A stretch of DNA of 64,000 nucleotides, from positions 37,882,001 to 37,946,000 of the forward strand of contig OZ004608.1 of the NCBI GenBank assembly GCA_963924565.1. Reading direction: 5' to 3'. The DNA is from Ascidiella aspersa (taxonomy: Eukaryota). Within the stretch, counting starts at the first letter, position 1. The number at the start of each line of letters is the position of its first letter. Both the position numbers and the translations under genes were made by a program. The notes below the pieces were generated by a model. The model was not told the origin of the DNA, made no database searches, and worked only from the letters and a program-made list of their open reading frames with translations. Positions 1 to 64,000 of the stretch are shown here, piece after piece.

Positions 1-2882
1 TCATCTTTAAATCTGGTGCCAGGAAAAAAACTCTGTCATCATTGTCGCATTCATGTTTTACAAAATGCATCAGCCTCTGAAAGTTTTGTTACAGCAGAAA
101 AAGATTCACCAAGTTCTTCAACCAGTAATGTTTCAATAACTGATCCAAGTTTATCATCTGAATCTGACGAAATTTTTCAAGGTACAGCAGTAGATGTTGT
201 AAATTTGAACAAATCTTTGCACAGTTTAGGGGAGTCTCCTTTAAGTTTAAGGAAGCTGCATAGGAATAAAAAATATGGGTCTGAAAAAGTTGAACAGATG
301 ACTGGTACACTTCGAAAAAGATTAAGAATGGATATAAGTGTTCAGCAAGAAAATGTTGTTAAAGAGCAAAAACAAAGCAAATACTTAAGAAATTATGAAA
401 CAGCTGAAAGAAAAATTTGAGAAAAGCAAAAGATATGAAAAACTACAAGTTTTGACTGTGGTACCGCAATCATGGAGCATTAGGCAAACTCAACAGGAAT
501 TTGATGCACCAAATTATATGGTGCGCAAAGCCAAAGAGTTGTTCAACAAAAAGGGAATTTTATCCACTCCAAACCCCAAACCTGGTAAGCCACTAATACA
601 ATCTACAGTTGATCTTGTAAAGGAATTTTATTTGAGTGATGAAATTAGCAGACAAATGCCTGGGATAAAAGATGTTGTTTCAGTGGTAGTGGATGGAGAA
701 AGAAAATCACTTGGAAAACGACTAATTTTATGCACAATAAACGAGGCACATCGTAAATTTAAAACTGACAATCCTAGTATTAAAGTTGGAATTTCAAAGT
801 TTACAGAATTAAGGCCAAAGCAAGTGGTACTACCCGGATCTAGTGGAACACATAATATTTGTGTATGCACCATTCATGAAAATGTTAAGCTGATGATTGA
901 AGGCGGACGTTTATGGAAAATATTTGGAAGTGATAAACAACAAACCTGCATATACAAAGATTTTTTGTGTATAATTACTTGTAATCCTTCAACAACAAAC
1001 TGCCACCTCAATAAATGCCAACATTGTAAAACAAATATTGTGAAACTAGAAGAAACTCTTAAGAAATATTTTGAAGATGAAGGAATTGATCAAATAACGT
1101 ACAAATTGTGGTTGACAGTGGACCGAACAACATTAGAAACAGTAATTAAAAAATCAGATGACTTTGTCACAACATATTTGGAAAAACTAGAAAAGCTTTT
1201 GCAACATGATTTCATCGCCAAACAACAATCACTTTATTTGAAAAAATTAAAAGAAAGTGAATTATCTGAAACCGCAATAATAATTGCAGACTTTGCAGAA
1301 AATTATTCTTTTATTCTCCAAGATGCTGTTCAAGGCTTTCATTGGACTAATTCACAGGCAACAATCCACCCATTTGTAGTTTATCACAAATTTGAAACAG
1401 AAGCAGAAAAAACACCCCACCTTAAACATGAAAACTTCGTAATTGTGTCAGACACCCTTAGACATGACACTAATACAGTTCATTGCTTTCAGCGAAAAGT
1501 CTTAGACTTTCTTAAAAAAAAATTTCCATTGTTAAAAAAAGTAGTGTACTTCACAGATGGTGCTGCTGGACAATATAAAAACAGAAAAAACTTTTTAAAT
1601 TTAATGTGTCACAAACAAGACTTTGATTTATACGCTGAATGGCATTTTTTTGCAACTTCACATGGCAAAGGACCATGTGACGGGTTGGGTGGGACTGTGA
1701 AAAGATTGGCTGCCCGGGCAAGTCTGCAGAAAATTGGAGAACAACGTATACAAACCTCAAAAGAGCTATATAATTGGGCCACAACAAATATCACAAATAT
1801 TAACTTTTCATTTGTATTGGAAAAAGAAGTAGAAGAAGAATGTGCATTGCTTAAGAAAAGATTCGAATCAGCCATTCCAATTCGTGGAACCCATAAGTAC
1901 CACTGCTTTATTCCAGAGGAATCTTGTCAGACTCACATCAAGGTTTCTGAATTTTCTGCATCATTGGATTATCAGAAGGTCCTGGTTTGTGACATTCCCT
2001 ACAAACAACTATTGCATTGGGATGAGCTAAGGGGGTTTGTTACCTGCAAATATAACAACCAATGGTGGCTTTCCTGCATTTTGGACCAATTAAAGGAATC
2101 AGATGAAGTGATGGTCACTTTTCTACATCCAGCCGGACCTTCCAGATCCTTTAAATATCCAAAAAACAAAGATGAACTTGTGGTTCCTCGTGAAAACATT
2201 TTGACTAAAGTTCATCCATCAACAGCGACTGGAAGAACTTATCAATTGACATGCAAAGAACAACAAAATGCATCACATGTCTTGAATATGTAAAGCAAAA
2301 ATAAAATACAGAAATGTTCAGTGAAATTTTTTTCGTACTAGCCATTTTGTTAGGTCCCCTAAAGATAGGCTCATTAAATGACAATGCATGCTATAGATAA
2401 ATGTCCATAATTCTATATAAGCAAAAAACCCCATTCCCATTTTCCTGTTATTTAACCAACAAATATAACTTTTTTTTCTAAAAAAAAAAAAATTAAAAAA
2501 AAAAGTATAACAAGTGCCCATTTTAACGTTTACATTTTGTTTGATTTTTAACACGTAGGAGTTATGTTAGATAATTATGCTCAAAATATCCTTTTTAGTC
2601 CTTTAAGATGCAAAATTACCTTTCCAAGGATGCATAACATTTTATTGTAGCTTTTGTACATCCAAAGATATGGCTGGTTTTATGTTGGAACAGCGCCCTC
2701 GAGTGGAAAATACGCATTTTATTTAAACCTAAATAACTTTGCAAATACACAACAGACTAGAATAAAATTTGGCACACATCTTCAAATAAAGATCCTTAAC
2801 ATATATACTAATTTTGGTTGGAATCTGAGAGGGTCATGTCAAAAAAGCAACTTTTTTGTGTTGATTTGACATGGTTTGACTC
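1..2882 (+). mobile_element. Sola2-like DNA transposon (left end outside window)
   Basis: Contains the DDD transposase ORFs. The element ends in ...GTTGATTTGACATGGTTTGACTC at 2882; its reverse complement starts GAGTCAAACCATGTCAAATC, fitting the GRG...CYC termini of Sola2. Left TIR and TSD cannot be checked. Confidence 0.7.
16..2293 (+). pseudogene. Sola2-type DDD transposase with a single +1 frameshift near 387-388
   Basis: ORF 395-2293 has CxCxxHEN, ADFAENY, YFTDGAAGQYKN and HFFATSHGKGPCDGLGGTVK. Upstream ORF 16-420 (PGKKLCHHCR) joins it in frame if one A is removed from TACTTAAGAAATTATG, giving KYLEIMKQLKEK. Confidence 0.8.
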
Positions 2883-4086
2883 AGTGGCAACATTCGAAGT
2901 TGGCTATTTAGCCGGAACTGAATACAATTTGAATCCGAAAACTTGGGATTTTGATTTAATATCCAGTTTATTTGCAACCCACAGCCCAGGAAATCAAGAC
3001 CTGCCAAGCATCATGATGACACTAAGTGAAGCAAAGTGTTCCAGTAACTTCGGCTGGCATAAACTTTGTGACATCAACAGTAGAAAAAGCAATAAACAAC
3101 GTAAAAAAACGTTTTATAGGTGGAATCAGAATGATATGGGGACCGTGATAGGGGGCAATGGTGTGGACCGTGGTGTTTAACTACTTTGGTTTTAAAACGA
3201 GAAGGACGAAAAAAAATTTACTATGAAAAATATGAAATGCCTCCCTTCTAAATGAAGAGGCAAATGTTTGTAATGGGTTTTTTGATGTGTGCGAAATATC
3301 TTTATCAGATTAATAGCATTTCTAAATCATCATAATTACACCAAAAAATGATTCAATTAAAAATAAGCTGGAAATGCAAAAAGCACAAATTGAACAAATA
3401 TACAGCACCCACTTAATACTATTCGATCGCGCAAAGCCAGATGTCATTCTCCAAAACCTTTACCAGGCAACGTTATTGTTACACAAAAGGTTGAACCGGA
3501 GGTGTTAAACGATTAACTCAGCTCTTAACTACCTTCACAACAATCCAAATAGTAATAATAAAGTAAATCGGCTAAATAACCTCAAAAAAAAATCAACATA
3601 TTTGCAAACTTTTCTTCGGCGTGTGTCACAGTTTAAACTAAAACTAAATGTTGCAAAGTCGAGACAAGAATGGAAGTCTCTCTGCCTTTGTAATTGCAGA
3701 CCAACTAAACAGTAAGTTGGATATAAGCCAACAATTTTAAAATCAATCGACAGGATTTATTATCAAAATTTTCGCATGCTGCTATTAAACGTTGGATTTT
3801 AGTTATCCATCAATCTACACAGTTCTAATTTGTTTGCAAAATTATATTTTGATCGGGTTAATTCCCTAAGTGCAGTAAATCAATACTTTGAAAAAAAAAA
3901 TTACCTTGTGAAAATTGTTTTCTTACATATTTTCAAACTGTATTAGGAAACTAGAACAAAAAGAGCGATGTTTGAAACAAAAGGGAATCCTGTTGGCTCA
4001 ATTTGTCGACGGCAAAAAATCGCACTATTTGGTTATAAAGGATAACTAGCAACGCGCCATGAATTCATTCCATACCACCAGCGAAT

Positions 4087-4620
4087 TTGGCGAAGATAAA
4101 AACAAACCTGATACAGCAGTTCCTGGACCACTTAAACAGCTTGGAACCTAACATTAAATACACAATGGAAACAGAGAACAATTGGTCAATTTCATTCCTG
4201 GACTCATTAATCACTCGTAACCGGTCAGGTAGACGACCTTCCAAGGTGTTTAGAAAAGTAACACATTCAGATCGCTACTTGAATTTCAGATCGGACCACC
4301 CTTTGCACAAACGCTCGGTGGTAAATACCCTACTACCCAGAGACTTTGCCGTAACCATAATGACGAAGTCGACGAAATTAAACATGTTAAAAAGGCCATA
4401 AGAATAAACAGATTCCCCGACTGGTTGTTCAAACTGCAAATCAAAACTAACCACTTAACAGCTAAACCAGAATCTAAAGGTCTGACCATTATTTCTTACA
4501 TTCCAGGTCTGGGAGAAAAAACTAAGACGTATTTTGAAAAGCCACTAAATTTCTACAGCTTTCAAACCGGCCAGAAAAATTGGAAACATTTTACCTTCAC
4601 CTAAAGATCCAGTTAAAACT
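4087..4620 (+). mobile_element. Penelope-like retroelement RT C-terminal/thumb fragment
   Basis: FLDHLNSLEPNIKYTMETE..ISFLD..VFRKVTHSDRYLNFRSDHP, then frameshifted ISYIPGLGEK..FKPARKIGNILPSPKDP, typical of the PLE RT-to-GIY-YIG linker. Confidence 0.85.
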
Positions 4621-5039
4621 AAAAAAAAAGGGTTTTAACTAAGCAAATCGGAGGATGGAAGTCTCTCTGCCTTCGTGATTACAGACCAACTACACAGTAA
4701 GTTGGATACAAACCAACAATTTGCAAATCAAATTGTCAAGGATTTATTAAATTTTCGCATGCTATTCTGCTTGGGATGCGAGTTATCCATCAAGCTACAC
4801 AGTTATAACTGGTTTACAAACATATATATTTTAAGATGCATCAGGTAAACCCCTTAAGTCCAGTAAATATAAGTAATGAGAAAAAATAATTTATCCTATT
4901 TCTTTCCATTTCTATTATAGGCAGTTCAATTTTAATTTATAGTTTTCTTTTTGCAAGTTGTACATATACGTTTTTTGAACCTTCACTGTGTTTAAGCTTT
5001 TACTTTTTCCGTGACTTAGAGAAAATACAAAAAAATGGG

Positions 5040-5900
5040 AACAAAATGAAATTTATTGACCAGATTTGTCGAAAACGGCTCTCTGGACAGATTAGACCGG
5101 CACGAAAAGGACGAGTCCTACAAACGCTAGTCCTACAAACGCTATCTAAAAGTAAAGAGTAAAATTTGACGAGACAACAGGACGCAAGGCGTTATGGAAA
5201 TGAGTCGGCAGTAATTTAACGAACGTGGTGCTTCGGAAAGCGGTTTTGTAACGTCACCGAGTTCGCCAAAATATATGGCGATCAGAATGTTGCATTAGTT
5301 CGTGATTTTCGAGACAAAATTCGGTCTAAATACAAAGAGCAGTCGTGTCGCAGGAGTAAGAAGCTGGGCAAACAAAACAAGAAGCAGGAGGCAGTTGGAA
5401 AATATCTACTTCCTTCTCAAAGGCAACCACTAAAAGTAAGTAATGATCAAAATTTATCTAAAGACAACAAGACGCGGTTATGGAGAAAGTCGTCGGGAAT
5501 TAAACGAACGCGTTGTTTCTGAAATCGGTTTTGTAACGTTGCCGAGTTCGCAAAGTATAGGACGACCAGAATGTTGCATTAGTTCGTGGGTAAAGAAACA
5601 ACACGACCAGACAACAGTTGAAAATATCACCAAGCTTCCTTGAAAGGAATTGAAAAGTTCTAGCCCTAAAAAGCAGAAGAGTACGAGCAACAAAACAAAA
5701 ATGGAGGACAATTGTATTTCCCATTGCCTGTTAGTTGCTCTGAGGAAGCTGTGTTTGTAAAACACCAATCCAGTTTTAACATGAATCAAAACGGTAATAT
5801 GAAATTGTCAAGGGACACACGACTGAGTGATAGAAATGTTGATACAATGATAAACACTATTATGAAACACAATTTTCCAAAATTGGGGGTTTAAAAGCAT
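5040..5900 (+). mobile_element. NOF/Foldback-like Mutator transposase C-terminal fragments (degenerate)
   Basis: DNRTQGVME motif and downstream LSDRNVD segment; paralogous to 11340-11760 and 59830-60300. Confidence 0.5.
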
Positions 5901-6904
5901 TCCTGCATTTAAAATACTTTTTAAAACATAATTAAATATTTCCATAATTCTTGGGAAGTCTAATGAAATTGTGCGACATAGCAGCGAGCCCAACAATGAA
6001 CATGACAGATGAATATATTTCCAAGCACATCAAGACATTCACTACTACAGAGAGGCTTGCTAGATACCTGGAATAGACGTATTAAAGTGAACATAATAAT
6101 CAAAAGTGAAATTAAATGAGAATTTGGAAAGGGATAGAGGAAGACATTTTTGCGGCATGGCAAAAACATTTTCTACAAACAATATTCAGATACAGATACC
6201 GTATTAGAAGTGAATAAAATACTCTAGAAATTGGAAGGGATAGAGGAAGACATAAAAGCGCTGGCTTAGGCACGGCAAAAACTTTTCTGCAAATAATATT
6301 CAGAATCGTATGTTAAAAATCAAAAGAGGGCGGAAAAAACATTTACTAAAGATAACCCTGGAAAGGACCATTCAAAGGGTCTGTTTTAACGCCAAATGAT
6401 TGGAATTTAATTTGTGGTTCTGTTCAAGGACGATATATTAAAAACAAAAACTGGAGCGATATAATCAGAAGATATTTAAAACGATATAACTCCTACTATT
6501 CGCTCGTTTTTACGCACCATCGTTGGAATAAATTGCACAGATCTAACTTGTTTTTTCTTGTTCCCGTTAAGTGTAAATTTAATGCTTGCGATCGTCGTTT
6601 TATAATAAAAAATTACGACAAAACCACCAGGGAGTTTTTCCTCGTATCCTACAGCGATCGAATAAAACATCATGCGGATGACACGTCAGTTTGTTAATAC
6701 ACGGATCCCACAGAGACGCACCAAAGAAAAAATTGAAAAACGTTAACCCACGGCACCGGTCTTCATAACCTTCAAAATGTGTCGATATTGGGGCGTTGAA
6801 AAAATTTACATTTAAGCGGAAGTCCTAGCAAGAAAAACATGAAAGAGTTTGCAGGTGTGGTGAGCAAGCGCAGAAGTAAAGTAATGATGTTGGGTAATTT
6901 ACAG

Positions 6905-7270
6905 TTACAGGAAGCAAGTGAGCTGGAAGGTTCGTTAACCGAGCTCCCGCAAACGGCTCCTTTATGTTTCCGACAGCAATACTCGGAACTTAAGAGCCCT
7001 GCCTTGTAAGGCTTTCGTCAAACTTCGCGTTCGACGCGTGTGGCCTAAAAAGTATTCCGGGTTGTACAACAAGGCATGGTTACACCGAGCTGTCCAACAG
7101 CAGAATACTGGATTGAGTTGCTGTCGTCGTTATTGGCCTTGGCACTAACGACGTAGTCAAACAGCAGCCCGGAGGAAGTATCAGCCTCTCCTTCAAGGTG
7201 AAGTTAAGATCTTGACGGACACAAGAGTGATCCGCCTCACTAAGGCGTTGTACCCTGGATCGAAGGTTGT
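6905..7270 (+). pseudogene. SGNH-hydrolase gene fragment (copy)
   Basis: Nucleotide copy of 8730-9120 (SDSN..IPGCTTRHG..IGLGTNDVV) with frameshifts and a stop. Confidence 0.75.
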
Positions 7271-8516
7271 TATCTGCCATTTCGACTAATCGGCCAATAT
7301 TTGACCTATCATTTGCCCAGGTCTCGCTGTTCGGAAGACTGTGGGACAGGCACGGTGAGAAAAGCTTCATTCAAGCCTGTGGTGGGTAAAGCAAATGTTA
7401 CCCTTCGATAACTGTAAAAACACTTAATAATTTTGAATATTGTAAACCTTCCGCGGGCACCAATGCGCGAAGCACCACCTGTTGCATCAAAGTTGGTATT
7501 TAGTTTTCCCGCAAACGTGGTATGTCTGGGAATAAGTTTGTGTATTTAACAATTCCTAAACCACTGCTTTATGTATTTTCTTGTAGAAGACTGTTTGAGC
7601 ACGGACATTTGCTCCACCGACCAACGGACCGAGGAAAGAGGTATCCATTTCATATCAATTTTCCTCCCATAATCTTGAGGGCACACAAAGCAAAAACACA
7701 TTTCCTAAAGATGAAATTATAAACCATCAACAAAAAGAACAACCCATTATGATCATCAAGTTGACATCAAACTTACTTCTACTGTGAAAATACTAAAAAT
7801 GGTTTCAAATATGAACCAGAAACAAAGAGACGAAACTGAATAAACTACCAATTAAGGCAAGTCTTCTACTATTAAATATACATGCCAAGCAAATATATAA
7901 TAAATCTACTATATTTCTTAACTGCCAGTTTTATTTTTTTTTGCTATGGATTGTTTACCAATCACGTTTTATTACAGCAATATTAGAAAAATGTATCATA
8001 ATGTGGTATCGTGGATATTGGCAAAACGTCACTTGGCAAAAGGAAAAAAAAAAGGTCATACCCCTTTAAGTTACTGATGTATGACAAACTTATTTTATAA
8101 AAATCCCTTTAAAGTCCTTACCATCGGCATCACATCAATACTTGTGACACCCAAGCCAAAGTTCAGCCTTCATAGCGACGGAGGCCGCGCGTGCAACGCA
8201 CAAAACTATTGCAGGTAAAGCCAGTTAATAAACCCGTGTAGAGTTATAAATTTGTCTAATGCTTTGCGGAATTAACACAAAAAGGGTAAAATGTTATTGG
8301 AATTACATATTTAAAATTGCAGGCATCTGGTTTTCAAAGTTGCTTGGCGTTTTCCTGACAAATCTCCGGTATATAAACCAAAAGGTACTTTGTACAAATG
8401 ATCGTTCTGTGGAAGCTACTGAATTTCTCCTTTCAACCAACGAATACACACTTGTTAATTTTGATTAAAAAGATTTGTTTAATTTATCGACATTAATTTT
8501 CTGTCCGAACAAAACA

Positions 8517-9668
8517 ATGGGAGGTGTATTTTTCCGCACGTAGAAACGCAGTCCTAGTTTGGTAACTGTGACCCATTCGCGATTGCGAGTTCCTACTGAG
8601 GAAATACGACTCTCCTGGTCTTCCCGCATATGTTTGTACAGGTAGAGTGTATATAAGTTTGGTTTATTGATTAAAGTAGCATAGTTAGTTGTTTGGAAAC
8701 CTTGTTTAAAGCTCTAGTAAAGCAGTTGCGGGAAGCGAGTGAGCTGGAAGGTTCCTTTACCGAGATCCCACAAACGGATCCTTTATGTTTACGACAGCAA
8801 TGCTCGGAACTTAGTTGAGCCCTGCCTCGTAAGGCCCTCGTTCATGTTCGATGTATGTGCTATCAGTATTCCGGGGGGTACCACCAGGCATGGTATTACC
8901 GAGCTGTCCAACAGCAGGATACTGGATCGAGTTGCTGTCGTCGTTATTGGCCTTGGCACTAACGACGTAGTCAACAGCAGCCCGGAGGAAGCATCAGCCT
9001 CTCCTTCAAGGTATTGTCGAATAGTGTTTTGTTATTGTCTTTTTAGACTTATTTCTAAGATCTTGGAGGACACGAGAAGGCTGATCCGCCTCACTAAGGC
9101 GTTGTACCCAGGATCGAAGGTTGCTATGCCATGTTGTGTGTAGGACACGTTTTCGTTTGAAAACAAATCATTGTAGTCGCGATGCAAAGGCTCTGTTGTT
9201 GTAGTTGTTTATATAAAGCAACTGTCAATGTTTTTTTTTAATGCAAAGTGAATTGTTTGATGCTTGGCGCGTTTTAAAGCGCTGATCTAGAATCCTACCA
9301 ATGTTTTTACTGTGGAAACGAGTTGTCTAATTTAAAATTGCAAGGAAGAAATAAGCATGAAACATAAATATAAATTGCTGTATTTAGATCTTCCACACCG
9401 GGTTACTGCCCCATTTGACTCCACAGGGTTGCGTGGTGGAGCAACTGAACAGGGCATTAAAGGTCAGCGTCGAGGAAGAAGGGGCGGAGTCACTCGGGTT
9501 GGATGTCCCTTTTGCAAACAGGACGTGGGCTGACGGACTCCACCTTTCTCTAAGTGCTCTGTGGAAGTATTTATTAAAGATGGCATAATTACAAACATGT
9601 TGAACAAACCAGACCGCCAACACCCATTGCTGACGCTGACCAACTTCCCCCATCTTCCCACAAAGTTA
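8517..9668 (+). pseudogene. Spliced SGNH/GDSL-hydrolase gene, most complete copy (probable Helentron accessory gene)
   Basis: Block I YDSNARN, block II SIPGG, block III IGLGTND. GT-AG introns at 9011-9046 and 9120-9387. The exon from 9388 reads IFHTGLLP..VEQLNRALKVSVEEEGAE..WADGLHLS (block V DxxH). Early TAG at 8541; a 4-nt deletion gives a stop at 9586. Confidence 0.8.
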
Positions 9669-10004
9669 AGTAATATGTATGTTTAAAATCGATAAACGAC
9701 CAATCGACCAATATTTGATCTGCCATTTGTTTCCCAAATATCTCGCTGTTCGAAAGATTGTGGGACACGCACGGTGAAAAAAGCTTCATTCAAGCCTGTG
9801 GTGGGTAAAGCAAATGTTACCCTTCGATAACTGTCAAAACACTAATAATTTTGAATCTTGTAGACTTTTCCGCGGGAACCAATGCGCGAAGCACCGCTCG
9901 TTGCATCAAAGTTGGTCTTTTTTTTCCGCGAATGTGGTATGTCTGTGAATAAGCTTGTGTATTTATCATTTTCTAAAGCACTGCTTTATGTATTTTCTTG
10001 TATC

Positions 10005-11760
10005 AGACCGTGCCCATTTGCACTTTTTGAATGCCCATTGCACTTTTGAATTTTGTTCTTGTAAAGTTAGCCTCGATTTGTCACCTAATGCCAGTAAAAC
10101 AGTTAAGGTACCACACAGACAATTAAGGAACAGAAAGGGCGATATTGTTGCCTGCAGATTGAAGGGTGATAGAAGAACAGCCATGCAGGAAATTGGCTAA
10201 CATTTTGCCCCGCCGCTTTAACCTAACAATTTAGACAAGACGACCAAGTGGAAGAGTTGGGCAACCACGATAACGCGCCTATTTATAATGTTTCAAGACA
10301 AGCGAGGGCGGAAGTTAATAAAATAAAACTTCCTTCGAGTAAAGAAACCGACGCGATTAAGGCAATGCAAGTTGCACAAGCGGATAACTGTACAGGAAGC
10401 AAGTCCTCGTTGCCAGGGACCATTCGCTTTTTTTTTAAATGTTTTACACTGATGAAAACAAATTAGTTGCAAAACCGCTGTGCATCAAATCATTTGCGAT
10501 GTAAGCATGGCAATTATTCGGTAGCTATTTATACATGAGCCAGGATTTGGAAGCCTATTTAGATCGATGTTTTAGTTTCGTGACAGAAAGAGCAAGGCAG
10601 GAATTAAAATTCAAAAGGCAAGTCAATTTTGGAACATTTACTAGCAATTGCTTGGCGAAAATTGCTGGCCAAGCAACAAATACAATAAAGGACACAATTG
10701 TAATTGCATGTAAGTTGCTAGAGACGACGATGTTGTGGTGTAAAATATCAACTTCGTTTTACCCTAAGGGTTTTAATAAGCAAACTGGAGAATGGAAGTC
10801 TCTCTGCCTTCGTGATTACAGACCAACTAAACAGTGAGTTGGATACAAGCCACAACTATTTATAATGTTTTAAGACAAGGGTGAAGGTTATTAAAATACA
10901 ACTTCTTCCTTTTAGTAATGAAAACAGCGCGATTAAGGCAATGCAGGATGCGCAGGATAGAAACGTAGTTAAAACAAATCCGCGCTGGCAGGAGCCATTT
11001 GCTTTTATTAAAGCATTCCAAGTGGCCTTATGCTTTCTTTAAGACACGTTTAGGAATTTTTCATGAAAGAACACGAACCTACATTATGTTCATTAATGCC
11101 ACCGCGGAGGTATTACTGAAACTTCAGAGAGCAAACCGTAGTATTACGCGTATGAAATCTCTGTGCGTCACCTGGAATAATGTAAAACCTTTTGCCTTTG
11201 CAACTTTAAATTTGTTTTTACCGCACATCGGGGATCATGTTAACAAACCTCTAAGGCAAATAGCAATATTAACTGAGAAGGTTAACAGAGAAAAAAATAA
11301 TAAAAAATCGTGTCGTACAAACGCTACCTAAAAGTAAAGAGTAAAACAATTCACCGAGAGACAACAGGACGCAAGGGTTATGGAAAAGAATCGGCAGGAG
11401 TTTAGGCGAAGGCGGGGCTTCGGAAAGCGGTTTTGTAAAGTTACAGAGTTCGCGAAAGTATATGGCGATCAGAATGTTGCATTAGTTCGTGAGTTTGGAG
11501 ACAACATTCAGTCTAAATAATACAAAGAGCAGTCTTATCCCAGCAGGAGTAAAGCTGGGTAAACAAAACAAGAAGCAGGAGACAGTTGGAAAATATATCC
11601 TTCCTTCTCAAAGGCAACCACTAAAAGTAAGTAAAGATCAAAATTTATCTAAAGACAACAAGACGCGGTTATGGGGAAAGTCGGCGGGAATTAAACGAAC
11701 GCGTTGTTTCTGAAATCGGTTTTGTAACGTTGACAACCATAATAAAGCACTAGTTCGTGG
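10005..11760 (+). mobile_element. NOF/Foldback-like Mutator transposase, fragmented copy
   Basis: NAHCTFEFCSC..RLKGDRR, PGTIRF, QIICDVSMAII, YLDRCF, MFINAT, RTQG segments separated by deletions. Confidence 0.65.
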
Positions 11761-12969
11761 GTAAAGAAATAACAGGACAATATATCCAAGCTTACTTCAA
11801 AGGAGTTCAAAAAAAGCGAGCCCTAAAAAGCAGAAAAGTGTACGAGCAACAAAACAAAAAAGCACTCCTGAATTTGAAATACATTTAAAACATAATTAAG
11901 TATTTCCATAAATTCATGGAAGTCAATAAAATTGGGCGGCATTGCAACGCTTCCAACAATGAACATGACAGATGAATATATTTCCAAGCACATCAAGACA
12001 TTCACTACTACAGAGAGGCTGGCTAGATACCTGGAATAGACGTATTAAAGTGAATAAAATACTCAGAAGTGAAATTGAATGAGAATTTGGAAAGGGATAG
12101 AGGAAGACAATAAAAGCGCTGTCTTGGGCACGGCAAAAACATTTTCTACAAACAATATTCAGAATCGTATGTAAAAACCAAGAGGCCGGAACAATGACCG
12201 CAAGCAGGGAATCCTGGGAAAACCCAGCAGAGGTAAAAAAACTAGACACGGTCTCCACCGACCAACGGACCGAAGAAAGAGTGTTTTGCAAAACTATTGG
12301 TTGTCAAAGTAGGTGTGCTGAATCATCTAACTATATTTTCTTGTATAAGACCGTTGAGCATGTACTACTTCGACCAGTGGGCCGGAAGAAAGTGACACAC
12401 ACCCCTGCGATAAATGGTAAGTGTTTTTGCAAATATTTTTTCCAATCATCACCTTAATTTTACCAACGTATTCACTTTTTGCAGCCTATGAAACGACTTT
12501 ATGGCGGGGCCCGTATGGTAGATCAACAGGATGATAAAATTAAATGAAAAAGAGCGCGCGATTGAATCTTTTAATTTTGATCGTTCGTGTGGTGCTAGCT
12601 GGGTCACTTTATTAGGCAAATTGAAGAACGAAAAATGTTAAAGAAATAAATTAGGTATGAAGTTCGTATTCTTAAGAATTTTGTTGCGCAACATGCTAAC
12701 GAGTTTAAAATTCGAGGCAAGGAGACATTTGTCAGTTCAATGTGATAAAAAAACTAGTGATGTGTTTTGTGAAGAAAATTGTGGTAGTAGCAGCGGTGCT
12801 TCGGATGTTGAAATTAGTGAGGATGAGATTTGTAGTGAACCAATGTTGTGTGATAGTCCAGTTGGTTAAATGTTGTCATGGGACAAAGATGAGCCAGATC
12901 TGTCAAAAAATATAAGTTGCGAATTTTCGGACTCCTGACAGTAAGACATCGCGACAACATACATTTGAT

Positions 12970-14060
12970 TCCACTAAAACAATCTGTAGTTGGTCGACGT
13001 TTCACTAATAAAAATTGGTGTTGCGTGTTTCGTCAACCGTACAAAAACCGTAACCCTTTCTGTAGTTTTTGGTTCAAGACATTTCTGGAATCATGAAAAT
13101 AGTAAAACTCGTGCTTTTCATCGTGATGCCCATTGTACTTTTGAAATTCCCACTTGTTAGCATCGATTTGTCACCTAATGCCAGTAAAACATTTAAGGTA
13201 TTACACAGGCAAGGCACAGAAAGGGCGATATTGTTGCTTGCAGATTGAAGGGTGATAGAAGAAAAGAAATGTATGAAAAGTTGGCTAACATTTTGCCTCG
13301 CCGCCTTAACCTAAACAATTTAGACAAGTTAGACGACCAAGTGGAAGAGTTGGGCAACAACGATAACGCGCCTATTTATAATGTTTTAAGACAAACGAGG
13401 GCGGAAGTTAAAATAAAACTTCCTTCGAGTAAAGAAACCGACGCGATTAAGGCAATGCAAGTTGTACAGGCGGATAAATGTACAGGAAGCAAGTCCTCGT
13501 TGCCAGGGACCATTCGCTTTCATTCTAAGTAGCCTTATGGTTTGGTCGTTCGATACTTTACGCATTTTTTACGAAAGAACTAAAACAGATATTATGTACA
13601 TCGACGCCACAGGAGGTATTATTAAAGCTTCAGAGAATAAGGCGCAGTATTACGCGTATGAAATCTTTGTGCGTCACCCGGCCAAGGAAGCGAGCAGTCA
13701 TAACATCAGTCACAACAACATCGTTTCCATTTCGAATTTTTTTTTAAATGTTTTACACGGATGAAAACAAATTAGTTGGAAAACCTCTGTGCATCAAATC
13801 ATTTGCGATGTAAGCATGGCAATTATTCGGTAGGTATTGTCAGTGTACATGAGCCAGGATTCGGAAGCCTATTTAGATCGATGTTTTAGTTTAGGGACAG
13901 GAAAAGCAACTAATTCAGCAAGCTATTTGTTCATTGTGTGGTAGCAACACTAGGAATAAGAAAACGTGGTCTTGTTCTTTAGACAAGAAACTATATTTGT
14001 AATGGTTTGTGGACTCTAATAGCAACATCCTATATCACATGGTAATCTTATTTAGCAAAA
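12970..14060 (+). mobile_element. NOF/Foldback-like Mutator transposase, fragmented copy
   Basis: NPFCSFWF, RLKGDRRK, DIMYIDATGGII..YYAYEIFVRHP..SHNIVSISNF, QIICDVSMAII. The YIDATG and CDxS motifs carry the first two catalytic Asp of MULE-type DDE enzymes. Confidence 0.75.
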
Positions 14061-15179
14061 AAAAAATAAATGTCAGCGTTGAGGAAGAAGGGGTGGAGTT
14101 TCTCAGGTTGGAAGGCCCTTTTGTGAACGGGAAATATCTTACTCTAACCGATAGCAGATTTAAATTCAGGCAAAAAAGTAGTTTGCTATTTTAACAGAGA
14201 CATACAAGGAATTGGTATCTAACAAGGTGCTCAGATTGGGACATCGCACTTTTGCAGGAATCCATGAGAGCCCCAAAAACTACCAGAAAGAAGAACTATG
14301 ACAGGGAGTGGGCTGCAACATCAACATGCGATGATACAACATCAGGCAATAGAAAAGACTACAACCCACAATAATATATTCCACTAACAACTACTATATG
14401 AAGAAAGCGTCAGTCAAACTGACCTTTCTAGTGGCTTGGTTTTACAACATATTAAGCAAATAAGACTGGTTAAAATTTAAGGTATACGCAAAGGTGAAAT
14501 GTGTGCATTCCTTAACGTCAGACAAAGAGTTATGTTATAAAAACTTTAATAAACCTAAATATATCACAATGTGGTAAAGTTAAGTATATGCTTGGAAGGA
14601 AATATTTATTAAACACTTGTTTTATAAAAAATCCCTTTTAAGCACTTACCATCGGCATGGCACCAACACTTTGCTTTATTATTTACTAATCAATTTATAT
14701 TTTCAGTTATTCACCTTACCCCAAACACCGAAGGCAAAGTTCAACCTTAATGGCGACGGAGGCCGCGCGTGCAACGCACAAAAACTCGTGTCGGCAAATG
14801 TTGTTTTATTATAGTTTCTTTGAGGAAGTGCGAGTGGCAATCACTGATAAAAGTATTGGGAAATGCATGTAGTTGACTTTGTACCTGCAGGTATCTGCGT
14901 TTTCTTTCGAAAAAAAAACAGTTACGCAGCGTTGAAGCAACCTGGCTTGAATGTCTTTTTAAGTTTGCATTTTCCCGGTTTTAATAACATGGTTTTGCAT
15001 TTTATTTGAATTAAGACATGAATTCACTTGTGTAAGCCTTTGTGTTATTAACTAATTCCCGTACACCGGTGTTATTTTTTTAGTAAGGGTTTCCGCAAAA
15101 TGTTTGGAATGATGAGGTTATCTAGGTTTTGCGACAAAGATGAATATTAATTATCTTTTGTGGTTGAAAACAATGTTTG

Positions 15180-15410
15180 CTCTTCGGACAGCAATGCCCG
15201 GAACTTAGTTGAGCCCTGCCTTGTAACGTCTCGCCCAAACTTTTGCGTTCCATGTATGCGCCGTCAGTATTCCGGATTGTACAACAAGACATGGTATCAC
15301 CGAGCTGCCTAACAGCAGAATACTGGATGGAGTTGCTGCCGTCGTTATGCCAGGGAGCTTTCCAGCATTATACGTGGGAGCTAAAATAATGAATCTTTTA
15401 TGTTACTTGT
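15180..15410 (+). pseudogene. SGNH exon fragment (copy), duplicated at 16071-16270
   Basis: DSNARNLVEPCLV..SIPDCTTRHGITEL; same 3' junction (ATGCCAGGGAGCTTTCCAGC) as the 16071-16270 copy. Confidence 0.75.
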
Positions 15411-15425
15411 CACCAATTTAATTAT

Positions 15426-16070
15426 TGTAGCCCCTTTGTGCGGAATGAATGCCGCGGGAACTGCCGTCCAGGTCGGCTACCCGTCGCCACAGTTTCCCCT
15501 CGGGGATAGAAATTTGTGTGAATTTCGCAGCCTAAGTTTTCCCAGCGCTGCGTGATATCTTTGTGTGCGATTTCGTTTTGAATTGCGTTGTGTTGCATCG
15601 TCATTCGTCGGGTGGATACCGAGAGAATCGGATGCATTTTGAGCACAGTTTGCAATCTCGTTGGTTAGAGACAAGCTGTAGCCTTATGCGAGCACTTGGT
15701 GTGCATGGTTATTTGCCGTATACTGATTGTCGTTCTGTCCAATAAACGTCTTGCTCGAGAAAGTAAAGTCATTCCTATCCTTGGCAGCTACTTTGGGGAT
15801 TGTGTCCCAATCTAGTCTGCGACAATTGCGGGCTCGTCCGGGAATTTAAACAAGGTTTGACTAAAGAGACCTCTTCAAGACGTAGTAGAAATGGACAAGA
15901 TAATCGAGGCAGGAAAAGCATGGGACTTCCAGGTAATGACCTGGTGAAGTTCGTGCAGGATCAGCAGCAGCTGCAGATGAGAAATCCATAAAAGCAGCGG
16001 CAGCCGCCGAAGAATAGCGGGCCGCCAGAGAAGCTCCGAGAGAAAACGAGTTTCGGTTAGAAATGAATCG
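15426..16070 (+). mobile_element. Gypsy-like LTR (15426-15824), PBS-Pro (15827-15843) and 5' gag stub (from 15891)
   Basis: TGTAGC...GCGACA ends; internal AATAAA; TGCGGGCTCGTCCGGGA closely resembles the tRNA-Pro PBS TGGGGGCTCGTCCGGGA; gag-like MDKIIEAGK/MGLPGNDLVKFVQDQQQ. Confidence 0.75.
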
Positions 16071-17089
16071 GTTGAGCCCTGCCTTGTAAGGTCTCGCCCA
16101 AACTTTGCGTTCGATGTATGCGCCGTCAGTATTCCGGGTTGTACAACAAGGCATGGTAACACCGAGCTGTCTAACAGCAGAATACTAGATGGAGTTGCTG
16201 CCGTCGTTATGCCAGGGAGCTTTCCAGCATTATACGTGGGAGCTAAAATAATGAATCTTTTTTGTTATTTTACATTTGATCTTGAAGCCTTACGAAGAGA
16301 TTGTATCCAGGAGGTCACTTTTAAGTGGAGGTCACGTTTTGGTTGTGAAACTAATCATTGTAATTTGTTGAGCTTCATTGAAGGGCGAAGTTCCTCTGGT
16401 TGACAACAACGGAGTTTTCCTTGTTGGGACCCCTGACACCTTGCTCTATGAACCAGAAGGCCAAGCACTTAAAGGTAACGCTTTTTTGTAGTTTTGCGTT
16501 CGAAGACATTGCTGGAATCATAAAAATAACAAAACTCTTGCTTTTCACCGGAATGCCCATTGCACTTTTCGAAAATAAAGGGCGATATTGTTGCCTGTAG
16601 ATTGAAGGCCAATAAGAAAAGAAATGCTTGAAAAGTTGGATAATGTTGTAGGAGTCCGGCAATAGGGATAACGCAGTTACTTGCAATGGATCCTGGTCGG
16701 CTCACGCAGAGCATGCCGTTGAACTTCGACACTGAATGTATTGTCGACCGGAAACCGCAGCATGATGGGACGTCTAATCTATTTCGTTAATTATTTGTTT
16801 TATACAAAGTGCAATGTTCATGCGAATCGTTTTATATCGGCGAAAGCAAACGAGTAGTGTACAAAAACTAACAGCTGTGGGTACAAGATGTCTTGCGCTA
16901 GATATTCTACAAGTAAAAAAAAAACAGGTCAAGTGGTTCATACCACTAGTAAAAACCTGAATGTGTGTTTACTGGACACGGTAATGTCGGTGCTGCCCAA
17001 ACAATTTTCGCAGGAATGTTTTTTTTAATAAATATGCTGTTGGTACCAGGCATAGGTACAGCGCCGTTACCACTCCACTTAGATGTTGT

Positions 17090-17300
17090 CCGATGGTTTA
17101 TATTGGCGCGAAAGAAAAGAACATATTCGCGACGTGAATAACAACGACGCCAAGAAGTCAGCCTTGGTGCAGCACGCCTGCAATCGTCAACACGGTATTA
17201 ATTTTGATGGGGACGCTGTTGTTGCAACGAGAGCGACTACCGAAAACGTCTGTTTCGGGAATCCTGGCATATACACCAAAGGCCGGATACCATGAACATC
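17090..17300 (+). mobile_element. Penelope-like GIY-YIG endonuclease C-terminal fragment
   Basis: RKEHIRDV..KSALVQHACNRQHGINFD..RLFRESWHI (frameshifted). Confidence 0.75.
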
Positions 17301-17569
17301 AAAACGGACGTTTAATTTAGGGAGATTAATGGCATGGTAGTGACTTTGTACGAAACAAAAATAATACAAAGCGTAACAGAATGCAACTAGCAATCCCGGT
17401 ATTTTGTATTTGTCGTTTGGCCTATAGACCTAATAAAAATTAGTGTGGAATGCTGCTCTTAAAGTGGGCAAAACAAGCGGAGTAAAGTAGGGAAACAAAC
17501 TGCTCAACATTGTTGGATCGACAATGAACGGTGAAAATCGTTGAATATTATTATTTGGACAAATGTATA

Positions 17570-17895
17570 CGAATCATGGCAATGAAACAACATTGGAAAC
17601 AATTGCAAATCAACAGAAGACTTTGTTGAAAAGTTTCCTCACAAACTTCGACAGATGTAGAGGCATAACTTTACTAGCAAACAGGCCAGTTGCTTGCAAC
17701 ACTTAAAATAGTACAATTAGCTTCTATCTTGCAATTATTGGTTATTTGGCAGAAAATTATTCATTTGTGTTGCAAGATACAGTACATGGCTTTGCATTTT
17801 AATTTGTCGTAATTTCACACTGCTTGAAACATGACAAAACAGAAGTTGATTGTCATTAAAGGGACCACGCGATTGGCTGGGTGGCACTGTTAAAA
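17570..17895 (+). mobile_element. Heavily deleted Sola2 transposase relic
   Basis: TTLETI..EDFV, RHNFTSKQ, IIGYLAENYSFVLQDTVHGF and KGPRDWLGGTVK occur in the same order as the motifs of the 395-2293 protein. Confidence 0.7.
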
Positions 17896-18859
17896 TGGGA
17901 TTTGCACACGGGCAAACACGAAGAAGAAGACACACAAACTCGTAATATAGTCAGAAAGTTGTGCCGACTATTTTTAGAAAAAAAATGTTTAAAACAACAA
18001 GTACTATTCAAACCCATATTTGGTAAACCATTTACCACAAAGACACTGGCCTTAGCGGGACAGTACATTACAGAAAGGGACTGCACTGCTAATTGAAATA
18101 ACCACAACAACATTGTAAAAAGTAACACGATTAAACAAATTCTATAAAGACCGCAGTTAAATACAATTTTGAGGATAAAGCCTTGTGAGCCTTTCCGGCG
18201 AACACTCGACGTTTAATGCACCAGAATTCCGTACATATGTTCGCTAAAACAGAGTCTAAAAGGAGGTTAACGGTGTGAACGAAAACAAGCTTGGCAAACT
18301 TTGTATACTTCCTTCAAGTTTCACTGACAGCCCTCCATACATGCATGAACGGAAACCGACGCAATGACATATGTTCGCGTTTTGGTATACCGGATCTTTT
18401 CATAAGGTTATTAAGAAATTAGCAGAAACTCCTTCCGGGCCAACATTACGTCCACCGGCATGATTTAACTGCGAGAGTTCTTCACTTCTCTGGGCAACGT
18501 ATTTATTTCACAATGCTGCATTTTAATATAAAAAAACATTGCTCTTTCGTATTATACATGGAGCAGAACATATTATATATCTGGGCGACATCGAAAAGCA
18601 TAATTTCTTGACCAGTCGTCGTAAAAGTGTTATCGGAAGCAACGGGGAAAGGGTATTCCCGCAGATATCACTAAGTTCAATGTGGAGTATTTGCAATATG
18701 TTTCAACTCTGCTTTTATTACACTAGTCTTTTAAGTGGCCACAAACCGGCTTTTTTTGCAGGAAGACAGTTGAGTTATCGTGTAGAACTAGGCCTAAAAT
18801 TCAGCGACATTTGGCGTAAATGGTCAGATGAGCTTTGTTATTGCGAACCTAAAACGCGG

Positions 18860-20100
18860 TTTGACGCCATTTATATCGACGCAACCGGTAGCACTTAACC
18901 ATGAGATAGCGAGATAAGTCTTACTAAAGATAGAACGCGCTTCGACGCCGCTTATATTAATGCCACTGGTTGTATGTTAGAAACCAACAATTCGAAACCG
19001 TTTTATGTTTATGAAAAGATAAATGTACAGAAAACAAATCCGCGTTCCCACGGACCATTCGCTTTTATTAAAGCATTCAAAGTAGCCTGTGCATTGGTCT
19101 CGACACGTTACGAATTTTTCGTGAAAGAACACGAACCGACATTATCTACATGTAAAACGCCCTATTACGCATATGAAATCTCTGTGCGTCATCCGGCAAA
19201 AGGTAAACACACCATAGTCTTTGGAAGCCTATTTAGATAGATGTTTTAGTTTGGTAACCTATGTAGTCATGTTGCTAAAAGGGAAGAGATTATGTATGCA
19301 ATGGGTTGGTGGACTAATTGAAGAACATTCTATATAAAATGGTAATCTTATTTACCATAAAAAATGACATTCAGGTGAAAATATGCTGGACAAGTGCAAA
19401 TTGAGCGTGAGCGAAATCAGAATATTTCAAAACAATTTGTTCTTTCTGAAAGGGATTCAGGAGAGAGTAAACTTGGAACTTGACAAAATCGCCACCATGT
19501 CAACAAAACCATTTGTTAAATATCTTGACACTATTAGCAGAGCAAGACGGGCATAAAAATGCATAAAGCATGTGGACAAAATGAATTTTATTATCTGGAT
19601 TTTTTTGTAAAATTTACGAGCAATTGCTTGCCGAAAATTGCTCACCGAGGAACAAAGCAATATAAAAGGGTCACAATTGTAATTGCGATTTGCCTGTAAG
19701 TTGCCAGGGATGCAGTTGTTGTAAATATAAAATATCGACCCAGTTTTAACACAGATCAAACTGATCATATGGAATTATTGTCAAAAGACACATGGCTAAG
19801 CGACAGGCATATATATTGTTACATGATGAATGTTATGGCAGCACAATTTCAAATTGGGAAGTTTTGTTAATGCCTTTCAAACACCGTTCAATTCACAGGC
19901 AAATCATCTGGTAAGTTTATTCAAATATTAAATGCCAATTCAAATCATTGGGTTACAGCCTCGATATTTTTTTCAACAAAGTTAAATGTAATACAGATTT
20001 ACGACAGTCGTTACCACCACTTAAAAGATGTTCAAGATGTCAAAACTGGTGTACTTACACAACAAAACACAAATATATCAAGTTTGAATTTCCCAAGGTG
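18860..20100 (+). mobile_element. NOF-like Mutator transposase fragments followed by an Ulp1/SENP-like protease fragment
   Basis: DAIYIDATGS, AAYINATG, YYAYEISVRHPAKG, EAYLDRCF; then DTWLSDRHI..FIQILNANSNHWVTAS..IQIYDSRY (Ulp1-like His/Asp motifs). Confidence 0.65.
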
Positions 20101-20142
20101 GACAAGTAGAAGGGAAATTATAATTTCCTTAAATAAGACATC

Positions 20143-20184
20143 ATCCTGATAAAGGCGTCTTGCATAGGACGTCGAAATGTCGAT
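20143..20184 (+). ncRNA. Hammerhead ribozyme-like motif 1 (minimal type I, core G8>A, probably inactive)
   Basis: ATC-CTGATAA-A-GGCGTCTT gcat AGGACGTC-GAAA-TGTC-GAT: 8-bp stem II, ATC/GAT stem I. Confidence 0.6.
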
Positions 20185-20250
20185 AACAATACTCGTGTTA
20201 GTAATAAGCAGATCATATAAATATGCTGTTGCTGCCAGGCAATGTTGTCA

Positions 20251-20293
20251 GTCCCTGACGAAGGCTTGCCGGATAGTAAGCCGAAACGTTGGT
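20251..20293 (+). ncRNA. Hammerhead ribozyme-like motif 2 (minimal type I, Penelope-associated style)
   Basis: CC-CTGACGA-A-GGCTTGC cggata GTAAGCC-GAAA-CGTT-GG: intact core, 7-bp stem II, palindromic AACGTT stem III. Confidence 0.7.
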
Positions 20294-21749
20294 AGAAAAT
20301 AATATATATTGCCAGAGGAACCTGTTTTGATAAGCAGTTCATATGTTCAAAAACTGAAAAACAAAATACCTTGTGATCAAGTTGAGATCAAACTTGATTT
20401 GTGAAGAGAAATAAAAACTATACGAAGTTGCAACACTTCGCAAAGAATGTATGGCACATTAACCATTATTTATAAAAGCAATTTGAAGATATGCACTACA
20501 CTCTCATCAATAGACAAGCTCACTCGAAAGGTAGATTGTAACATTCTAACAGAGAAATCCTCCTTCCCTTTAAATCCGGGTCAAAACGAGCGAAAATACA
20601 TTTCTTAAAGATGACTAAATAAAGAGTTTTAACAAAACTAACAAAGAAAGAAAGCTCCGCCAATAGACTTATACTAGTGGCAACAGTTAAAGAGTTTATT
20701 ACAATTTACAGTGCAAAAGAATAACATAAGTTAAAGAGTACCAACATAATGATAAAAGATTAATGTATTTTTAATGTTTGGCGAATTTCCTGTTTTTCGT
20801 TGCGTCTCTGAACCGCATTGTTATAAAATTAATATGATATGTGACGCTACGAAACCAGATAAAGAAATATAACACGCATAATACCTTCTGACTTACGGTA
20901 CTAACATTCTACAATAATTACATTTGTGGTTTCAAGCTAACTTAAAGCTTGCATCGACAAAACGTCAACGCGTCTAGCTGCCATGATAGGTAATATTAAG
21001 AAAGGAAATGGTTTCCGAGTCGTAAGGGCATTCATCTCAACTTTTCTATCCCTAAATTATGTCGACCGCAATTAGGTTCTCTCTAAACCTGTTTTTCCGC
21101 TCTTTCTCTATCAAAAGTTTTTAGAAAGAAAGGATATTTCTTTGCCACCAGTTCAGTGGTTCCACCGACTACTGTGCCAATATCCTAACGATTCTGTTTG
21201 TCAACCTGCAGCTTCTCTGTCAGCCGAGCCGCAGATGTTGTCGTTTTGCAGCACGAAAAACCTATTATTGTCCCGTTAAAAGTTTTGCTTGTTGAAGCTA
21301 CGCCCAGCAGCAAACTTTCATCTGTAGAAGCGAAGCCTCGTCAACAAAGCGAGTTTACTGCATCTAGGACGTTCGAAACATCTATGACGACATGCTATTT
21401 AAAGTCATAACTTATCTTTTTCACCTTTTCTTTTATACAACCTTATCAGACTGAATTTTAGGCCGATCATATGATGTTGCGGAGTTTTGTGATAGTTGGA
21501 AACGTCTGCCGGCCTAACAGCTTGCAAGGAAATCGTTTGCATCTGTTGCGTTAGAAGCAACACTTTCCTACAAAGTTTACACCGGATGATAACCTGGTAA
21601 GCATTCATTACTTTACCGTATCCAAAACTTCTGACTATCCTAACCTTCTTGTCCCCCGTTTTTTTTTTGTTAACGTTTTTCGGGAGATGCTTAGCGCCTA
21701 TTGCTTTGGTTATCGTTAACGCAAGGATGGGCCATTCATGGTTAAGACT

Positions 21750-24700
21750 CTGCCGGCCTGAGAACTTCATGCAAACAAAATGCTAAAAGAGAAAAAGGAC
21801 CATATTACGGGTATGAATTCTCTGTAGTTTTTGGACAAAAACAAATTAATTTTACCACTCTAGCAGATTTTATTGACATCATTGTTGGCCTCGGCACAGC
21901 GTAGTAAATGCAGCCAGACAAAAAAAAACAATATTTTTTTGTTAGTATGCTATGTTTGCCACACTGGGATATTCACATAGTTAAGCAACAAAAAAAATGA
22001 AACCTGGGATTTGTTTTTGTACATTTTCACCTAAATAATTTTTCGAAACACCAAGATTAATTTAAACGATCATAACGTGCCCATAAACAGATTTACAAAG
22101 ATATTTCATGGGTTTCTGGGGCAAAAAAATGGAAATTGAAGATCTATATTAACTAATAAGAGCGCTCACTCCCCACATTGTTAAGCAAGTGTCAATCTAA
22201 ACTATCAGTTAAGCAAATAAAAAGATTTTTTTTTAAATATAATAGAACTAAAATACAAAATTATTAATGGGATAAAGCTGTGACTGGTGGAGAAGGCAGA
22301 TTGTAAAAATTCACCAGACAAACCTTACTTCCCTTGAAATCTTGGGGGCCTATACACCCGGCATATATGCAGCTTAAAGACTAAATTATAAAAGCAATTA
22401 ACAAACTACCGAAGTAAGAAAGCATCAGTCAATCCAACTCCTGCTAGAGTTGTTTTCCAATGAATGTTGTTTAAGGATAATGTAGTGTAGTTTAAAACAT
22501 ATTGTAAAGCAAAACAACATAATGAATACAAATAAATTATGAAGTTGGTTGAAAAGCAACTGGAAAGATCTAATATCAAACCAACCCAAGAAATGAGCTA
22601 CTATACAGTAACCAGGTAAAAAGAAACATTTTTTGATAATATGCTAAGTTTGCTACACTGGGATACTGCCTTTAAAATGTAGAAGATTTGGAACAACAAC
22701 GAGCTGTTATCCAACTTCAAAATGTGGGTTGAGTAGCTAGTATAAGAATTACAATCTTACAACTGCTTACATAACATCATGTGGTAACAATGTACAATAT
22801 ACAAAGGGTTAACAAAACACGAACAGCGTGTAATCCTTAAGTTGGATAACTAAGTTAGTAATCAACTATCCAAACTGCAAAAAGATTTTCTAAATACAAA
22901 TACCAATACTAATTAGAAAATATAAAATTGGTTTCTTCAGCTCACGTGAACAAAAGGGTGAAAAATTTGGTGACCATATCACAAAACATAGTTTTAACAT
23001 ATCGGCGTTGCTCAACAAAAATAATGAAAAACGACCTTTCGGCAAAAAAAAATGAAAAACGGTCGAAAATGACTCCTGATGTGCCGTGACAAATGCCATA
23101 CTGTGTCTTGTTTATTGGTGTTTTGTTTAGAAGTGGTGTTTTTAAAGGCAGTGGGAAATATATTCCCACTTTTTTTCAAATATAATAAACCCAAAAAGAT
23201 TATTTTTGTTTCATGCATTTTTGGAAAAGTACAAAAATACGTAACATAAAAGTTTGCCACAGGTCTTCACTAACTGCGTTATAAGATATGTCTTACATGC
23301 TGTTAAGTAATAATCAATAGACAAGCTCACTCCCTCAACGCTGGACAAAACTTACTTGCCTATAAATCTTGTGGGCACATTTTGTGATCGAAATTACATT
23401 TCCTAAAGATGACAAAATTAGAAGCTTTTTAACAAACTACCAAAGGAAGAAAGCGGTGTCAATCCCAGACTTATCCATCAATTTGGAAATGATTTTAAAA
23501 CCTTCATTCACTGTGGTTCAGTGTTATGAAAAGCTCCAATATCAAACCAACTTCATTACGCAAAAATCCTAACGCTTGCCTCCAATTGAGGTAAGTTAAA
23601 ATTAACTTATTAAATAATTTCATATCCAAAGCTTAGCACAAAAACAACTGTAAAACCTCAAAAGTAGCAATAACCGATTTGCAAACAAATTTTGAATGCC
23701 CGGCTGAGAACTCCATGCAAACAAAATGCTAAAAGAGAAAAAGCACCACATTACGGGTATGCATTCTCTGTAGTTTTTGGACAAGAACAAATTAGTTTAC
23801 ATTTGTTGGCCTTTGGGATATTGCCATAGTTAATACCCATTCAAATTATTATTAACAGTCTGAACGTACAATATCACAGCAACAACAAAATGAAACCTGG
23901 GATTTGTGCTTTGTACATTTTTGCCTAAATAATTTTGTGAAATACCAAGATTAATTTAAACGATCATAAAGTGGCCATAACTCGGTTGTTTTCCAATGAA
24001 TGTTGTTTAAGGATAATGTAGCGTAGAACATATTAAGGAATACAAATAAATTATTATAAAGTTGGTTGAAAAGCAACTGGAAAGATGTAATATCAAACCA
24101 ACCCAAGAAGTTAAAGTACTATACAGTAACCAGGTAAAAAAAAACATTTTTGTTAATATGCTAAGTTTGCCACACTGCGATACTGCCTTACTTACATAAC
24201 ATCACATGGTAACAGTCTACAATATACAAAAGGTTGACAAAACACAAACAGCGTGTAAGTGTTAAGCACCTTATCCATTTTTGTGCAGTAGCAGCCGGTT
24301 TCGCGTTCTACCGTTATTCGCCCTTGGTTCCTTGTTTTCGCCTCTTTATTATAGTTATTGTTACAGTTAGCATATTGTCGCTATGTATTGCTGCAGTTTA
24401 AGATTTATTCTATGAATAGGGAAAGTGTTATGTAAAAGATGGTATTTACTTTTCTTGGTATTTCTGAGTATCGGGCAACATCCGATGATAACACTTTGGG
24501 TGGTAGAATCTTAAAACTGTTTACATAGCATCAGGCGGTAACAATCTACAATATACGAAGGGTTCACAAAATATGATACTAAGTTATGAATGTCAGTTCT
24601 TTGCTACCTTCACAACTATCCAAACTGCAAAAAGATTTTCTAAATACAAACTGCAAAAAGATTTAAAATACAAATACCAATACTAATTAGGAAATATAAA

Positions 24701-25335
24701 AATACCACCGACGCTCCTAATGGCATACCATTTTAGAATAACTCAATTCATCTATATTATACTGCTGTCTTCATGATACACCGCAGTCTAAATACAAGCA
24801 TATTGAATTTCAAGGAGTGGCACGATATCCAATTAGTTCCTTCAGCTCCCGTAAACGAATGGGTGAAAAATTTGGTGACCATATCCCAAAGCAAAGTTTT
24901 AACATATCGGCGTTGCTAAAAGTTACAAGCTCACTCCCTACATTGCAAATCAGGTGTCAATCTGAACTCTCAATCAAGCAAATAAAAATATTCTAAAGAA
25001 AATAATAAATCGAAAATACAGAGCGACTGGCGAATAAGACCGATGGTAAAAATTCACCACTGGACAAACCTTACTTGCCTTTACATCTAGTTGGCCCAAG
25101 AACTGATCGAAATTACATTTCCTAAAGATGACAAAATTAGAAGCTTTTTAACAAACTACCAAAGGAAGAAAGTGGCGTCAATCCCAGACTTATCCATCAA
25201 TTTGGAAATGATTTTAATACCTTCATTTCACTGTGGTTCAGTATTAAGTAAAGCTTCAATACTAAACAACTTCATTACTCAAAAATCCTAACGTTCGCCT
25301 CCAATTGAGGTAAGTTAGAAAATTAACTTATTAAT
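21750..25335 (+). repeat. Degenerate local tandem duplication
   Basis: 21752-22830 matches 23698-24260; 22780-23010 matches 24530-24915; 23340-23615 matches 25058-25335; each copy has different deletions. Confidence 0.85.
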
Positions 25336-26340
25336 TTGCACAGTTCAGTTCACTAATAAACTTGGCTTCAACATTATAACCTAAATGAAATAGATCTTGA
25401 CACAGACTATAGACTAGAGATGATAAAACCGAAAACTGAAAGCCTTACACGCCACAGAAGATTCATCAGGTCGCCATTCTGTAAACATTATTTTTTAAAT
25501 TACCATAGTTCAATCATCATAGACTAAAAGAACACCTAGAAAATCTACTAAGTATTAATCTACTTGCAGCTCTAAGTTGACATCAAACTTACTTCTAACT
25601 ATGGAAAACTATTACCAATAAAATAAACTTTAGTGGACAAGCTAAATTCCACTCCCTACTCTAATTCAACAAGCTGCAGACATTGGTGTTCAGATAGATC
25701 TGCTATTTCCCAACAATGCACTTATGGAAAAACTTATTTTGCACAAGACTCTTTAAATCAAAAGCGTGGTCTTAAGAGCATGAATTTGGCTATAATTTTA
25801 AAATTCCAATTCTATGAAGATAAATCACTCAATCCAAACAAGAAACTATATCATGTCCCATGCAAGACCTTAATACCTAAATGTATCACAAGGTGGTATT
25901 GTGAATGTTGGCAAAACTACACTTGGTAAGCTACTTAATAACTTAATACCTCTGAAGTAAGTTATGTGTACTACTTTCATGCTGTGATAATGATTAAAAC
26001 GTCCAACGGCTTAAATCAACAAAATTACAGTATTACTGTTTAGAAAGTGGGTCTGGCTTGTTTGCATGGAACCCTAACAAGATGTATTTAAAGAGTTAAA
26101 GACCACTGAGCTCTTTTAAGATCCAATGGCAACAGGAAATTATAAAGTTTTACGCATAAATTAACAAAACTTGCATCGCATCATCATCATATTAACTAGC
26201 TAGACAAAACGTGAAAATTTACACTGAAATGAAATGATAACCAAAACATTTTTTTTTTCTAAATAAACATATTCAAAATTTGCTACAAACTTTATCATGT
26301 AATCAGTAGCATTTAACATCAACAGTTTTCCATTCAGATA

Positions 26341-27145
26341 TCATGCAGATGACTTATCTGATTCCATAGAAGCTTCAGGGAAAACTTCCTCCAATCCACG
26401 GTGAACAGAGTGATCTTGAAATAAATCTGGACAAAATCAATGCAAAGATTTTCAAACATAATTAGTTGCTCAAGTAAATTAAAAGAAGAAAAACCCATTT
26501 TTACCAGCATTGTCTCTTTGAAGGTGTTTAAATGATGGTTGTTTCCATAAGTATTGCAATTTAAGGTGCACCAAAGATGATGTTGAAAAAATCGTGACCG
26601 TTTAAATCCAGGGTTCTAAACTTTGTCCAGAAAAAAGTAGTTTTATGGACTACTTTTCGGGTCCATAAAGTCCTGGTGGAAATATTGGTGAATAATTTAC
26701 TATAACAAATGTTTTAAAAAAAGGTTTATTTTGAAAAACAATTTTCTTTTTTTTATTCGCGAAAAAAAGCTTGTTTTTAATACTAGTTGTTCTTAAAACA
26801 TTAATTTATGACAACGACCCTAGTACACGCACACACAAAGCCAACAACATTTATCAGAAAAAATTTAATACCTCATCTAAATCCATTGGAGCATAATGGT
26901 TGGAGGACATCGATGTTGAAAATAAATAAAGAGTTATTGGAAACAACCAAAATGATACCTACTTCTGTATGGGCTTTGATATTCTTATTACGTCATCTAA
27001 ATCCATTTCAAAAAATACAGTTGACAAGTTTTTTTAATAAATACAACAGCGAATAAAAATTACCTGGGGTCAATATTAATATTATTTGACCATCCAAATA
27101 CCAGACTTTCTTTACAGTAGACTTTTTTGGACGGATGTCTTCCAT
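26341..27145 (-). CDS. Candidate spliced small ORF (55 aa) or lncRNA
   Basis: Exon-like blocks 27624-27740, 27064-27154 and 26341-26426 with CAG|GTAATT donors and YAG acceptors. ATG at 27145 splices in phase to MEDIRPKK..LTPDLFQDH..SDKSSA*. No recognisable homology. Confidence 0.3.
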
Positions 27146-28488
27146 ATTTGAGTTCTGAAATAAAATAGTTAAACTAAAACATAAAAACTAAAGGGATACT
27201 GTGGTTCTTATAAATACACTGTCAATTTAATTAAGTTTTGTTGGTGGTTTGAATCGACACAAAACCATTTATTAAGAAGCCACACCATTTGCACAAAAGC
27301 TGCTATATTCAACATATAAGTTTGTGCATGGATATGTGTGTATATATTCAATAGTTGGCGCTTGTCTACAAACCTACCACCTTTTTTTGAAAAAGTTAGA
27401 GTGAGATTGAAAGGAAGGAATAATTAGAACAATAACATTTAACCCAACCAAGTCTGAACTCAAACTTGCACCCTAACCCAAAAACGTTCGCAATACAAAC
27501 CCTGGTCTAGAATCGTAGAATATTTGGCGATGGTCTAGAGAATCCTACCACAACGCACATTATGCGGGTTAGCGTTTGAGTGGGTAAACTAGTACATAGT
27601 ACTAACTAGACGTCAAAAATTACCTGGAATATCGGTTCTTCATACGTAGATCTGTTGGCACTCGTATAGAGAAGGGTAAATACAAAAGTTGTCGATATCT
27701 TCTGATTTTAAACACAGCCTTTCTTGCATTTTATGCAAACCTGTGAAGAGAAAAATGCAAGTAACATGTATTTTTTAAGCCCAACGGGAATTAAACAAGT
27801 CTCGTTAAATATCGTCTTGTGAAGGCAAAAAGACAAACCAGCATTTTATTTCCCGCCATAGTTTCTGGGCAAGTTAGGACACAAAATGGCGTCAATTTTG
27901 TCTAAAAATTCAAAACAACTTGTGCCTTTTGCGGCCTGTTTGTCTGCTAATAACCGGTTAAAAACAAATTAAATTGGGAGGCGAAAAACAAATTGATCTG
28001 TTAAATTACCAGATTTGCTTTTAATAAGTTGGAAGTAAGATTTGCTCTTCAATGAGCACTTCACCCAAATGCTGTGCTTGATATTATTTAACTTTTTTTT
28101 CTTGCTAGTCCGCTAACATTCAACTTGGAAAATTATTCTTTGAGTGAACACTTTGCAATTTACATGTCAGTCATGCAAGGTTTTATTTGAAATGTCACGT
28201 AAAAAATCAATTTGCTTTTCTCTAGCAAGTCCACTTAATGAATACTTCGAATGCACTAAAAACGCAAGACCTGTAGTGAGGAGTTTTAAACAACCAAGAA
28301 TGCGGCGTTGATTGCTGATTATTATTTTCCCGCGTGCCTCAAACGTGATTACAGGTTTGCAGCAATCAGTTAAACGCTGAGCGCTCATACACGCGCACGT
28401 ACACACGCGCGTAAAATGTATAAAACGTTTTAAATAAAGAATTGCAAGCTAGTGCCTGGTGAGACGGTTTTCGATTAGTTAGAACGGA

Positions 28489-29112
28489 CGGTGGTTCTTA
28501 ACCTTTGCTAACCTATCGAACCCCTATGTTATTCTGCAAGCTTTCGTTGAACTTCAAATTTTTCCATTAAAATGAGGCGGATCCAGGATTTGTGTTTGGA
28601 GGGAACATAAAAGTTTTCAGGGGAGACGTCACAAAGCTACGTTAAACATGACGTCATTAAACCTTGAAAACACCTGTTCTTCTTAAGCGAAGCTAAAAAG
28701 CCGGTATAACAAAATTAAAAAAATGGTTAAATTGGCAAACTTTCTAATGAAAAGGACACATGACGCCTAAGGCACATTGAAGATACGAATTTATCTTTAA
28801 ATAACGGCATTTATAGTTTAACTTAATAGAAGTTGCACTTTATAGTGTTTATGAGTCACAAGTCGCAACATGCCATATAGTATGTAGAGCGTTTATGGGA
28901 TGATTAGATTTTCTTTAAACGGACAAAAACATAGTAATAAGGGATCAAACTTTGCGCGGAGCACAAAAAATCGTTTTTACAAAGTTAAAGTTGACAAAAA
29001 CATAGTTTGGGAGAGGCCATGACCCATTTTACAACAACAATCGTTGATATAGCCTGGACATTCTCGCCGAACCCCTGAAACAGCTGCGTCGAACCCTGGT
29101 TAAGAACCACTG
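28489..29112. mobile_element. hAT/Charlie-like MITE (degenerate, possibly nested)
   Basis: TIRs CGGTGGTTCTTAACC / GGTTAAGAACCACTG; TSD not preserved. Confidence 0.6.
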
Positions 29113-29345
29113 ATTTAGAGGGACGGCAATACTAAGCAAATGACCTTATTTGGGTTTAACCATATTTGGGTTTACCCAGAGTAGATTGTACGCATTTCGA
29201 AAACGTCAAAGTCTGGCGTACACAACTCTGAATGGCTTAATCATGCAATATATAAAACTTATTTTACATAGGCAGCATACTAACTTTTATTTGATTGTTA
29301 AGCTCCTGGGAATATTGTTAGGGTCACACAGCGGTCACGTCAAGC

Positions 29346-30144
29346 CAGACTTGGACAACTAGATAATTCTAGCTTCCTAATTTAATACATTAGAGCAAAA
29401 TGCGGCTAATTCTAATTCTAATCTAATTTGTGAATTGCCTGGTTCTCAGTTGGAAACCAAAGAATTTTAATTAAAATTTTTGGTCAAAACGACTTGATGA
29501 ATTATACAGTCTACAATCCAAAAGGTATATAAATAGATAATGTGATTAGAACATATGCGATTTAAACTAAATTGATTGTGAGTAATTGTAAATGAAGGAT
29601 TCTAGTTCAAATTGTGGGGCACGAGTTTACAGTTGTTGAATTCCTGACTTCAATTTTAAGTTGCGTGCGTATACTTGTTAGCCGACCGCAATACTTCTGG
29701 TGATTAGAATTGTAATAGTTGATAAACGAACACCCAGTTAAACTATAGAGCGGCAATAATCAACACTGTAAACAGCACAGCACGACCACTAAGAAGAGAT
29801 CGTTTACAAGCGGAAAGCGGTCTTAAGTACACAAAATCCTGTGTTGACCGCACAGAGAAAATGCAAGCCAGTAAGCGCTTTACACTTTGGTGCGAGTAGA
29901 CAATAAATCTGGGGCATAAGCCGATACAGCGTAAATTGCACCGTAAACACAAAAGCTCTTAGTCGGTAATTAATCGTGCGCTCTACACTATACTCTATTT
30001 TTTAAGAATTTAGTAATTTTGGTTATAATCTAATATTAGAAAACTACAATCATCTACTTATCCTAATCTAGGTTTAAAAAATATTCTAATTTTAATTCTA
30101 ATCTGATTTTAAAAACCAAAAATAAATCTAATTGTCCAAGTCTG
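29346..30144. mobile_element. hAT-type MITE
   Basis: TIR CAGACTTGGACAACTAGAT / ATCTAATTGTCCAAGTCTG (18/19) with a perfect 8-bp TSD CGTCAAGC. Confidence 0.9.
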
Positions 30145-30758
30145 CGTCAAGCAGCACCTGACCGTTTGGATCGCTCAAGCTGCCAACATATTTCTCGCCA
30201 TGTTTTGTAAATTCGTTTGTTGAGCATAGAATTCGCAGAGTAGTGTCATTTTACCAAGTATGCCACAAAATGTTAATTACTACAATCTGATATGTACGCT
30301 ACTTAAAAGTGGGCAAAAAAATTAAGCACGGCAGGAGTGCTGAACACGTTGCACCCGTACAAATCACAAAGATTAGTTTAAAGAAATGTCATTTTATTTT
30401 ACTGGTAATAATGTTCATTTCCTCCGCCCAATAAGTGAGTAAATCATCGTTCTAACAGCAGAAATTGTTTTTATATTACTGTCTATATTTAAAATATAAA
30501 CTAATAAAATTACACAATATATAAACAAATAAAATTAAACAAAGACATAATTAGAAAGAAATGTTGAATTCAACAAATGCAGAAAATTAAGAAAAATATG
30601 CGTTTGTTTATACAGTGGTGCAATATTCGCCGGCCGGCGATATAAAAAAAAAATACGGCGAACATGAACGTTAAAAAGGATTATAACCAAAAAGTTCTCA
30701 AACATGATTGGATGGTTTTACGACAGAACAGAGGCCGTCATCTGTGCCCACTTCAAAT

Positions 30759-30926
30759 TTACTCAAATGGATTGGAATGAAACGGAACGAGTTTCCAGTA
30801 GTTTGAAGCATATGGACTCGAAATGACAAGTCTCCACCGTTTTTCATCAACGTTATAAGCAGAGATGCTTGCACTCGAATCGAAAGCGCTGAAAACAAAC
30901 AAATAAAGCAAAACGTGCCCCCTTTC

Positions 30927-30961
<35 letters not shown>

Positions 30962-33900
30962 TGAAATAACGACACTGTAGCCAGTAAACTACTCTACTCC
31001 TATTGCTTAGCATTTTTAGAACAAGGGGTCGTCCATATCTTTTGAAAGTTTTATAATAATTCCTCGTTTTTTACGCACGTTTTTGTATATGAGACAAGAA
31101 TCTCCCGACGAACAGCACAAGCATCACGGAACGGACCAAAAATTTGACGTTTACTCAGAAATGATGACTCGGCAGATTCAGGATCGTATTTCCTGATCGA
31201 AAGATGCCTAGCTTCTGAATAAGCAAAAACATATTGGTGTTTTATTCTTCGGGCGGTGGACCTAGACCCCAGAGCAGTGGTTCCCAAACTTTTTTTGCTC
31301 GCGACACACTAAAAATATCTTAAGTATTTCGCGACACACTTTAAACGGAACAACAACAGAGTCATTTTACAATCGCCCTTAACACACGGCAAACTATTTG
31401 TAAATATCTTAATATGATTAGGCTGTATTGGGTAGTGCGTATGTAAGTCGAAAATAATTGCGTGTATGCCTATTGGTAATACAAATAACTTATTTCCAAA
31501 ATTACAAAAAGTTTCGCCACACACTTGACAATCTCTCGAGGCACATTAGTGTGCCGCGGCACACAGTTTGGGAATCACTACCCCAGAGGGTATTTAAAAC
31601 CTTTTCCGGTAGGTCACGAAGTTTGAGAGAGGTGTAGTTATAATCATCGTTTTACACAACAATTTTAAAATCAAATGATTACAATGATTACCCTAATTTG
31701 TTTTAAGATAAAAATAAATAAACGAAACGAAGGCCACTAAATTCCACAAAAAGAAATAAGGGTAAGATACTTAAAAAAGTTAACAATACACTAATATATT
31801 GCTTATTAGTATCTGGGCTATAAGCGTGTGGAAAATTTAGATAAGTGGCATTTGTTCTGCATTTTTTATACGTTGGTCAGTTTTTCGTTAAAAATTAATC
31901 ATTACAATTGTTGCAATCCACCCACACCATGTAAATTGCTCAAAATAGAAGTAAACGACACAACGAAATATGTATTGTTGAAAGTGCAAATCGTTTGGCC
32001 ACCACTTAAATATCTTACTTTCACACAATGCGTACAACTGATCATCCATTGCCACAAGCTTAACACAACCATCGGGTAGTTTGTGCATTAATGTTGATGT
32101 TTCAGTAGTAGGGTCGTACTTCTCGCATGTCAAGGCTGTTGTATAATACATTGAATACAAAACACCTGTAATCATAAAATAAATACCAATCAGGGGCAAA
32201 CAGTCGAGGGACGACCAGCGCCGTTGCTGCCTTACAATGTGGGTCATATGTTTTCTGATAACGGCGAAAACCAAACAAACACTTTGGATGTTACGAAATT
32301 TCTGTTTTCCGCACGTGTAGTTTCACGAGGTGCAACGTTTAGATAAAAAGTATGCCGTTTAAAACACTACTTTCGCTGTCCGTAACAACACATTTTGGTT
32401 ACATGGTCATTGCCACATTCGTTTTATTATAACCATCGGCTATAACAAGATGCTTATACACGGACATGCAACATAATATACATAAGTGATTATTACCATG
32501 ATGAGTTCTTACATTTAGTTTAACGACGCAAAATTCAGGTATAGATTTCGCAAATTGTCGATCTTATTGCAGCGGTAATGAATTACCCTCGCCAGACAAC
32601 GGTATCAGTTAAAATTAAGCTAAGATGCACTCTATTTAACCTGGGAAACGCTGGTTTAGAATTAAACTGGTAAATATTTTATTTAACCAGGGCAACGCTG
32701 GGTATTTCGCCTAGTAAGAGAATAAATTTCTATCAATATTCTGGTACCTTTGCAAACTATAAGGTCAATGGGCAATTTTTCAGTTGTTTTCATTTCTGTC
32801 CATTCTTTTGCGTCTGCTTCTAATTGCATTTTCTCAGGTACATTGCTTACGGAATTTGTATCAACATCCCCATCAAATCCCCCGAATACAAAGATGGAAT
32901 CTAAGTGAAAACAAAAAGAAAAATTTAATACATAAAATCTTATATATCCTGGTTTGAGCTTACCGTTCAAAACAGCCACTCCAGCATTTCTGCGTTTGAT
33001 ATTTAACGAAGGTTGTTTCCAACTCTTGTTTGCGCATCTCAGGTCCATTTTTAGAACAGAGTCAGTCCTATTTTCCTCGTCGCTGATAAATCCACCGATC
33101 ATAAACAAGTAGTTCTTGTACATTACGAAACTGGTTTGAGTTCTTGTTACATCCAATTTCTAAAAAAAAAATTCCATGTAAAAAAGGCATTAATTAGAAT
33201 TGACACATGTTACACCGCTTACTGAAATTTCTTTTTCAACACCTTTCTTGATATCCAATAGTTTGACACTCGTCGAGTTTTCATTTATGGTTATTATGCT
33301 ATTATCAGGATCTGAGAAAAGGGAATACTGCTTTAAACTACCTTGATCATGTAACAACAAAATACATCTTTAACTAGAAAAAATAATTCAACATTCACAT
33401 TATAAATATTAGGTGCTAATTTTTATTTAAATTTAGCAAAATACTTACTGGGACCGAGAAAATATTTAAGGTGTTTTGAGAGATGAAGCCAACATTGCGG
33501 AAATAAGGTTACAAGCACCTGAAAACAAATAAATTCAAATAATAAAATATTAGGTCCAAGCAGTTCTTTCCTAGTGACAAATGTAGCGTAAAAATGGACT
33601 TGTTATTTACATTTGTATTTTACGCATCTAGGATTTACAAGCAACTTTTATAAATGTATTTATTACAACATCGTTCTCAATGCAATTGTTGCTAGTTTGA
33701 ACAAACACTCATATATAATATTTAACGTGTTTTACAAAAGTTAATTGTATTTAACCTGGTCTGCTACATCATAAGACAGAAAATCCGGATTCAGCAATTT
33801 CAAAGTAATCAATTCAAAAAGTTGTGGAAATAAATGTCTCCTTTCTTCCAAATCGTGTTTGACCCAAGCCACTGTGAATTGAAAAGCCCTTTCTTCACCT

Positions 33901-36900
33901 TTCGCCTTAAAATAATTCGTATATGGTAAAATGTACCCATTTAGAATCGAGTTTAAATCTTAAGACGTGCAAAATGCAATAACAATTAACTTGTCATACG
34001 TATTTTCGTCTTATTCCTATGAAGCTTTGAAAACAATTAGGGTCCATTGAGCAAATGTCTTCCGATCGAGGAAGACTGGCAAAGTTTTCCTTGAGAAATT
34101 TCTCACATATTTCAGTGTGTATCGTAATGTCCAATTGTTTAACATTTCGCCAAAGTTTTACAGCATTAGTAGAATCAAGCGATTCCCGTAAAAATGCAGC
34201 ACAGAAGTCAAGTATCCCTAAAAATGTATAATTCAAATATGTCATAGTTTTTGTCAGGGCTGGGGAGCCACCGCAAAATAGCATTAGCTCCGGCTCCAGC
34301 TCCGGAGTCGTAAAACATAATCCTTTGGCTCCGGCTCCAGCTCCGGAGTAGTAAAACTCATATCCTTTGGCTCCGGCTCCAGCTCCGGAGCCATCAAACA
34401 CACACCCAATGACTCCGGCTCCAGCTCCGGTGCCACCAGTCACTTATTCAATGGCAAGTTTGACAAATTGCTTTTGGCTAACTAACATTGGAGATGGAAC
34501 AAAATATAATTTCTTAGCTTTAGCACCACAAATTGAAAAATGGCTCCAGCTCCACAAAAATAATAAAAAGGGCTCCGGCTCCGGCTCCAGCTCCACAAAA
34601 ATAATAAAAATGGCTCCGGCTCCGGCTCCAGCTCCACAAAAATAATAACAATGGCTCCGGCTCCGGCTCTGGCTCCAGAGAAAATGCTTAGCTCCGAGCT
34701 CCGGGCTCCAGCTCCGGCTCCGGCTCCCCAGCCCTGGTTTTTGTGAAAGCTCTGTAAGGTACTGGACATTCTCCAATATTGCATCCATTTAACGCAACAT
34801 TTATTTAGCTCAACAAACGATCCTCGCTTAGCCTAACACAAGGTTATAGAACTTGCTGTCCCATGAGCGAAAATATGTGGCCTGTGACACGAATTCTCTG
34901 ACGAGTAAATTTATATCTCATTTAACAACACATATTAGTGATTATGTCGTGATCGAAATCGCAGTGGGTTTGGCCTCACAACTATCGCGACCATAAAATT
35001 GGCATTTGTTTAGCGTACGTGGGTAAACATTGTATTCCAACTGGGCTTACGCAACCTGAGCGAAATGAGCGTGCAGAGATTTTTATAGAGCAATATCTCT
35101 GAAAGTTGTGACAATACAGATTTGTACACAGCCCTTGTAATGGAAAAAGCTTTCAATTAAACACACTTTATGCAAAAATATTAAATTCATAAATATGAAT
35201 GTTAATATTCAGCGATATTCACCCTTAACTGTTAATACAACATGTTTAAACTTTACCGATATAAACTAGGAGGCAAAATTGTTGTACGAAAAATGAGATG
35301 TAATAACCTAGTTTTCTTTTAAATATTTAATGAAAACATTTTATTGTAACCCAAGTTATGTTTCCAAAATACTTTAGTTAAATCAAGTTATTTTGTCTAA
35401 AATATTCAGTCAACTCATATTTGGCCCATTGTCTAATTCAGACGCACATTTGGCCCGTTGGTATAAAAGTTGTTCACCCCTAGCCTTAAACAAAATTAAC
35501 AGTTACCAATCTTCATAAAATAAATTCCCAAGTGCATTACAGAGAATTGATTCCGCCTGGCGTTATTTGCTATCAGCGATACAAGACGACAAATTATGCT
35601 GCATATAGTTGCTAAACAAAACAGATGCATACCCTGAACGAGAAGATAATTTGCAGCAGCCAACAAAACGTGTAGGTTGTGAGAATCGATGGTAATTTCG
35701 GCGGAGTAGATGAATTCCAACACGTGTTCGAACGTTTCTGCTGTCAAGCCATTGACTTGGACCGTATCTTGGTATTTTTCCTTCATCTAATTAAGAACAG
35801 GGTTTTAAAAGCGTGTTCATACCGGGACCGTCGTTCTACCAATTGAGCTGCACATTCTCATAGAGGAGCAAGTCGTAAAACAACCATAGCACCGTTGCTG
35901 GCTGCAACCGGTTCGTAAAGTTAGTCTGTGGTGAGATTTGAACGGGTGACGGGATTTACAGTTTAGCAACTGAGCTAAGCAGTCTTAGGGGTTTAAAACA
36001 TTTAAGATTTTTAAGTCGATTTCGATATGAAATCCCAAAGAAAATTGGCAAAAATATACGTTTATTTTTTGCCAGAATTCATCACAGGTATAGCTCTCAG
36101 TTACATAACATATAGGAGTAAATATGATTAATAAAAAACTGGAGTATTCTCTGTTTACCTCTAAGTGGAATTGCTTCTCAAAATATTCAGAAACTTTCGA
36201 TAGAATCCATTTATGCGCATGAAATGTCTTGCCATCGCATTCCAACTGGATATCACAAGTTTGACTTCCAATTTTGCGATCCCTGCAAAACAACTCAATG
36301 GTAAGGATCCCAATATGACCTTTAAAATTGCTTATGCACTGCTGATCTATTCTGGTACATCAACGAATGGACTGAGGGCAATTACTTCTTTAATCCGATT
36401 AGGGATGTCCGATATCACCGGGTCGATACTAGGGTTGTATCGCCGTCGATCTAATACCAATTCAATAAAGGCATTTTATCGAGTAAATTTAATATAGGCA
36501 TTTTTTCGAGTAAATTTAATATAGGCATTTTTTCGAGTAAATTTAATATAGGCATTTCATCCGGTATTTTCGATTCACGCTGTGTTTTCTATCTCAGGTA
36601 AGTTTATTAAAAACGGGAAAATTAAGAATCAAAAGTAACTACGCTTCTTAACGCTTAAGCAAATTATGACCCAATAACCTGGAAACAATACCTTTCCCGT
36701 TTTTAATTTCTTAATTTTGCTTAATTGAATACAGGAATGACGTCATATGGTGAGCAGCGGACGGTTGTACGTTATACCAAAATACCGAGAATGGGTTGTG
36801 GAAAGAATATTAGGTGTTAAACAACTCTAGTTGCCAGAAAAACGATTCTGTTAGAATTCTTATACACGCAGAAGAGAACTAAGAGGACACCCTTTGCAGA

Positions 36901-36987
36901 CGCAAACCACATTTAAACTTTCTTTACTTACTCGTTAAGTTTTTCCAGAATGTTGTTTGATTGATTGTGATCAACGAACTTGGTCAT
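30759..36987 (-). CDS. BTB-BACK-Kelch (kelch-like) protein A, 12 exons, 540 aa
   Basis: Exons 36932-36987, 36159-36282, 35633-35786, 34000-34217, 33756-33905, 33449-33518, 33223-33311, 32964-33159, 32748-32900, 32019-32165, 31079-31214, 30759-30888. All GT-AG, phases close (1623 nt). BTB CDIQLECDGKTFHAHKWILS, BACK AWVKHDLEER, kelch LFMIGG and IFVFGG. Confidence 0.9.
30928..30958. repeat. (TA)n microsatellite in last intron of gene A
   Basis: About 15 TA units. Confidence 0.95.
31275..31580. mobile_element. hAT/Charlie-like MITE in gene A intron 10
   Basis: TIR CAGTGGTTCCCAAACT / AGTTTGGGAATCACTA; perfect 8-bp TSD CCCCAGAG. Confidence 0.9.
34255..34736. mobile_element. hAT-type MITE with internal GGCTCC/AGCTCC hexamer arrays, gene A intron 3
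   Basis: Perfect 15-bp TIR CAGGGCTGGGGAGCC / GGCTCCCCAGCCCTG; perfect 8-bp TSD GTTTTTGT. Confidence 0.9.
36469..36557. repeat. 27-bp minisatellite (about 3 copies) in gene A intron 1
   Basis: AGGCATTTTTTCGAGTAAATTTAATAT repeated. Confidence 0.9.
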
Positions 36988-37169
36988 GTTACATACACTA
37001 CAGTTTAGTTGAACCTAATCAGGAAATGCTAAAATATAGAAAGCGTCAACACAGTTGTAAATGGCCTTTAAGCAATTCGATGCCCTTGGTTTATAACTTA
37101 AATTTGACAAAAAAATAATGCCAGCCAGCCTGAGGTATCTTCTATACCCAAAGCATCACCAGCCTTAGA

Positions 37170-37420
37170 ACTGTCGCTACCAGCTGAGCCACGCAGGCTC
37201 AGAAGGAAACAAGTCGAGAAACATACAAACTGCCGTTGCCTGATGCATGCTATTTGTGAAACTAGCATGTTGTGAGGATCGAACTCACGACCACCGGCCA
37301 TACTTGGACCGTAGCTCTACCAACTGAGCCACACAGGCTCAGGGGGTAACAAGTCGCGAAACTAGAACTTTTTCGGCTGCATCCTGTTCAGAAGACTAGC
37401 TTGTGGCGAGATTCGATCAA
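37170..37420 (-). repeat. tRNA-derived ~140-bp tandem repeat (SINE-like); best unit 37265-37338
   Basis: Minus strand GCCTGTGTGGCTCAGTTGGTAGAGC..GTGAGTTCGATCCTCAC carries A and B boxes and D/T arms with an imperfect acceptor stem. CTGAGCC recurs at a 140-bp period; a related copy lies at 35820-35980. Confidence 0.7.
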
Positions 37421-38790
37421 TCAACTGTGCTGTAAAATTTACATGAGTATTATATAGTGATCAGACCTGTTAAAGTAGTACTGGCCAACGATTACGGCAG
37501 TCGTCGCAAACGTTATTTGTCGCTGTCCAAAATACTCTTCTAAAAGCTATTGAACGCTCACTATACGTAAAACTGGGGCAGATCCAAGATTTTTGTTTAA
37601 AACAATTAATCCTAAAAACCTGTTGTTTTTCAAAGCGGGCAAACCTAGCCTAATCGAGCGTAACGCGACAAAAGGGCATTGGTTGTTTTAAAATGGGGAA
37701 TCGTCGACTAAAAGGATAAATATAATAATAACGTATGAAACATATAATGTTCATTTACACGACGCAAGTATATATTTTTTTTTTACACGACGCAAGTGCA
37801 AGTTACACGGCGCAAGTATACTGCTTGTGGGCTGGATCGAATCAATTAAAACTGAAAAACGTTAGTGTAAAACACGAAAAACACGTATTTACACTGTGAA
37901 AATTGGCTAAAAGTACAATTTGGGGACCATCGCCTGGTGGCTCTATGAGGCAAAAGCCTAAATAAAAACTCTTAGCCACGCGATTTAAAACAATAGTACA
38001 ATAAATGTACTGTAGGACTATCATGCGGTGCACAACCACATAATAAAAGTAAAACCAAATAATGGCTTACAGCCCACTTATAATTGCTCGAAGGCCCACT
38101 TTTGGACCAAGGCCCACAGTTTGCCGGCCACTAGATTACGGCATACTTCTAATAAACTTCGTGCCTTTCGACACTCAACTAAACAGTGCGAGCACTATTA
38201 ACGAGGCCATGCAGTCATATCCATTATTTAAGTACACTATTTAGGTTTTGTCTGCAGGTTAGATTTTAAAGTAGATTATGACTTAACATTAATGTTCATC
38301 ATTACAACAATTCGTTTTAAATTGCTGTGTAAGTGTATTACTCTGATTAACGTTGAAAAACCTATTCTGGATAGCACTTATACCTTCAGAGATATTAAAT
38401 GTTTAACTTCCAAAGCTGCAGCAGTTGCTTGCCTTCCCTATTGTCAACAAACCAGAGTTTTCAGAAGGTTTCAAACGAAACCAAAGTTTCGCATTTGCGA
38501 GCCAATGTTGGCGAAGTCATTCAAGCGAGACCGCCGTAACGCTCCACTGATCACAGGTGTATTTCTTTACCAGCTAAACTTCGCATTCTATTTTCTACAA
38601 CAGGATAAGTTTTCAAATGTGGAAAATGCATTAAGACGCAAGTGCTGATCGTATACGCAATGATAAAACCCTCATGTATAGCCTTTTACACCAATGGTTC
38701 CTAACCTTTTAGCGGCGCTCTTTCACTTATGTACGTGAAAAGTTATGCAAAAAACAAAACAAAATAATACCGCATACCACAACGCATATT

Positions 38791-38861
38791 GTTTGGGTGA
38801 GGGTGGGTCAAGTAATATTATGGTTATTATTAATAATAACTTGACCCACCCTCAACCAAAC
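38791..38861. repeat. Short inverted repeat / collapsed MITE
   Basis: GTTTGGGTGAGGGTGGGTCAAGT / ACTTGACCCACCCTCAACCAAAC (22/23) around an AT spacer. Confidence 0.8.
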
Positions 38862-41032
38862 GTGACCTTTTGTTAAATATTGTAAGAATTAATGACGTGA
38901 ATGACGTAAATCCTTTTTTGTTCACAGATATTTTGCTAACTGATTCTCGTCTATAAATAGCGTGCTCAATCAATACACAATGGCTTTTACTCAGACAACA
39001 AACTCGAGTGCTTTTGTGACTGAAGCAGATAGGGGATATTCAATTCGTTATTATGAAGATCAGTATCGAATAGAGTCTTGTCTGTTACTCAAGGAACCAA
39101 TTGGAGTGCTTGTATGTTATATCAACTACATCCACAAATCTTTACCAAGTGTACAGCAAAGAATACAAGGATTAACAATGTAAAGCATTCCAGCACTTGT
39201 CCTAATAAACGCGGCTATTGTGACCTCACAAAAGGCCATGTCACGGTTTGCTGAGTGGCTATCAGCTTATATTTAAAGGAAATTAATCGAATCTTAATTT
39301 ATAACCTTCAACCTTTTTGAGTAAAGTGCATTAAAGTCGCCATTTTCTAAGGTCTTGACTTGCAAATTAAGCGTTGTAAGTGACTAAAATTTTGTTAAAG
39401 TTGGTTTATTTATTTAATTGTTGCACTTCAAACACTTTTTGCTTCACATAAAAAAAAACGGGTAATGGCAGTGTTAGTTGCTTTATTCATGTTTTACTAT
39501 CTGTTTGTAGACTATTAAAAAAAGCCTCTTTCAAACGAGTTCTTAAATTTAACAATAACTTCAAATTTGAAATATTGAAATTGAATATTGCACAAGCGAG
39601 TAACAACAAGTACAACATCTTAGCTAATAAGAGAAACACAGTGGTAGGTCTTTCAAATAAATATACAATACCGGTACATTAAAATAACGTTAGACAAAGT
39701 AAACTCAATAAACGTTTACAAAAACGATAGTAATTAATTATTTTTAACAATGGAAAATATCCATATGAAGCACTATGTATAGGAAGATGACATATACAAA
39801 GGAAAGGTAGTGGCTTCCGATTCCGAATAAATATAACATTTCTTTGAAATGGTTTATTATATTTACTATTTTTGTTTTGCAATGCCCTTAGTCCTGGCCC
39901 AGTTTCACAAACAGTGATTTCGACATGTACCCAAGAAAAGCCACCTTTACCAAACAAAATAAAATAAAAGCAACATAATACTTAAACTTTACCCTTATAT
40001 AAAGATCGTTTTTATTGATTGATAACAATAAATAATTATTCAACATCATCTTGATAAAGACGCATTGATACGCACTTGCATCACCAGGTAATGTAATTGA
40101 AATCTATTCAAACCACATTTATAAAAAATAAATTAATTAATTCAGCGAAAAATGTCAAACCATGCATGCCAAACGAATTTATACAATATTAAAATTAACA
40201 CTACAGACATACATTACAACATAACAAACCTAATAAAACCTCGTAATCATAATAATTACAAATGTAAGTCGAAAATTAAAATCTAAAAGGTAAATTGATT
40301 TATACAATATCTTACACTCGCAACAAATTAAAAGTTCATTATTTGAGAAACAAGAAACTAAATCGTTTTAGGAAAAAAATGAATAACAGTTTACAATAAA
40401 ATCCATAATTATCTGGAAATCGTGGGGCACTCTCAAAGGAATTAGGTAAATACTCTACGAACAAGGATTAGTAATGATTAGGATGATTATTGTTTACCTA
40501 AAAAATGATAAATTTGACGAATAACATTGAAATATTAAAAAATAATTTTGACAAAAATTTGATATGTTGAGAATACACTGGTTTTATCAACGCATTGTTG
40601 TATAAAGTACTGTATTGGTGTCTTGGCGTCTTTTTTGGTCTTACTGGCGATCGATGGAACAAAAATCTGTAATTTTGAACCAAAGTCAACCATTAGTTCA
40701 GGGTATGTAAAACTCTTAAAAATATTTGATATTTTTGGCATATCACGAGGACAAACAACAAACAATTATCGAAGACCTAGCATATAATCGAAATAGGAAA
40801 TTAGATAAAATAACCCCCCGAAGCAAGACCGCGCAAATACAATAGGCATGCTCGCGTCTCAAACGAAGATATATTTTAGTTAAATTGTTGTTGGATGTAA
40901 TTCAAAGTTTGTTTTTATAAACAAAAATGAAAAGCACTAACGATCTCGAATTGAAATAAATTTGACAAATTTCGACTTGACGTGTAAATTTTGTCAAAAA
41001 ATAACAATCGCCCTATAGTTGTGATATAAGTC

Positions 41033-44000
41033 TTATTCGGAAATATAGCTAGGAACAAATTTCCAGTAGTCTGAAAGTTGGTAGCTTGCAGTAACAATCC
41101 TCCACTTTTCATCTGCGAAGTTGTAAGCCTTGATGTAAACAACGGTTTCACTTTCGCAACTTTTAGAATTATCGTCAGATTCGTCGCTTAGTGAACCAAT
41201 GTCACCTTCACCATCGCTCTCATCGTTGCCGTCGTTGGGTATCCTGGTATAAAGCGGAAAAAATCATGGAAAAAGTAGAAAAACCTATGGCAGCGATTCT
41301 GAAACTGTGTGTTGCGAAACATTTGTAATTTGAAAAATGTATTTTTTGCCTTCCAAATGCAAGCATGCTAGACTTGAATGCATATTGCATACCATCCATA
41401 ACTATTATTACTAACTTTTGGCATGGCGTGTATTAGGTGCGATTGTCAGGTTAATATAATACTGTTTTGCAAAAGTGTACCGTAGATATCAATAATAATA
41501 TGTCACAAAAAGTATATTTAAGTAGATATTCGCCGAACTCTAAATAATCCATAACTTGAGCTATTTAAACAACATTGGCAGATATAAACTGCTTTTTGAA
41601 AAAGTAAACATTGCATTATATATAAAAATAAACAACTTTTACTTGCCAAAAAAATCCACAACCTTTGAGTAAATATGGCACCATGCAATGATTCTCTTAT
41701 TATGCTAAGATACGTAATTTATTATTTTATTAAAAAGTTAGGCTTTGTTTAGGTATTAAAACTGCTGGATCATTAACAAATGGATGAAATGCCCAAGTCA
41801 GCCTGGTTTAGGATCGGCACCGATGAAACTCTAGTATCGGAACAATAGCGAGTATCGGGTAACTACTTCGATCCTATAATATCCGACAGCCCAAATTAAT
41901 ACCGCTGAAGTACCTTGTTTTTTCAATGAATATAGCTTTTTAGACAATATTTAAAAAAGCCTGACTAGAAAACGGCAACAAATAAAGAGTTGTTATTACC
42001 CTGTGACTGCGACAACAATCTCTCCGTGAGCAGCACAAGCGTCGCGAAAAGACTCAACATTTCCAGTCTCACTCACAACTTCTGCTTTCCCGGATTCAAG
42101 ATTGTAAGTTTTCAAAACAAGGTTGAAGCCCCGATCTAATAAAAGTTGAAAAATTATATTGGAATATACTTCGGATCCATACCTGTGACTCGTGTAACAA
42201 ATAGCTGATTTATTAATCTTAGCAAAAATATATAGTTTTTAACAAAAACACCCAAGTTGCATAAAACAACGGCAGGTGTTCCTAATTTCAAGGGTGCGAT
42301 TTTCAAAGGCTGAAATAACTTTTGCTGCCTAGTTAAAAGTTGTTTACCTGCAATGGCATGACTTAAAACAATGGAATGGCAAACTTCCGTGTTAATGCAA
42401 CTTTAATTCAACGTGTGAAACAACTGTTAAAACATGCTTCATATCGTCAATAAGCAAAAATGACCATTGACCACACAGCACAACAGAAAAAACGGTGAAA
42501 AAATACATGCTTTAATCGTATTTCTGCTTTCGACCGAAATTTAACTTGTTGTCAAACCCACCTTTGCAAAGCACGTAGAACTGATCATCCATAACCAAAA
42601 GCTTTACGCAACCAACTGGTAGTTCGGGCATCAATGTTGATGCTTCGGCGTAATGGTCGTACTTTTCACAGGTAAGACCCCTGTATTCTAGTGCGTACAA
42701 CATGCCTGTAAAATTGTATATGACAAGAATGTGATTAATTACAAGTTGAGGTTGGATTATAAAACTAATCAAGTCACCGTTGTAGGACGTGAGGTCGCTG
42801 GAACCTTCTCGACAAAGTTTCATTTCTTTCCATTTACTGGCGATGTTGTTTTCTTCAACATCATAATATTCAGGCGCCAGCCAAAGATTGTGATCTACGT
42901 ACCCTCCAAATACAAACATTAGGTCTGGGAAAAAATATACTATTAACTAATACCTAGAATTTACGTTTTGTAATGTTGTTCATAAATAACCTGCTGTTTC
43001 TAAGTTATTAAGGTCAGTATATTCCGCAAACAAAGCGATTTCCATTAAGTAAATTTTCGTAACAAAATTAATCTTCCCCCCAAAATACCGAAACAAACAA
43101 ACCTGGTTAGGCATGATTAAGTTTTCAAGTGTTTCAAAGCCATATATTGCCAAAATAAAATTGAAATATTTGAAATACGAGTATGACAAGTATAATTAGG
43201 CACCGTCCAAAACTATAACTCCTGCATTCCGACGTTTTCTGTTCATTGAGGGTTGGTTTTCCCAACATTTCGCAAGGTGTTTTACGTCTAATTTCATCAC
43301 TGAGTTAGATAACCTTCCATCAATTAAACCACCAATCATGTACAAGAAGTTGTTGTACTTGACAAAACTGGCATCTTCTCTTGGTTGGCTTAGCGTCTGA
43401 AAAAAGTAAATTATCATAGCTAAACAACCAAAGCAACCCAAACAGAAACCAAAACATACTGCAACTTTTTCCACCGCAGAAGCAACATCCAAAATCGTAA
43501 AAGTTGTTGAGTTCTTGTTCATTATCGAAATACTGTGATTTTCACCTTTCCATAAATGATTAAAGTTAACAACTCTTGTCCACATACAGTATGTAACAAA
43601 GCGTTTGCTTGGGTAAAATATATCTAATTTAAAGTATACCTGACAAAAAGGCCACATACCTAAGTTTTCCCCTTATTCGACATACCGGTATAGCTATTTA
43701 TAAAGATGTTTTGGACAATAAAGGCCTTAAGCTCCACAGCTGCATTGCGGTAAAAAAAACATGTTAAACTTTGCGCAAAGCGCAAAACAGCATATAGTGC
43801 ATTTATCTTTCAAAACTAAAAAAAATTTGGAAAGGTGTTAGTCATAAAACAATGGACATATAAGACGTTCTAAAAATCATTCTTGTTCATTATCGAAATA
43901 CTGTGTTTGTCACCTATACATAAATGGTTTAAGTTAAAAGTAAATCCAATAATTTATTTAGCTCTAATAGTGTTTAAATGCTGCTGCGTTATTATAAAAA

Positions 44001-47000
44001 TCTAAATCAAACAAGTGTTGGTCTGCAATGGCGAATCCACGACTTTTGGGGGGAGGAAGGGCTTGAGAATTTTTACAGATGACGTCACGATTTAAGTCAT
44101 ATAATGACGTCATAGGCTGCGTTTGTTTGGTTGAAGTTTGTAAAATTTGTAAGTTAGAAGTATACTTGACGGATGGGGCTCATACCAAAATTTTCACATA
44201 TTCCATCAAATTTGCAAAGGTGTTTAAACGTCGAAACAACATATTTTATTACAGACTTTTTTGTTTGACTTGTAACGTATCTAACTAAAAAAAACTTAAA
44301 AGCACTTACGGGGCCCGTAGATATGCTTTAATTGTTTTGCCACCTCCTGCAAACATTCCAGAAACTCGTTTACAAGGTCCTTAAAACAAACAAAGAAATA
44401 TAACGTTGTCGTGTTTACACAAAGCTGAGATGTCTTTTAATGTTTTTTTTTCAGGCGCTTAAGGCTTAAAAAACATGGGCCGGGAATTATAAAGAAATTC
44501 CAAAACAGCAAAACTCTTGTTGGTGTTCTTTTTTAAAGGCTTTACGGCATTGTATAGCCGACCACAGGCGCCAAGCATTTAAAATTTATGGGCGTTTTTT
44601 TACCCAGTGCAAAAACGATTAATTGTTAGGCACATAAATACTAATATGCTAACTAGGACAGAAACAAACCATTTAACATAGTGTAAATTTTTTACAGCGA
44701 CTTTGGAAATTGACAATCGAAAAAAATGCATTTACATCAATCTAAAAGATATCTATGGCCTGCCAACGTGGTAATTCAGGAAAAGTTTTGACACTTTTGG
44801 TGAAACTAAACTGAGCTACACGATTTAATTTGCAGACTATTTGCGCGCGGAACTTGATCAGATTCAAGGGCGTTTTAACACTCAGTTAGAAATTCAGAGC
44901 GTCTAAAAACGCTCTGCACATGCTGATGGCATTTACCTACCTCAGTAGCAACACAGTATGCAAGAAATTCATGGCCAATCTCATACAAATCAATCAATTT
45001 GAAAAGTTGTGGAAACAAATGTTTTCTTTCTTCCAAATCGTGTTTGACCCAAGCCACTGTGAATTGAAAAGCCGCTTTTTCGCCATTAGACTGCAAGAAA
45101 ATGCGATGCTTTCATGTAGGAAAACAAGTATTGTTAGGTAAATCTTTACTGACAAATGTACATTATACACCAAGGATTTTTAAGTTGTATACCTCTCGCA
45201 ATAACTGCTGTTTTTTTTTAATGTAGGAATAACCTATTCTTGTTACAAATAGGCAAGCTTACAAGACTAAATGTTCACTATAGTATATACCAGTGGTTCT
45301 CAACCATTTTCTTTCGTGGCCCATTCTCGTTGCACAAAAATTCAGTGGCCTAATAAATGTTGATGAAAAAAACAACTATAAAATAGGTTTTGAACAAAAA
45401 ATAGCAGAACATGTTTCAAAATAGATTATTTCTTTAACCGTGGATTAGTGAGATACTAGCTGCTGAACAATAAATTTATATTCCTTCTAAATTCCTTCCC
45501 AAGACATTATTTCTGTAAAATTTAGTGTAGTGACACAAATAAAACTTAATTCTTCATTAAATCTAGCTTTATAAAATTGGTCTGTGACCCACTCAAAATG
45601 TTCCCATGGCCCACTAGTGAGCCATGGCCCACTGGTTAAGAACCGCTGCTATATACATTATCAGTTCTTCTCAATTCGTTTTCGTTTGTAGACCACGTCT
45701 ACTATTATTAGAACAACATGTGATGCGAAAATAAATTGAACCTAACTGGTAATAATTGCTCTAATGATCAATAATGGTGTTATGAATGTTTTTAAACATT
45801 ATTTGTCGCTCAGCAAGAAATTTAACATCTTTATAGTATAAGTATGTGCACCCCTTTAATAGATCACCTTTCTTAGTGGTTCTTATGGGTATAGGTAACT
45901 CTGGATTCTTATAAATCGTATCTACCTGTTGCCTTGTCGTTTATAAAAGGTAATGTCAGTGTTTCGTAGAAAGTGTGCCTTGCATTTATTTCATTTTCTA
46001 AGTATGCTTTACGCTCAAAAAAGTGCTAGAAACACTGTTCTAAATATTTACGTCTTCCGGTTTTGCTTCCAGTAAAGCCTTGATTGATGTTAAATCCATT
46101 GAATAGAATTCCTCAAAGTCGGTAAGCTCACTATAGTTTTCCGTGATTAAGTTTTGAGCTGGTGTTCTCAAGTTTTCCAAGTCAAGTCTTTTTGCTATTT
46201 TCCAAAGTCCAATAGCGTTTTCGCTAGTCAGAGTTTTCAAAAGAAAGTCGCAACAAAAATCAAGCAATTCTACAAAAAAGAAATATACATAAACGTCTAT
46301 TACAAAATTCAAACTAATAGTAGGTGTCGACCAACAGCTTGTATAGGTATGGTAAGATTAATCCCGGACAGAACAAAGGCTATACAGTAAAATATATTAG
46401 GTACTAACTGATTATCACATTTGGAAGAATTGCTCGGTATGGACGCATTGTGAGAATACCTATAGACCAGGGGTGGACAACCTATTTAACACAAGGGCCA
46501 GTTAGGAAATGTAATGCTTACAAGAGACCCGCACATTAAATAAACACTAATTCATATTTTCAGCTTTTACTAGTAAAAACTAATGAGCGACTATGCTGCA
46601 ATGCAACTACGGCGTTTTGTCAGTGCTGTCTACTTTCAGATTCGGAAATAACTTTTCCAACAATTCCAATGACGCCTTTCTCGTACGGATGGCTCAGTAC
46701 AATTTAATTAGCAGCCTTAATTCAAAACAAGCTGTTTAACATAACATCTCAGTCAATATGCGTGTCAAAAGTCTGTTACGCCTTGACCGTACTAGACAAG
46801 TGTAACTGTTGCAAAACAAGTCTTTATCATAACAACGAAAGCTTTATGAATGAGGATTGTTTTGTAATAGATGCTTCCCATTCGAGTTCAACTGCATTTG
46901 TGTAGCAGTGTAGCCTATGGGTTTCATCGCGCTTCAAACAGAAAACTGATAAAGCAAAAGCCCCAACATGGTGCACACTCATAGCCTTATTTAGGGAAAA

Positions 47001-48135
47001 TTAGCTGGAAGAAGGTGAAGGGCCGAATGCCGCCCGCGGGCCGCACGTTGCCCGCCCCTGCTATTGACATATGTTAGGAATTTGGACATATAATTTTGAT
47101 TAGGTTTTTGATTTACTATTGGCTTTTCGGTAATGTGAAAACATAGCTGTAAGAAACAGTGGTTCTTACCTTTGATCAGAAAGTAATGCGCTGCATTCAG
47201 TAGTTCAAAGATCGTTTCTGTTGTGAGATTGATTTCTCCACTGTAAGTATAATCCAGTATTTTTTGTAATGTTACTGAGTTGGTGGCCTTTATTTCAATT
47301 TCTGCTTGGTATTTTTCTTGCATCTATGATTCAAAAAAACAGTTATTATGCATTATATAAGTCGCGGATTTACAATGCATATACAGTGAATGTACAGCAG
47401 AGGTGACATAAAATATTACCCAGAGGTGTCATACTAGCGGGCATCAGGAACAAACTATATTGATATGTGCTATTACCAATTAACTGTTAACAAATGAAAC
47501 CTAAATATTTCATATAAATTTGGCAAGTTTCGTGTTTAAAAATGAGAATATCGGTCTAAACCTGGTGTGTCAAACTTTTGGCCTTCGGGACGTAAGTCGC
47601 CCTTCACAGACACACATACGACCCGCGTAATATTTCCAATAGTTTTTCCCTAGCGGCACATATTACTTACTAAATTAGGTTTAAAATTAAGTCTGAATTG
47701 TTGAGATTGGCAAAAACAATTTGCATTTTATTATTTTAAACCAGTCCAGAAAGTCCCGAAAATGGTTTGAGAAAACAGGCCGCGGGCCGGATTAAATTGC
47801 TAGGCGGGCCGCGAGCCAGAGTTGCCCAGGTCTGATATACAGGTTAAGTATAAAAACAACGGATTACCTCAGTGTAAAAAAGTTTTTCAAAGTAATCTGA
47901 CACATTGGAAAGAATACTTTTGTGAGCTGGAAATATCTTTCCGTCGCATTTCAGCTGAATGTCACATGTTTTGTCTCCATTTAGTCTTTGGCTGGAAGTG
48001 AAGTAATTATTATAAACAATAATATACATTAAAAACAAACTCGCAATAAAGTGAACTAAAAACTTACGCGTTTAATTTGTTAAGGATTAAAGAAGCATGA
48101 TGAGAAACACAGTAGCTTCCTGTATTTCCATCCAT
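41033..48135 (-). CDS. BTB-BACK-Kelch (kelch-like) protein B, 12 exons, 566 aa, paralog of gene A
   Basis: Exons 48068-48135, 47868-47991, 47170-47323, 46052-46269, 44941-45090, 44310-44379, 43460-43545, 43204-43396, 42778-42924, 42562-42705, 42000-42135, 41033-41243. All GT-AG, 1701 nt, same intron phases as gene A; exons 2-6 and 11 have identical lengths. Confidence 0.9.
45291..45648. mobile_element. hAT/Charlie-like MITE in gene B intron 4
   Basis: TIR CAGTGGTTCTCAACCA / TGGTTAAGAACCGCTG; TSD GTATATAC/CTATATAC (7/8). Confidence 0.85.
46468..47060. mobile_element. hAT-type MITE in gene B intron 3
   Basis: TIR CAGGGGTGGACAAC / GTTGCCCGCCCCTG; TSD CTATAGAC/CTATTGAC (7/8). Confidence 0.85.
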
Positions 48136-51100
48136 AGCAAGCACCACTAGCAGCAAGTAAAGTCACAATTTTGAAAAAAATCCAAATCCTAGCTCAGTAA
48201 TACCTTATTTGAAATAATTAACCCATATTTTTGTTCTTTACAATTTAGATATCACCATCAATTACAAACTATTTGAAACAATGGGCTATACTGTCAAGGG
48301 TTTTCGTATCAAAAACGAGTAAAAATTTCACCAATAGATAATGATATAAAAAACAATTAATAAATAGGCATAGGTGTAAAATTTAGTAAAAAATATTTTT
48401 TACGTTTCGTGCGGAGAACCGCAGGTTTCTCAAAAATTTAGGACGTTTCGAGACTTTGTTATGGTCAAAACAATATTCCTTTTGTGTCAGGGATTGTGTG
48501 TTACCTAAACATGACAATTACAATTATCAGTGGAGCTGTTTTTTTGACTATTAATGCCTGGTAACAACAGTTTATAATAGCAACCCTATAGCCAAGAGTA
48601 AACAAACAAAACATACCGACAGTGAAATTCATTACCTAGGCTACGTGAAGGTCAGTATCGAAGCAAGTCGAGAACCAACCATATCAAAACGTACTCAAAA
48701 TATACTTCAAAAACGTACAAATGACAGATTGGGAATACAACAAGACTTATACAAAAAAACAATGGATTTCAACACACACTGAACATTTACAGTTATAACT
48801 TGCTTAGAACAACTGCATAGCGGCTTCAGACAATTTAAGTAAATGACTATCTGAAATGTATCCCATTTCCTTTGCTAGACAACACAGGTTTAAACCGATG
48901 CGTTTGCTGATCAAACAATGATGGGGCGCCCGAATGCGAGGTTTAATATTTAACCCTAACATTTTTGCCAGGGGCGAGTAGTTATTGTTTATACAGTGAA
49001 ACACATCCTATTATGGCTTGGAGGACTGCGTAAAAATGAACATAAAATAATGTAGGACATTTTGTAACATAACGATGTAAAAAGCACTCCTTAGAGTTAG
49101 ACAGTAGGCTTCGTTTAGTTCTCAAAATGACTGCCTCGGGAATTGCTGTTGCAAATTGGTTTTAACTATATTTGCCTTCCAAAAAATTAGCTAATGATCA
49201 AATTATGTACAACTACATTTTTGTGAAGTATTTTCATTGACAACTTCTCAAAACAGTTAGGCCTCTGAAACATTATTGACCTCTTCTGCAACATCTTCGG
49301 TTGAACAGATAATAAATCATTCATTTTTGATCAGATGTTTTCGTTTAGTTTCCCAAATTTTGGACTTGCAACTTTTTGGGATTTAAATGAAACACTTGCG
49401 GTCACCCATACAAAACCTTAAAAAAAGCCCTGTTCCTAACTGTTACGGACAAAATAACAATATTTATATAAGTTTTCTATTCTTCTTTTTTTTTTACTTG
49501 ATGTTTTATGGAATATGAGCCCGAGCCGTATTTTTCCCTGGTCCGTTGTATCCAGTGAAACGTGGCTGAAGCAGACTCACGTAAATAGCGTGGCCCAAAT
49601 AGCAGGGACACACTTAATGATAAAATCAACTTTAAACATGGCGAGCATGAAAAGGTTGTTTTTTTCAAGTTTTCACCCGGATAGTGTTTATTTGAAGTCA
49701 TGCAAATAGATTATATTCCAAAACAAACAAAGGTTTTACGGCATACTTTACGTTGTCAAAATTTTATAGACTCTTGTCGCAAAACTTAGTTTAACAACCT
49801 TCATATAATCTACAATTCATTTTAATCAAAAATATTAGTTTTAAATCCTAACCCTGGCCAGGCCGCAGTAAGTTAATCAAATCATTAAGGGGTTACGGTA
49901 ACGTTAGCAATGAAAGTTCTGCTTGGGTGGCAGACAATCAGCTGATAAGGAGAAATAATAATAGTTTACAACGTTTTTAATCTCCTCCACAACTGATTCA
50001 ATAGGTTACCGATTGCGGCTTAAAATGCTTACATGTAGTTTAGAAGTTATAATAGGAGTTGGAAGACTTTATTCCCATGAAAATTTTTTTCAGCCAACAA
50101 ATGTTGATGCGGTTAACTTTATTAGGATTGCGATCACAGAGAGAGAAAAAATAACGTGAAAGGTAAATTGGCGACATGTAGAGGCTGCAACAATAAAAAC
50201 GCTTCCATTTACGATTCATAAGGTGTGGATTAACGGAAACGTTTTAGAGTTGTTCACCCTGAAATGGAGGTTTAAGTAAAGTTCGTATGGAACAAATATT
50301 GTACACAAGAGGTAAAAGCTCACGAAATAGAAATAAGCATTGAAAAGAAAATGGCGAGACAAAATAAATAATCCGTATACAAACATTTTAGTTTAACCGA
50401 ATGTCGAAAGATGTAACATGTAGTTTTATAAACACTGGCAGTAGGTGTACAAACTATCGACATTGTTTGACAATCTACTAAAAGGTAAACGTGAATAACA
50501 TGAAGCAACAATATTGGCTAAACAGCACTGCAGAGAAAGTGAAAACGGTTACATTGCCGCGAAATTGATATAAATAAAAAAGGTAATTCGGCGCAATGGG
50601 AAGAAAACATAGAGCTCGGTTAAAAAAAGGAATCCTTTTTGTCATTGTGTAATGAACAATATAATCAGTACAGTATTATTCACTTTAAAGGTGATTTGAA
50701 CAACAGGACGTCTAAAGAACAGTTCATAAAGTTTGTTAACGTCTTGCCTTCCGTGAGTATAGCAGATGCACATAAACAGATTACGCGATGGAAGGGACAG
50801 CTTCGATCAAAAAAGCAAACAATATTTTAAAAGTTTTAGTTTATTAAACTGTTGTAATGTTAAGCTGTTTCAGGCACACTTAACTTTGTTTTTTATACTG
50901 TTCGTAAGACTCTCTGCCCATAGCAAACAAAGATTTATGGTTGCAACATTTCCTATTGTTCCATGGAAAGAAAAATACCCGTGCGAAACCTATAAAGTTG
51001 TAAATGGGTCAAACGTTACTGTGTTGTCATTCTGTAAACGTTCCAAATTAGATATTAAATACACTGATTCAATTTGGGGTTTCAGCTAGTAACGTTTAAC

Positions 51101-54100
51101 TGGGAACCTAATGAACTCAGTTCTTAAATACCTTCACAACAATCCAAATAATAAAATGTTCCAAAGTAAAAGACAGCAAAAATATCCCGAAATTTATAAA
51201 ACTAGTCGAAATTTTGTTCAGCAACAATTCAAGAAACATTCGAATAGCCGAAAAATACTGTTGAAACAGTAAAAAAAATAAAGAACGATCATCTTATGTT
51301 ACAGCGTTTTTACGAACTAGGGTTATTATAGGATTGTGCACGTCCTTAAAACCAAAGCACAAATATAAAATAAAACTATAGACACAAATTAAGAAAATAT
51401 GAAGTTGGGATAAGTTCAACGTAAGGGCATGGGAGATAAAACGTTTTGTGGGAAATGGTACAAATTCGGTAGTGTTGTACCCTTGTAGGGCATCCTATGG
51501 AAATAGTGCCAGGATTTGTGTAACTCATTTGCTTAATGTATTAAGGGTCGGTTCGCAATTGAAACTATCGTTCACATGTCAGACCTTATAGTGTAGCCTC
51601 CTTGGCTAGAGAAGAGCGCGTTGCTTTCAGTTTACTGATGTGTGCCAACAAGTGCTACGCTTATTTTGTTTAGATATTGAACTTTGCCTCAAGAAACGCG
51701 TCTCATTCGTGTCCTTCATTCCAGAAGTGACTTTGTTAAATCGAAAATCAAAAGCTGAACACAAATTCTAAACTAGACAACGGGTATCTTTTTAAGGGCA
51801 TTGTTAACCGATTAAAGATAGTTTCTCGTTTCCAAACAAATTTAAAACATAGACCAAAAATAAAGACGTAGTTAAAAACCTAAATAAAATAGCAGCTGAT
51901 TTTATCAATGGCCAAAATAACTCCGCGAAGGTTAAGCGAGTGGAAATTTCACAAGCCTGCAAGACAAGAAACAAAAACGATTATTAACGGTTGAAAAACA
52001 ACTTTAATTCTTTCAAATTATCGTAGATTCAAACATTTTTCCCGATTGGCCAGAAGAACTAAAAAACATGTTTTTTGGACGTAGAGTTTAAATTTTTTTT
52101 AGCTTTTTTGCAACACCGCGACATGGTTTTCGGCTATCTACTCAACTCTATAGCTAAGCGCCAATCAAGTTCTTTTATCGAACTATATCTAGATTATATA
52201 ATATAAACGCCGGTGGGTATCCTAAACGTTGGTTAACGTCCAATATCTATTAAAAATAAGAGATTGCAACCAAACTAAAATTTGTATGAGATCGGTATCG
52301 TATAGGCCTGTGTTTGCCTTTTTTGATGTAGATTTTAGACTATGCAGAAACGTGTTTAAAATTCTGTATTTTAATTGGTTAACATTTCCTGATTAAAAGA
52401 CTGCAGTTATCTTATACCTTATAAGAATGTAAGAAAATAAAATGATACCACTTCAATAACAACAGTGGCAGATTAAATGCAATTTTAGCTATTTATACCC
52501 TTCAAGAGTTGAAATGAGTTTCAGAGATCAGCCGCGGTTATGCAACGGTACTAGGGAGGATGCTTGTTAAGGCTTAAAGCGGCTTTTTACAATAACCAGT
52601 GTTACTGAACGAAAAGTAGGACACCTTATTTTATTTATATCTTATTTATATGAACTGTTTTTCTATATTCATCGCTTAAAAAATTAACAACAATTGTCAA
52701 TCTAAAAAAAAAAAAACTTCACACCACGTTAATGCTCGCAAGAGCAACTATACACAGAAACCGGTAGCAACTTGTTGTAATGATACTGCAAAAGACAAGC
52801 TTGATACAAAAACAGGATGCAGCCTAATGCTTTTACATCTGTACGACGAATTTTAATTGAACTTCAGCCCCGAAACGCAATATTATTGCAAAATAAATAT
52901 TCAAAACATATGGTGCTCTGTTTTGTGGTTGATCGCGCAAAGCAAGATGTCATTCTCCAAAACCTTTTATCAGACAACGCTATATTATAGCATAACATAA
53001 GTGATATCTAACCTGGTAAGAACAAACGATTTTATCATATTCTAATCCTGTTTCACAAGTCGCATTACAGACATCTATTACTTTTCACTCTGAAGAAGGC
53101 GAGTGTTTCACAGTTCTACACCAAGCTTCAAAATTCGAGAGTAGCAATAATTAAAAAGGTCATATTCGAATTGCTTTACAGCGGAAAGATATTTTTAAAC
53201 AATAAACAAACGCCGATTACTGCCCAGTCTGCGACATCAAAAGCACAAAATAGTTTTAATTTTGCAAATATATTCAATTCTCTTCGCAAATGACCGGGAT
53301 AACAACAGCTCTAGACTAAATAATGCAAAGTTGATAATAAGAGTGCTCGTGCAATAGCTGCTGCCATCTGTTACATCACCTACGTCGTAACACACATATT
53401 ACGGTGATATGCGGTTCGACAATACACAATAACATTGAGCTGAAACTTCGCCTTATCGAAAACTTCATAGCTTAAATTTTGAAAACATCAGACAGATATT
53501 TGCAAGAGCAATGGAGCGCCAAGTTTCGGCACTGTGCCCCGAATCATTTTTTGCAAATGTTGTATTGTTTATTCTTTTGCAAATGTTGTATTGTTTTTAT
53601 TGGTTGCGTGTAGTATTGTTTCTTTGCTTATTTATTTCTTATCTTATCACGTTTTCTGTTGGCACCTAATAATTATTTATGTTTGGCACTTACACCATTT
53701 TTTCTCTTCGTTGTGGTGTTTCGGGAAAACGAAATCCAAAGAGGTTTTGAACTTGGTAATTGACGTTTCTGTAACGATTTTAGGCTTTGAAATATCGCTC
53801 TTTTTAATACAGTTGAAAGACACGCTGTGTGGCGCTCGGCAGCCCCATAGGCCGTAAAGTAGAGATCCTGTAGTATATGGTAACAAATTGGCGAGCACGC
53901 CAGGACTTGCTGTCGGCACAATGTGTCGCAACAACTTTTAGGTTTAGGGCCTCCACACCCGCTAGACGAGACTCTCTTTGATATGTTGCCTTCCTCCCGC
54001 TTTCCTAAAACATCTGAAAGTCGCCGGAAAAAGATGTTCAGCTGGGTGTTGTTCCTGTGGATGCCGCCGCACGCCATGTGGAAGGTCAACTTCAAGTGCA

Positions 54101-54829
54101 TTGGCTTCAAGGATCCACATGACCTCACCTCCCCAAGGGCCTCTACAAGACTGTCCTGATGATATTGGATGTCAAGGATTGCTACCACATTGGCTTAAAA
54201 TATCCCAAGTAGAAAGTAGAACGACTGCTTGAAAATACATTTTCGAAAAGCCAGTGCTTCGTGACTACGAACGCGAGTACAAACGGCTGGACATCGTTAA
54301 GGACTGGTGTAACATGTTCGGCTCGTGTTTCAAGGCGGATTCTACGAAGGCATTTGTTTTATCTAGCTAGCGTCGCGTATTGTACACGTGCAACGAGTGC
54401 TTTCTTTTAGGCACTGCAATTAGGGGACCAGCATCTGCAACTAAAAGGGTGAGATTGTTGCGTCGTCACTGAGAGCGAGAACAAGGCCTATTGGGGTTTC
54501 AAGGAAGGTCGGACCAGGCTCTACTAATTTCTCAGGGTGGTGGAACCCTTTACCATCTGTGACGCTGACCGGAATCCGCGTTCGATCTCCTCCAGTGAAA
54601 GAGGCATTAAAACCGACGTTAAGAGTTGGAAGTAACGGTCTTTTCGTCCGACCTCCATTTTACCGATCTGAGCTCGCCCCAACTGCCATTTACCCCCCGG
54701 TAAATTTGGCGAGCTCGAGCGCTCACTGGAGAGGACAGTCCCTCGCTGGTTCCACCACCAAAACTCGTTCGCGCTAACCCCGTATAACCACGTTTAATAC
54801 AAAATGAATACTTTTGAAATTCATTAGCG

Positions 54830-55690
54830 AAGAGGACCCAGAGCTGCACGAAATGGCGGCATCCTTGCAAATGCATAGCAAGCGGCATACCGCTTCTTGT
54901 AGAAAGGGTGGGAAAGTTTACGGGTAAGCATCCAAAAACTTAAAAATGTTATGTATGATTTACTTTGTTTAGACTTAACTTCCCTCGTCCCGTCAGTTTA
55001 AAAACCTTTATTTGCATCACGCGCTGAAAAAACAGATAAAAACGAAATACATTAAGTCAAGGGAAGATCTGTTGGCGGTCCGCAATGCGTTGGATGCATA
55101 CGAAAGTCTATGCAACAACAGTTTGCAACTTCTGGGTGATATATTATAGGTTAAGTTGATATAGTTGAAGTGTTATTAAAATAGCTATTTTTGTAAATAT
55201 ACTTCTACAAGACAGGTGTCGCATTTTGTGATTTTCTTAATGCCATGAATAGTTTTGGCCAAAAAGGAAACCGTTATTTTGGAACCTGAACCAGACGAAT
55301 GTTGAGTGAACGCATACAACCAAGAGCTGTTCCGAGCGTGGAATGCAAATATGGGATATTCTGTACATCCGGGAAGTGAACATTATGGAAGCTGCGTATC
55401 GAGGTGTAAAAAATTACAGGAGGGCGTTTTGAATGAATGATGCGAGTAAAAAAGTAGTTTACGAGCAAGTTCATGATGCTCATCGCCTTGCTCGATATGC
55501 CGTGTGAGGGTGTACCTGCTTCAATACCTAGTAAATGTAAATGCTGAACTATTCCTTGCGCTTGTATGGTCGCGAAAGCAACGTCACTGCTCAGAAAAAA
55601 CTAGAGGCGAAGAGTAGATTGCGCCAGTTTTCGCGAAGATGTAAACCAATAATATATTTACTTGAAAGGGTACCGACCTCCAGCAAAGCA
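54830..55690 (+). mobile_element. Helentron (Helitron2) Rep-domain fragment with spliceosomal introns
   Basis: EDPELHEMAASLQMHSKRHTASCRKGGKV, intron 54924-54972, LNFPRPVSLKTFI, then KKETVILEPEPDEC*VNAYNQELFRAWNANM(D)ILYI. These match the Helentron Rep motifs QxHxxxHxxSCxK..CRFNFP and VNxYNxxLLxAWNANMDIQY. Confidence 0.8.
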
Positions 55691-55692
55691 GT

Positions 55693-56285
55693 ATGGTAGA
55701 GGCAATTGCGGGAAGCAAGTTAACTGGTAAGCTCCTGTACCGAGCTCCCGCAAACGGCTCCTCTGTTTCCGACTGCAATGCTCGGAACTTAGTTGAGCCC
55801 TGCCTCGTAAGACCCTCGTTCATGTTCGATGTATGTGCTATCAGTATTCCCAGGGGTACCACCAGGCATGGTATTACCGAGCTGTCCAACAGCAGGATAC
55901 TGGATGGAGAAGCTGCCGCCGTTATTGGCACTAACGACGTGGTGGTCAACATCAGCCCGGAGGAAGCAGCGGCCTCTCCTTCAAGGTATTGTTGAATAGT
56001 GTTTTATCTTCCAAACCGGGTTACTGCCCCAGTTGACTCCACAGGGTTGGGTGGTGACTAGACATGGCCTAAAAGGTCAGCGTCGAGGGAGGAGGGTCGG
56101 AGTTCCTCGGGTTGGAGGACCCTTTTGCAAACGGGGCGTGGGCTGACGGACTCCACCTTGTTCTAAGTGCCCTCCCGGAAGTATTTATTAAAGATGGCAT
56201 AATTACAAACATGTTTAACAAACCAGACCGCCAACACCCATTGCTGACGCTGACCAACTTCCCCCATCTTCCCACAAAGTTAAGT
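55693..56285 (+). pseudogene. SGNH-hydrolase gene copy directly downstream of the Helentron Rep fragment
   Basis: SDCNARNLVEPCLVRP..IGTNDVV..SPSR then gt; followed by GLLP..PFANGAWADGLHL. Confidence 0.75.
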
Positions 56286-57731
56286 AATATGTATGTTTAA
56301 AATCGGATAAACGACCAATATTTGACCTATCATTTGTTTTCCAGATATCTCGCTGTTAGATTGTGGGACACGCACGGTGAAAAAAGGTCATTCAAGCCTG
56401 TGGTGGGTAAAGCAAATGTTACCCTTCGATAATGCATCAAAGTTGGTCTTTGGTTTTCCCGCGAAAGTGGTATGTCTGTGAATAAGCTTGTGTATTTATC
56501 ATTTTCTAAACACTGCTTTATGTATATTCTTGAAGAAGACCGTTGGAGCACGGGCTTGTGCTCCTTCGACTAGCGGGACGAAGAAAGTGACACCCACCCC
56601 TGTGGTAAATGTTTTAGCAGAAGAAAAACCTTCGATAACTGTAAAAAAATAATGATTTTGAATTTTATAGACATTTCCAGGGCACCAAGGAATGAAACAT
56701 CGTCCGTTGTATCAAAGTTGGTCTTTGGTTTTCCCGCGAATGTGGTATGTCTGTGAATATGCTTGTGTATTTATCATTTTCTAAACACTGCTTTATGTAT
56801 TTTCTTGCAGAAGACCGTTGGAGCACGGACATTTGCTTCACCGACCAACGGACCGAGGAAAGAGGTATCCATTTTATATCAATTTTCGTCCCCTAATCTT
56901 GAGGGCACACAAAGATGAAATTATAAACCATCAACAAAAAGGACAACCCATTATGATCATCAAGTTGACATCAAACTTACTTCTAACTATGGAGATACTA
57001 AAAATGGTTTCAACCATGAACCCGAAACAAAGAGACGAAACTGAATAAACCGCCAATTAAGACAAGTCTTCTACTATTAAATATACATGCCAAGCAAATA
57101 TATAATAAATCTACTATATTTCTTAACTGCAAATTTTAATTTTTTTGCTATGGATTGTTTACCAATCACGTTTTATTACACCAATATTAGAAAATGTATC
57201 ATAATGTGGTATCTTGGATATTGGCAAAACGTCACTTGGCAAAAGGAAAGAAAAAAGGTCATACCCCTTTAAGTTACTGATGTATGAAAAACTTATTTTA
57301 TAAAAATCCCTTGTAAGTCCTTACCATCGGCATCACATCAATGCTTGTTATTCACCTTACCCCAAACACTCAACCAAAGTTCAGCCTTCATAGCGACGGA
57401 GGCCGCGCGTGCAACGCACAAAACTCTTGCCGGTGAAGCCAGTTAATAAACCCGTGTAGAGTTATAAATTTGTCTAATGCTTTGCAGAATTAACACAAAA
57501 AGGGTAAACTGTTATTGGAATTCCATATTTAATATTGCAGGCATCTGGTTTTCAAAGTTGCTTGGCGTTTTCCTCTGACAAATCTCCGGTATGTAAACCA
57601 AAAGGTACTTTGTACAATCATTCTGTGGAAGCTACTGAATTTCTCCTTTCAACCAACGAATACAGACTTGTTAATTTTGATTAAAAGATATGTTTAATTT
57701 ACCGACATTAATTTTCTGTCCGAACAAAACA

Positions 57732-58682
57732 ATGGGAGGTGTATTTTTCCGCACGTAGAAACGCAGTCCTAGTTTGGTAACTGTGACCCATTCGCGATTG
57801 CGAGTTCCTACTGAGGAAATACGACTCTCCTGGTCTTCCCGCATATGTTTGTACAGGTAGAGGGTATCTAAGTTTGGTTCATTGATTAAAGTAGCATAGT
57901 TAGTTGTTTGGAAACCTTGTTTAAAGCTCTAGTAAAGCAGTTGCGGGAAGCAAGTGAGCTGGGAGGTTCCTTTACCGAGCTCCCACAAACGGATCCTTTA
58001 TGTTTACGACAGCAATGCTCGGAACTTGGTTTAGCCCTGCCTCGTAAGGCTTTCGCCGAACTTCAGGTTCGATGTATGCGCCGTCAGTATTCCGGGGGTA
58101 CCACCCGGCATGGTATTACCGAGATGTCCAACATCAGAATGCTAGATGGAGTTGCTGTCGTCGTTATTGGCCTTTGCACTAACGACGTAGTCAACAGCAG
58201 CCCGGAGGAAGCATCAGCCTCTCCTTCAAGGTATTGACGAGTAGTGTTTTTTATTGTCTTTTTAGACTTATTTCTAAGATCTTGGAGGACACAAGAACGC
58301 TGATTCGCCTCACTACCCTGGATCGAAGGTTGCTATATGCCATTTTGTATGTGGGACACGTTTTGGTTTGAAAACAAATCATTGTAAATTGCTGAATTTA
58401 GATCTTTCACACCGGGTTACTGCCCCAGTTGACTCCACAGGGTTGCGTGGTGACTAAACATGGCCTAAAAGGTCAGCGTCGAGGAAGAAGGGTCGGAGTT
58501 CCTGGGGTTGGAGGTCCCTTTTGCAAACGGGACGTGGGCCGAGGGACTCCGCCATTCTCTAAGTGCTCTGCGGAAGTATTTATTAAAGATGGAGGGCATA
58601 ATTACAAACAAGTTGAACAAACCAGACCGCCAACCCCCATTGCTGACGCTGGCCAACTTCTCCCATCTTCCCACAACGAAGG
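57732..58682 (+). pseudogene. Spliced SGNH-hydrolase gene copy
   Basis: Same ATG and in-frame TAG (57756) as 8517/8541. Keeps KMEGIITNKLNKPDRQPPLL..PTTK then gtaagt, a frame disrupted in the left copy. Confidence 0.75.
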
Positions 58683-59024
58683 TAAGTAAATATGTATGTT
58701 TAAAATCGATAAACGACTAATCGACCAATATTTGAGCTATCATTTGGTTCCGAAATATCTCGCTGTTCGAAAGATTGTGGGACACGCACGGTGTAAAAAG
58801 CTTCATTCAAGCCTGTGTGAGTAAAGCAAATGTTTCCCTTCGATAACTGTAAAAACACTAATAATTTTGAATATTGTAGACCTTCCGCGGCCACCAAGGA
58901 GCGAAGCACCACCCGTTGCATCAAAGTTGGTCTTTAGTTTTCCCGCAAATGTGGTATGTCTGTGAATAAGCTTGTGTTTTTATTATTTTCTAAAACACTG
59001 CTTTATGTATTTCCTTGTAGAAGA

Positions 59025-60300
59025 CCGTGCCCATTTGCACTTTTGAATTTTGTTCTGCCAGTAAAACAGTTAAGGTACCACACAGACAATGTAAGGAACA
59101 AGGGCGATATTGTTGCCTGCAGATTGAAGGGTGATAGAAGAACAGCCATGCAGGAAATTGGCTAACATTTTGCCTCGCCGCTTTAACCTAAACAATTTAG
59201 ACAGACAAGTTAGACGACCAAGTGGAAGAGTTGGGCAAATGTTTTAAAAGACAAGCGAGGGCGGAAGTTAATAAAATAAAACTTTTGCATGTAAGTTCGA
59301 TGTTGTCGTTTTACCCTAAGGGTTTTAATAAGCAAACCGGAGGATGGAAGTCTCTCTGCCTTCGTGATTACAGACCAACTAAACAGAGAGTTGGATAATA
59401 AAAGGGTGAAGGTTATTAAAATACAACTTCCTTTTAGTAATGAAAACGGCGCGATTAAGGCACTGCAGGATGCGCAGGCACAGAAACGTAGTTAAAACAA
59501 ATCCGCGCTGGCAGGAACCATTTGCTTTTATTAAAGCATTCCACGTGGCCTTAATCTTTTTTTCGCTAAGACACGTTTACGAATTTTTCATGTAAGAACA
59601 CGAACCTACATTATGTTCATTAATGCCACCGCGGAGATATTACTAAAACTTCAGCGAGCAAATCGTAGTATCACGCGTATGAAATCTCTGTGCGTCATCT
59701 GGAAAAAATGTAAAACCTTTTGCCTTTGCAACTTTAATTTGTTTTTACCGCACCATGTTAACAAACCCGTAAGGCAAATAGCAATATTAACTGAGAAGGT
59801 CAACAGAGAAAATAATTAAAAAATCTGTCTTTGGACAGCTTGTTGCTAGGTGATTTGGGCCGACACAGAAAGGACGAGTCGAGTAAAAGTCATCGAAAGA
59901 CAAAAGGACGCAAGGCGTTATGTAGAAGAGTCGACAGGAGTTTAAGCGAACGCGGTGCTCCGGAAAACGGTTTTGTAACGTTGCCGAGTTCGCCAAAGTA
60001 TACGGCGATCAGAATGTTGCACTAGTTCGTGAGTTTGGAGACAAGATTCAGTCTAAATAAAAAGAGCAGTCGTATCGCAGGAGTAAGAAGCTGGGCAAAC
60101 AAACCAAGAGACAGTTGGAAAATATCTCCTTCCTTCTCAAAGGCAACCACTAAAAGTAAGTGAAAACCACAATTTATCGAAAGACAACAAGACGCGGTTA
60201 TGGAGAAAGATTGGGCAATAATTAAAAGAACGAGTTGTTGCTGAGCTGAGTGATAGAAATGTTGATACAATGATGAACATTATGCAACACATTTTGCCAA
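59025..60300 (+). mobile_element. NOF-like Mutator transposase fragments
   Basis: RLKGDRR, MFINAT, LLLGDLGRH and RTQGVM segments. Confidence 0.6.
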
Positions 60301-61289
60301 AATTGTGAGTTACAAAGCACTCGCACATCAAGACATTCACTACTACAGAGAGGCTGGCTAGATACCTGGAATAGACGTATTAAAGTGAATATAATACTCA
60401 GAAGTGAAATTGAATGAGAATTTGGAAAGGGATAGAGGAAGACATAAAAGCGCTGTCTTGGGCACGGCAAAAAACATTTTCTACAAACAATATTCAGAAT
60501 CGTATGTAAAAAATCAAAAAATGCCGGAATAAACGTTTGCACGCAGGAATCCTGGGAAAACCCAGCAGAGGTAAAAAAATTAGACATGTGCTCCACCGAC
60601 CAACAGACCGAGAAAAGAGGTATCCACCCCTGCGGTAAGTGTTTTGCAAAACTATTGGTTGTCAAAGTAGGAGTGCTGAATCATCTAACTAGATTTCCTT
60701 GTAGAAGACCGTTGAGCACTCCTTCGACCAGCGGGCTGGAGAAAGTGACACACAGCCGTGCGGTAACGGTAAGTGTTTTTACAAATATTTTTCCCAATTA
60801 TCACCTTAATTTTATCAACGTATTTACTTTTTGCAGCCTATGAAACGACTTTATGGCGGGGCCCGTATGGTTGATCAACAGAATGATAAAATAAAATTGA
60901 AAAAAAGCGCGATTGTATCTTTTATTTTGATCGTTCGTGCGGTGCTAGCTGGGACACTTTATTAGGCAAATTGAAAAAACGAAGAAAAATGTCAAAGAAA
61001 GAAATTAGGTATGAAGTTCGTATTCATAAGAATTTTGTTGCGCAACATGGTAACGAGTTTGAAACTCGCGGCAGGAGATTTTGTTAGTTCAATGTGATAA
61101 CTAGTAGTGATGTGTTTTGTGAAGAAAGTTGTAGTAGTAGCAGTGGTGTTTCGGCTGTTGAAATTATTGAGGATTGAGCGTTGTGGTGAACCAACTTTGT
61201 GTGAGAGTCCAGTTAATCAAGTGCCGTCATGTGACAAAGATGAGCCAGATCTGTCAAAAAATATAAGTTGCGAATTTTGGACTTCTGGA

Positions 61290-62450
61290 AATCCACTAAA
61301 ACAATCTGTAGTTGGTCGACGTTTCACTAATAAAAATTGGTGTTGCGTGTTTCGTTAAGCGTATAAAAAATGTAACCCTTTCTGTAGTGTTAGGTTCGAA
61401 AGACATTTCTGGAATCATGAAAATGGTAAAACTCGTGCTTTTCATCGTAATGCCCATTACTTTTGAAATTTTGCACTTGTAAAGTTAGTATCGATTTGCC
61501 AACTAATGCCAGCAAAACATTCCAAGTTAATTACACGGGCGATGTAAGGCACAGAAAGGGCGATATTGCTGCATGCAGATTGAAGGGTGATAGAAGAAAA
61601 GCCATGCAGGAAATGTTGTCTAACATTTTGCCTCGCCGCCTTAACATAAACAATTTAGACAAGTTAGACGACCAAGTGGAAGAGTTGGGCAATCACGATA
61701 ACGCGTCTATTTATAATGTTTTAAGACAAGCGAGGGCGGAAGTTAATAAAATACAACTTCCTTCGAGTAACGAAACCGACGCGATTAAGGCAATGCAAGT
61801 TGCACAAGCGGATAAATGTACAGGAAGCAAGTCCTCGTTGCCATGAACAATTCGCTTTCATTCTAACATACCAAGTAGCCTTCACTTTGGTCGTTGGATA
61901 CTTTACGCATTTTTCACGAAAGAACTAAAACAGATATTATGTACATAGACGCTACAGGAGGTATTATTGAAGCTTCAGCGAACAAAGCTCAGTATTACGC
62001 GTATGAAATCTTTGTGCGTCACCCGGCCAAGGGAACAGTCACAACATCGTTTCCATTTCGAATTTTTTTTTAAATGTTTCACACGAATAAAAAAAAAATT
62101 ATTTGAACAACCGCAGTGCGTCAAATCAATAGCGATGTAAGCATGGCAATTATTCGGTAGCTATTGCCAGTTCATATTAGCCAGGATTTGTAAGCCTATT
62201 TAGAGTGATGTTTTAGTTTTAGTAACAGGAAAAGCAACTAATTCAGCAAGCTATTTGTTCATTGTATGGTAGCAACACTAGGAATAAGAAAACGTGTTCT
62301 TGTTTTAAAGGGCAAGAAACTATGTTTGTAATGGGTTTGTGGACTCTATTTAGCATAAAAAAATAACATTTAAGTAGTGAAAATTAGCTGGACACGGCTA
62401 AAAGTACAAATTGCGCGAAATCAGCATATTTCAAATTTTAGTTTAAAAAC
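61290..62450 (+). mobile_element. NOF-like Mutator transposase, longest readable copy
   Basis: NKNWCCVFR..NPFCSVRF, ORF 61463-61846, then DIMYIDATGGII..YYAYEIFVRHPAKG..SHNIVSISNF..SDVSMAII. Confidence 0.75.
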
Positions 62451-64000
62451 TAATCATAATTTGCCAACTTCGATCGTCCATAACGGTGTACTGCCCCAGT
62501 CGACTCCAACAGGGTTACAGGGCATTATCGGGTTGGAAGGCCCTTTTGTGAACGGAAAATATCTTACTCAAACCCTAAGGGAACTCCTGGAATTACTTTT
62601 CAAAGATGGAGGGCATAATTACAAAGATGGTAAAGAAACCAGGCCGACAACCCACAAGAGAACGCTGAAGAAACTCAAACTCCACGTGGTTGTAATGTTT
62701 GAAAGTGACCGTAGCATGAAACATGCCAGCACCATCAACGCGAGGTCTTGAGAAGTTTGTATTTACCCGACGGCAAGTGCTGTTGCAAAACTTTTAGCAA
62801 AAATTCCCATCGCTAAACGACTGGATAGCAGATTTAAATTCAGGCAAAAAAGTAGTTTGCTATTTTAACAGTGACATACAAGGAATTTGGATCTAACAAG
62901 GTGCTCAGATTGGGACAGCGCACTTTTGCAGGAATCCATAAGAGCCCCAAAAACTACCAGAAAGAAGAACTATGACAGGTTCTTAGTGGGCCGCAACATC
63001 AACATGCGATGATACAACATCAGGCAATAGAAAAGACTACAACCCACAATAATATATTCCACCAACAACTACTATATGAAGAAAGCGTCAGTCAAACTGA
63101 CCTTTCTAGTGGCTTGGTTTTACAACATATTAAGCAAATAAGACTGGTTCAAATAGAAGGTATTCGCATGGTGAAATGTGCGCATTCCTTAACGTCAGAC
63201 GAAGAGTTATGTTATATGGTGGCGACACTACTGTCGAGTATCATAAAGCAGTCCTATTGAATTTGAAGCCAACATTCTTAGAACTGTGCATACACCTTTC
63301 TGAAGTTATAACACATACGATCATCAAGTTAACATCAAACTTACTTCTACTATGGAAATACTAAAAAATGTACTGAATAAACCACCAATTAAGACGAGTC
63401 TTCTATTACTAAAATACATGCCAACCACCAATTAAGACGAGTCTTCTATTACTAACATACATGCCAAGAAAATATATAATATAACTTATTTCCAGACTGC
63501 AAATTTTAATGCAAAAAGCACTTTTCTTTACATGCTTTGTTGCCATGAAATGTTTACCAATCACGTTTTATTACACTAATATTTAAAAGTAATATATATA
63601 TATGCAAAACTTTAATAAACCTAAATATATCACAATGTTGTTTTCTTATAGTTTTTTTGAGCAATCCTATTTCGTTTTTGGAAATTTACTCCGTAAAAGA
63701 AACGTAAGAGAACCAAAACTGGGTCGTCAGACCAAGCGCGAGTGGCAATCACAGAGTTACGAGGTATCTGTGTTTTCCTATATCCACCAAAAAGGTACAT
63801 TTGTACTAAACAAAAAACAGTTAGGCGAAAAAAAAGCAGTTAGGCGGCGTTGAAGCAACCTGGCTTGAATGTCTTTTTAAGTTTGCATCTTCCCGGTTTT
63901 AATAACATGATTTTGCATTTTATTTGAATTAAGACATGAATTCACTTGTGTAAGCCTTTGTGTTATTAACTAATTCCCGTACACCGGTGTTATTTTTTTA

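Follow-up and report, generated by a model that had tools for sequence, protein, structure and literature searches.

Direct copies of a decayed-transposon mosaic flanking two kelch genes in Ascidiella aspersa

Segmental duplications, or low-copy repeats (LCRs), are stretches of at least 1 kb with at least 90% identity that occur in at least two copies (Campbell et al. 2014, PMC4195946). For human meiotic NAHR, repeats of at least 10 kb, identities above 95% and perfectly matching tracts of 300-500 bp are quoted (Gu et al. 2008, PMC2583991; PMC4195946). The criteria for mammals put these tracts at about 200-500 bp, with exceptions noted in which they are under 50-114 bp (PMC2583991). Genes for SGNH hydrolases, with their four defined catalytic blocks, have been described as carried by Helitrons and CR1 elements (Tomaszkiewicz et al. 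2014, PMC4021074).

Here we analyse a 64-kb stretch of DNA from Ascidiella aspersa, called the window in the following, in which two kelch genes lie between long direct repeats. Our verdict is that the repeat pair is an ordinary transposon-seeded segmental duplication. In the explanation that we prefer, and to which we assign a probability of roughly 0.47, the repeats stem from one scrambled block, made of the remains of a decayed transposon, that was duplicated once by a homology-driven template switch or an ectopic crossover between older fragments that flanked an already ancient kelch pair, and they have since diverged. The features of the locus are collected in Table 1.

Table 1. Positions of the repeat copies, element fragments and genes in the window
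Feature	Position	Strand	Remarks
Copy 1 of duplicated mosaic	7,402-15,082	+	self-alignment of window
Copy 2 of duplicated mosaic	56,629-64,000	+	self-alignment; match open at window end
SGNH gene in copy 1	8,517-9,588	+	putative exon 1 bears shared TAG (8,541-8,543)
SGNH exons in copy 1	8,726-9,010; 9,047-9,119; 9,388-9,588	+	stop-free, GT-AG ends
SGNH gene in copy 2	57,732-58,591	+	upstream TAG 57,756-57,758, private TAG near 58,032, frameshifts, deletions
MULE-like transposase fragments, subtype a	10,030-11,186	+	deletion common to copy 2 links them to module X; copy 2 partner 59,040-59,714
MULE-like transposase fragment, subtype b	12,960-14,020	+	copy 2 partner 61,290-62,350
Partial unit left of copy 1	3,667-7,640	+	modules W, KR, Z; period about 6 kb
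Divergent transposase N-terminal piece	6,356-6,529	+	within partial unit left of copy 1
SGNH cassette L0	6,902-7,640	+	within partial unit left of copy 1
SGNH cassette R0	55,702-56,611	+	directly left of copy 2; recombinant patchwork relative to copies 1 and 2
Further element fragments right of copy 1	15,183-20,010	+	
SGNH pieces right of copy 1	15,183-15,408; 16,070-16,270	+	
Transposase pieces right of copy 1	16,471-16,643; 18,850-19,430	+	
Protease piece right of copy 1	19,790-20,008	+	
BTB-BACK-Kelch gene A	30,759-36,987	-	12 exons, start and stop read by eye
BTB-BACK-Kelch gene B	41,033-48,135	-	12 exons read by eye; paralogue of A

The repeat pair and its make-up

The two copies are direct and colinear, with about 41 kb between them, and the measured offset of 48.2-49.2 kb bears out the separation of about 49 kb given in an earlier note on this DNA. 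That note also put their length at about 7.5 kb. Both copies are indeed present, and the figure has to be read as a minimum, as does our own value of at least 7.4 kb, since the match runs off the window with its final 90 nt perfect and its final 175 nt 97% identical. The right end of the copied tract lies beyond the window and the match is still strong at the window edge, which makes its end, as placed in the preferred explanation below, less secure. The window contains 145 self-matches, compared to 0 in three block-shuffled windows.

A global alignment of the two copies has 5,892 matches and 758 mismatches, i.e. 88.6% identity over 6,650 aligned pairs, or 70% when all columns are counted. The copies are far from near-identical, with 87 indel events in addition to this unfiltered divergence. 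After removal of gap-adjacent columns and then of poorly aligned zones, which kept 5,485 of 6,131 pairs, 370 pairs differ (6.7%; 93.3% identity). The differences are unevenly spread, with 3-25 per 200 sites (chi-square p 3e-5), and the longest perfect runs are 160, 90 and 86 nt, the first of them at 8,488-8,647 of copy 1. With this amount of substitution, this number of indels and no perfect run above 160 nt, the repeats are old. By size and number, at least 7.4 kb in two copies, the pair falls within the definition of a segmental duplication given above, and with respect to the 90% identity limit it lies at 93.3% over the 5,485 filtered pairs and at 88.6% over all 6,650.

It is very improbable that the two copies are haplotypes of one highly polymorphic locus that have been assembled in series. 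The uneven divergence and the many large indels do resemble alleles of very heterozygous invertebrates, and a published account of false segmental duplications born of heterozygosity counts Ciona savignyi among the problematic genomes (PMC2864568). The copies described there are adjacent, however, while those considered here are 41 kb apart in a window without any N gap, and the patchwork with the third cassette R0, discussed below, requires real paralogues.

In each copy, the remains of one decayed element form a scrambled mosaic that comprises a spliced SGNH-hydrolase gene and pieces of a MULE-like transposase. The modules of the mosaic recur three to seven times nearby, always in the same orientation, and about 61% of the multi-copy bases of the repeat occur at least three times within the window. 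None of the 145 self-matches is inverted, all being direct, and the 14-mer pairs are distributed similarly (5,163 direct vs 31 inverted), which argues for a local head-to-tail origin and not for a separate insertion of each piece. The protease piece to the right of copy 1 presumably belongs to the Ulp1/C48-like family. An Rfam search gave 0 matches.

The SGNH gene of copy 1 misses the cut-off for Pfam Lipase_GDSL_2 (E 0.0013); its relatives match this family down to E 2e-10. When it is aligned to these relatives, the S, G, N and H catalytic blocks (DSN, PGG, GTND, DGLH) fall in the stop-free exons, and a 36-nt intron fits a 12-residue gap. The earlier note had pointed to a TAG present in both copies as a shared inactivating mutation. 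The TAG is common to both, in frame with an upstream ATG, but the label "inactivating" is unsupported, because it sits upstream of the family's conserved start, 34 codons ahead of the beginning of the SGNH homology, and the exons with the catalytic blocks in copy 1 are free of stops. Among the 8 best relatives, just 2 have more than 21 residues ahead of the start of that homology. The peptide following the TAG was compared with the N-terminus of 18 relatives and matched none (best shuffle p 0.054; two without a testable N-terminal part). We rejected the TAG as a dating marker on account of its position and because there is no third copy to polarise it. The TAG near 58,032 and the frameshifts of copy 2 are absent from copy 1.

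The subtype b transposase fragment retains, in broken frames, an N-terminal domain, the motifs YIDATG and ICDVS, and a degenerate CxxH. We take the first two motifs to be of the acidic DDE type. Pfam searches over all 369 ORFs of at least 55 aa and 27 selected ORFs gave no transposase family and no MULE match, and a PDB sequence search with the transposase gave nothing significant. Word-based searches are weak negatives here, that with the transposase piece (148 candidates) yielding no homologue and that with the C-terminal domain of relative P0003 yielding the query itself alone. A weak atlas lead points to ALS2CR8/FAR1/FLYWCH/GCM-like clusters, with a score of 0.91 and a recognition of 2046, which is below 2300.

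In the relative P0003, from Styela clava, SGNH is joined to the transposase N-terminal domain that is seen at 6,356 and 61,305 in the window, and in P0001 it is joined to a PHD finger (Pfam E 3e-8) and to the protease domain seen at 19,790. These fusions tie the SGNH, transposase and protease modules to one element. A check for PHD in one window frame near 19.9 kb gave a weak match. Neither long TIRs nor a TSD of 8-11 bp was recovered for the parent element in the window; as the element is fragmentary, this lowers its membership of the MULE/Rehavkus group, not its resemblance to it. As a side lead, the SGNH gene may be cargo of a MULE/Rehavkus-like element. Our literature search, with Repbase and most subscription journals outside its scope, found no SGNH cargo for MULEs.

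How the block was copied

The earlier note used the TAG to place the duplication after the decay of the element. This order of events stands, and it is supported by other evidence. The deletion junction between module X and the transposase, checked against ancestral copies, is common to the two copies, and both interleave the transposase subtypes a and b in the same order. The subtypes are 23-27% apart, compared to 5.8% for subtype a pairs and 7.2% for subtype b pairs across the copies. The block was thus copied after it had been scrambled. An automatic count of common junctions (48 sites) was discarded, as a break in a third copy mimics the signal. Of the 13 module pairs, 8 join positional counterparts that are each other's nearest neighbours, marginally so in one case. 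The other 5 do not, as would also be expected if a larger family were dispersed elsewhere in the genome.

True orthology between the copies begins at about 7,484-7,605 of copy 1, inside module X. The first 80 nt of copy 2 have 13 private differences, compared to 2 of 214 sites in module U (Fisher p 1e-6). Over the 108 sites that follow, copy 2 is closer to R0 than to copy 1 by 8:1 (p 0.04), with copy 1-like sequence afterwards. An excess of changes private to copy 1 in X is not significant alone (p 0.16). The first 80 nt derive from another X lineage, and the left edge is a hybrid with no clean terminus. An edge inside a repeat module is what is expected of homology-driven copying.

Ectopic exchange between the repeats, which the earlier note had proposed as a possibility, has occurred. 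In the SGNH cassettes, partner switching gives 53 runs vs 77 expected, a result reached in 0 of 10,000 permutations, and the indels are incompatible with a tree, copy 1 and R0 having one derived deletion in common and copy 2 and R0 another. The three cassettes swapped tracts after the copying.

Relationships that are not tree-like could also reflect unseen copies, for instance if the mosaic were itself mobile, as a Pack-MULE-like or Helitron-like non-autonomous element that has many unlinked copies, two of which had inserted here, perhaps by local hopping. The content of the mosaic is wholly transposon-derived, with modules at 3-7 local copies, and fish Helitrons are known to carry SGNH genes (PMC4021074). 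We nevertheless find this scenario unlikely. A Helitron Rep scrap at 18,260-18,410 is weak (Pfam E 0.095), falls outside the repeat and occurs once in the window, and Pfam detected no Helitron Rep or helicase inside either copy. At the left edge, which lies within a module, the copies differ from each other, so that they have no common terminus, and terminal inverted repeats were found at neither edge (no long inverted pair among the 25 longest of 246 pairs; 0 inverted BLAST matches). The same two observations speak against the composite transposon suggested in the earlier note.

In the preferred explanation, a single duplication of transposon debris, a large DNA transposon with an SGNH gene, a DDE transposase and an Ulp1-like protease would have sat at the locus, been amplified head to tail with a period of about 6 kb, and then decayed by deletion. 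The decayed and rearranged block is present twice, with the same junctions. The hybrid left edge suggests that copying began inside the common module X, and the copied tract, mostly transposon debris, would have ended before the kelch genes. Copies 1 and 2 and R0 later swapped the tracts described above. The kelch genes, much older and holding no repeat pieces, would be bystanders, and the repeats would now offer recombination little opportunity to delete or duplicate these genes.

The kelch pair and the possibility of a larger unit

Two kelch genes are indeed found between the repeats. In both, Pfam matches to BTB, BACK and Kelch_1 score above the cut-offs, with the domains in order. Over the nine exon pairs compared, 230 of 494 aligned residues are identical (46.6%). 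The intron positions agree where checked, the introns are unalignable, and the DNA matches between the genes are exon-sized only, apart from one 44-nt inverted scrap. No match was found between the 26-51 kb region and either flank, and the window holds no third kelch paralogue, young paralogue or fragment. A word-based search with the gene-B BTB exon (7 candidates) gave no relative, which is a weak negative, and a literature search on tunicate kelch expansions gave nothing relevant. Judged by this divergence, the pair are ancient paralogues, much older than the duplication. The idea that the repeats gave rise to the pair is thus not sustained.

It is important to consider that the hybrid junction in module X would equally fit an unequal crossover of the full 49 kb. 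Copy 2 would then be the start of a second tandem unit, formed by an old crossover between X modules, and a second kelch pair would be located at about 80-97 kb. The match continues up to the window end, perfect over the last 90 nt, the repeats have demonstrably exchanged sequence, and NAHR with short perfect tracts is documented for diverged HERV pairs that had been screened for an identity of at least 94% (PMC4195946). We consider this possibility somewhat unlikely, because no such unit precedes copy 1, where only 88 of 6,900 nt match at an offset of 47.5-50.5 kb, in two non-colinear scraps, and because the window shows no young kelch copy, the existing pair being far too old to have been made by this route. 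The window also offers no evidence that the kelch genes were amplified by a rolling circle or form circles, as the earlier note had suggested they might.

A bolder version is, in our view, quite unlikely. Here, a hitherto undescribed Rehavkus/MULE-like tunicate transposon with its own spliced SGNH gene would have left decayed copies that seeded the unequal crossover of the whole 49 kb, and a second kelch pair, about 93% identical, would lie just past the window, with a copy number still variable among individuals.

Relative to the mammalian criteria for NAHR, the copies have the direct orientation but lack both the identity above 95% and the perfect tracts of about 200-500 bp. By these rules they are a poor recombination substrate, and present-day crossover between them is predicted to be rare.

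It is common for transposon-seeded segmental duplications to flank old tandem paralogues, and the locus as it stands has little significance. If the duplication runs through the kelch genes, it would provide a dated case of transposon debris driving the growth of the BTB-kelch family in an invertebrate. The finding would also matter more if the parent element is of the MULE/Rehavkus type with an SGNH cargo gene.

Comparison with known systems

Genes A and B resemble tandem BTB-BACK-Kelch (KLHL-type) paralogues in their ordered Pfam domains and common intron positions, and differ from them in being highly divergent and in the gene-B BTB exon, which has no relative by the weak word search.

The element shares with the Rehavkus group of Mutator-like elements (Dupeyron et al. 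2019, PMC6446971) an extra cargo ORF and motifs that we assume to be of the acidic DDE type. The Rehavkus PHD finger is matched by relative P0001; the window gave no more than the weak match near 19.9 kb, and its element differs also in that no Pfam MULE match, TIRs, TSD or intact ORF was found. SGNH cargo is absent from the examined part of the element table in PMC6446971. The texim SGNH genes of fish Helitrons (PMC4021074) are likewise multicopy and transposon-associated, with four catalytic blocks. Their neighbour is Rep/helicase, whereas that of SGNH here and in P0003 is a MULE-like transposase domain.

Pack-TIRs and FoSTeST in animals (Tan et al. 2021, PMC8277862) involve local, homology-aided template switching in DNA transposons and duplications without transposition, and are in this respect similar to the copying proposed here. 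Pack-TIRs, however, hold host DNA (median 224 bp) between the ends of TIR elements, while here it is transposon debris that was copied, and the repeats on either side of the 41-kb kelch interval are direct and not inverted.

Compared to the LCR pairs of human NAHR (PMC2583991; PMC4195946), the repeats are shorter and more diverged (at least 7.4 kb, about 93% or 88.6% unfiltered identity, 160 nt longest run), consist wholly of transposon debris and showed no rearrangement product. Like those pairs, they are direct, multi-kb, intrachromosomal and gene-flanking, with a junction in a common repeat and a conversion-like patchwork.

The direct repeats and their shared stop codon

Aligning the window with itself confirms the colinear direct copies at about 7.4-15.1 and 56.6-64 kb that the earlier note had described, called copy 1 (c1) and copy 2 (c2) here; the real window gives 145 self-matches, against none in three shuffled windows. 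As the homology between c1 and c2 is still open at the window end, 7.5 kb is a minimum length. Their global alignment has 5,892 matching and 758 mismatching positions, interrupted by 87 indel events, and with gap-adjacent columns and poorly aligned zones removed the divergence is 6.7% (5,485/6,131 pairs after filtering). This divergence varies along the block more than an even spread would allow (p = 3e-5). The longest stretch of perfect identity, 160 nt, exceeds the expected length (permutation p = 0.007), reflecting either recent conversion or constraint. That the duplication is a haplotype artefact, a type of false duplication described in PMC2864568, is very improbable: the window contains no gap of Ns, and the copies are not adjacent.

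Both copies do carry the same TAG, which had been read as an inactivating SGNH mutation that dates the duplication. It is located eight codons past an ATG and 34 codons ahead of the start of SGNH homology, and this upstream codon cannot serve as a date. Among the eight best relatives, the N-terminus lies 13-21 residues ahead of the homology point in six and 31 and 35 residues ahead of it in the other two; the intervening peptide matches the N-terminus of no relative. In c1, the three exons downstream of the TAG are open, have GT-AG ends and retain all four SGNH blocks (S, G, N and H, as defined in PMC4021074). The locus is an animal one, with spliceosomal introns, and probably belongs to a tunicate, to judge from one named relative (Styela clava). 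The SGNH exons of c2 contain a stop and frameshifts not common to c1.

A mosaic of transposon-like modules

The block is a mosaic of recurring modules, with ca 61% of its multi-copy bases present in at least three copies within the window. All 145 self-matches are direct, the 14-mer pairs are 5,163 direct vs 31 inverted, and the offsets peak at ca 6.0 and 3.0 kb in the left-hand part and at ca 2.2 kb in the right-hand part. A spliced gene for an SGNH hydrolase makes up one set of modules. Its main exon, used as the query, retrieved 18 relatives, most of which match Lipase_GDSL_2 (Pfam). In a Styela clava relative (P0003), SGNH is joined to a domain matching 6,356-6,529 and 61,305-61,439, just upstream of transposase-like pieces. 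These have broken frames and carry YIDATG, ICDVS and a degenerate CxxH, motifs that we take to be of MULE/Rehavkus type. Another relative, P0001, combines SGNH with a PHD finger, a feature listed for Rehavkus (PMC6446971), and with a protease-like domain whose counterpart lies at 19,790-20,008.

The ORFs searched have no Pfam match to a MULE domain, no TIRs turned up among the longest inverted pairs listed, a word search returned no homologues of the transposase pieces, and the atlas search gave a weak lead only. "MULE-like element with SGNH cargo" is the name that suits the parent best, denoting resemblance rather than membership. A dispersed mobile composite is improbable, being without termini. 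The literature searched gave no description of SGNH cargo in MULE/Rehavkus-like elements, and PMC12273014 pointed only to the Helitron case; the apparent cargo is the one lead worth pursuing.

Features of the window
Feature	Position	Strand	Evidence and reading
c1	7,402-15,082		direct, colinear with c2
c2	56,629-64,000		direct, colinear with c1
Shared TAG	8,541 (c1); 57,756 (c2)		
160-nt perfect tract	8,488-8,647 / 57,703-57,862		spans putative SGNH exon 1
Kelch A	about 36,987-30,759	minus	BTB, BACK, Kelch exons by Pfam; ends and 12 exons by eye
Kelch B	about 48,135-41,033	minus	BTB, BACK, Kelch exons by Pfam; ends and 12 exons by eye
Minisatellites, 41-42 nt	34,284-34,732		in kelch A intron
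Duplicated exon 5' end, kelch B	43,512-43,569 / 43,880-43,937		368 nt upstream, 89.7%; better splice acceptor in upstream copy (by eye)
Hairpin, 26 nt	38,791-38,861		between kelch genes; 92% complementary; possibly MITE remnant
tRNA-Thr(AGT) call	37,263-37,339	minus	ARAGORN; no Rfam match; related copies 37,177-37,222 and 35,818-35,941; likely tRNA-derived SINE
Short exon-like segments	26,600-27,800	minus	downstream of kelch A; splice-like ends; no Pfam match; possibly another gene
Intact 632-aa ORF	395-2,293	plus	upstream frame 1-420; closest to atlas cluster 'Cc8L18.2-like protein' (score 0.96); transposase-like family, presumably Chapaev/CMC-type; fragment recurs at 17,733-17,798
Second, independent scrambled direct duplication	20,588-25,334		period 1.5-1.9 kb; scraps match 51,117-51,185; no Pfam match
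Broken frames	4,063-4,600; 16,790-17,320	plus	by eye, resemble Penelope-type reverse transcriptase, GIY-YIG endonuclease; no Pfam match
Helitron Rep-like scrap	18,260-18,410	plus	Helitron_like_N, E 0.095; single-copy in window
Two SGNH pieces, 201 nt	15,208-16,270		95% identical, either side of ~660 nt resembling, by eye, an LTR end, a primer-binding site and the beginning of gag
Decayed coding region	53,884-55,500	plus	DUF6729, E 1.6e-4, below cut-off; probably another DNA transposon
R0 (SGNH cassette just left of c2)	55,702-56,587		

The kelch pair, the order of events and the copying

Kelch A and B, the two BTB-BACK-Kelch genes between the copies, are identical at 230/494 residues over nine aligned exon pairs. 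Their DNA similarity consists of exon-sized pieces (70-91%) and one 44-nt inverted scrap, and the introns do not align. Set against the 6.7% divergence of the repeat, the pair is therefore much older and did not arise from it. The window contains no third kelch paralogue or fragment, the region 26-51 kb has no sequence in common with either flank, and the window offers no sign that the kelch genes were circularised or amplified by the suggested rolling-circle route.

In both c1 and c2, the recurring module X is joined directly to transposase by the same deletion, vs longer continuations in other X and transposase copies of the window. Two subtypes of transposase piece, a and b, also follow each other in the same order; across the copies the subtype pairs diverge by 5.8% and 7.2%, vs 23-27% between a and b. 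This common junction and order show that the block was copied after the element had decayed; the proposed order of events thus holds, with the TAG being no evidence for it.

Eight of the 13 positional c1/c2 pairs are reciprocal nearest neighbours, and the five that are not reflect exchange among copies. Within the SGNH cassette, the nearest partner of c1 alternates between c2 and R0 (53 runs vs 77 expected; 0/10,000 permutations), a patchwork which, like the common junctions, is observed directly. One derived deletion is common to c1 and R0 and another to c2 and R0, with which no tree is compatible. The left edge of c2, inside module X, has 13 private sites within its first 80 nt (p = 1e-6 vs module U), followed by a tract leaning 8:1 to R0 (p = 0.04) and then by c1-like sequence; sites private to c1 show a counterpart excess that falls short of significance (p = 0.16). 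The edge is a hybrid inside X.

The reading we prefer, at a probability of roughly 0.47, is that part of a head-to-tail cluster of decayed transposons was copied again to the other side of the kelch pair, starting in module X. The initiating event, which we infer, would be either a template switch guided by homology or an ectopic crossover, beginning in X, with conversion-like exchange among the copies afterwards; the end point of copying is likewise conjectural. Local template switching is described for animal DNA transposons (PMC8277862). The main rival, that c2 opens a second 49-kb copy of the tandem unit suggested in the earlier note, is rather unlikely; an earlier unit upstream is ruled out, with 88/6,900 nt matching at the right offset, non-colinearly.

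In sum, this is a segmental duplication of an ordinary kind, old and seeded by transposons, whose copies lie on either side of two ancient kelch paralogues. Human NAHR substrates are usually at least 10 kb long with >95% identity and perfect tracts of 300-500 bp, with exceptions (PMC2583991, PMC4195946); measured against these norms, which may not carry over to invertebrates, c1 and c2 fall short as substrates for present-day NAHR.

What the first reader, a model, noticed from the sequence alone, without database searches (positions are those of the whole stretch)
8517..9900. Intron-containing SGNH-hydrolase gene amplified as transposon cargo
Seen: a complete SGNH fold (DS, PG, GTND, DGLH) split by GT-AG introns and followed by further small exons. 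The main exon occurs at least 6 times (6.9, 8.7, 15.2, 16.1, 55.7, 57.9 kb), with last-exon pieces at 14.1 and 62.5 kb, always on + and interleaved with transposase fragments. LINE ORF1 esterases are intronless, so a LINE origin is unlikely. From memory the motif spacing resembles SGNH accessory genes of fish Helentrons; this needs checking. Inference: an enzyme-carrying mobile element not obviously described in this lineage.
Basis: partly seen in the sequence, partly recalled or inferred. Interest (0 to 1): 0.75.

Follow-up and report, generated by a model that had tools for sequence, protein, structure and literature searches.

The report
Relics of esterase-carrying Mutator-like transposon
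The repeated esterase-like gene pieces in this window are decayed, rearranged leftovers of a jumping gene whose intact copies elsewhere in the genome start their own transposase gene with an intron-split esterase domain, an unusual combination seen so far mainly in sea-squirt genomes.

Summary
The window has an SGNH/GDSL-type exon set (8726-9588, GT-AG introns 9011-9046 and 9120-9387), at least six main-exon copies, and interleaved transposase fragments, all on the + strand.

These are broken relics. The 8.7-kb copy is 5'-truncated and frameshifted. The 5-17 kb and 55-64 kb blocks are one segmental duplication, and no element termini are present.

Intact relatives elsewhere in the genome are 11-12 kb DNA transposons with:
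- 9-bp target-site duplications;
- kilobase-long inverted terminal repeats built of ~345-bp tandem repeats (Foldback-like);
- on one strand, four SGNH exons followed by a 1271-aa ORF: DDE core, Ulp1-like protease, PHD finger.

The DDE core looks Mutator/Rehavkus-like. Its best structural match is an IS256-family transposase (Z 12.8). Pfam's MULE model does not match it.

The SGNH module, with all four catalytic blocks, lies upstream of the transposase in three families whose transposases are only 24-47% identical. Its dN/dS is 0.24. In one family a 65-nt GT-AG intron would join it in frame to the transposase. Ciona and Styela gene models show such fusions.

It is therefore probably the element's own N-terminal domain, not cargo. 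No Helitron link was found. RNA evidence was too thin to confirm splicing. An earlier agent of this scan reached the same reading on other DNA of this genome.

The parts
6902..7583 (+). Older relic copy: SGNH main exon plus exon 3 (6902-7281), then the small downstream exons region (7283-7583)
   Evidence: 78% and 88% identity to 8723-9132 and 9697-10000; 89% to element B positions 4229-4516.
8726..9010 (+). SGNH main exon (blocks I-III: YDSN, IPGG, GTND). It is 5'-truncated relative to intact copies, and stop codons lie just upstream.
9011..9046 (+). Intron 1 (36 nt, GT..AG; 68 nt in intact copies)
9047..9119 (+). SGNH exon 3 (73 nt; LISKILEDTRRLIRLTKALYPGSK)
9120..9387 (+). Intron 2 (268 nt, GT..AG). 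Its position is shared by all three element families.
9388..9588 (+). SGNH exon 4 with block V (WADGLHLS). A 4-nt deletion causes a premature TAA at 9586-9588.
9697..9935 (+). Small downstream exons that in intact copies lead on towards the transposase ORF. They are conserved in subfamily C (L030).
10028..11773 (+). Scrambled transposase fragments (about aa 416-688, 485-606 and 841-938 of the 1271-aa ORF)
   Evidence: blastn and tblastn
12326..14062 (+). Transposase N-terminal to middle part (about aa 2-753) with stops. It includes the DATG motif seen in ORF 13462-13764.
14067..14132 (+). Piece of SGNH exon 4
   Evidence: 83% to 9458-9523
15183..16210 (+). Two fragments of the SGNH main exon (15183-15348 and 16070-16210)
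19018..20125 (+). Transposase fragment (about aa 536-1153, including the start of the Ulp1-like part)
5083..5888 (+). Transposase fragments (about aa 855-1063)
55674..56432 (+). SGNH relic lacking exon 3 and both introns' interior (8722-9030 joined to 9388-9830)
57617..59017 (+). Duplicate of the 8.4-10.0 kb copy (90-93% identity) with frameshifts (1-nt and 5-nt deletions)
59076..62433 (+). Duplicate block of scrambled transposase fragments (collinear with 10.0-14.0 kb)
62588..62651 (+). Piece of SGNH exon 4

Best explanation
The window holds non-functional relics of a family of cut-and-paste DNA transposons of the Mutator kind. The relics are truncated, frameshifted, scrambled and then copied by one segmental duplication. 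The family is Rehavkus-like and Foldback-like in build.

Intact members elsewhere in the genome are 11-12 kb long. They make 9-bp target-site duplications and end in 0.7-3 kb inverted repeats built of ~345-bp tandem repeats.

They carry one transcription unit. Four short exons encode a catalytically complete SGNH (GDSL_2-type, acetyl-esterase-like) domain. Small linker exons follow, then a long exon encoding a DDE transposase core, a Ulp1/C48-like cysteine protease and a C-terminal PHD finger.

Shown:
- element structure and TSDs;
- recent activity;
- co-linearity of SGNH and transposase in three deeply diverged families;
- purifying selection on SGNH;
- conserved catalytic blocks;
- GT-AG introns whose removal keeps the frame.

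Inferred:
- The SGNH exons are spliced to the transposase exon, so the esterase is the N-terminal domain of the transposase protein.
- The domain is an active short-chain esterase that helps the element. One possibility is lipid or membrane handling, as proposed for LINE ORF1p esterases. Another is removal of an acetyl-type mark alongside the deSUMOylase-like and chromatin-reading domains.
- It is not needed in cis for DNA cleavage.
For: Repeats and genome copies. The genome has at least 66 DNA matches on seven contigs.

Element ends. Eight dispersed copies were fetched, and the 8 share TIRs built of 345-346-bp repeats. TSDs were examined in 7 copies: 9 bp in 5, 8 bp in 1, none in 1.

Transposase ORF. 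Two copies carry a near-identical open 1271-aa ORF, and two more carry ORFs of 1227-1228 aa. The PHD finger is found by Pfam. Peptidase_C48 is above cut-off in homologues P0001 and P0027.

Superfamily:
- All ten best ESM-Atlas named clusters are MULE, scores 0.90-0.94.
- Foldseek's top hit is the ISCth4 (IS256-family) transposase.
- VIA-align gives Z 12.8, rmsd 4.9 A over 256 residues, against Z 8.6 for the next hit, the P element.
- Alignment A1 has invariant D183, D256 and E497.

SGNH:
- Blocks I, II, III and V are present in the focal, 'd' and 'giant' families.
- Homologues P0011 and P0005 pass the Lipase_GDSL_2 cut-off.
- The P0011 model has pLDDT 89. It matches PAF-AH Ib alpha, sialate O-acetylesterases and CE3 acetyl esterases at probability 1.0.

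Linkage. SGNH lies 0.2-2.5 kb upstream on the same strand as transposases that are 47% and 24-27% identical to the focal one.

Selection. dN/dS is 0.24 between subfamilies A and B (15 synonymous and 12 non-synonymous changes, 231 codons). The SGNH region is 93% identical where the TIRs are 67%.

One gene:
- All exon ends are in compatible phase.
- In C7d a 65-nt GT..AG intron would join exon 4 in frame to the 1322-aa ORF, which leaves no room for separate gene signals.
- Subfamily C has lost exons 1-3. It keeps an in-frame ATG inside exon 4, the same donor site and the linker exons ahead of an open 1228-aa ORF.
- NCBI models fuse SGNH to the transposase N-terminus (Styela P0006) or to Ulp1-PHD (Ciona P0004).
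Against: - No RNA proof of splicing. One RNA-seq run gave 18 reads out of 7.8 million records read, with no joints. Thirteen of the 18 fitted only partly and seem to come from diverged copies.
- Pfam's MULE model does not hit the element.
- hhalign of the transposase alignment against one canonical MULE ORF of this genome is not significant, E 0.41.
- The transposase model has a mean pLDDT of only 61.
- Subfamily C (L030, the copy sequenced across the junction; a second locus, L031, shares 98-99% identical TIR repeats) keeps an open 1228-aa transposase ORF without SGNH blocks I-III. The domain is therefore dispensable in cis.
- C3d has an open transposase ORF but a broken exon 4.
- Fish homologues of the transposase show no SGNH in their gene models.
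- Most SGNH-bearing copies are deletion derivatives without a transposase. By my reading, only 5 of the 22 strongest SGNH hits outside the C2 37.0-37.95 Mb cluster have a transposase hit within 5 kb downstream.
Confidence: 0.8

Rival explanations
1. The SGNH gene is a captured host gene carried passively as a separate gene (Pack-MULE-like cargo, or like texim with fish Helitrons), with its own promoter and terminator.
For: - MULEs are known to capture genes (passages of PMC6431247).
- texim SGNH genes travel with Helitrons in fish (PMC4021074: abstract and sections 6-7).
- In subfamily B, about 2 kb of 571-bp tandem repeats separates SGNH exon 4 from the transposase ORF.
- One lineage has lost the SGNH part and keeps an open transposase ORF.
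Against: - The module is retained with intact catalytic blocks in three families whose transposases are 24-47% identical. That implies ancient, continuous association.
- In C7d only a 65-nt in-frame intron separates the two.
- Exon phases are all compatible.
- Tunicate gene models fuse the two.
- The whole-library search found no ordinary host family. There were 17 hits in 1.84 billion representatives, and the named ones are mostly tunicate 'uncharacterized' proteins.
Confidence: 0.12
2. The window copies are a host gene cluster: domesticated SGNH genes expanded by tandem duplication and still functional.
For: - All copies share one orientation.
- The 8.7-kb copy keeps all four blocks and both introns.
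- dN/dS between the two window paralogues is 0.52, below 1.
Against: - The 8.7-kb copy lacks the N-terminal 19 codons of the main exon and the first exon. It has stop codons upstream and a frameshift stop after block V.
- The 57.9-kb copy has 1-nt and 5-nt deletions, and the 55.7-kb copy lacks exon 3.
- Other copies are 66-160-nt fragments.
- They are interleaved with stop-riddled transposase pieces.
Confidence: 0.04
3. The SGNH gene is an accessory gene of a Helentron/Helitron or the ORF1 esterase of a LINE.
For: - Fish texim-Helitron is a precedent (PMC4021074).
- A weak hit (E 1e-4) goes to a fish protein with triplicated SGNH units, P0019.
- A first-reader note next door proposed a Helentron-like family (s1-805346).
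Against: - None of 19 Helitron_like_N matches lies in the window. The nearest on this contig are at 35.32-35.33 Mb, about 2.5 Mb away, and none lies beside a fetched element.
- The elements have TIRs and 9-bp TSDs, which Helitrons and LINEs do not make.
- Intact elements contain no RT or Rep/helicase ORF.
- The gene has introns.
Confidence: 0.02

Closest known systems
Rehavkus / Mutator-like (MULE) DNA transposons
   Same: - 9-bp TSD.
- Long TIRs.
- One long transposase ORF with a PHD finger.
- Minisatellite arrays inside the element.
Rehavkus features are taken from passages of PMC6446971.

The best structural neighbour is an IS256-family transposase. From recalled knowledge, the IS256 family is the bacterial kin of Mutator.
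   Different: - An SGNH esterase module and a Ulp1-like protease are part of the gene.
- Pfam MULE does not match.
- The hosts appear to be tunicate-like (plus fish for the transposase), whereas Rehavkus is described from insects and annelids.
- Homology to Rehavkus proteins could not be tested: Repbase and the paper's supplements were not available.
Foldback elements with Mutator-type transposases (e.g. Tm1 of root-knot nematodes)
   Same: Kilobase-long inverted termini made of tandem repeats. Tm1 was seen only in a search listing (PMC3169594).
   Different: No esterase domain is mentioned in the abstract opening shown in the listing, the only part seen. Sequence relationship was not tested.
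texim SGNH genes associated with Helitrons in teleost fish
   Same: An intron-containing SGNH hydrolase gene is physically linked to, and multiplied with, a DNA transposon. Its role in transposition is unknown (PMC4021074: abstract, sections 6-7).
   Different: - The carrier there is a rolling-circle Helitron, with texim lying upstream of the Helitron coding region (which sits about 3 kb downstream of texim or in its last intron). Here the carrier is a DDE cut-and-paste element and the SGNH exons appear to be part of the transposase gene.
- Direct sequence comparison with texim was not done.
Esterase (SGNH) domain of ORF1p in CR1/L2-type LINEs
   Same: A transposable element encodes a PAF-AH-like SGNH esterase as part of its own protein. 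This is recalled knowledge; PMC4021074 section 6 mentions the relationship to CR1.
   Different: Those are retrotransposons, intronless, in a separate ORF1 ahead of an RT. Here there is no RT, there are introns, and the partner is a DDE transposase.
Zisupton DNA transposons
   Same: A large transposase with a C-terminal Ulp1/SUMO-protease-like domain, present in fish. The domain content is recalled; the original paper is not held.
   Different: - Zisupton makes 8-bp TSDs (passage of PMC12730594). Here 5 of 7 copies show 9 bp.
- There is no KDZ-type Pfam match.
- The feature and fold searches point to MULE/IS256 instead.

Membership tests
SGNH/GDSL hydrolase | Four conserved blocks: catalytic Ser (block I), Gly (II), Asn in GxND (III), Asp-x-x-His (V) | tested here: met
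   - Window: YDSN, IPGG, GTND, DGLH.
- Intact copies: SDSN, IPGG, GTND, DKLH.
- 'd' family: SDSN, IPGG, GTND, DEIH.
- Giant family: TDSN, IPGG, GTND, DDVH/DRVH.

SGNH/GDSL hydrolase | Significant match to a curated family model | tested here: inconclusive
   Single exons of the window and element score below the cut-off: 19.8 and 12.3 bits against 32.9. Full-length homologues P0011 (41.6) and P0005 (41.7) pass. The joined exon model was deliberately not built.
SGNH/GDSL hydrolase | SGNH alpha/beta/alpha fold | tested here: met
   Tested on homologue P0011 only: pLDDT 89.1, and 198 PDB matches at E<=0.001. The top matches are SGNH esterases (PAF-AH Ib alpha, sialate O-acetylesterase, CE3).
SGNH/GDSL hydrolase | Esterase activity | not testable with these tools
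   Needs enzyme assays.
Mutator/MULE superfamily | TSD of about 9 bp (8-11) and TIRs | tested here: met
   Of 7 copies examined, 5 have 9 bp, 1 has 8 bp and 1 has none. The TIRs of a single element are 96.7-99.3% identical to each other (the outermost pairs of C8a, C3b and C8b).
Mutator/MULE superfamily | Match to the MULE transposase domain (PF10551) or significant profile similarity | tested here: not met
   - hmmscan gives no hit at E<=1.
- None of 21 genome-wide PF10551 matches lies at an element.
- hhalign against one canonical MULE ORF gives E 0.41, although the second Asp aligns.
Mutator/MULE superfamily | RNase-H-like DDE core most similar to Mutator/IS256-type transposases | tested here: met
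   - ISCth4 is top in Foldseek (probability 0.99, E 1.2e-3) and in VIA-align (Z 12.8 against 8.6 for the next hit).
- The ESM Atlas top ten are all MULE clusters.
- D183, D256 and E497 are invariant.
- Model confidence is moderate (core pLDDT 65-91).
Rehavkus group | 9-bp TSD, PHD finger in the transposase, minisatellite inside the element | tested here: met
   The feature list comes from PMC6446971 passages.
Rehavkus group | Sequence homology to Rehavkus transposases | not testable with these tools
Helitron/Helentron | Rep-helicase ORF in the same unit; no TSD or TIR | tested here: not met
   no Helitron_like_N in the window or beside the elements. TSDs and TIRs are present.
LINE ORF1 esterase | Intronless ORF1 followed by an RT-encoding ORF2 | tested here: not met
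   Introns are present. Intact elements have no other long ORF than the transposase, and Pfam finds no RT in it.
Zisupton | 8-bp TSD | tested here: not met
   8 bp in 1 of 7 copies, 9 bp in 5 of 7. The criterion comes from PMC12730594.

The most novel reading that the evidence does not exclude
A catalytically intact SGNH acetyl-esterase-like domain is a translated N-terminal domain of a DDE (Mutator/Rehavkus-like) transposase that also carries a deSUMOylase-like protease and a PHD finger. This four-part protein has been kept for a long time across at least three deeply diverged element families in tunicate-type genomes.

That would make it the first esterase-fused cut-and-paste transposase. 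It would also be a third independent marriage of SGNH esterases with mobile elements, after LINE ORF1p and fish Helitron-texim. The pattern would imply that esterase activity gives transposons of quite different mechanisms a general advantage.
Probability: 0.55. Interest if true: 0.7.

Novelty: new variant of a known kind. Interest (0 to 1): 0.55.

Why it matters
Esterase domains in LINE ORF1 proteins and the SGNH gene that travels with fish Helitrons have no agreed function. A third, unrelated class of element that keeps the same kind of enzyme under purifying selection argues that the activity itself helps transposons.

This system is also tractable. The element is young, with copies 97-99% identical and open ORFs. 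A natural 'minus-esterase' lineage exists for comparison.

The transposase family has homologues in teleost fish as well. This bears on the open question, raised in PMC6446971, of whether Mutator-type elements exist in vertebrates.

For annotation, it warns that these SGNH 'genes' in tunicate-type genomes are transposon parts, not host lipases.

Tried and rejected
RNA evidence. The one RNA run offered (X4) gave 18 reads and no joints. Four reads had a loose end at L025:1068. I checked it against the stored loci and found no exact match. By eye it resembles the element's own sequence at that point, so it looks like a diverged copy rather than a splice.

Pfam. The window ORFs around the SGNH copies gave only sub-threshold hits. 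PDB sequence search with the 1271-aa ORF found only PHD fingers.

Homology searches:
- The first homology search of the transposase found 3 proteins. The profile search found 8 and did not reach named MULEs.
- hhalign against one canonical MULE ORF was not significant.

Readings considered and rejected:
- Zisupton was considered because of the Ulp1 domain and the fish homologues. I rejected it on TSD length and on the MULE/IS256 signals.
- The Helentron lead was rejected.

Literature. The searches were 'SGNH'+'transposase'+'transposon' (22 papers, 15 listed), 'GDSL'+'Mutator-like' (6), six MULE/SGNH terms with at least two required (1,308 held, 15 listed, none of those with SGNH), and 'esterase'+'transposase'+'ascidian' (7). 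None showed a description of an SGNH-Mutator fusion. Repbase Reports and subscription journals are not covered, and supplements were closed.

Not done:
- The spliced SGNH model was searched exon by exon only. The joined protein was not built, searched or folded. A natural full-length homologue (P0011) was folded instead.
- No consensus of copies was built.
- No direct comparison with texim or LINE ORF1 esterase sequences was made.
- TSDs of the C7 copy were not examined.
- The C7:21315782 copy was fetched only across its left TIR, so loss of SGNH there is not confirmed.
Full report
**Observation.** Frame 1 of 8700-9012 gives ...KRILYVYDSNARNLVEPCLVRPSFMFDVCAISIPGGTTRHGITELSNSRILDRVAVVVIGLGTNDVV.... 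9047-9119 gives LISKILEDTRRLIRLTKALYPGSK. 9388-9588 gives IFHTGLLPHLTPQG...WADGLHLSLSAL.... The boundaries 9010|GT...AG|9047 and 9119|GT...AG|9388 are exact.

blastn of 8401-10000 against the window finds further copies:
- 6902-7583;
- 14067-14132;
- 15187-15348;
- 16071-16210;
- 55702-56532;
- 57617-59017;
- 62588-62651.

All are on the + strand, with E from 2.6e-8 to 0. The 5-17 kb and 55-64 kb blocks are collinear direct repeats 48.3-49.2 kb apart, so they are one segmental duplication.

**Where the family lives.** The window is C2:37,882,001-37,946,000 of a 308.6-Mb eukaryotic assembly. A DNA search gives at least 66 matches on seven contigs. I fetched eight dispersed copies as 20-kb contexts.

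They are bounded elements. In the C6 copy the repeat runs from 7009 to 16692. It has inverted termini of about 1.75 kb, each made of units repeating every 345-346 bp. In 7 copies examined, the flanks show a 9-bp target-site duplication in 5, 8 bp in 1 and none in 1. The termini begin ACCAGAAGCTAC... or ACCAAAAGCTAG....

Subfamily A (C6, C1, C3a, C4) copies are 97-99% identical to each other. The TIR pairs within single subfamily-B elements examined (C8a, C3b, C8b) are 96.7-99.3% identical. The family was therefore active recently.

**Coding content.** Subfamily B copies (C8a 11.9 kb, C3b 11.2 kb) carry the following on one strand:
- a 42-nt exon starting with ATG;
- SGNH exons of 347, 73 and 294 nt, separated by GT..AG introns of 85, 68 and 82 nt;
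- 571-bp tandem repeats;
- an open frame of 1271 codons.

The exon lengths (42, 347+73=420, 294) keep the frame only if the introns are removed. Exon 4 ends in phase 0 at a GTGAG donor.

The 1271-codon frame has no early ATG. It opens with an apparent 23-codon mini-exon, a 69-nt GT..AG intron and then PTKRIYGG....

The ORF contains a DDE-like core (DATG..., CDGS...), an HW...D...C Ulp1-like part and a PHD finger (Pfam PF00628, E 1.7e-5). Peptidase_C48 passes its cut-off in homologues P0001 and P0027.

Subfamily A (9.7 kb) keeps the SGNH exons, but its transposase frame runs into the right TIR after 616 codons. It is a non-autonomous derivative. Several other SGNH-bearing copies have lost the transposase altogether.

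**Which superfamily.** Evidence against a MULE assignment:
- Pfam's MULE model does not match.
- hhalign against one canonical MULE ORF of this genome is not significant (E 0.41).

Evidence for it:
- The TSDs are 9 bp.
- The ten best named ESM-Atlas clusters are all MULE (0.90-0.94).
- An AlphaFold model of the core (mean pLDDT 61, core 65-91) matches the IS256-family ISCth4 transposase best. Foldseek gives probability 0.99. VIA-align gives Z 12.8, rmsd 4.9 A over 256 residues, against Z 8.6 for the P element and about 8 for integrases and Hermes.

IS256 is the bacterial kin of eukaryotic Mutator (recalled knowledge).

The trio of 9-bp TSD, PHD finger and internal minisatellite is what passages of PMC6446971 give for Rehavkus, a Mutator-related group. 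Zisupton was considered because of its Ulp1 domain, but it makes 8-bp TSDs (PMC12730594 passage). I file the element as Mutator/Rehavkus-like with Foldback-type ends. Sequence-level membership remains unproven.

**Is the SGNH part cargo or core?** Several results point to core.

(i) Between subfamilies A and B the SGNH region is 93% identical, the TIRs 67% and other internal DNA 72-83%. dN/dS over 231 codons is 0.24.

(ii) Two further families in this genome have the same layout.
- The 'd' family has a transposase 47% identical and SGNH 46-48% identical. Its ORFs are 1322 and 1264 aa.
- The 'giant' family has a core 24-27% identical and ORFs of 2613-2917 aa.
- Both have SGNH exons 0.2-2.5 kb upstream on the same strand. 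C7d and all three giant copies retain all four catalytic blocks. C3d retains blocks I-III, with its exon 4 broken.
- The intron after the 'YPxxK' position is shared by all three families, and other intron positions differ.

(iii) In C7d, exon 4 ends ...APTLM|GTATGT. Sixty-five bases later...TTACAG| opens the 1322-codon frame in the same phase. This leaves no room for a second promoter.

(iv) In subfamily C, the TIR repeats run straight into the remnant of exon 4. An in-frame ATG, the DGLH block, the same donor and the linker exons are kept ahead of an open 1228-aa ORF. Exon 4 therefore belongs to the transposase transcription unit. It also means SGNH blocks I-III are dispensable in cis.

(v) Outside this genome the main exon finds only 17 representatives among 1.84 billion. 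Of the ten looked up, five are Styela clava, one is Ciona intestinalis, one is a fish (Nibea) and three are unnamed. Styela P0006 joins SGNH to the transposase N-terminus. Ciona P0004 joins SGNH to Ulp1-PHD.

**What kind of enzyme.** Homologues P0011 and P0005 pass Pfam Lipase_GDSL_2. A model of P0011 (pLDDT 89.1) is an SGNH fold. It is closest to PAF acetylhydrolase Ib alpha, sialate O-acetylesterases and CE3 acetyl esterases. The family keeps DSN, PGG, GTND and DxxH throughout. I infer an active short-chain esterase. Its substrate and its role in transposition are unknown.

**RNA.** One RNA-seq run of the same species label gave 18 reads on a 6-kb stretch covering the SGNH exons and the transposase. 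No joints were seen. Most reads lie in the orientation expected for sense transcription in a typical stranded library. Thirteen of the 18 fit only partly. This neither confirms nor refutes splicing.

**The window itself.** Mapping the intact element onto the window shows only internal pieces and no TIR sequence:
- SGNH fragments at 6.9, 8.7, 15.2, 16.1, 55.7 and 57.9 kb;
- transposase fragments at 5.1-5.9, 10.0-11.8, 12.3-14.1, 19.0-20.1 and 59.1-62.4 kb.

The 8.7-kb copy begins inside exon 2 and has a 4-nt deletion and a premature stop after block V. The 57.9-kb copy has frameshifts. The 55.7-kb copy lacks exon 3. Similar fragments crowd C2:37.0-37.3 Mb on the opposite strand.

None of the 19 Helitron_like_N matches lies in the window or next to a fetched element. 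The recalled fish case is real: the texim SGNH genes associated with Helitrons (PMC4021074, abstract and sections 6-7). It involves a different carrier.

**Literature and earlier notes.** My literature searches showed no description of an SGNH-Mutator fusion. Repbase Reports, subscription journals and supplements were out of reach. An earlier follow-up of this scan on another piece of this genome (s1-801569) reached the same reading. It is not independent evidence.

**Method note.** The spliced model was handled exon by exon, and the joined step was left out.

Noticed in passing
window 16-2293 (+): A 134-aa ORF and an overlapping 632-aa ORF (…FHWTNSQATIHPF…GKGPCDGLGGTVKR…) have no Pfam match at a useful level. 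They look like another transposon-type protein. An earlier first-reader note (s1-805324) touches the start of this region.
   Followed up: no
window about 31.8-36.3 kb and 42.5-47.3 kb (-): Two sets of minus-strand ORFs have BTB/BACK- and Kelch-like wording in their translations. They are probably a tandem pair of BTB-Kelch genes lying between the two duplicated relic blocks. The identification is from reading translations only.
   Followed up: no
window 33994-34788: Overlapping ORFs on both strands encode GAGAGA/PAPAPE-type low-complexity repeats, which indicates a microsatellite-like stretch.
   Followed up: no
L030 (C8:12357000-12359499) and L031 (C7:21318700-21321199): A third subfamily has an open 1227-1228-aa transposase ORF. 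In the C8 copy, SGNH exons 1-3 are replaced by TIR repeats running directly into an exon-4 remnant that starts with an ATG. This is a natural 'esterase-less' variant. The C7 copy was seen only across its TIR.
   Followed up: partly
L019-L024 (C6:918000-933999, C8:25927000-25942999, C8:2486000-2501999): 'Giant' relatives have single open frames of 2613-2917 codons, preceded by three SGNH exons. They contain PHD fingers in mid-protein (Pfam; two matched stretches in the C6 copy, one in the C8g copy) and long proline/charge-rich repeats.
   Followed up: partly
P0027 (Betta splendens), P0028 (Knipowitschia caucasica): Teleost proteins share 30-33% identity with the transposase core over 94-98% of its length. 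The Betta protein (P0027) also has Ulp1 and PHD domains; Pfam finds no domain in P0028. They show no SGNH in the gene models. This is relevant to whether Mutator-type elements occur in vertebrates.
   Followed up: partly
G000 C2:37.0-37.3 Mb (outside the window): Dense arrays of SGNH and transposase fragments of the same family lie here on the minus strand. With the window's plus-strand arrays, this suggests a megabase-scale graveyard or cluster of this element on one chromosome arm.
   Followed up: no
L018/C3d about 10000-10100: The C3 copy of the 'd' family has an open 1264-aa transposase frame. Its SGNH exon 4 lacks the DxxH block and runs into a stop.
   Followed up: partly
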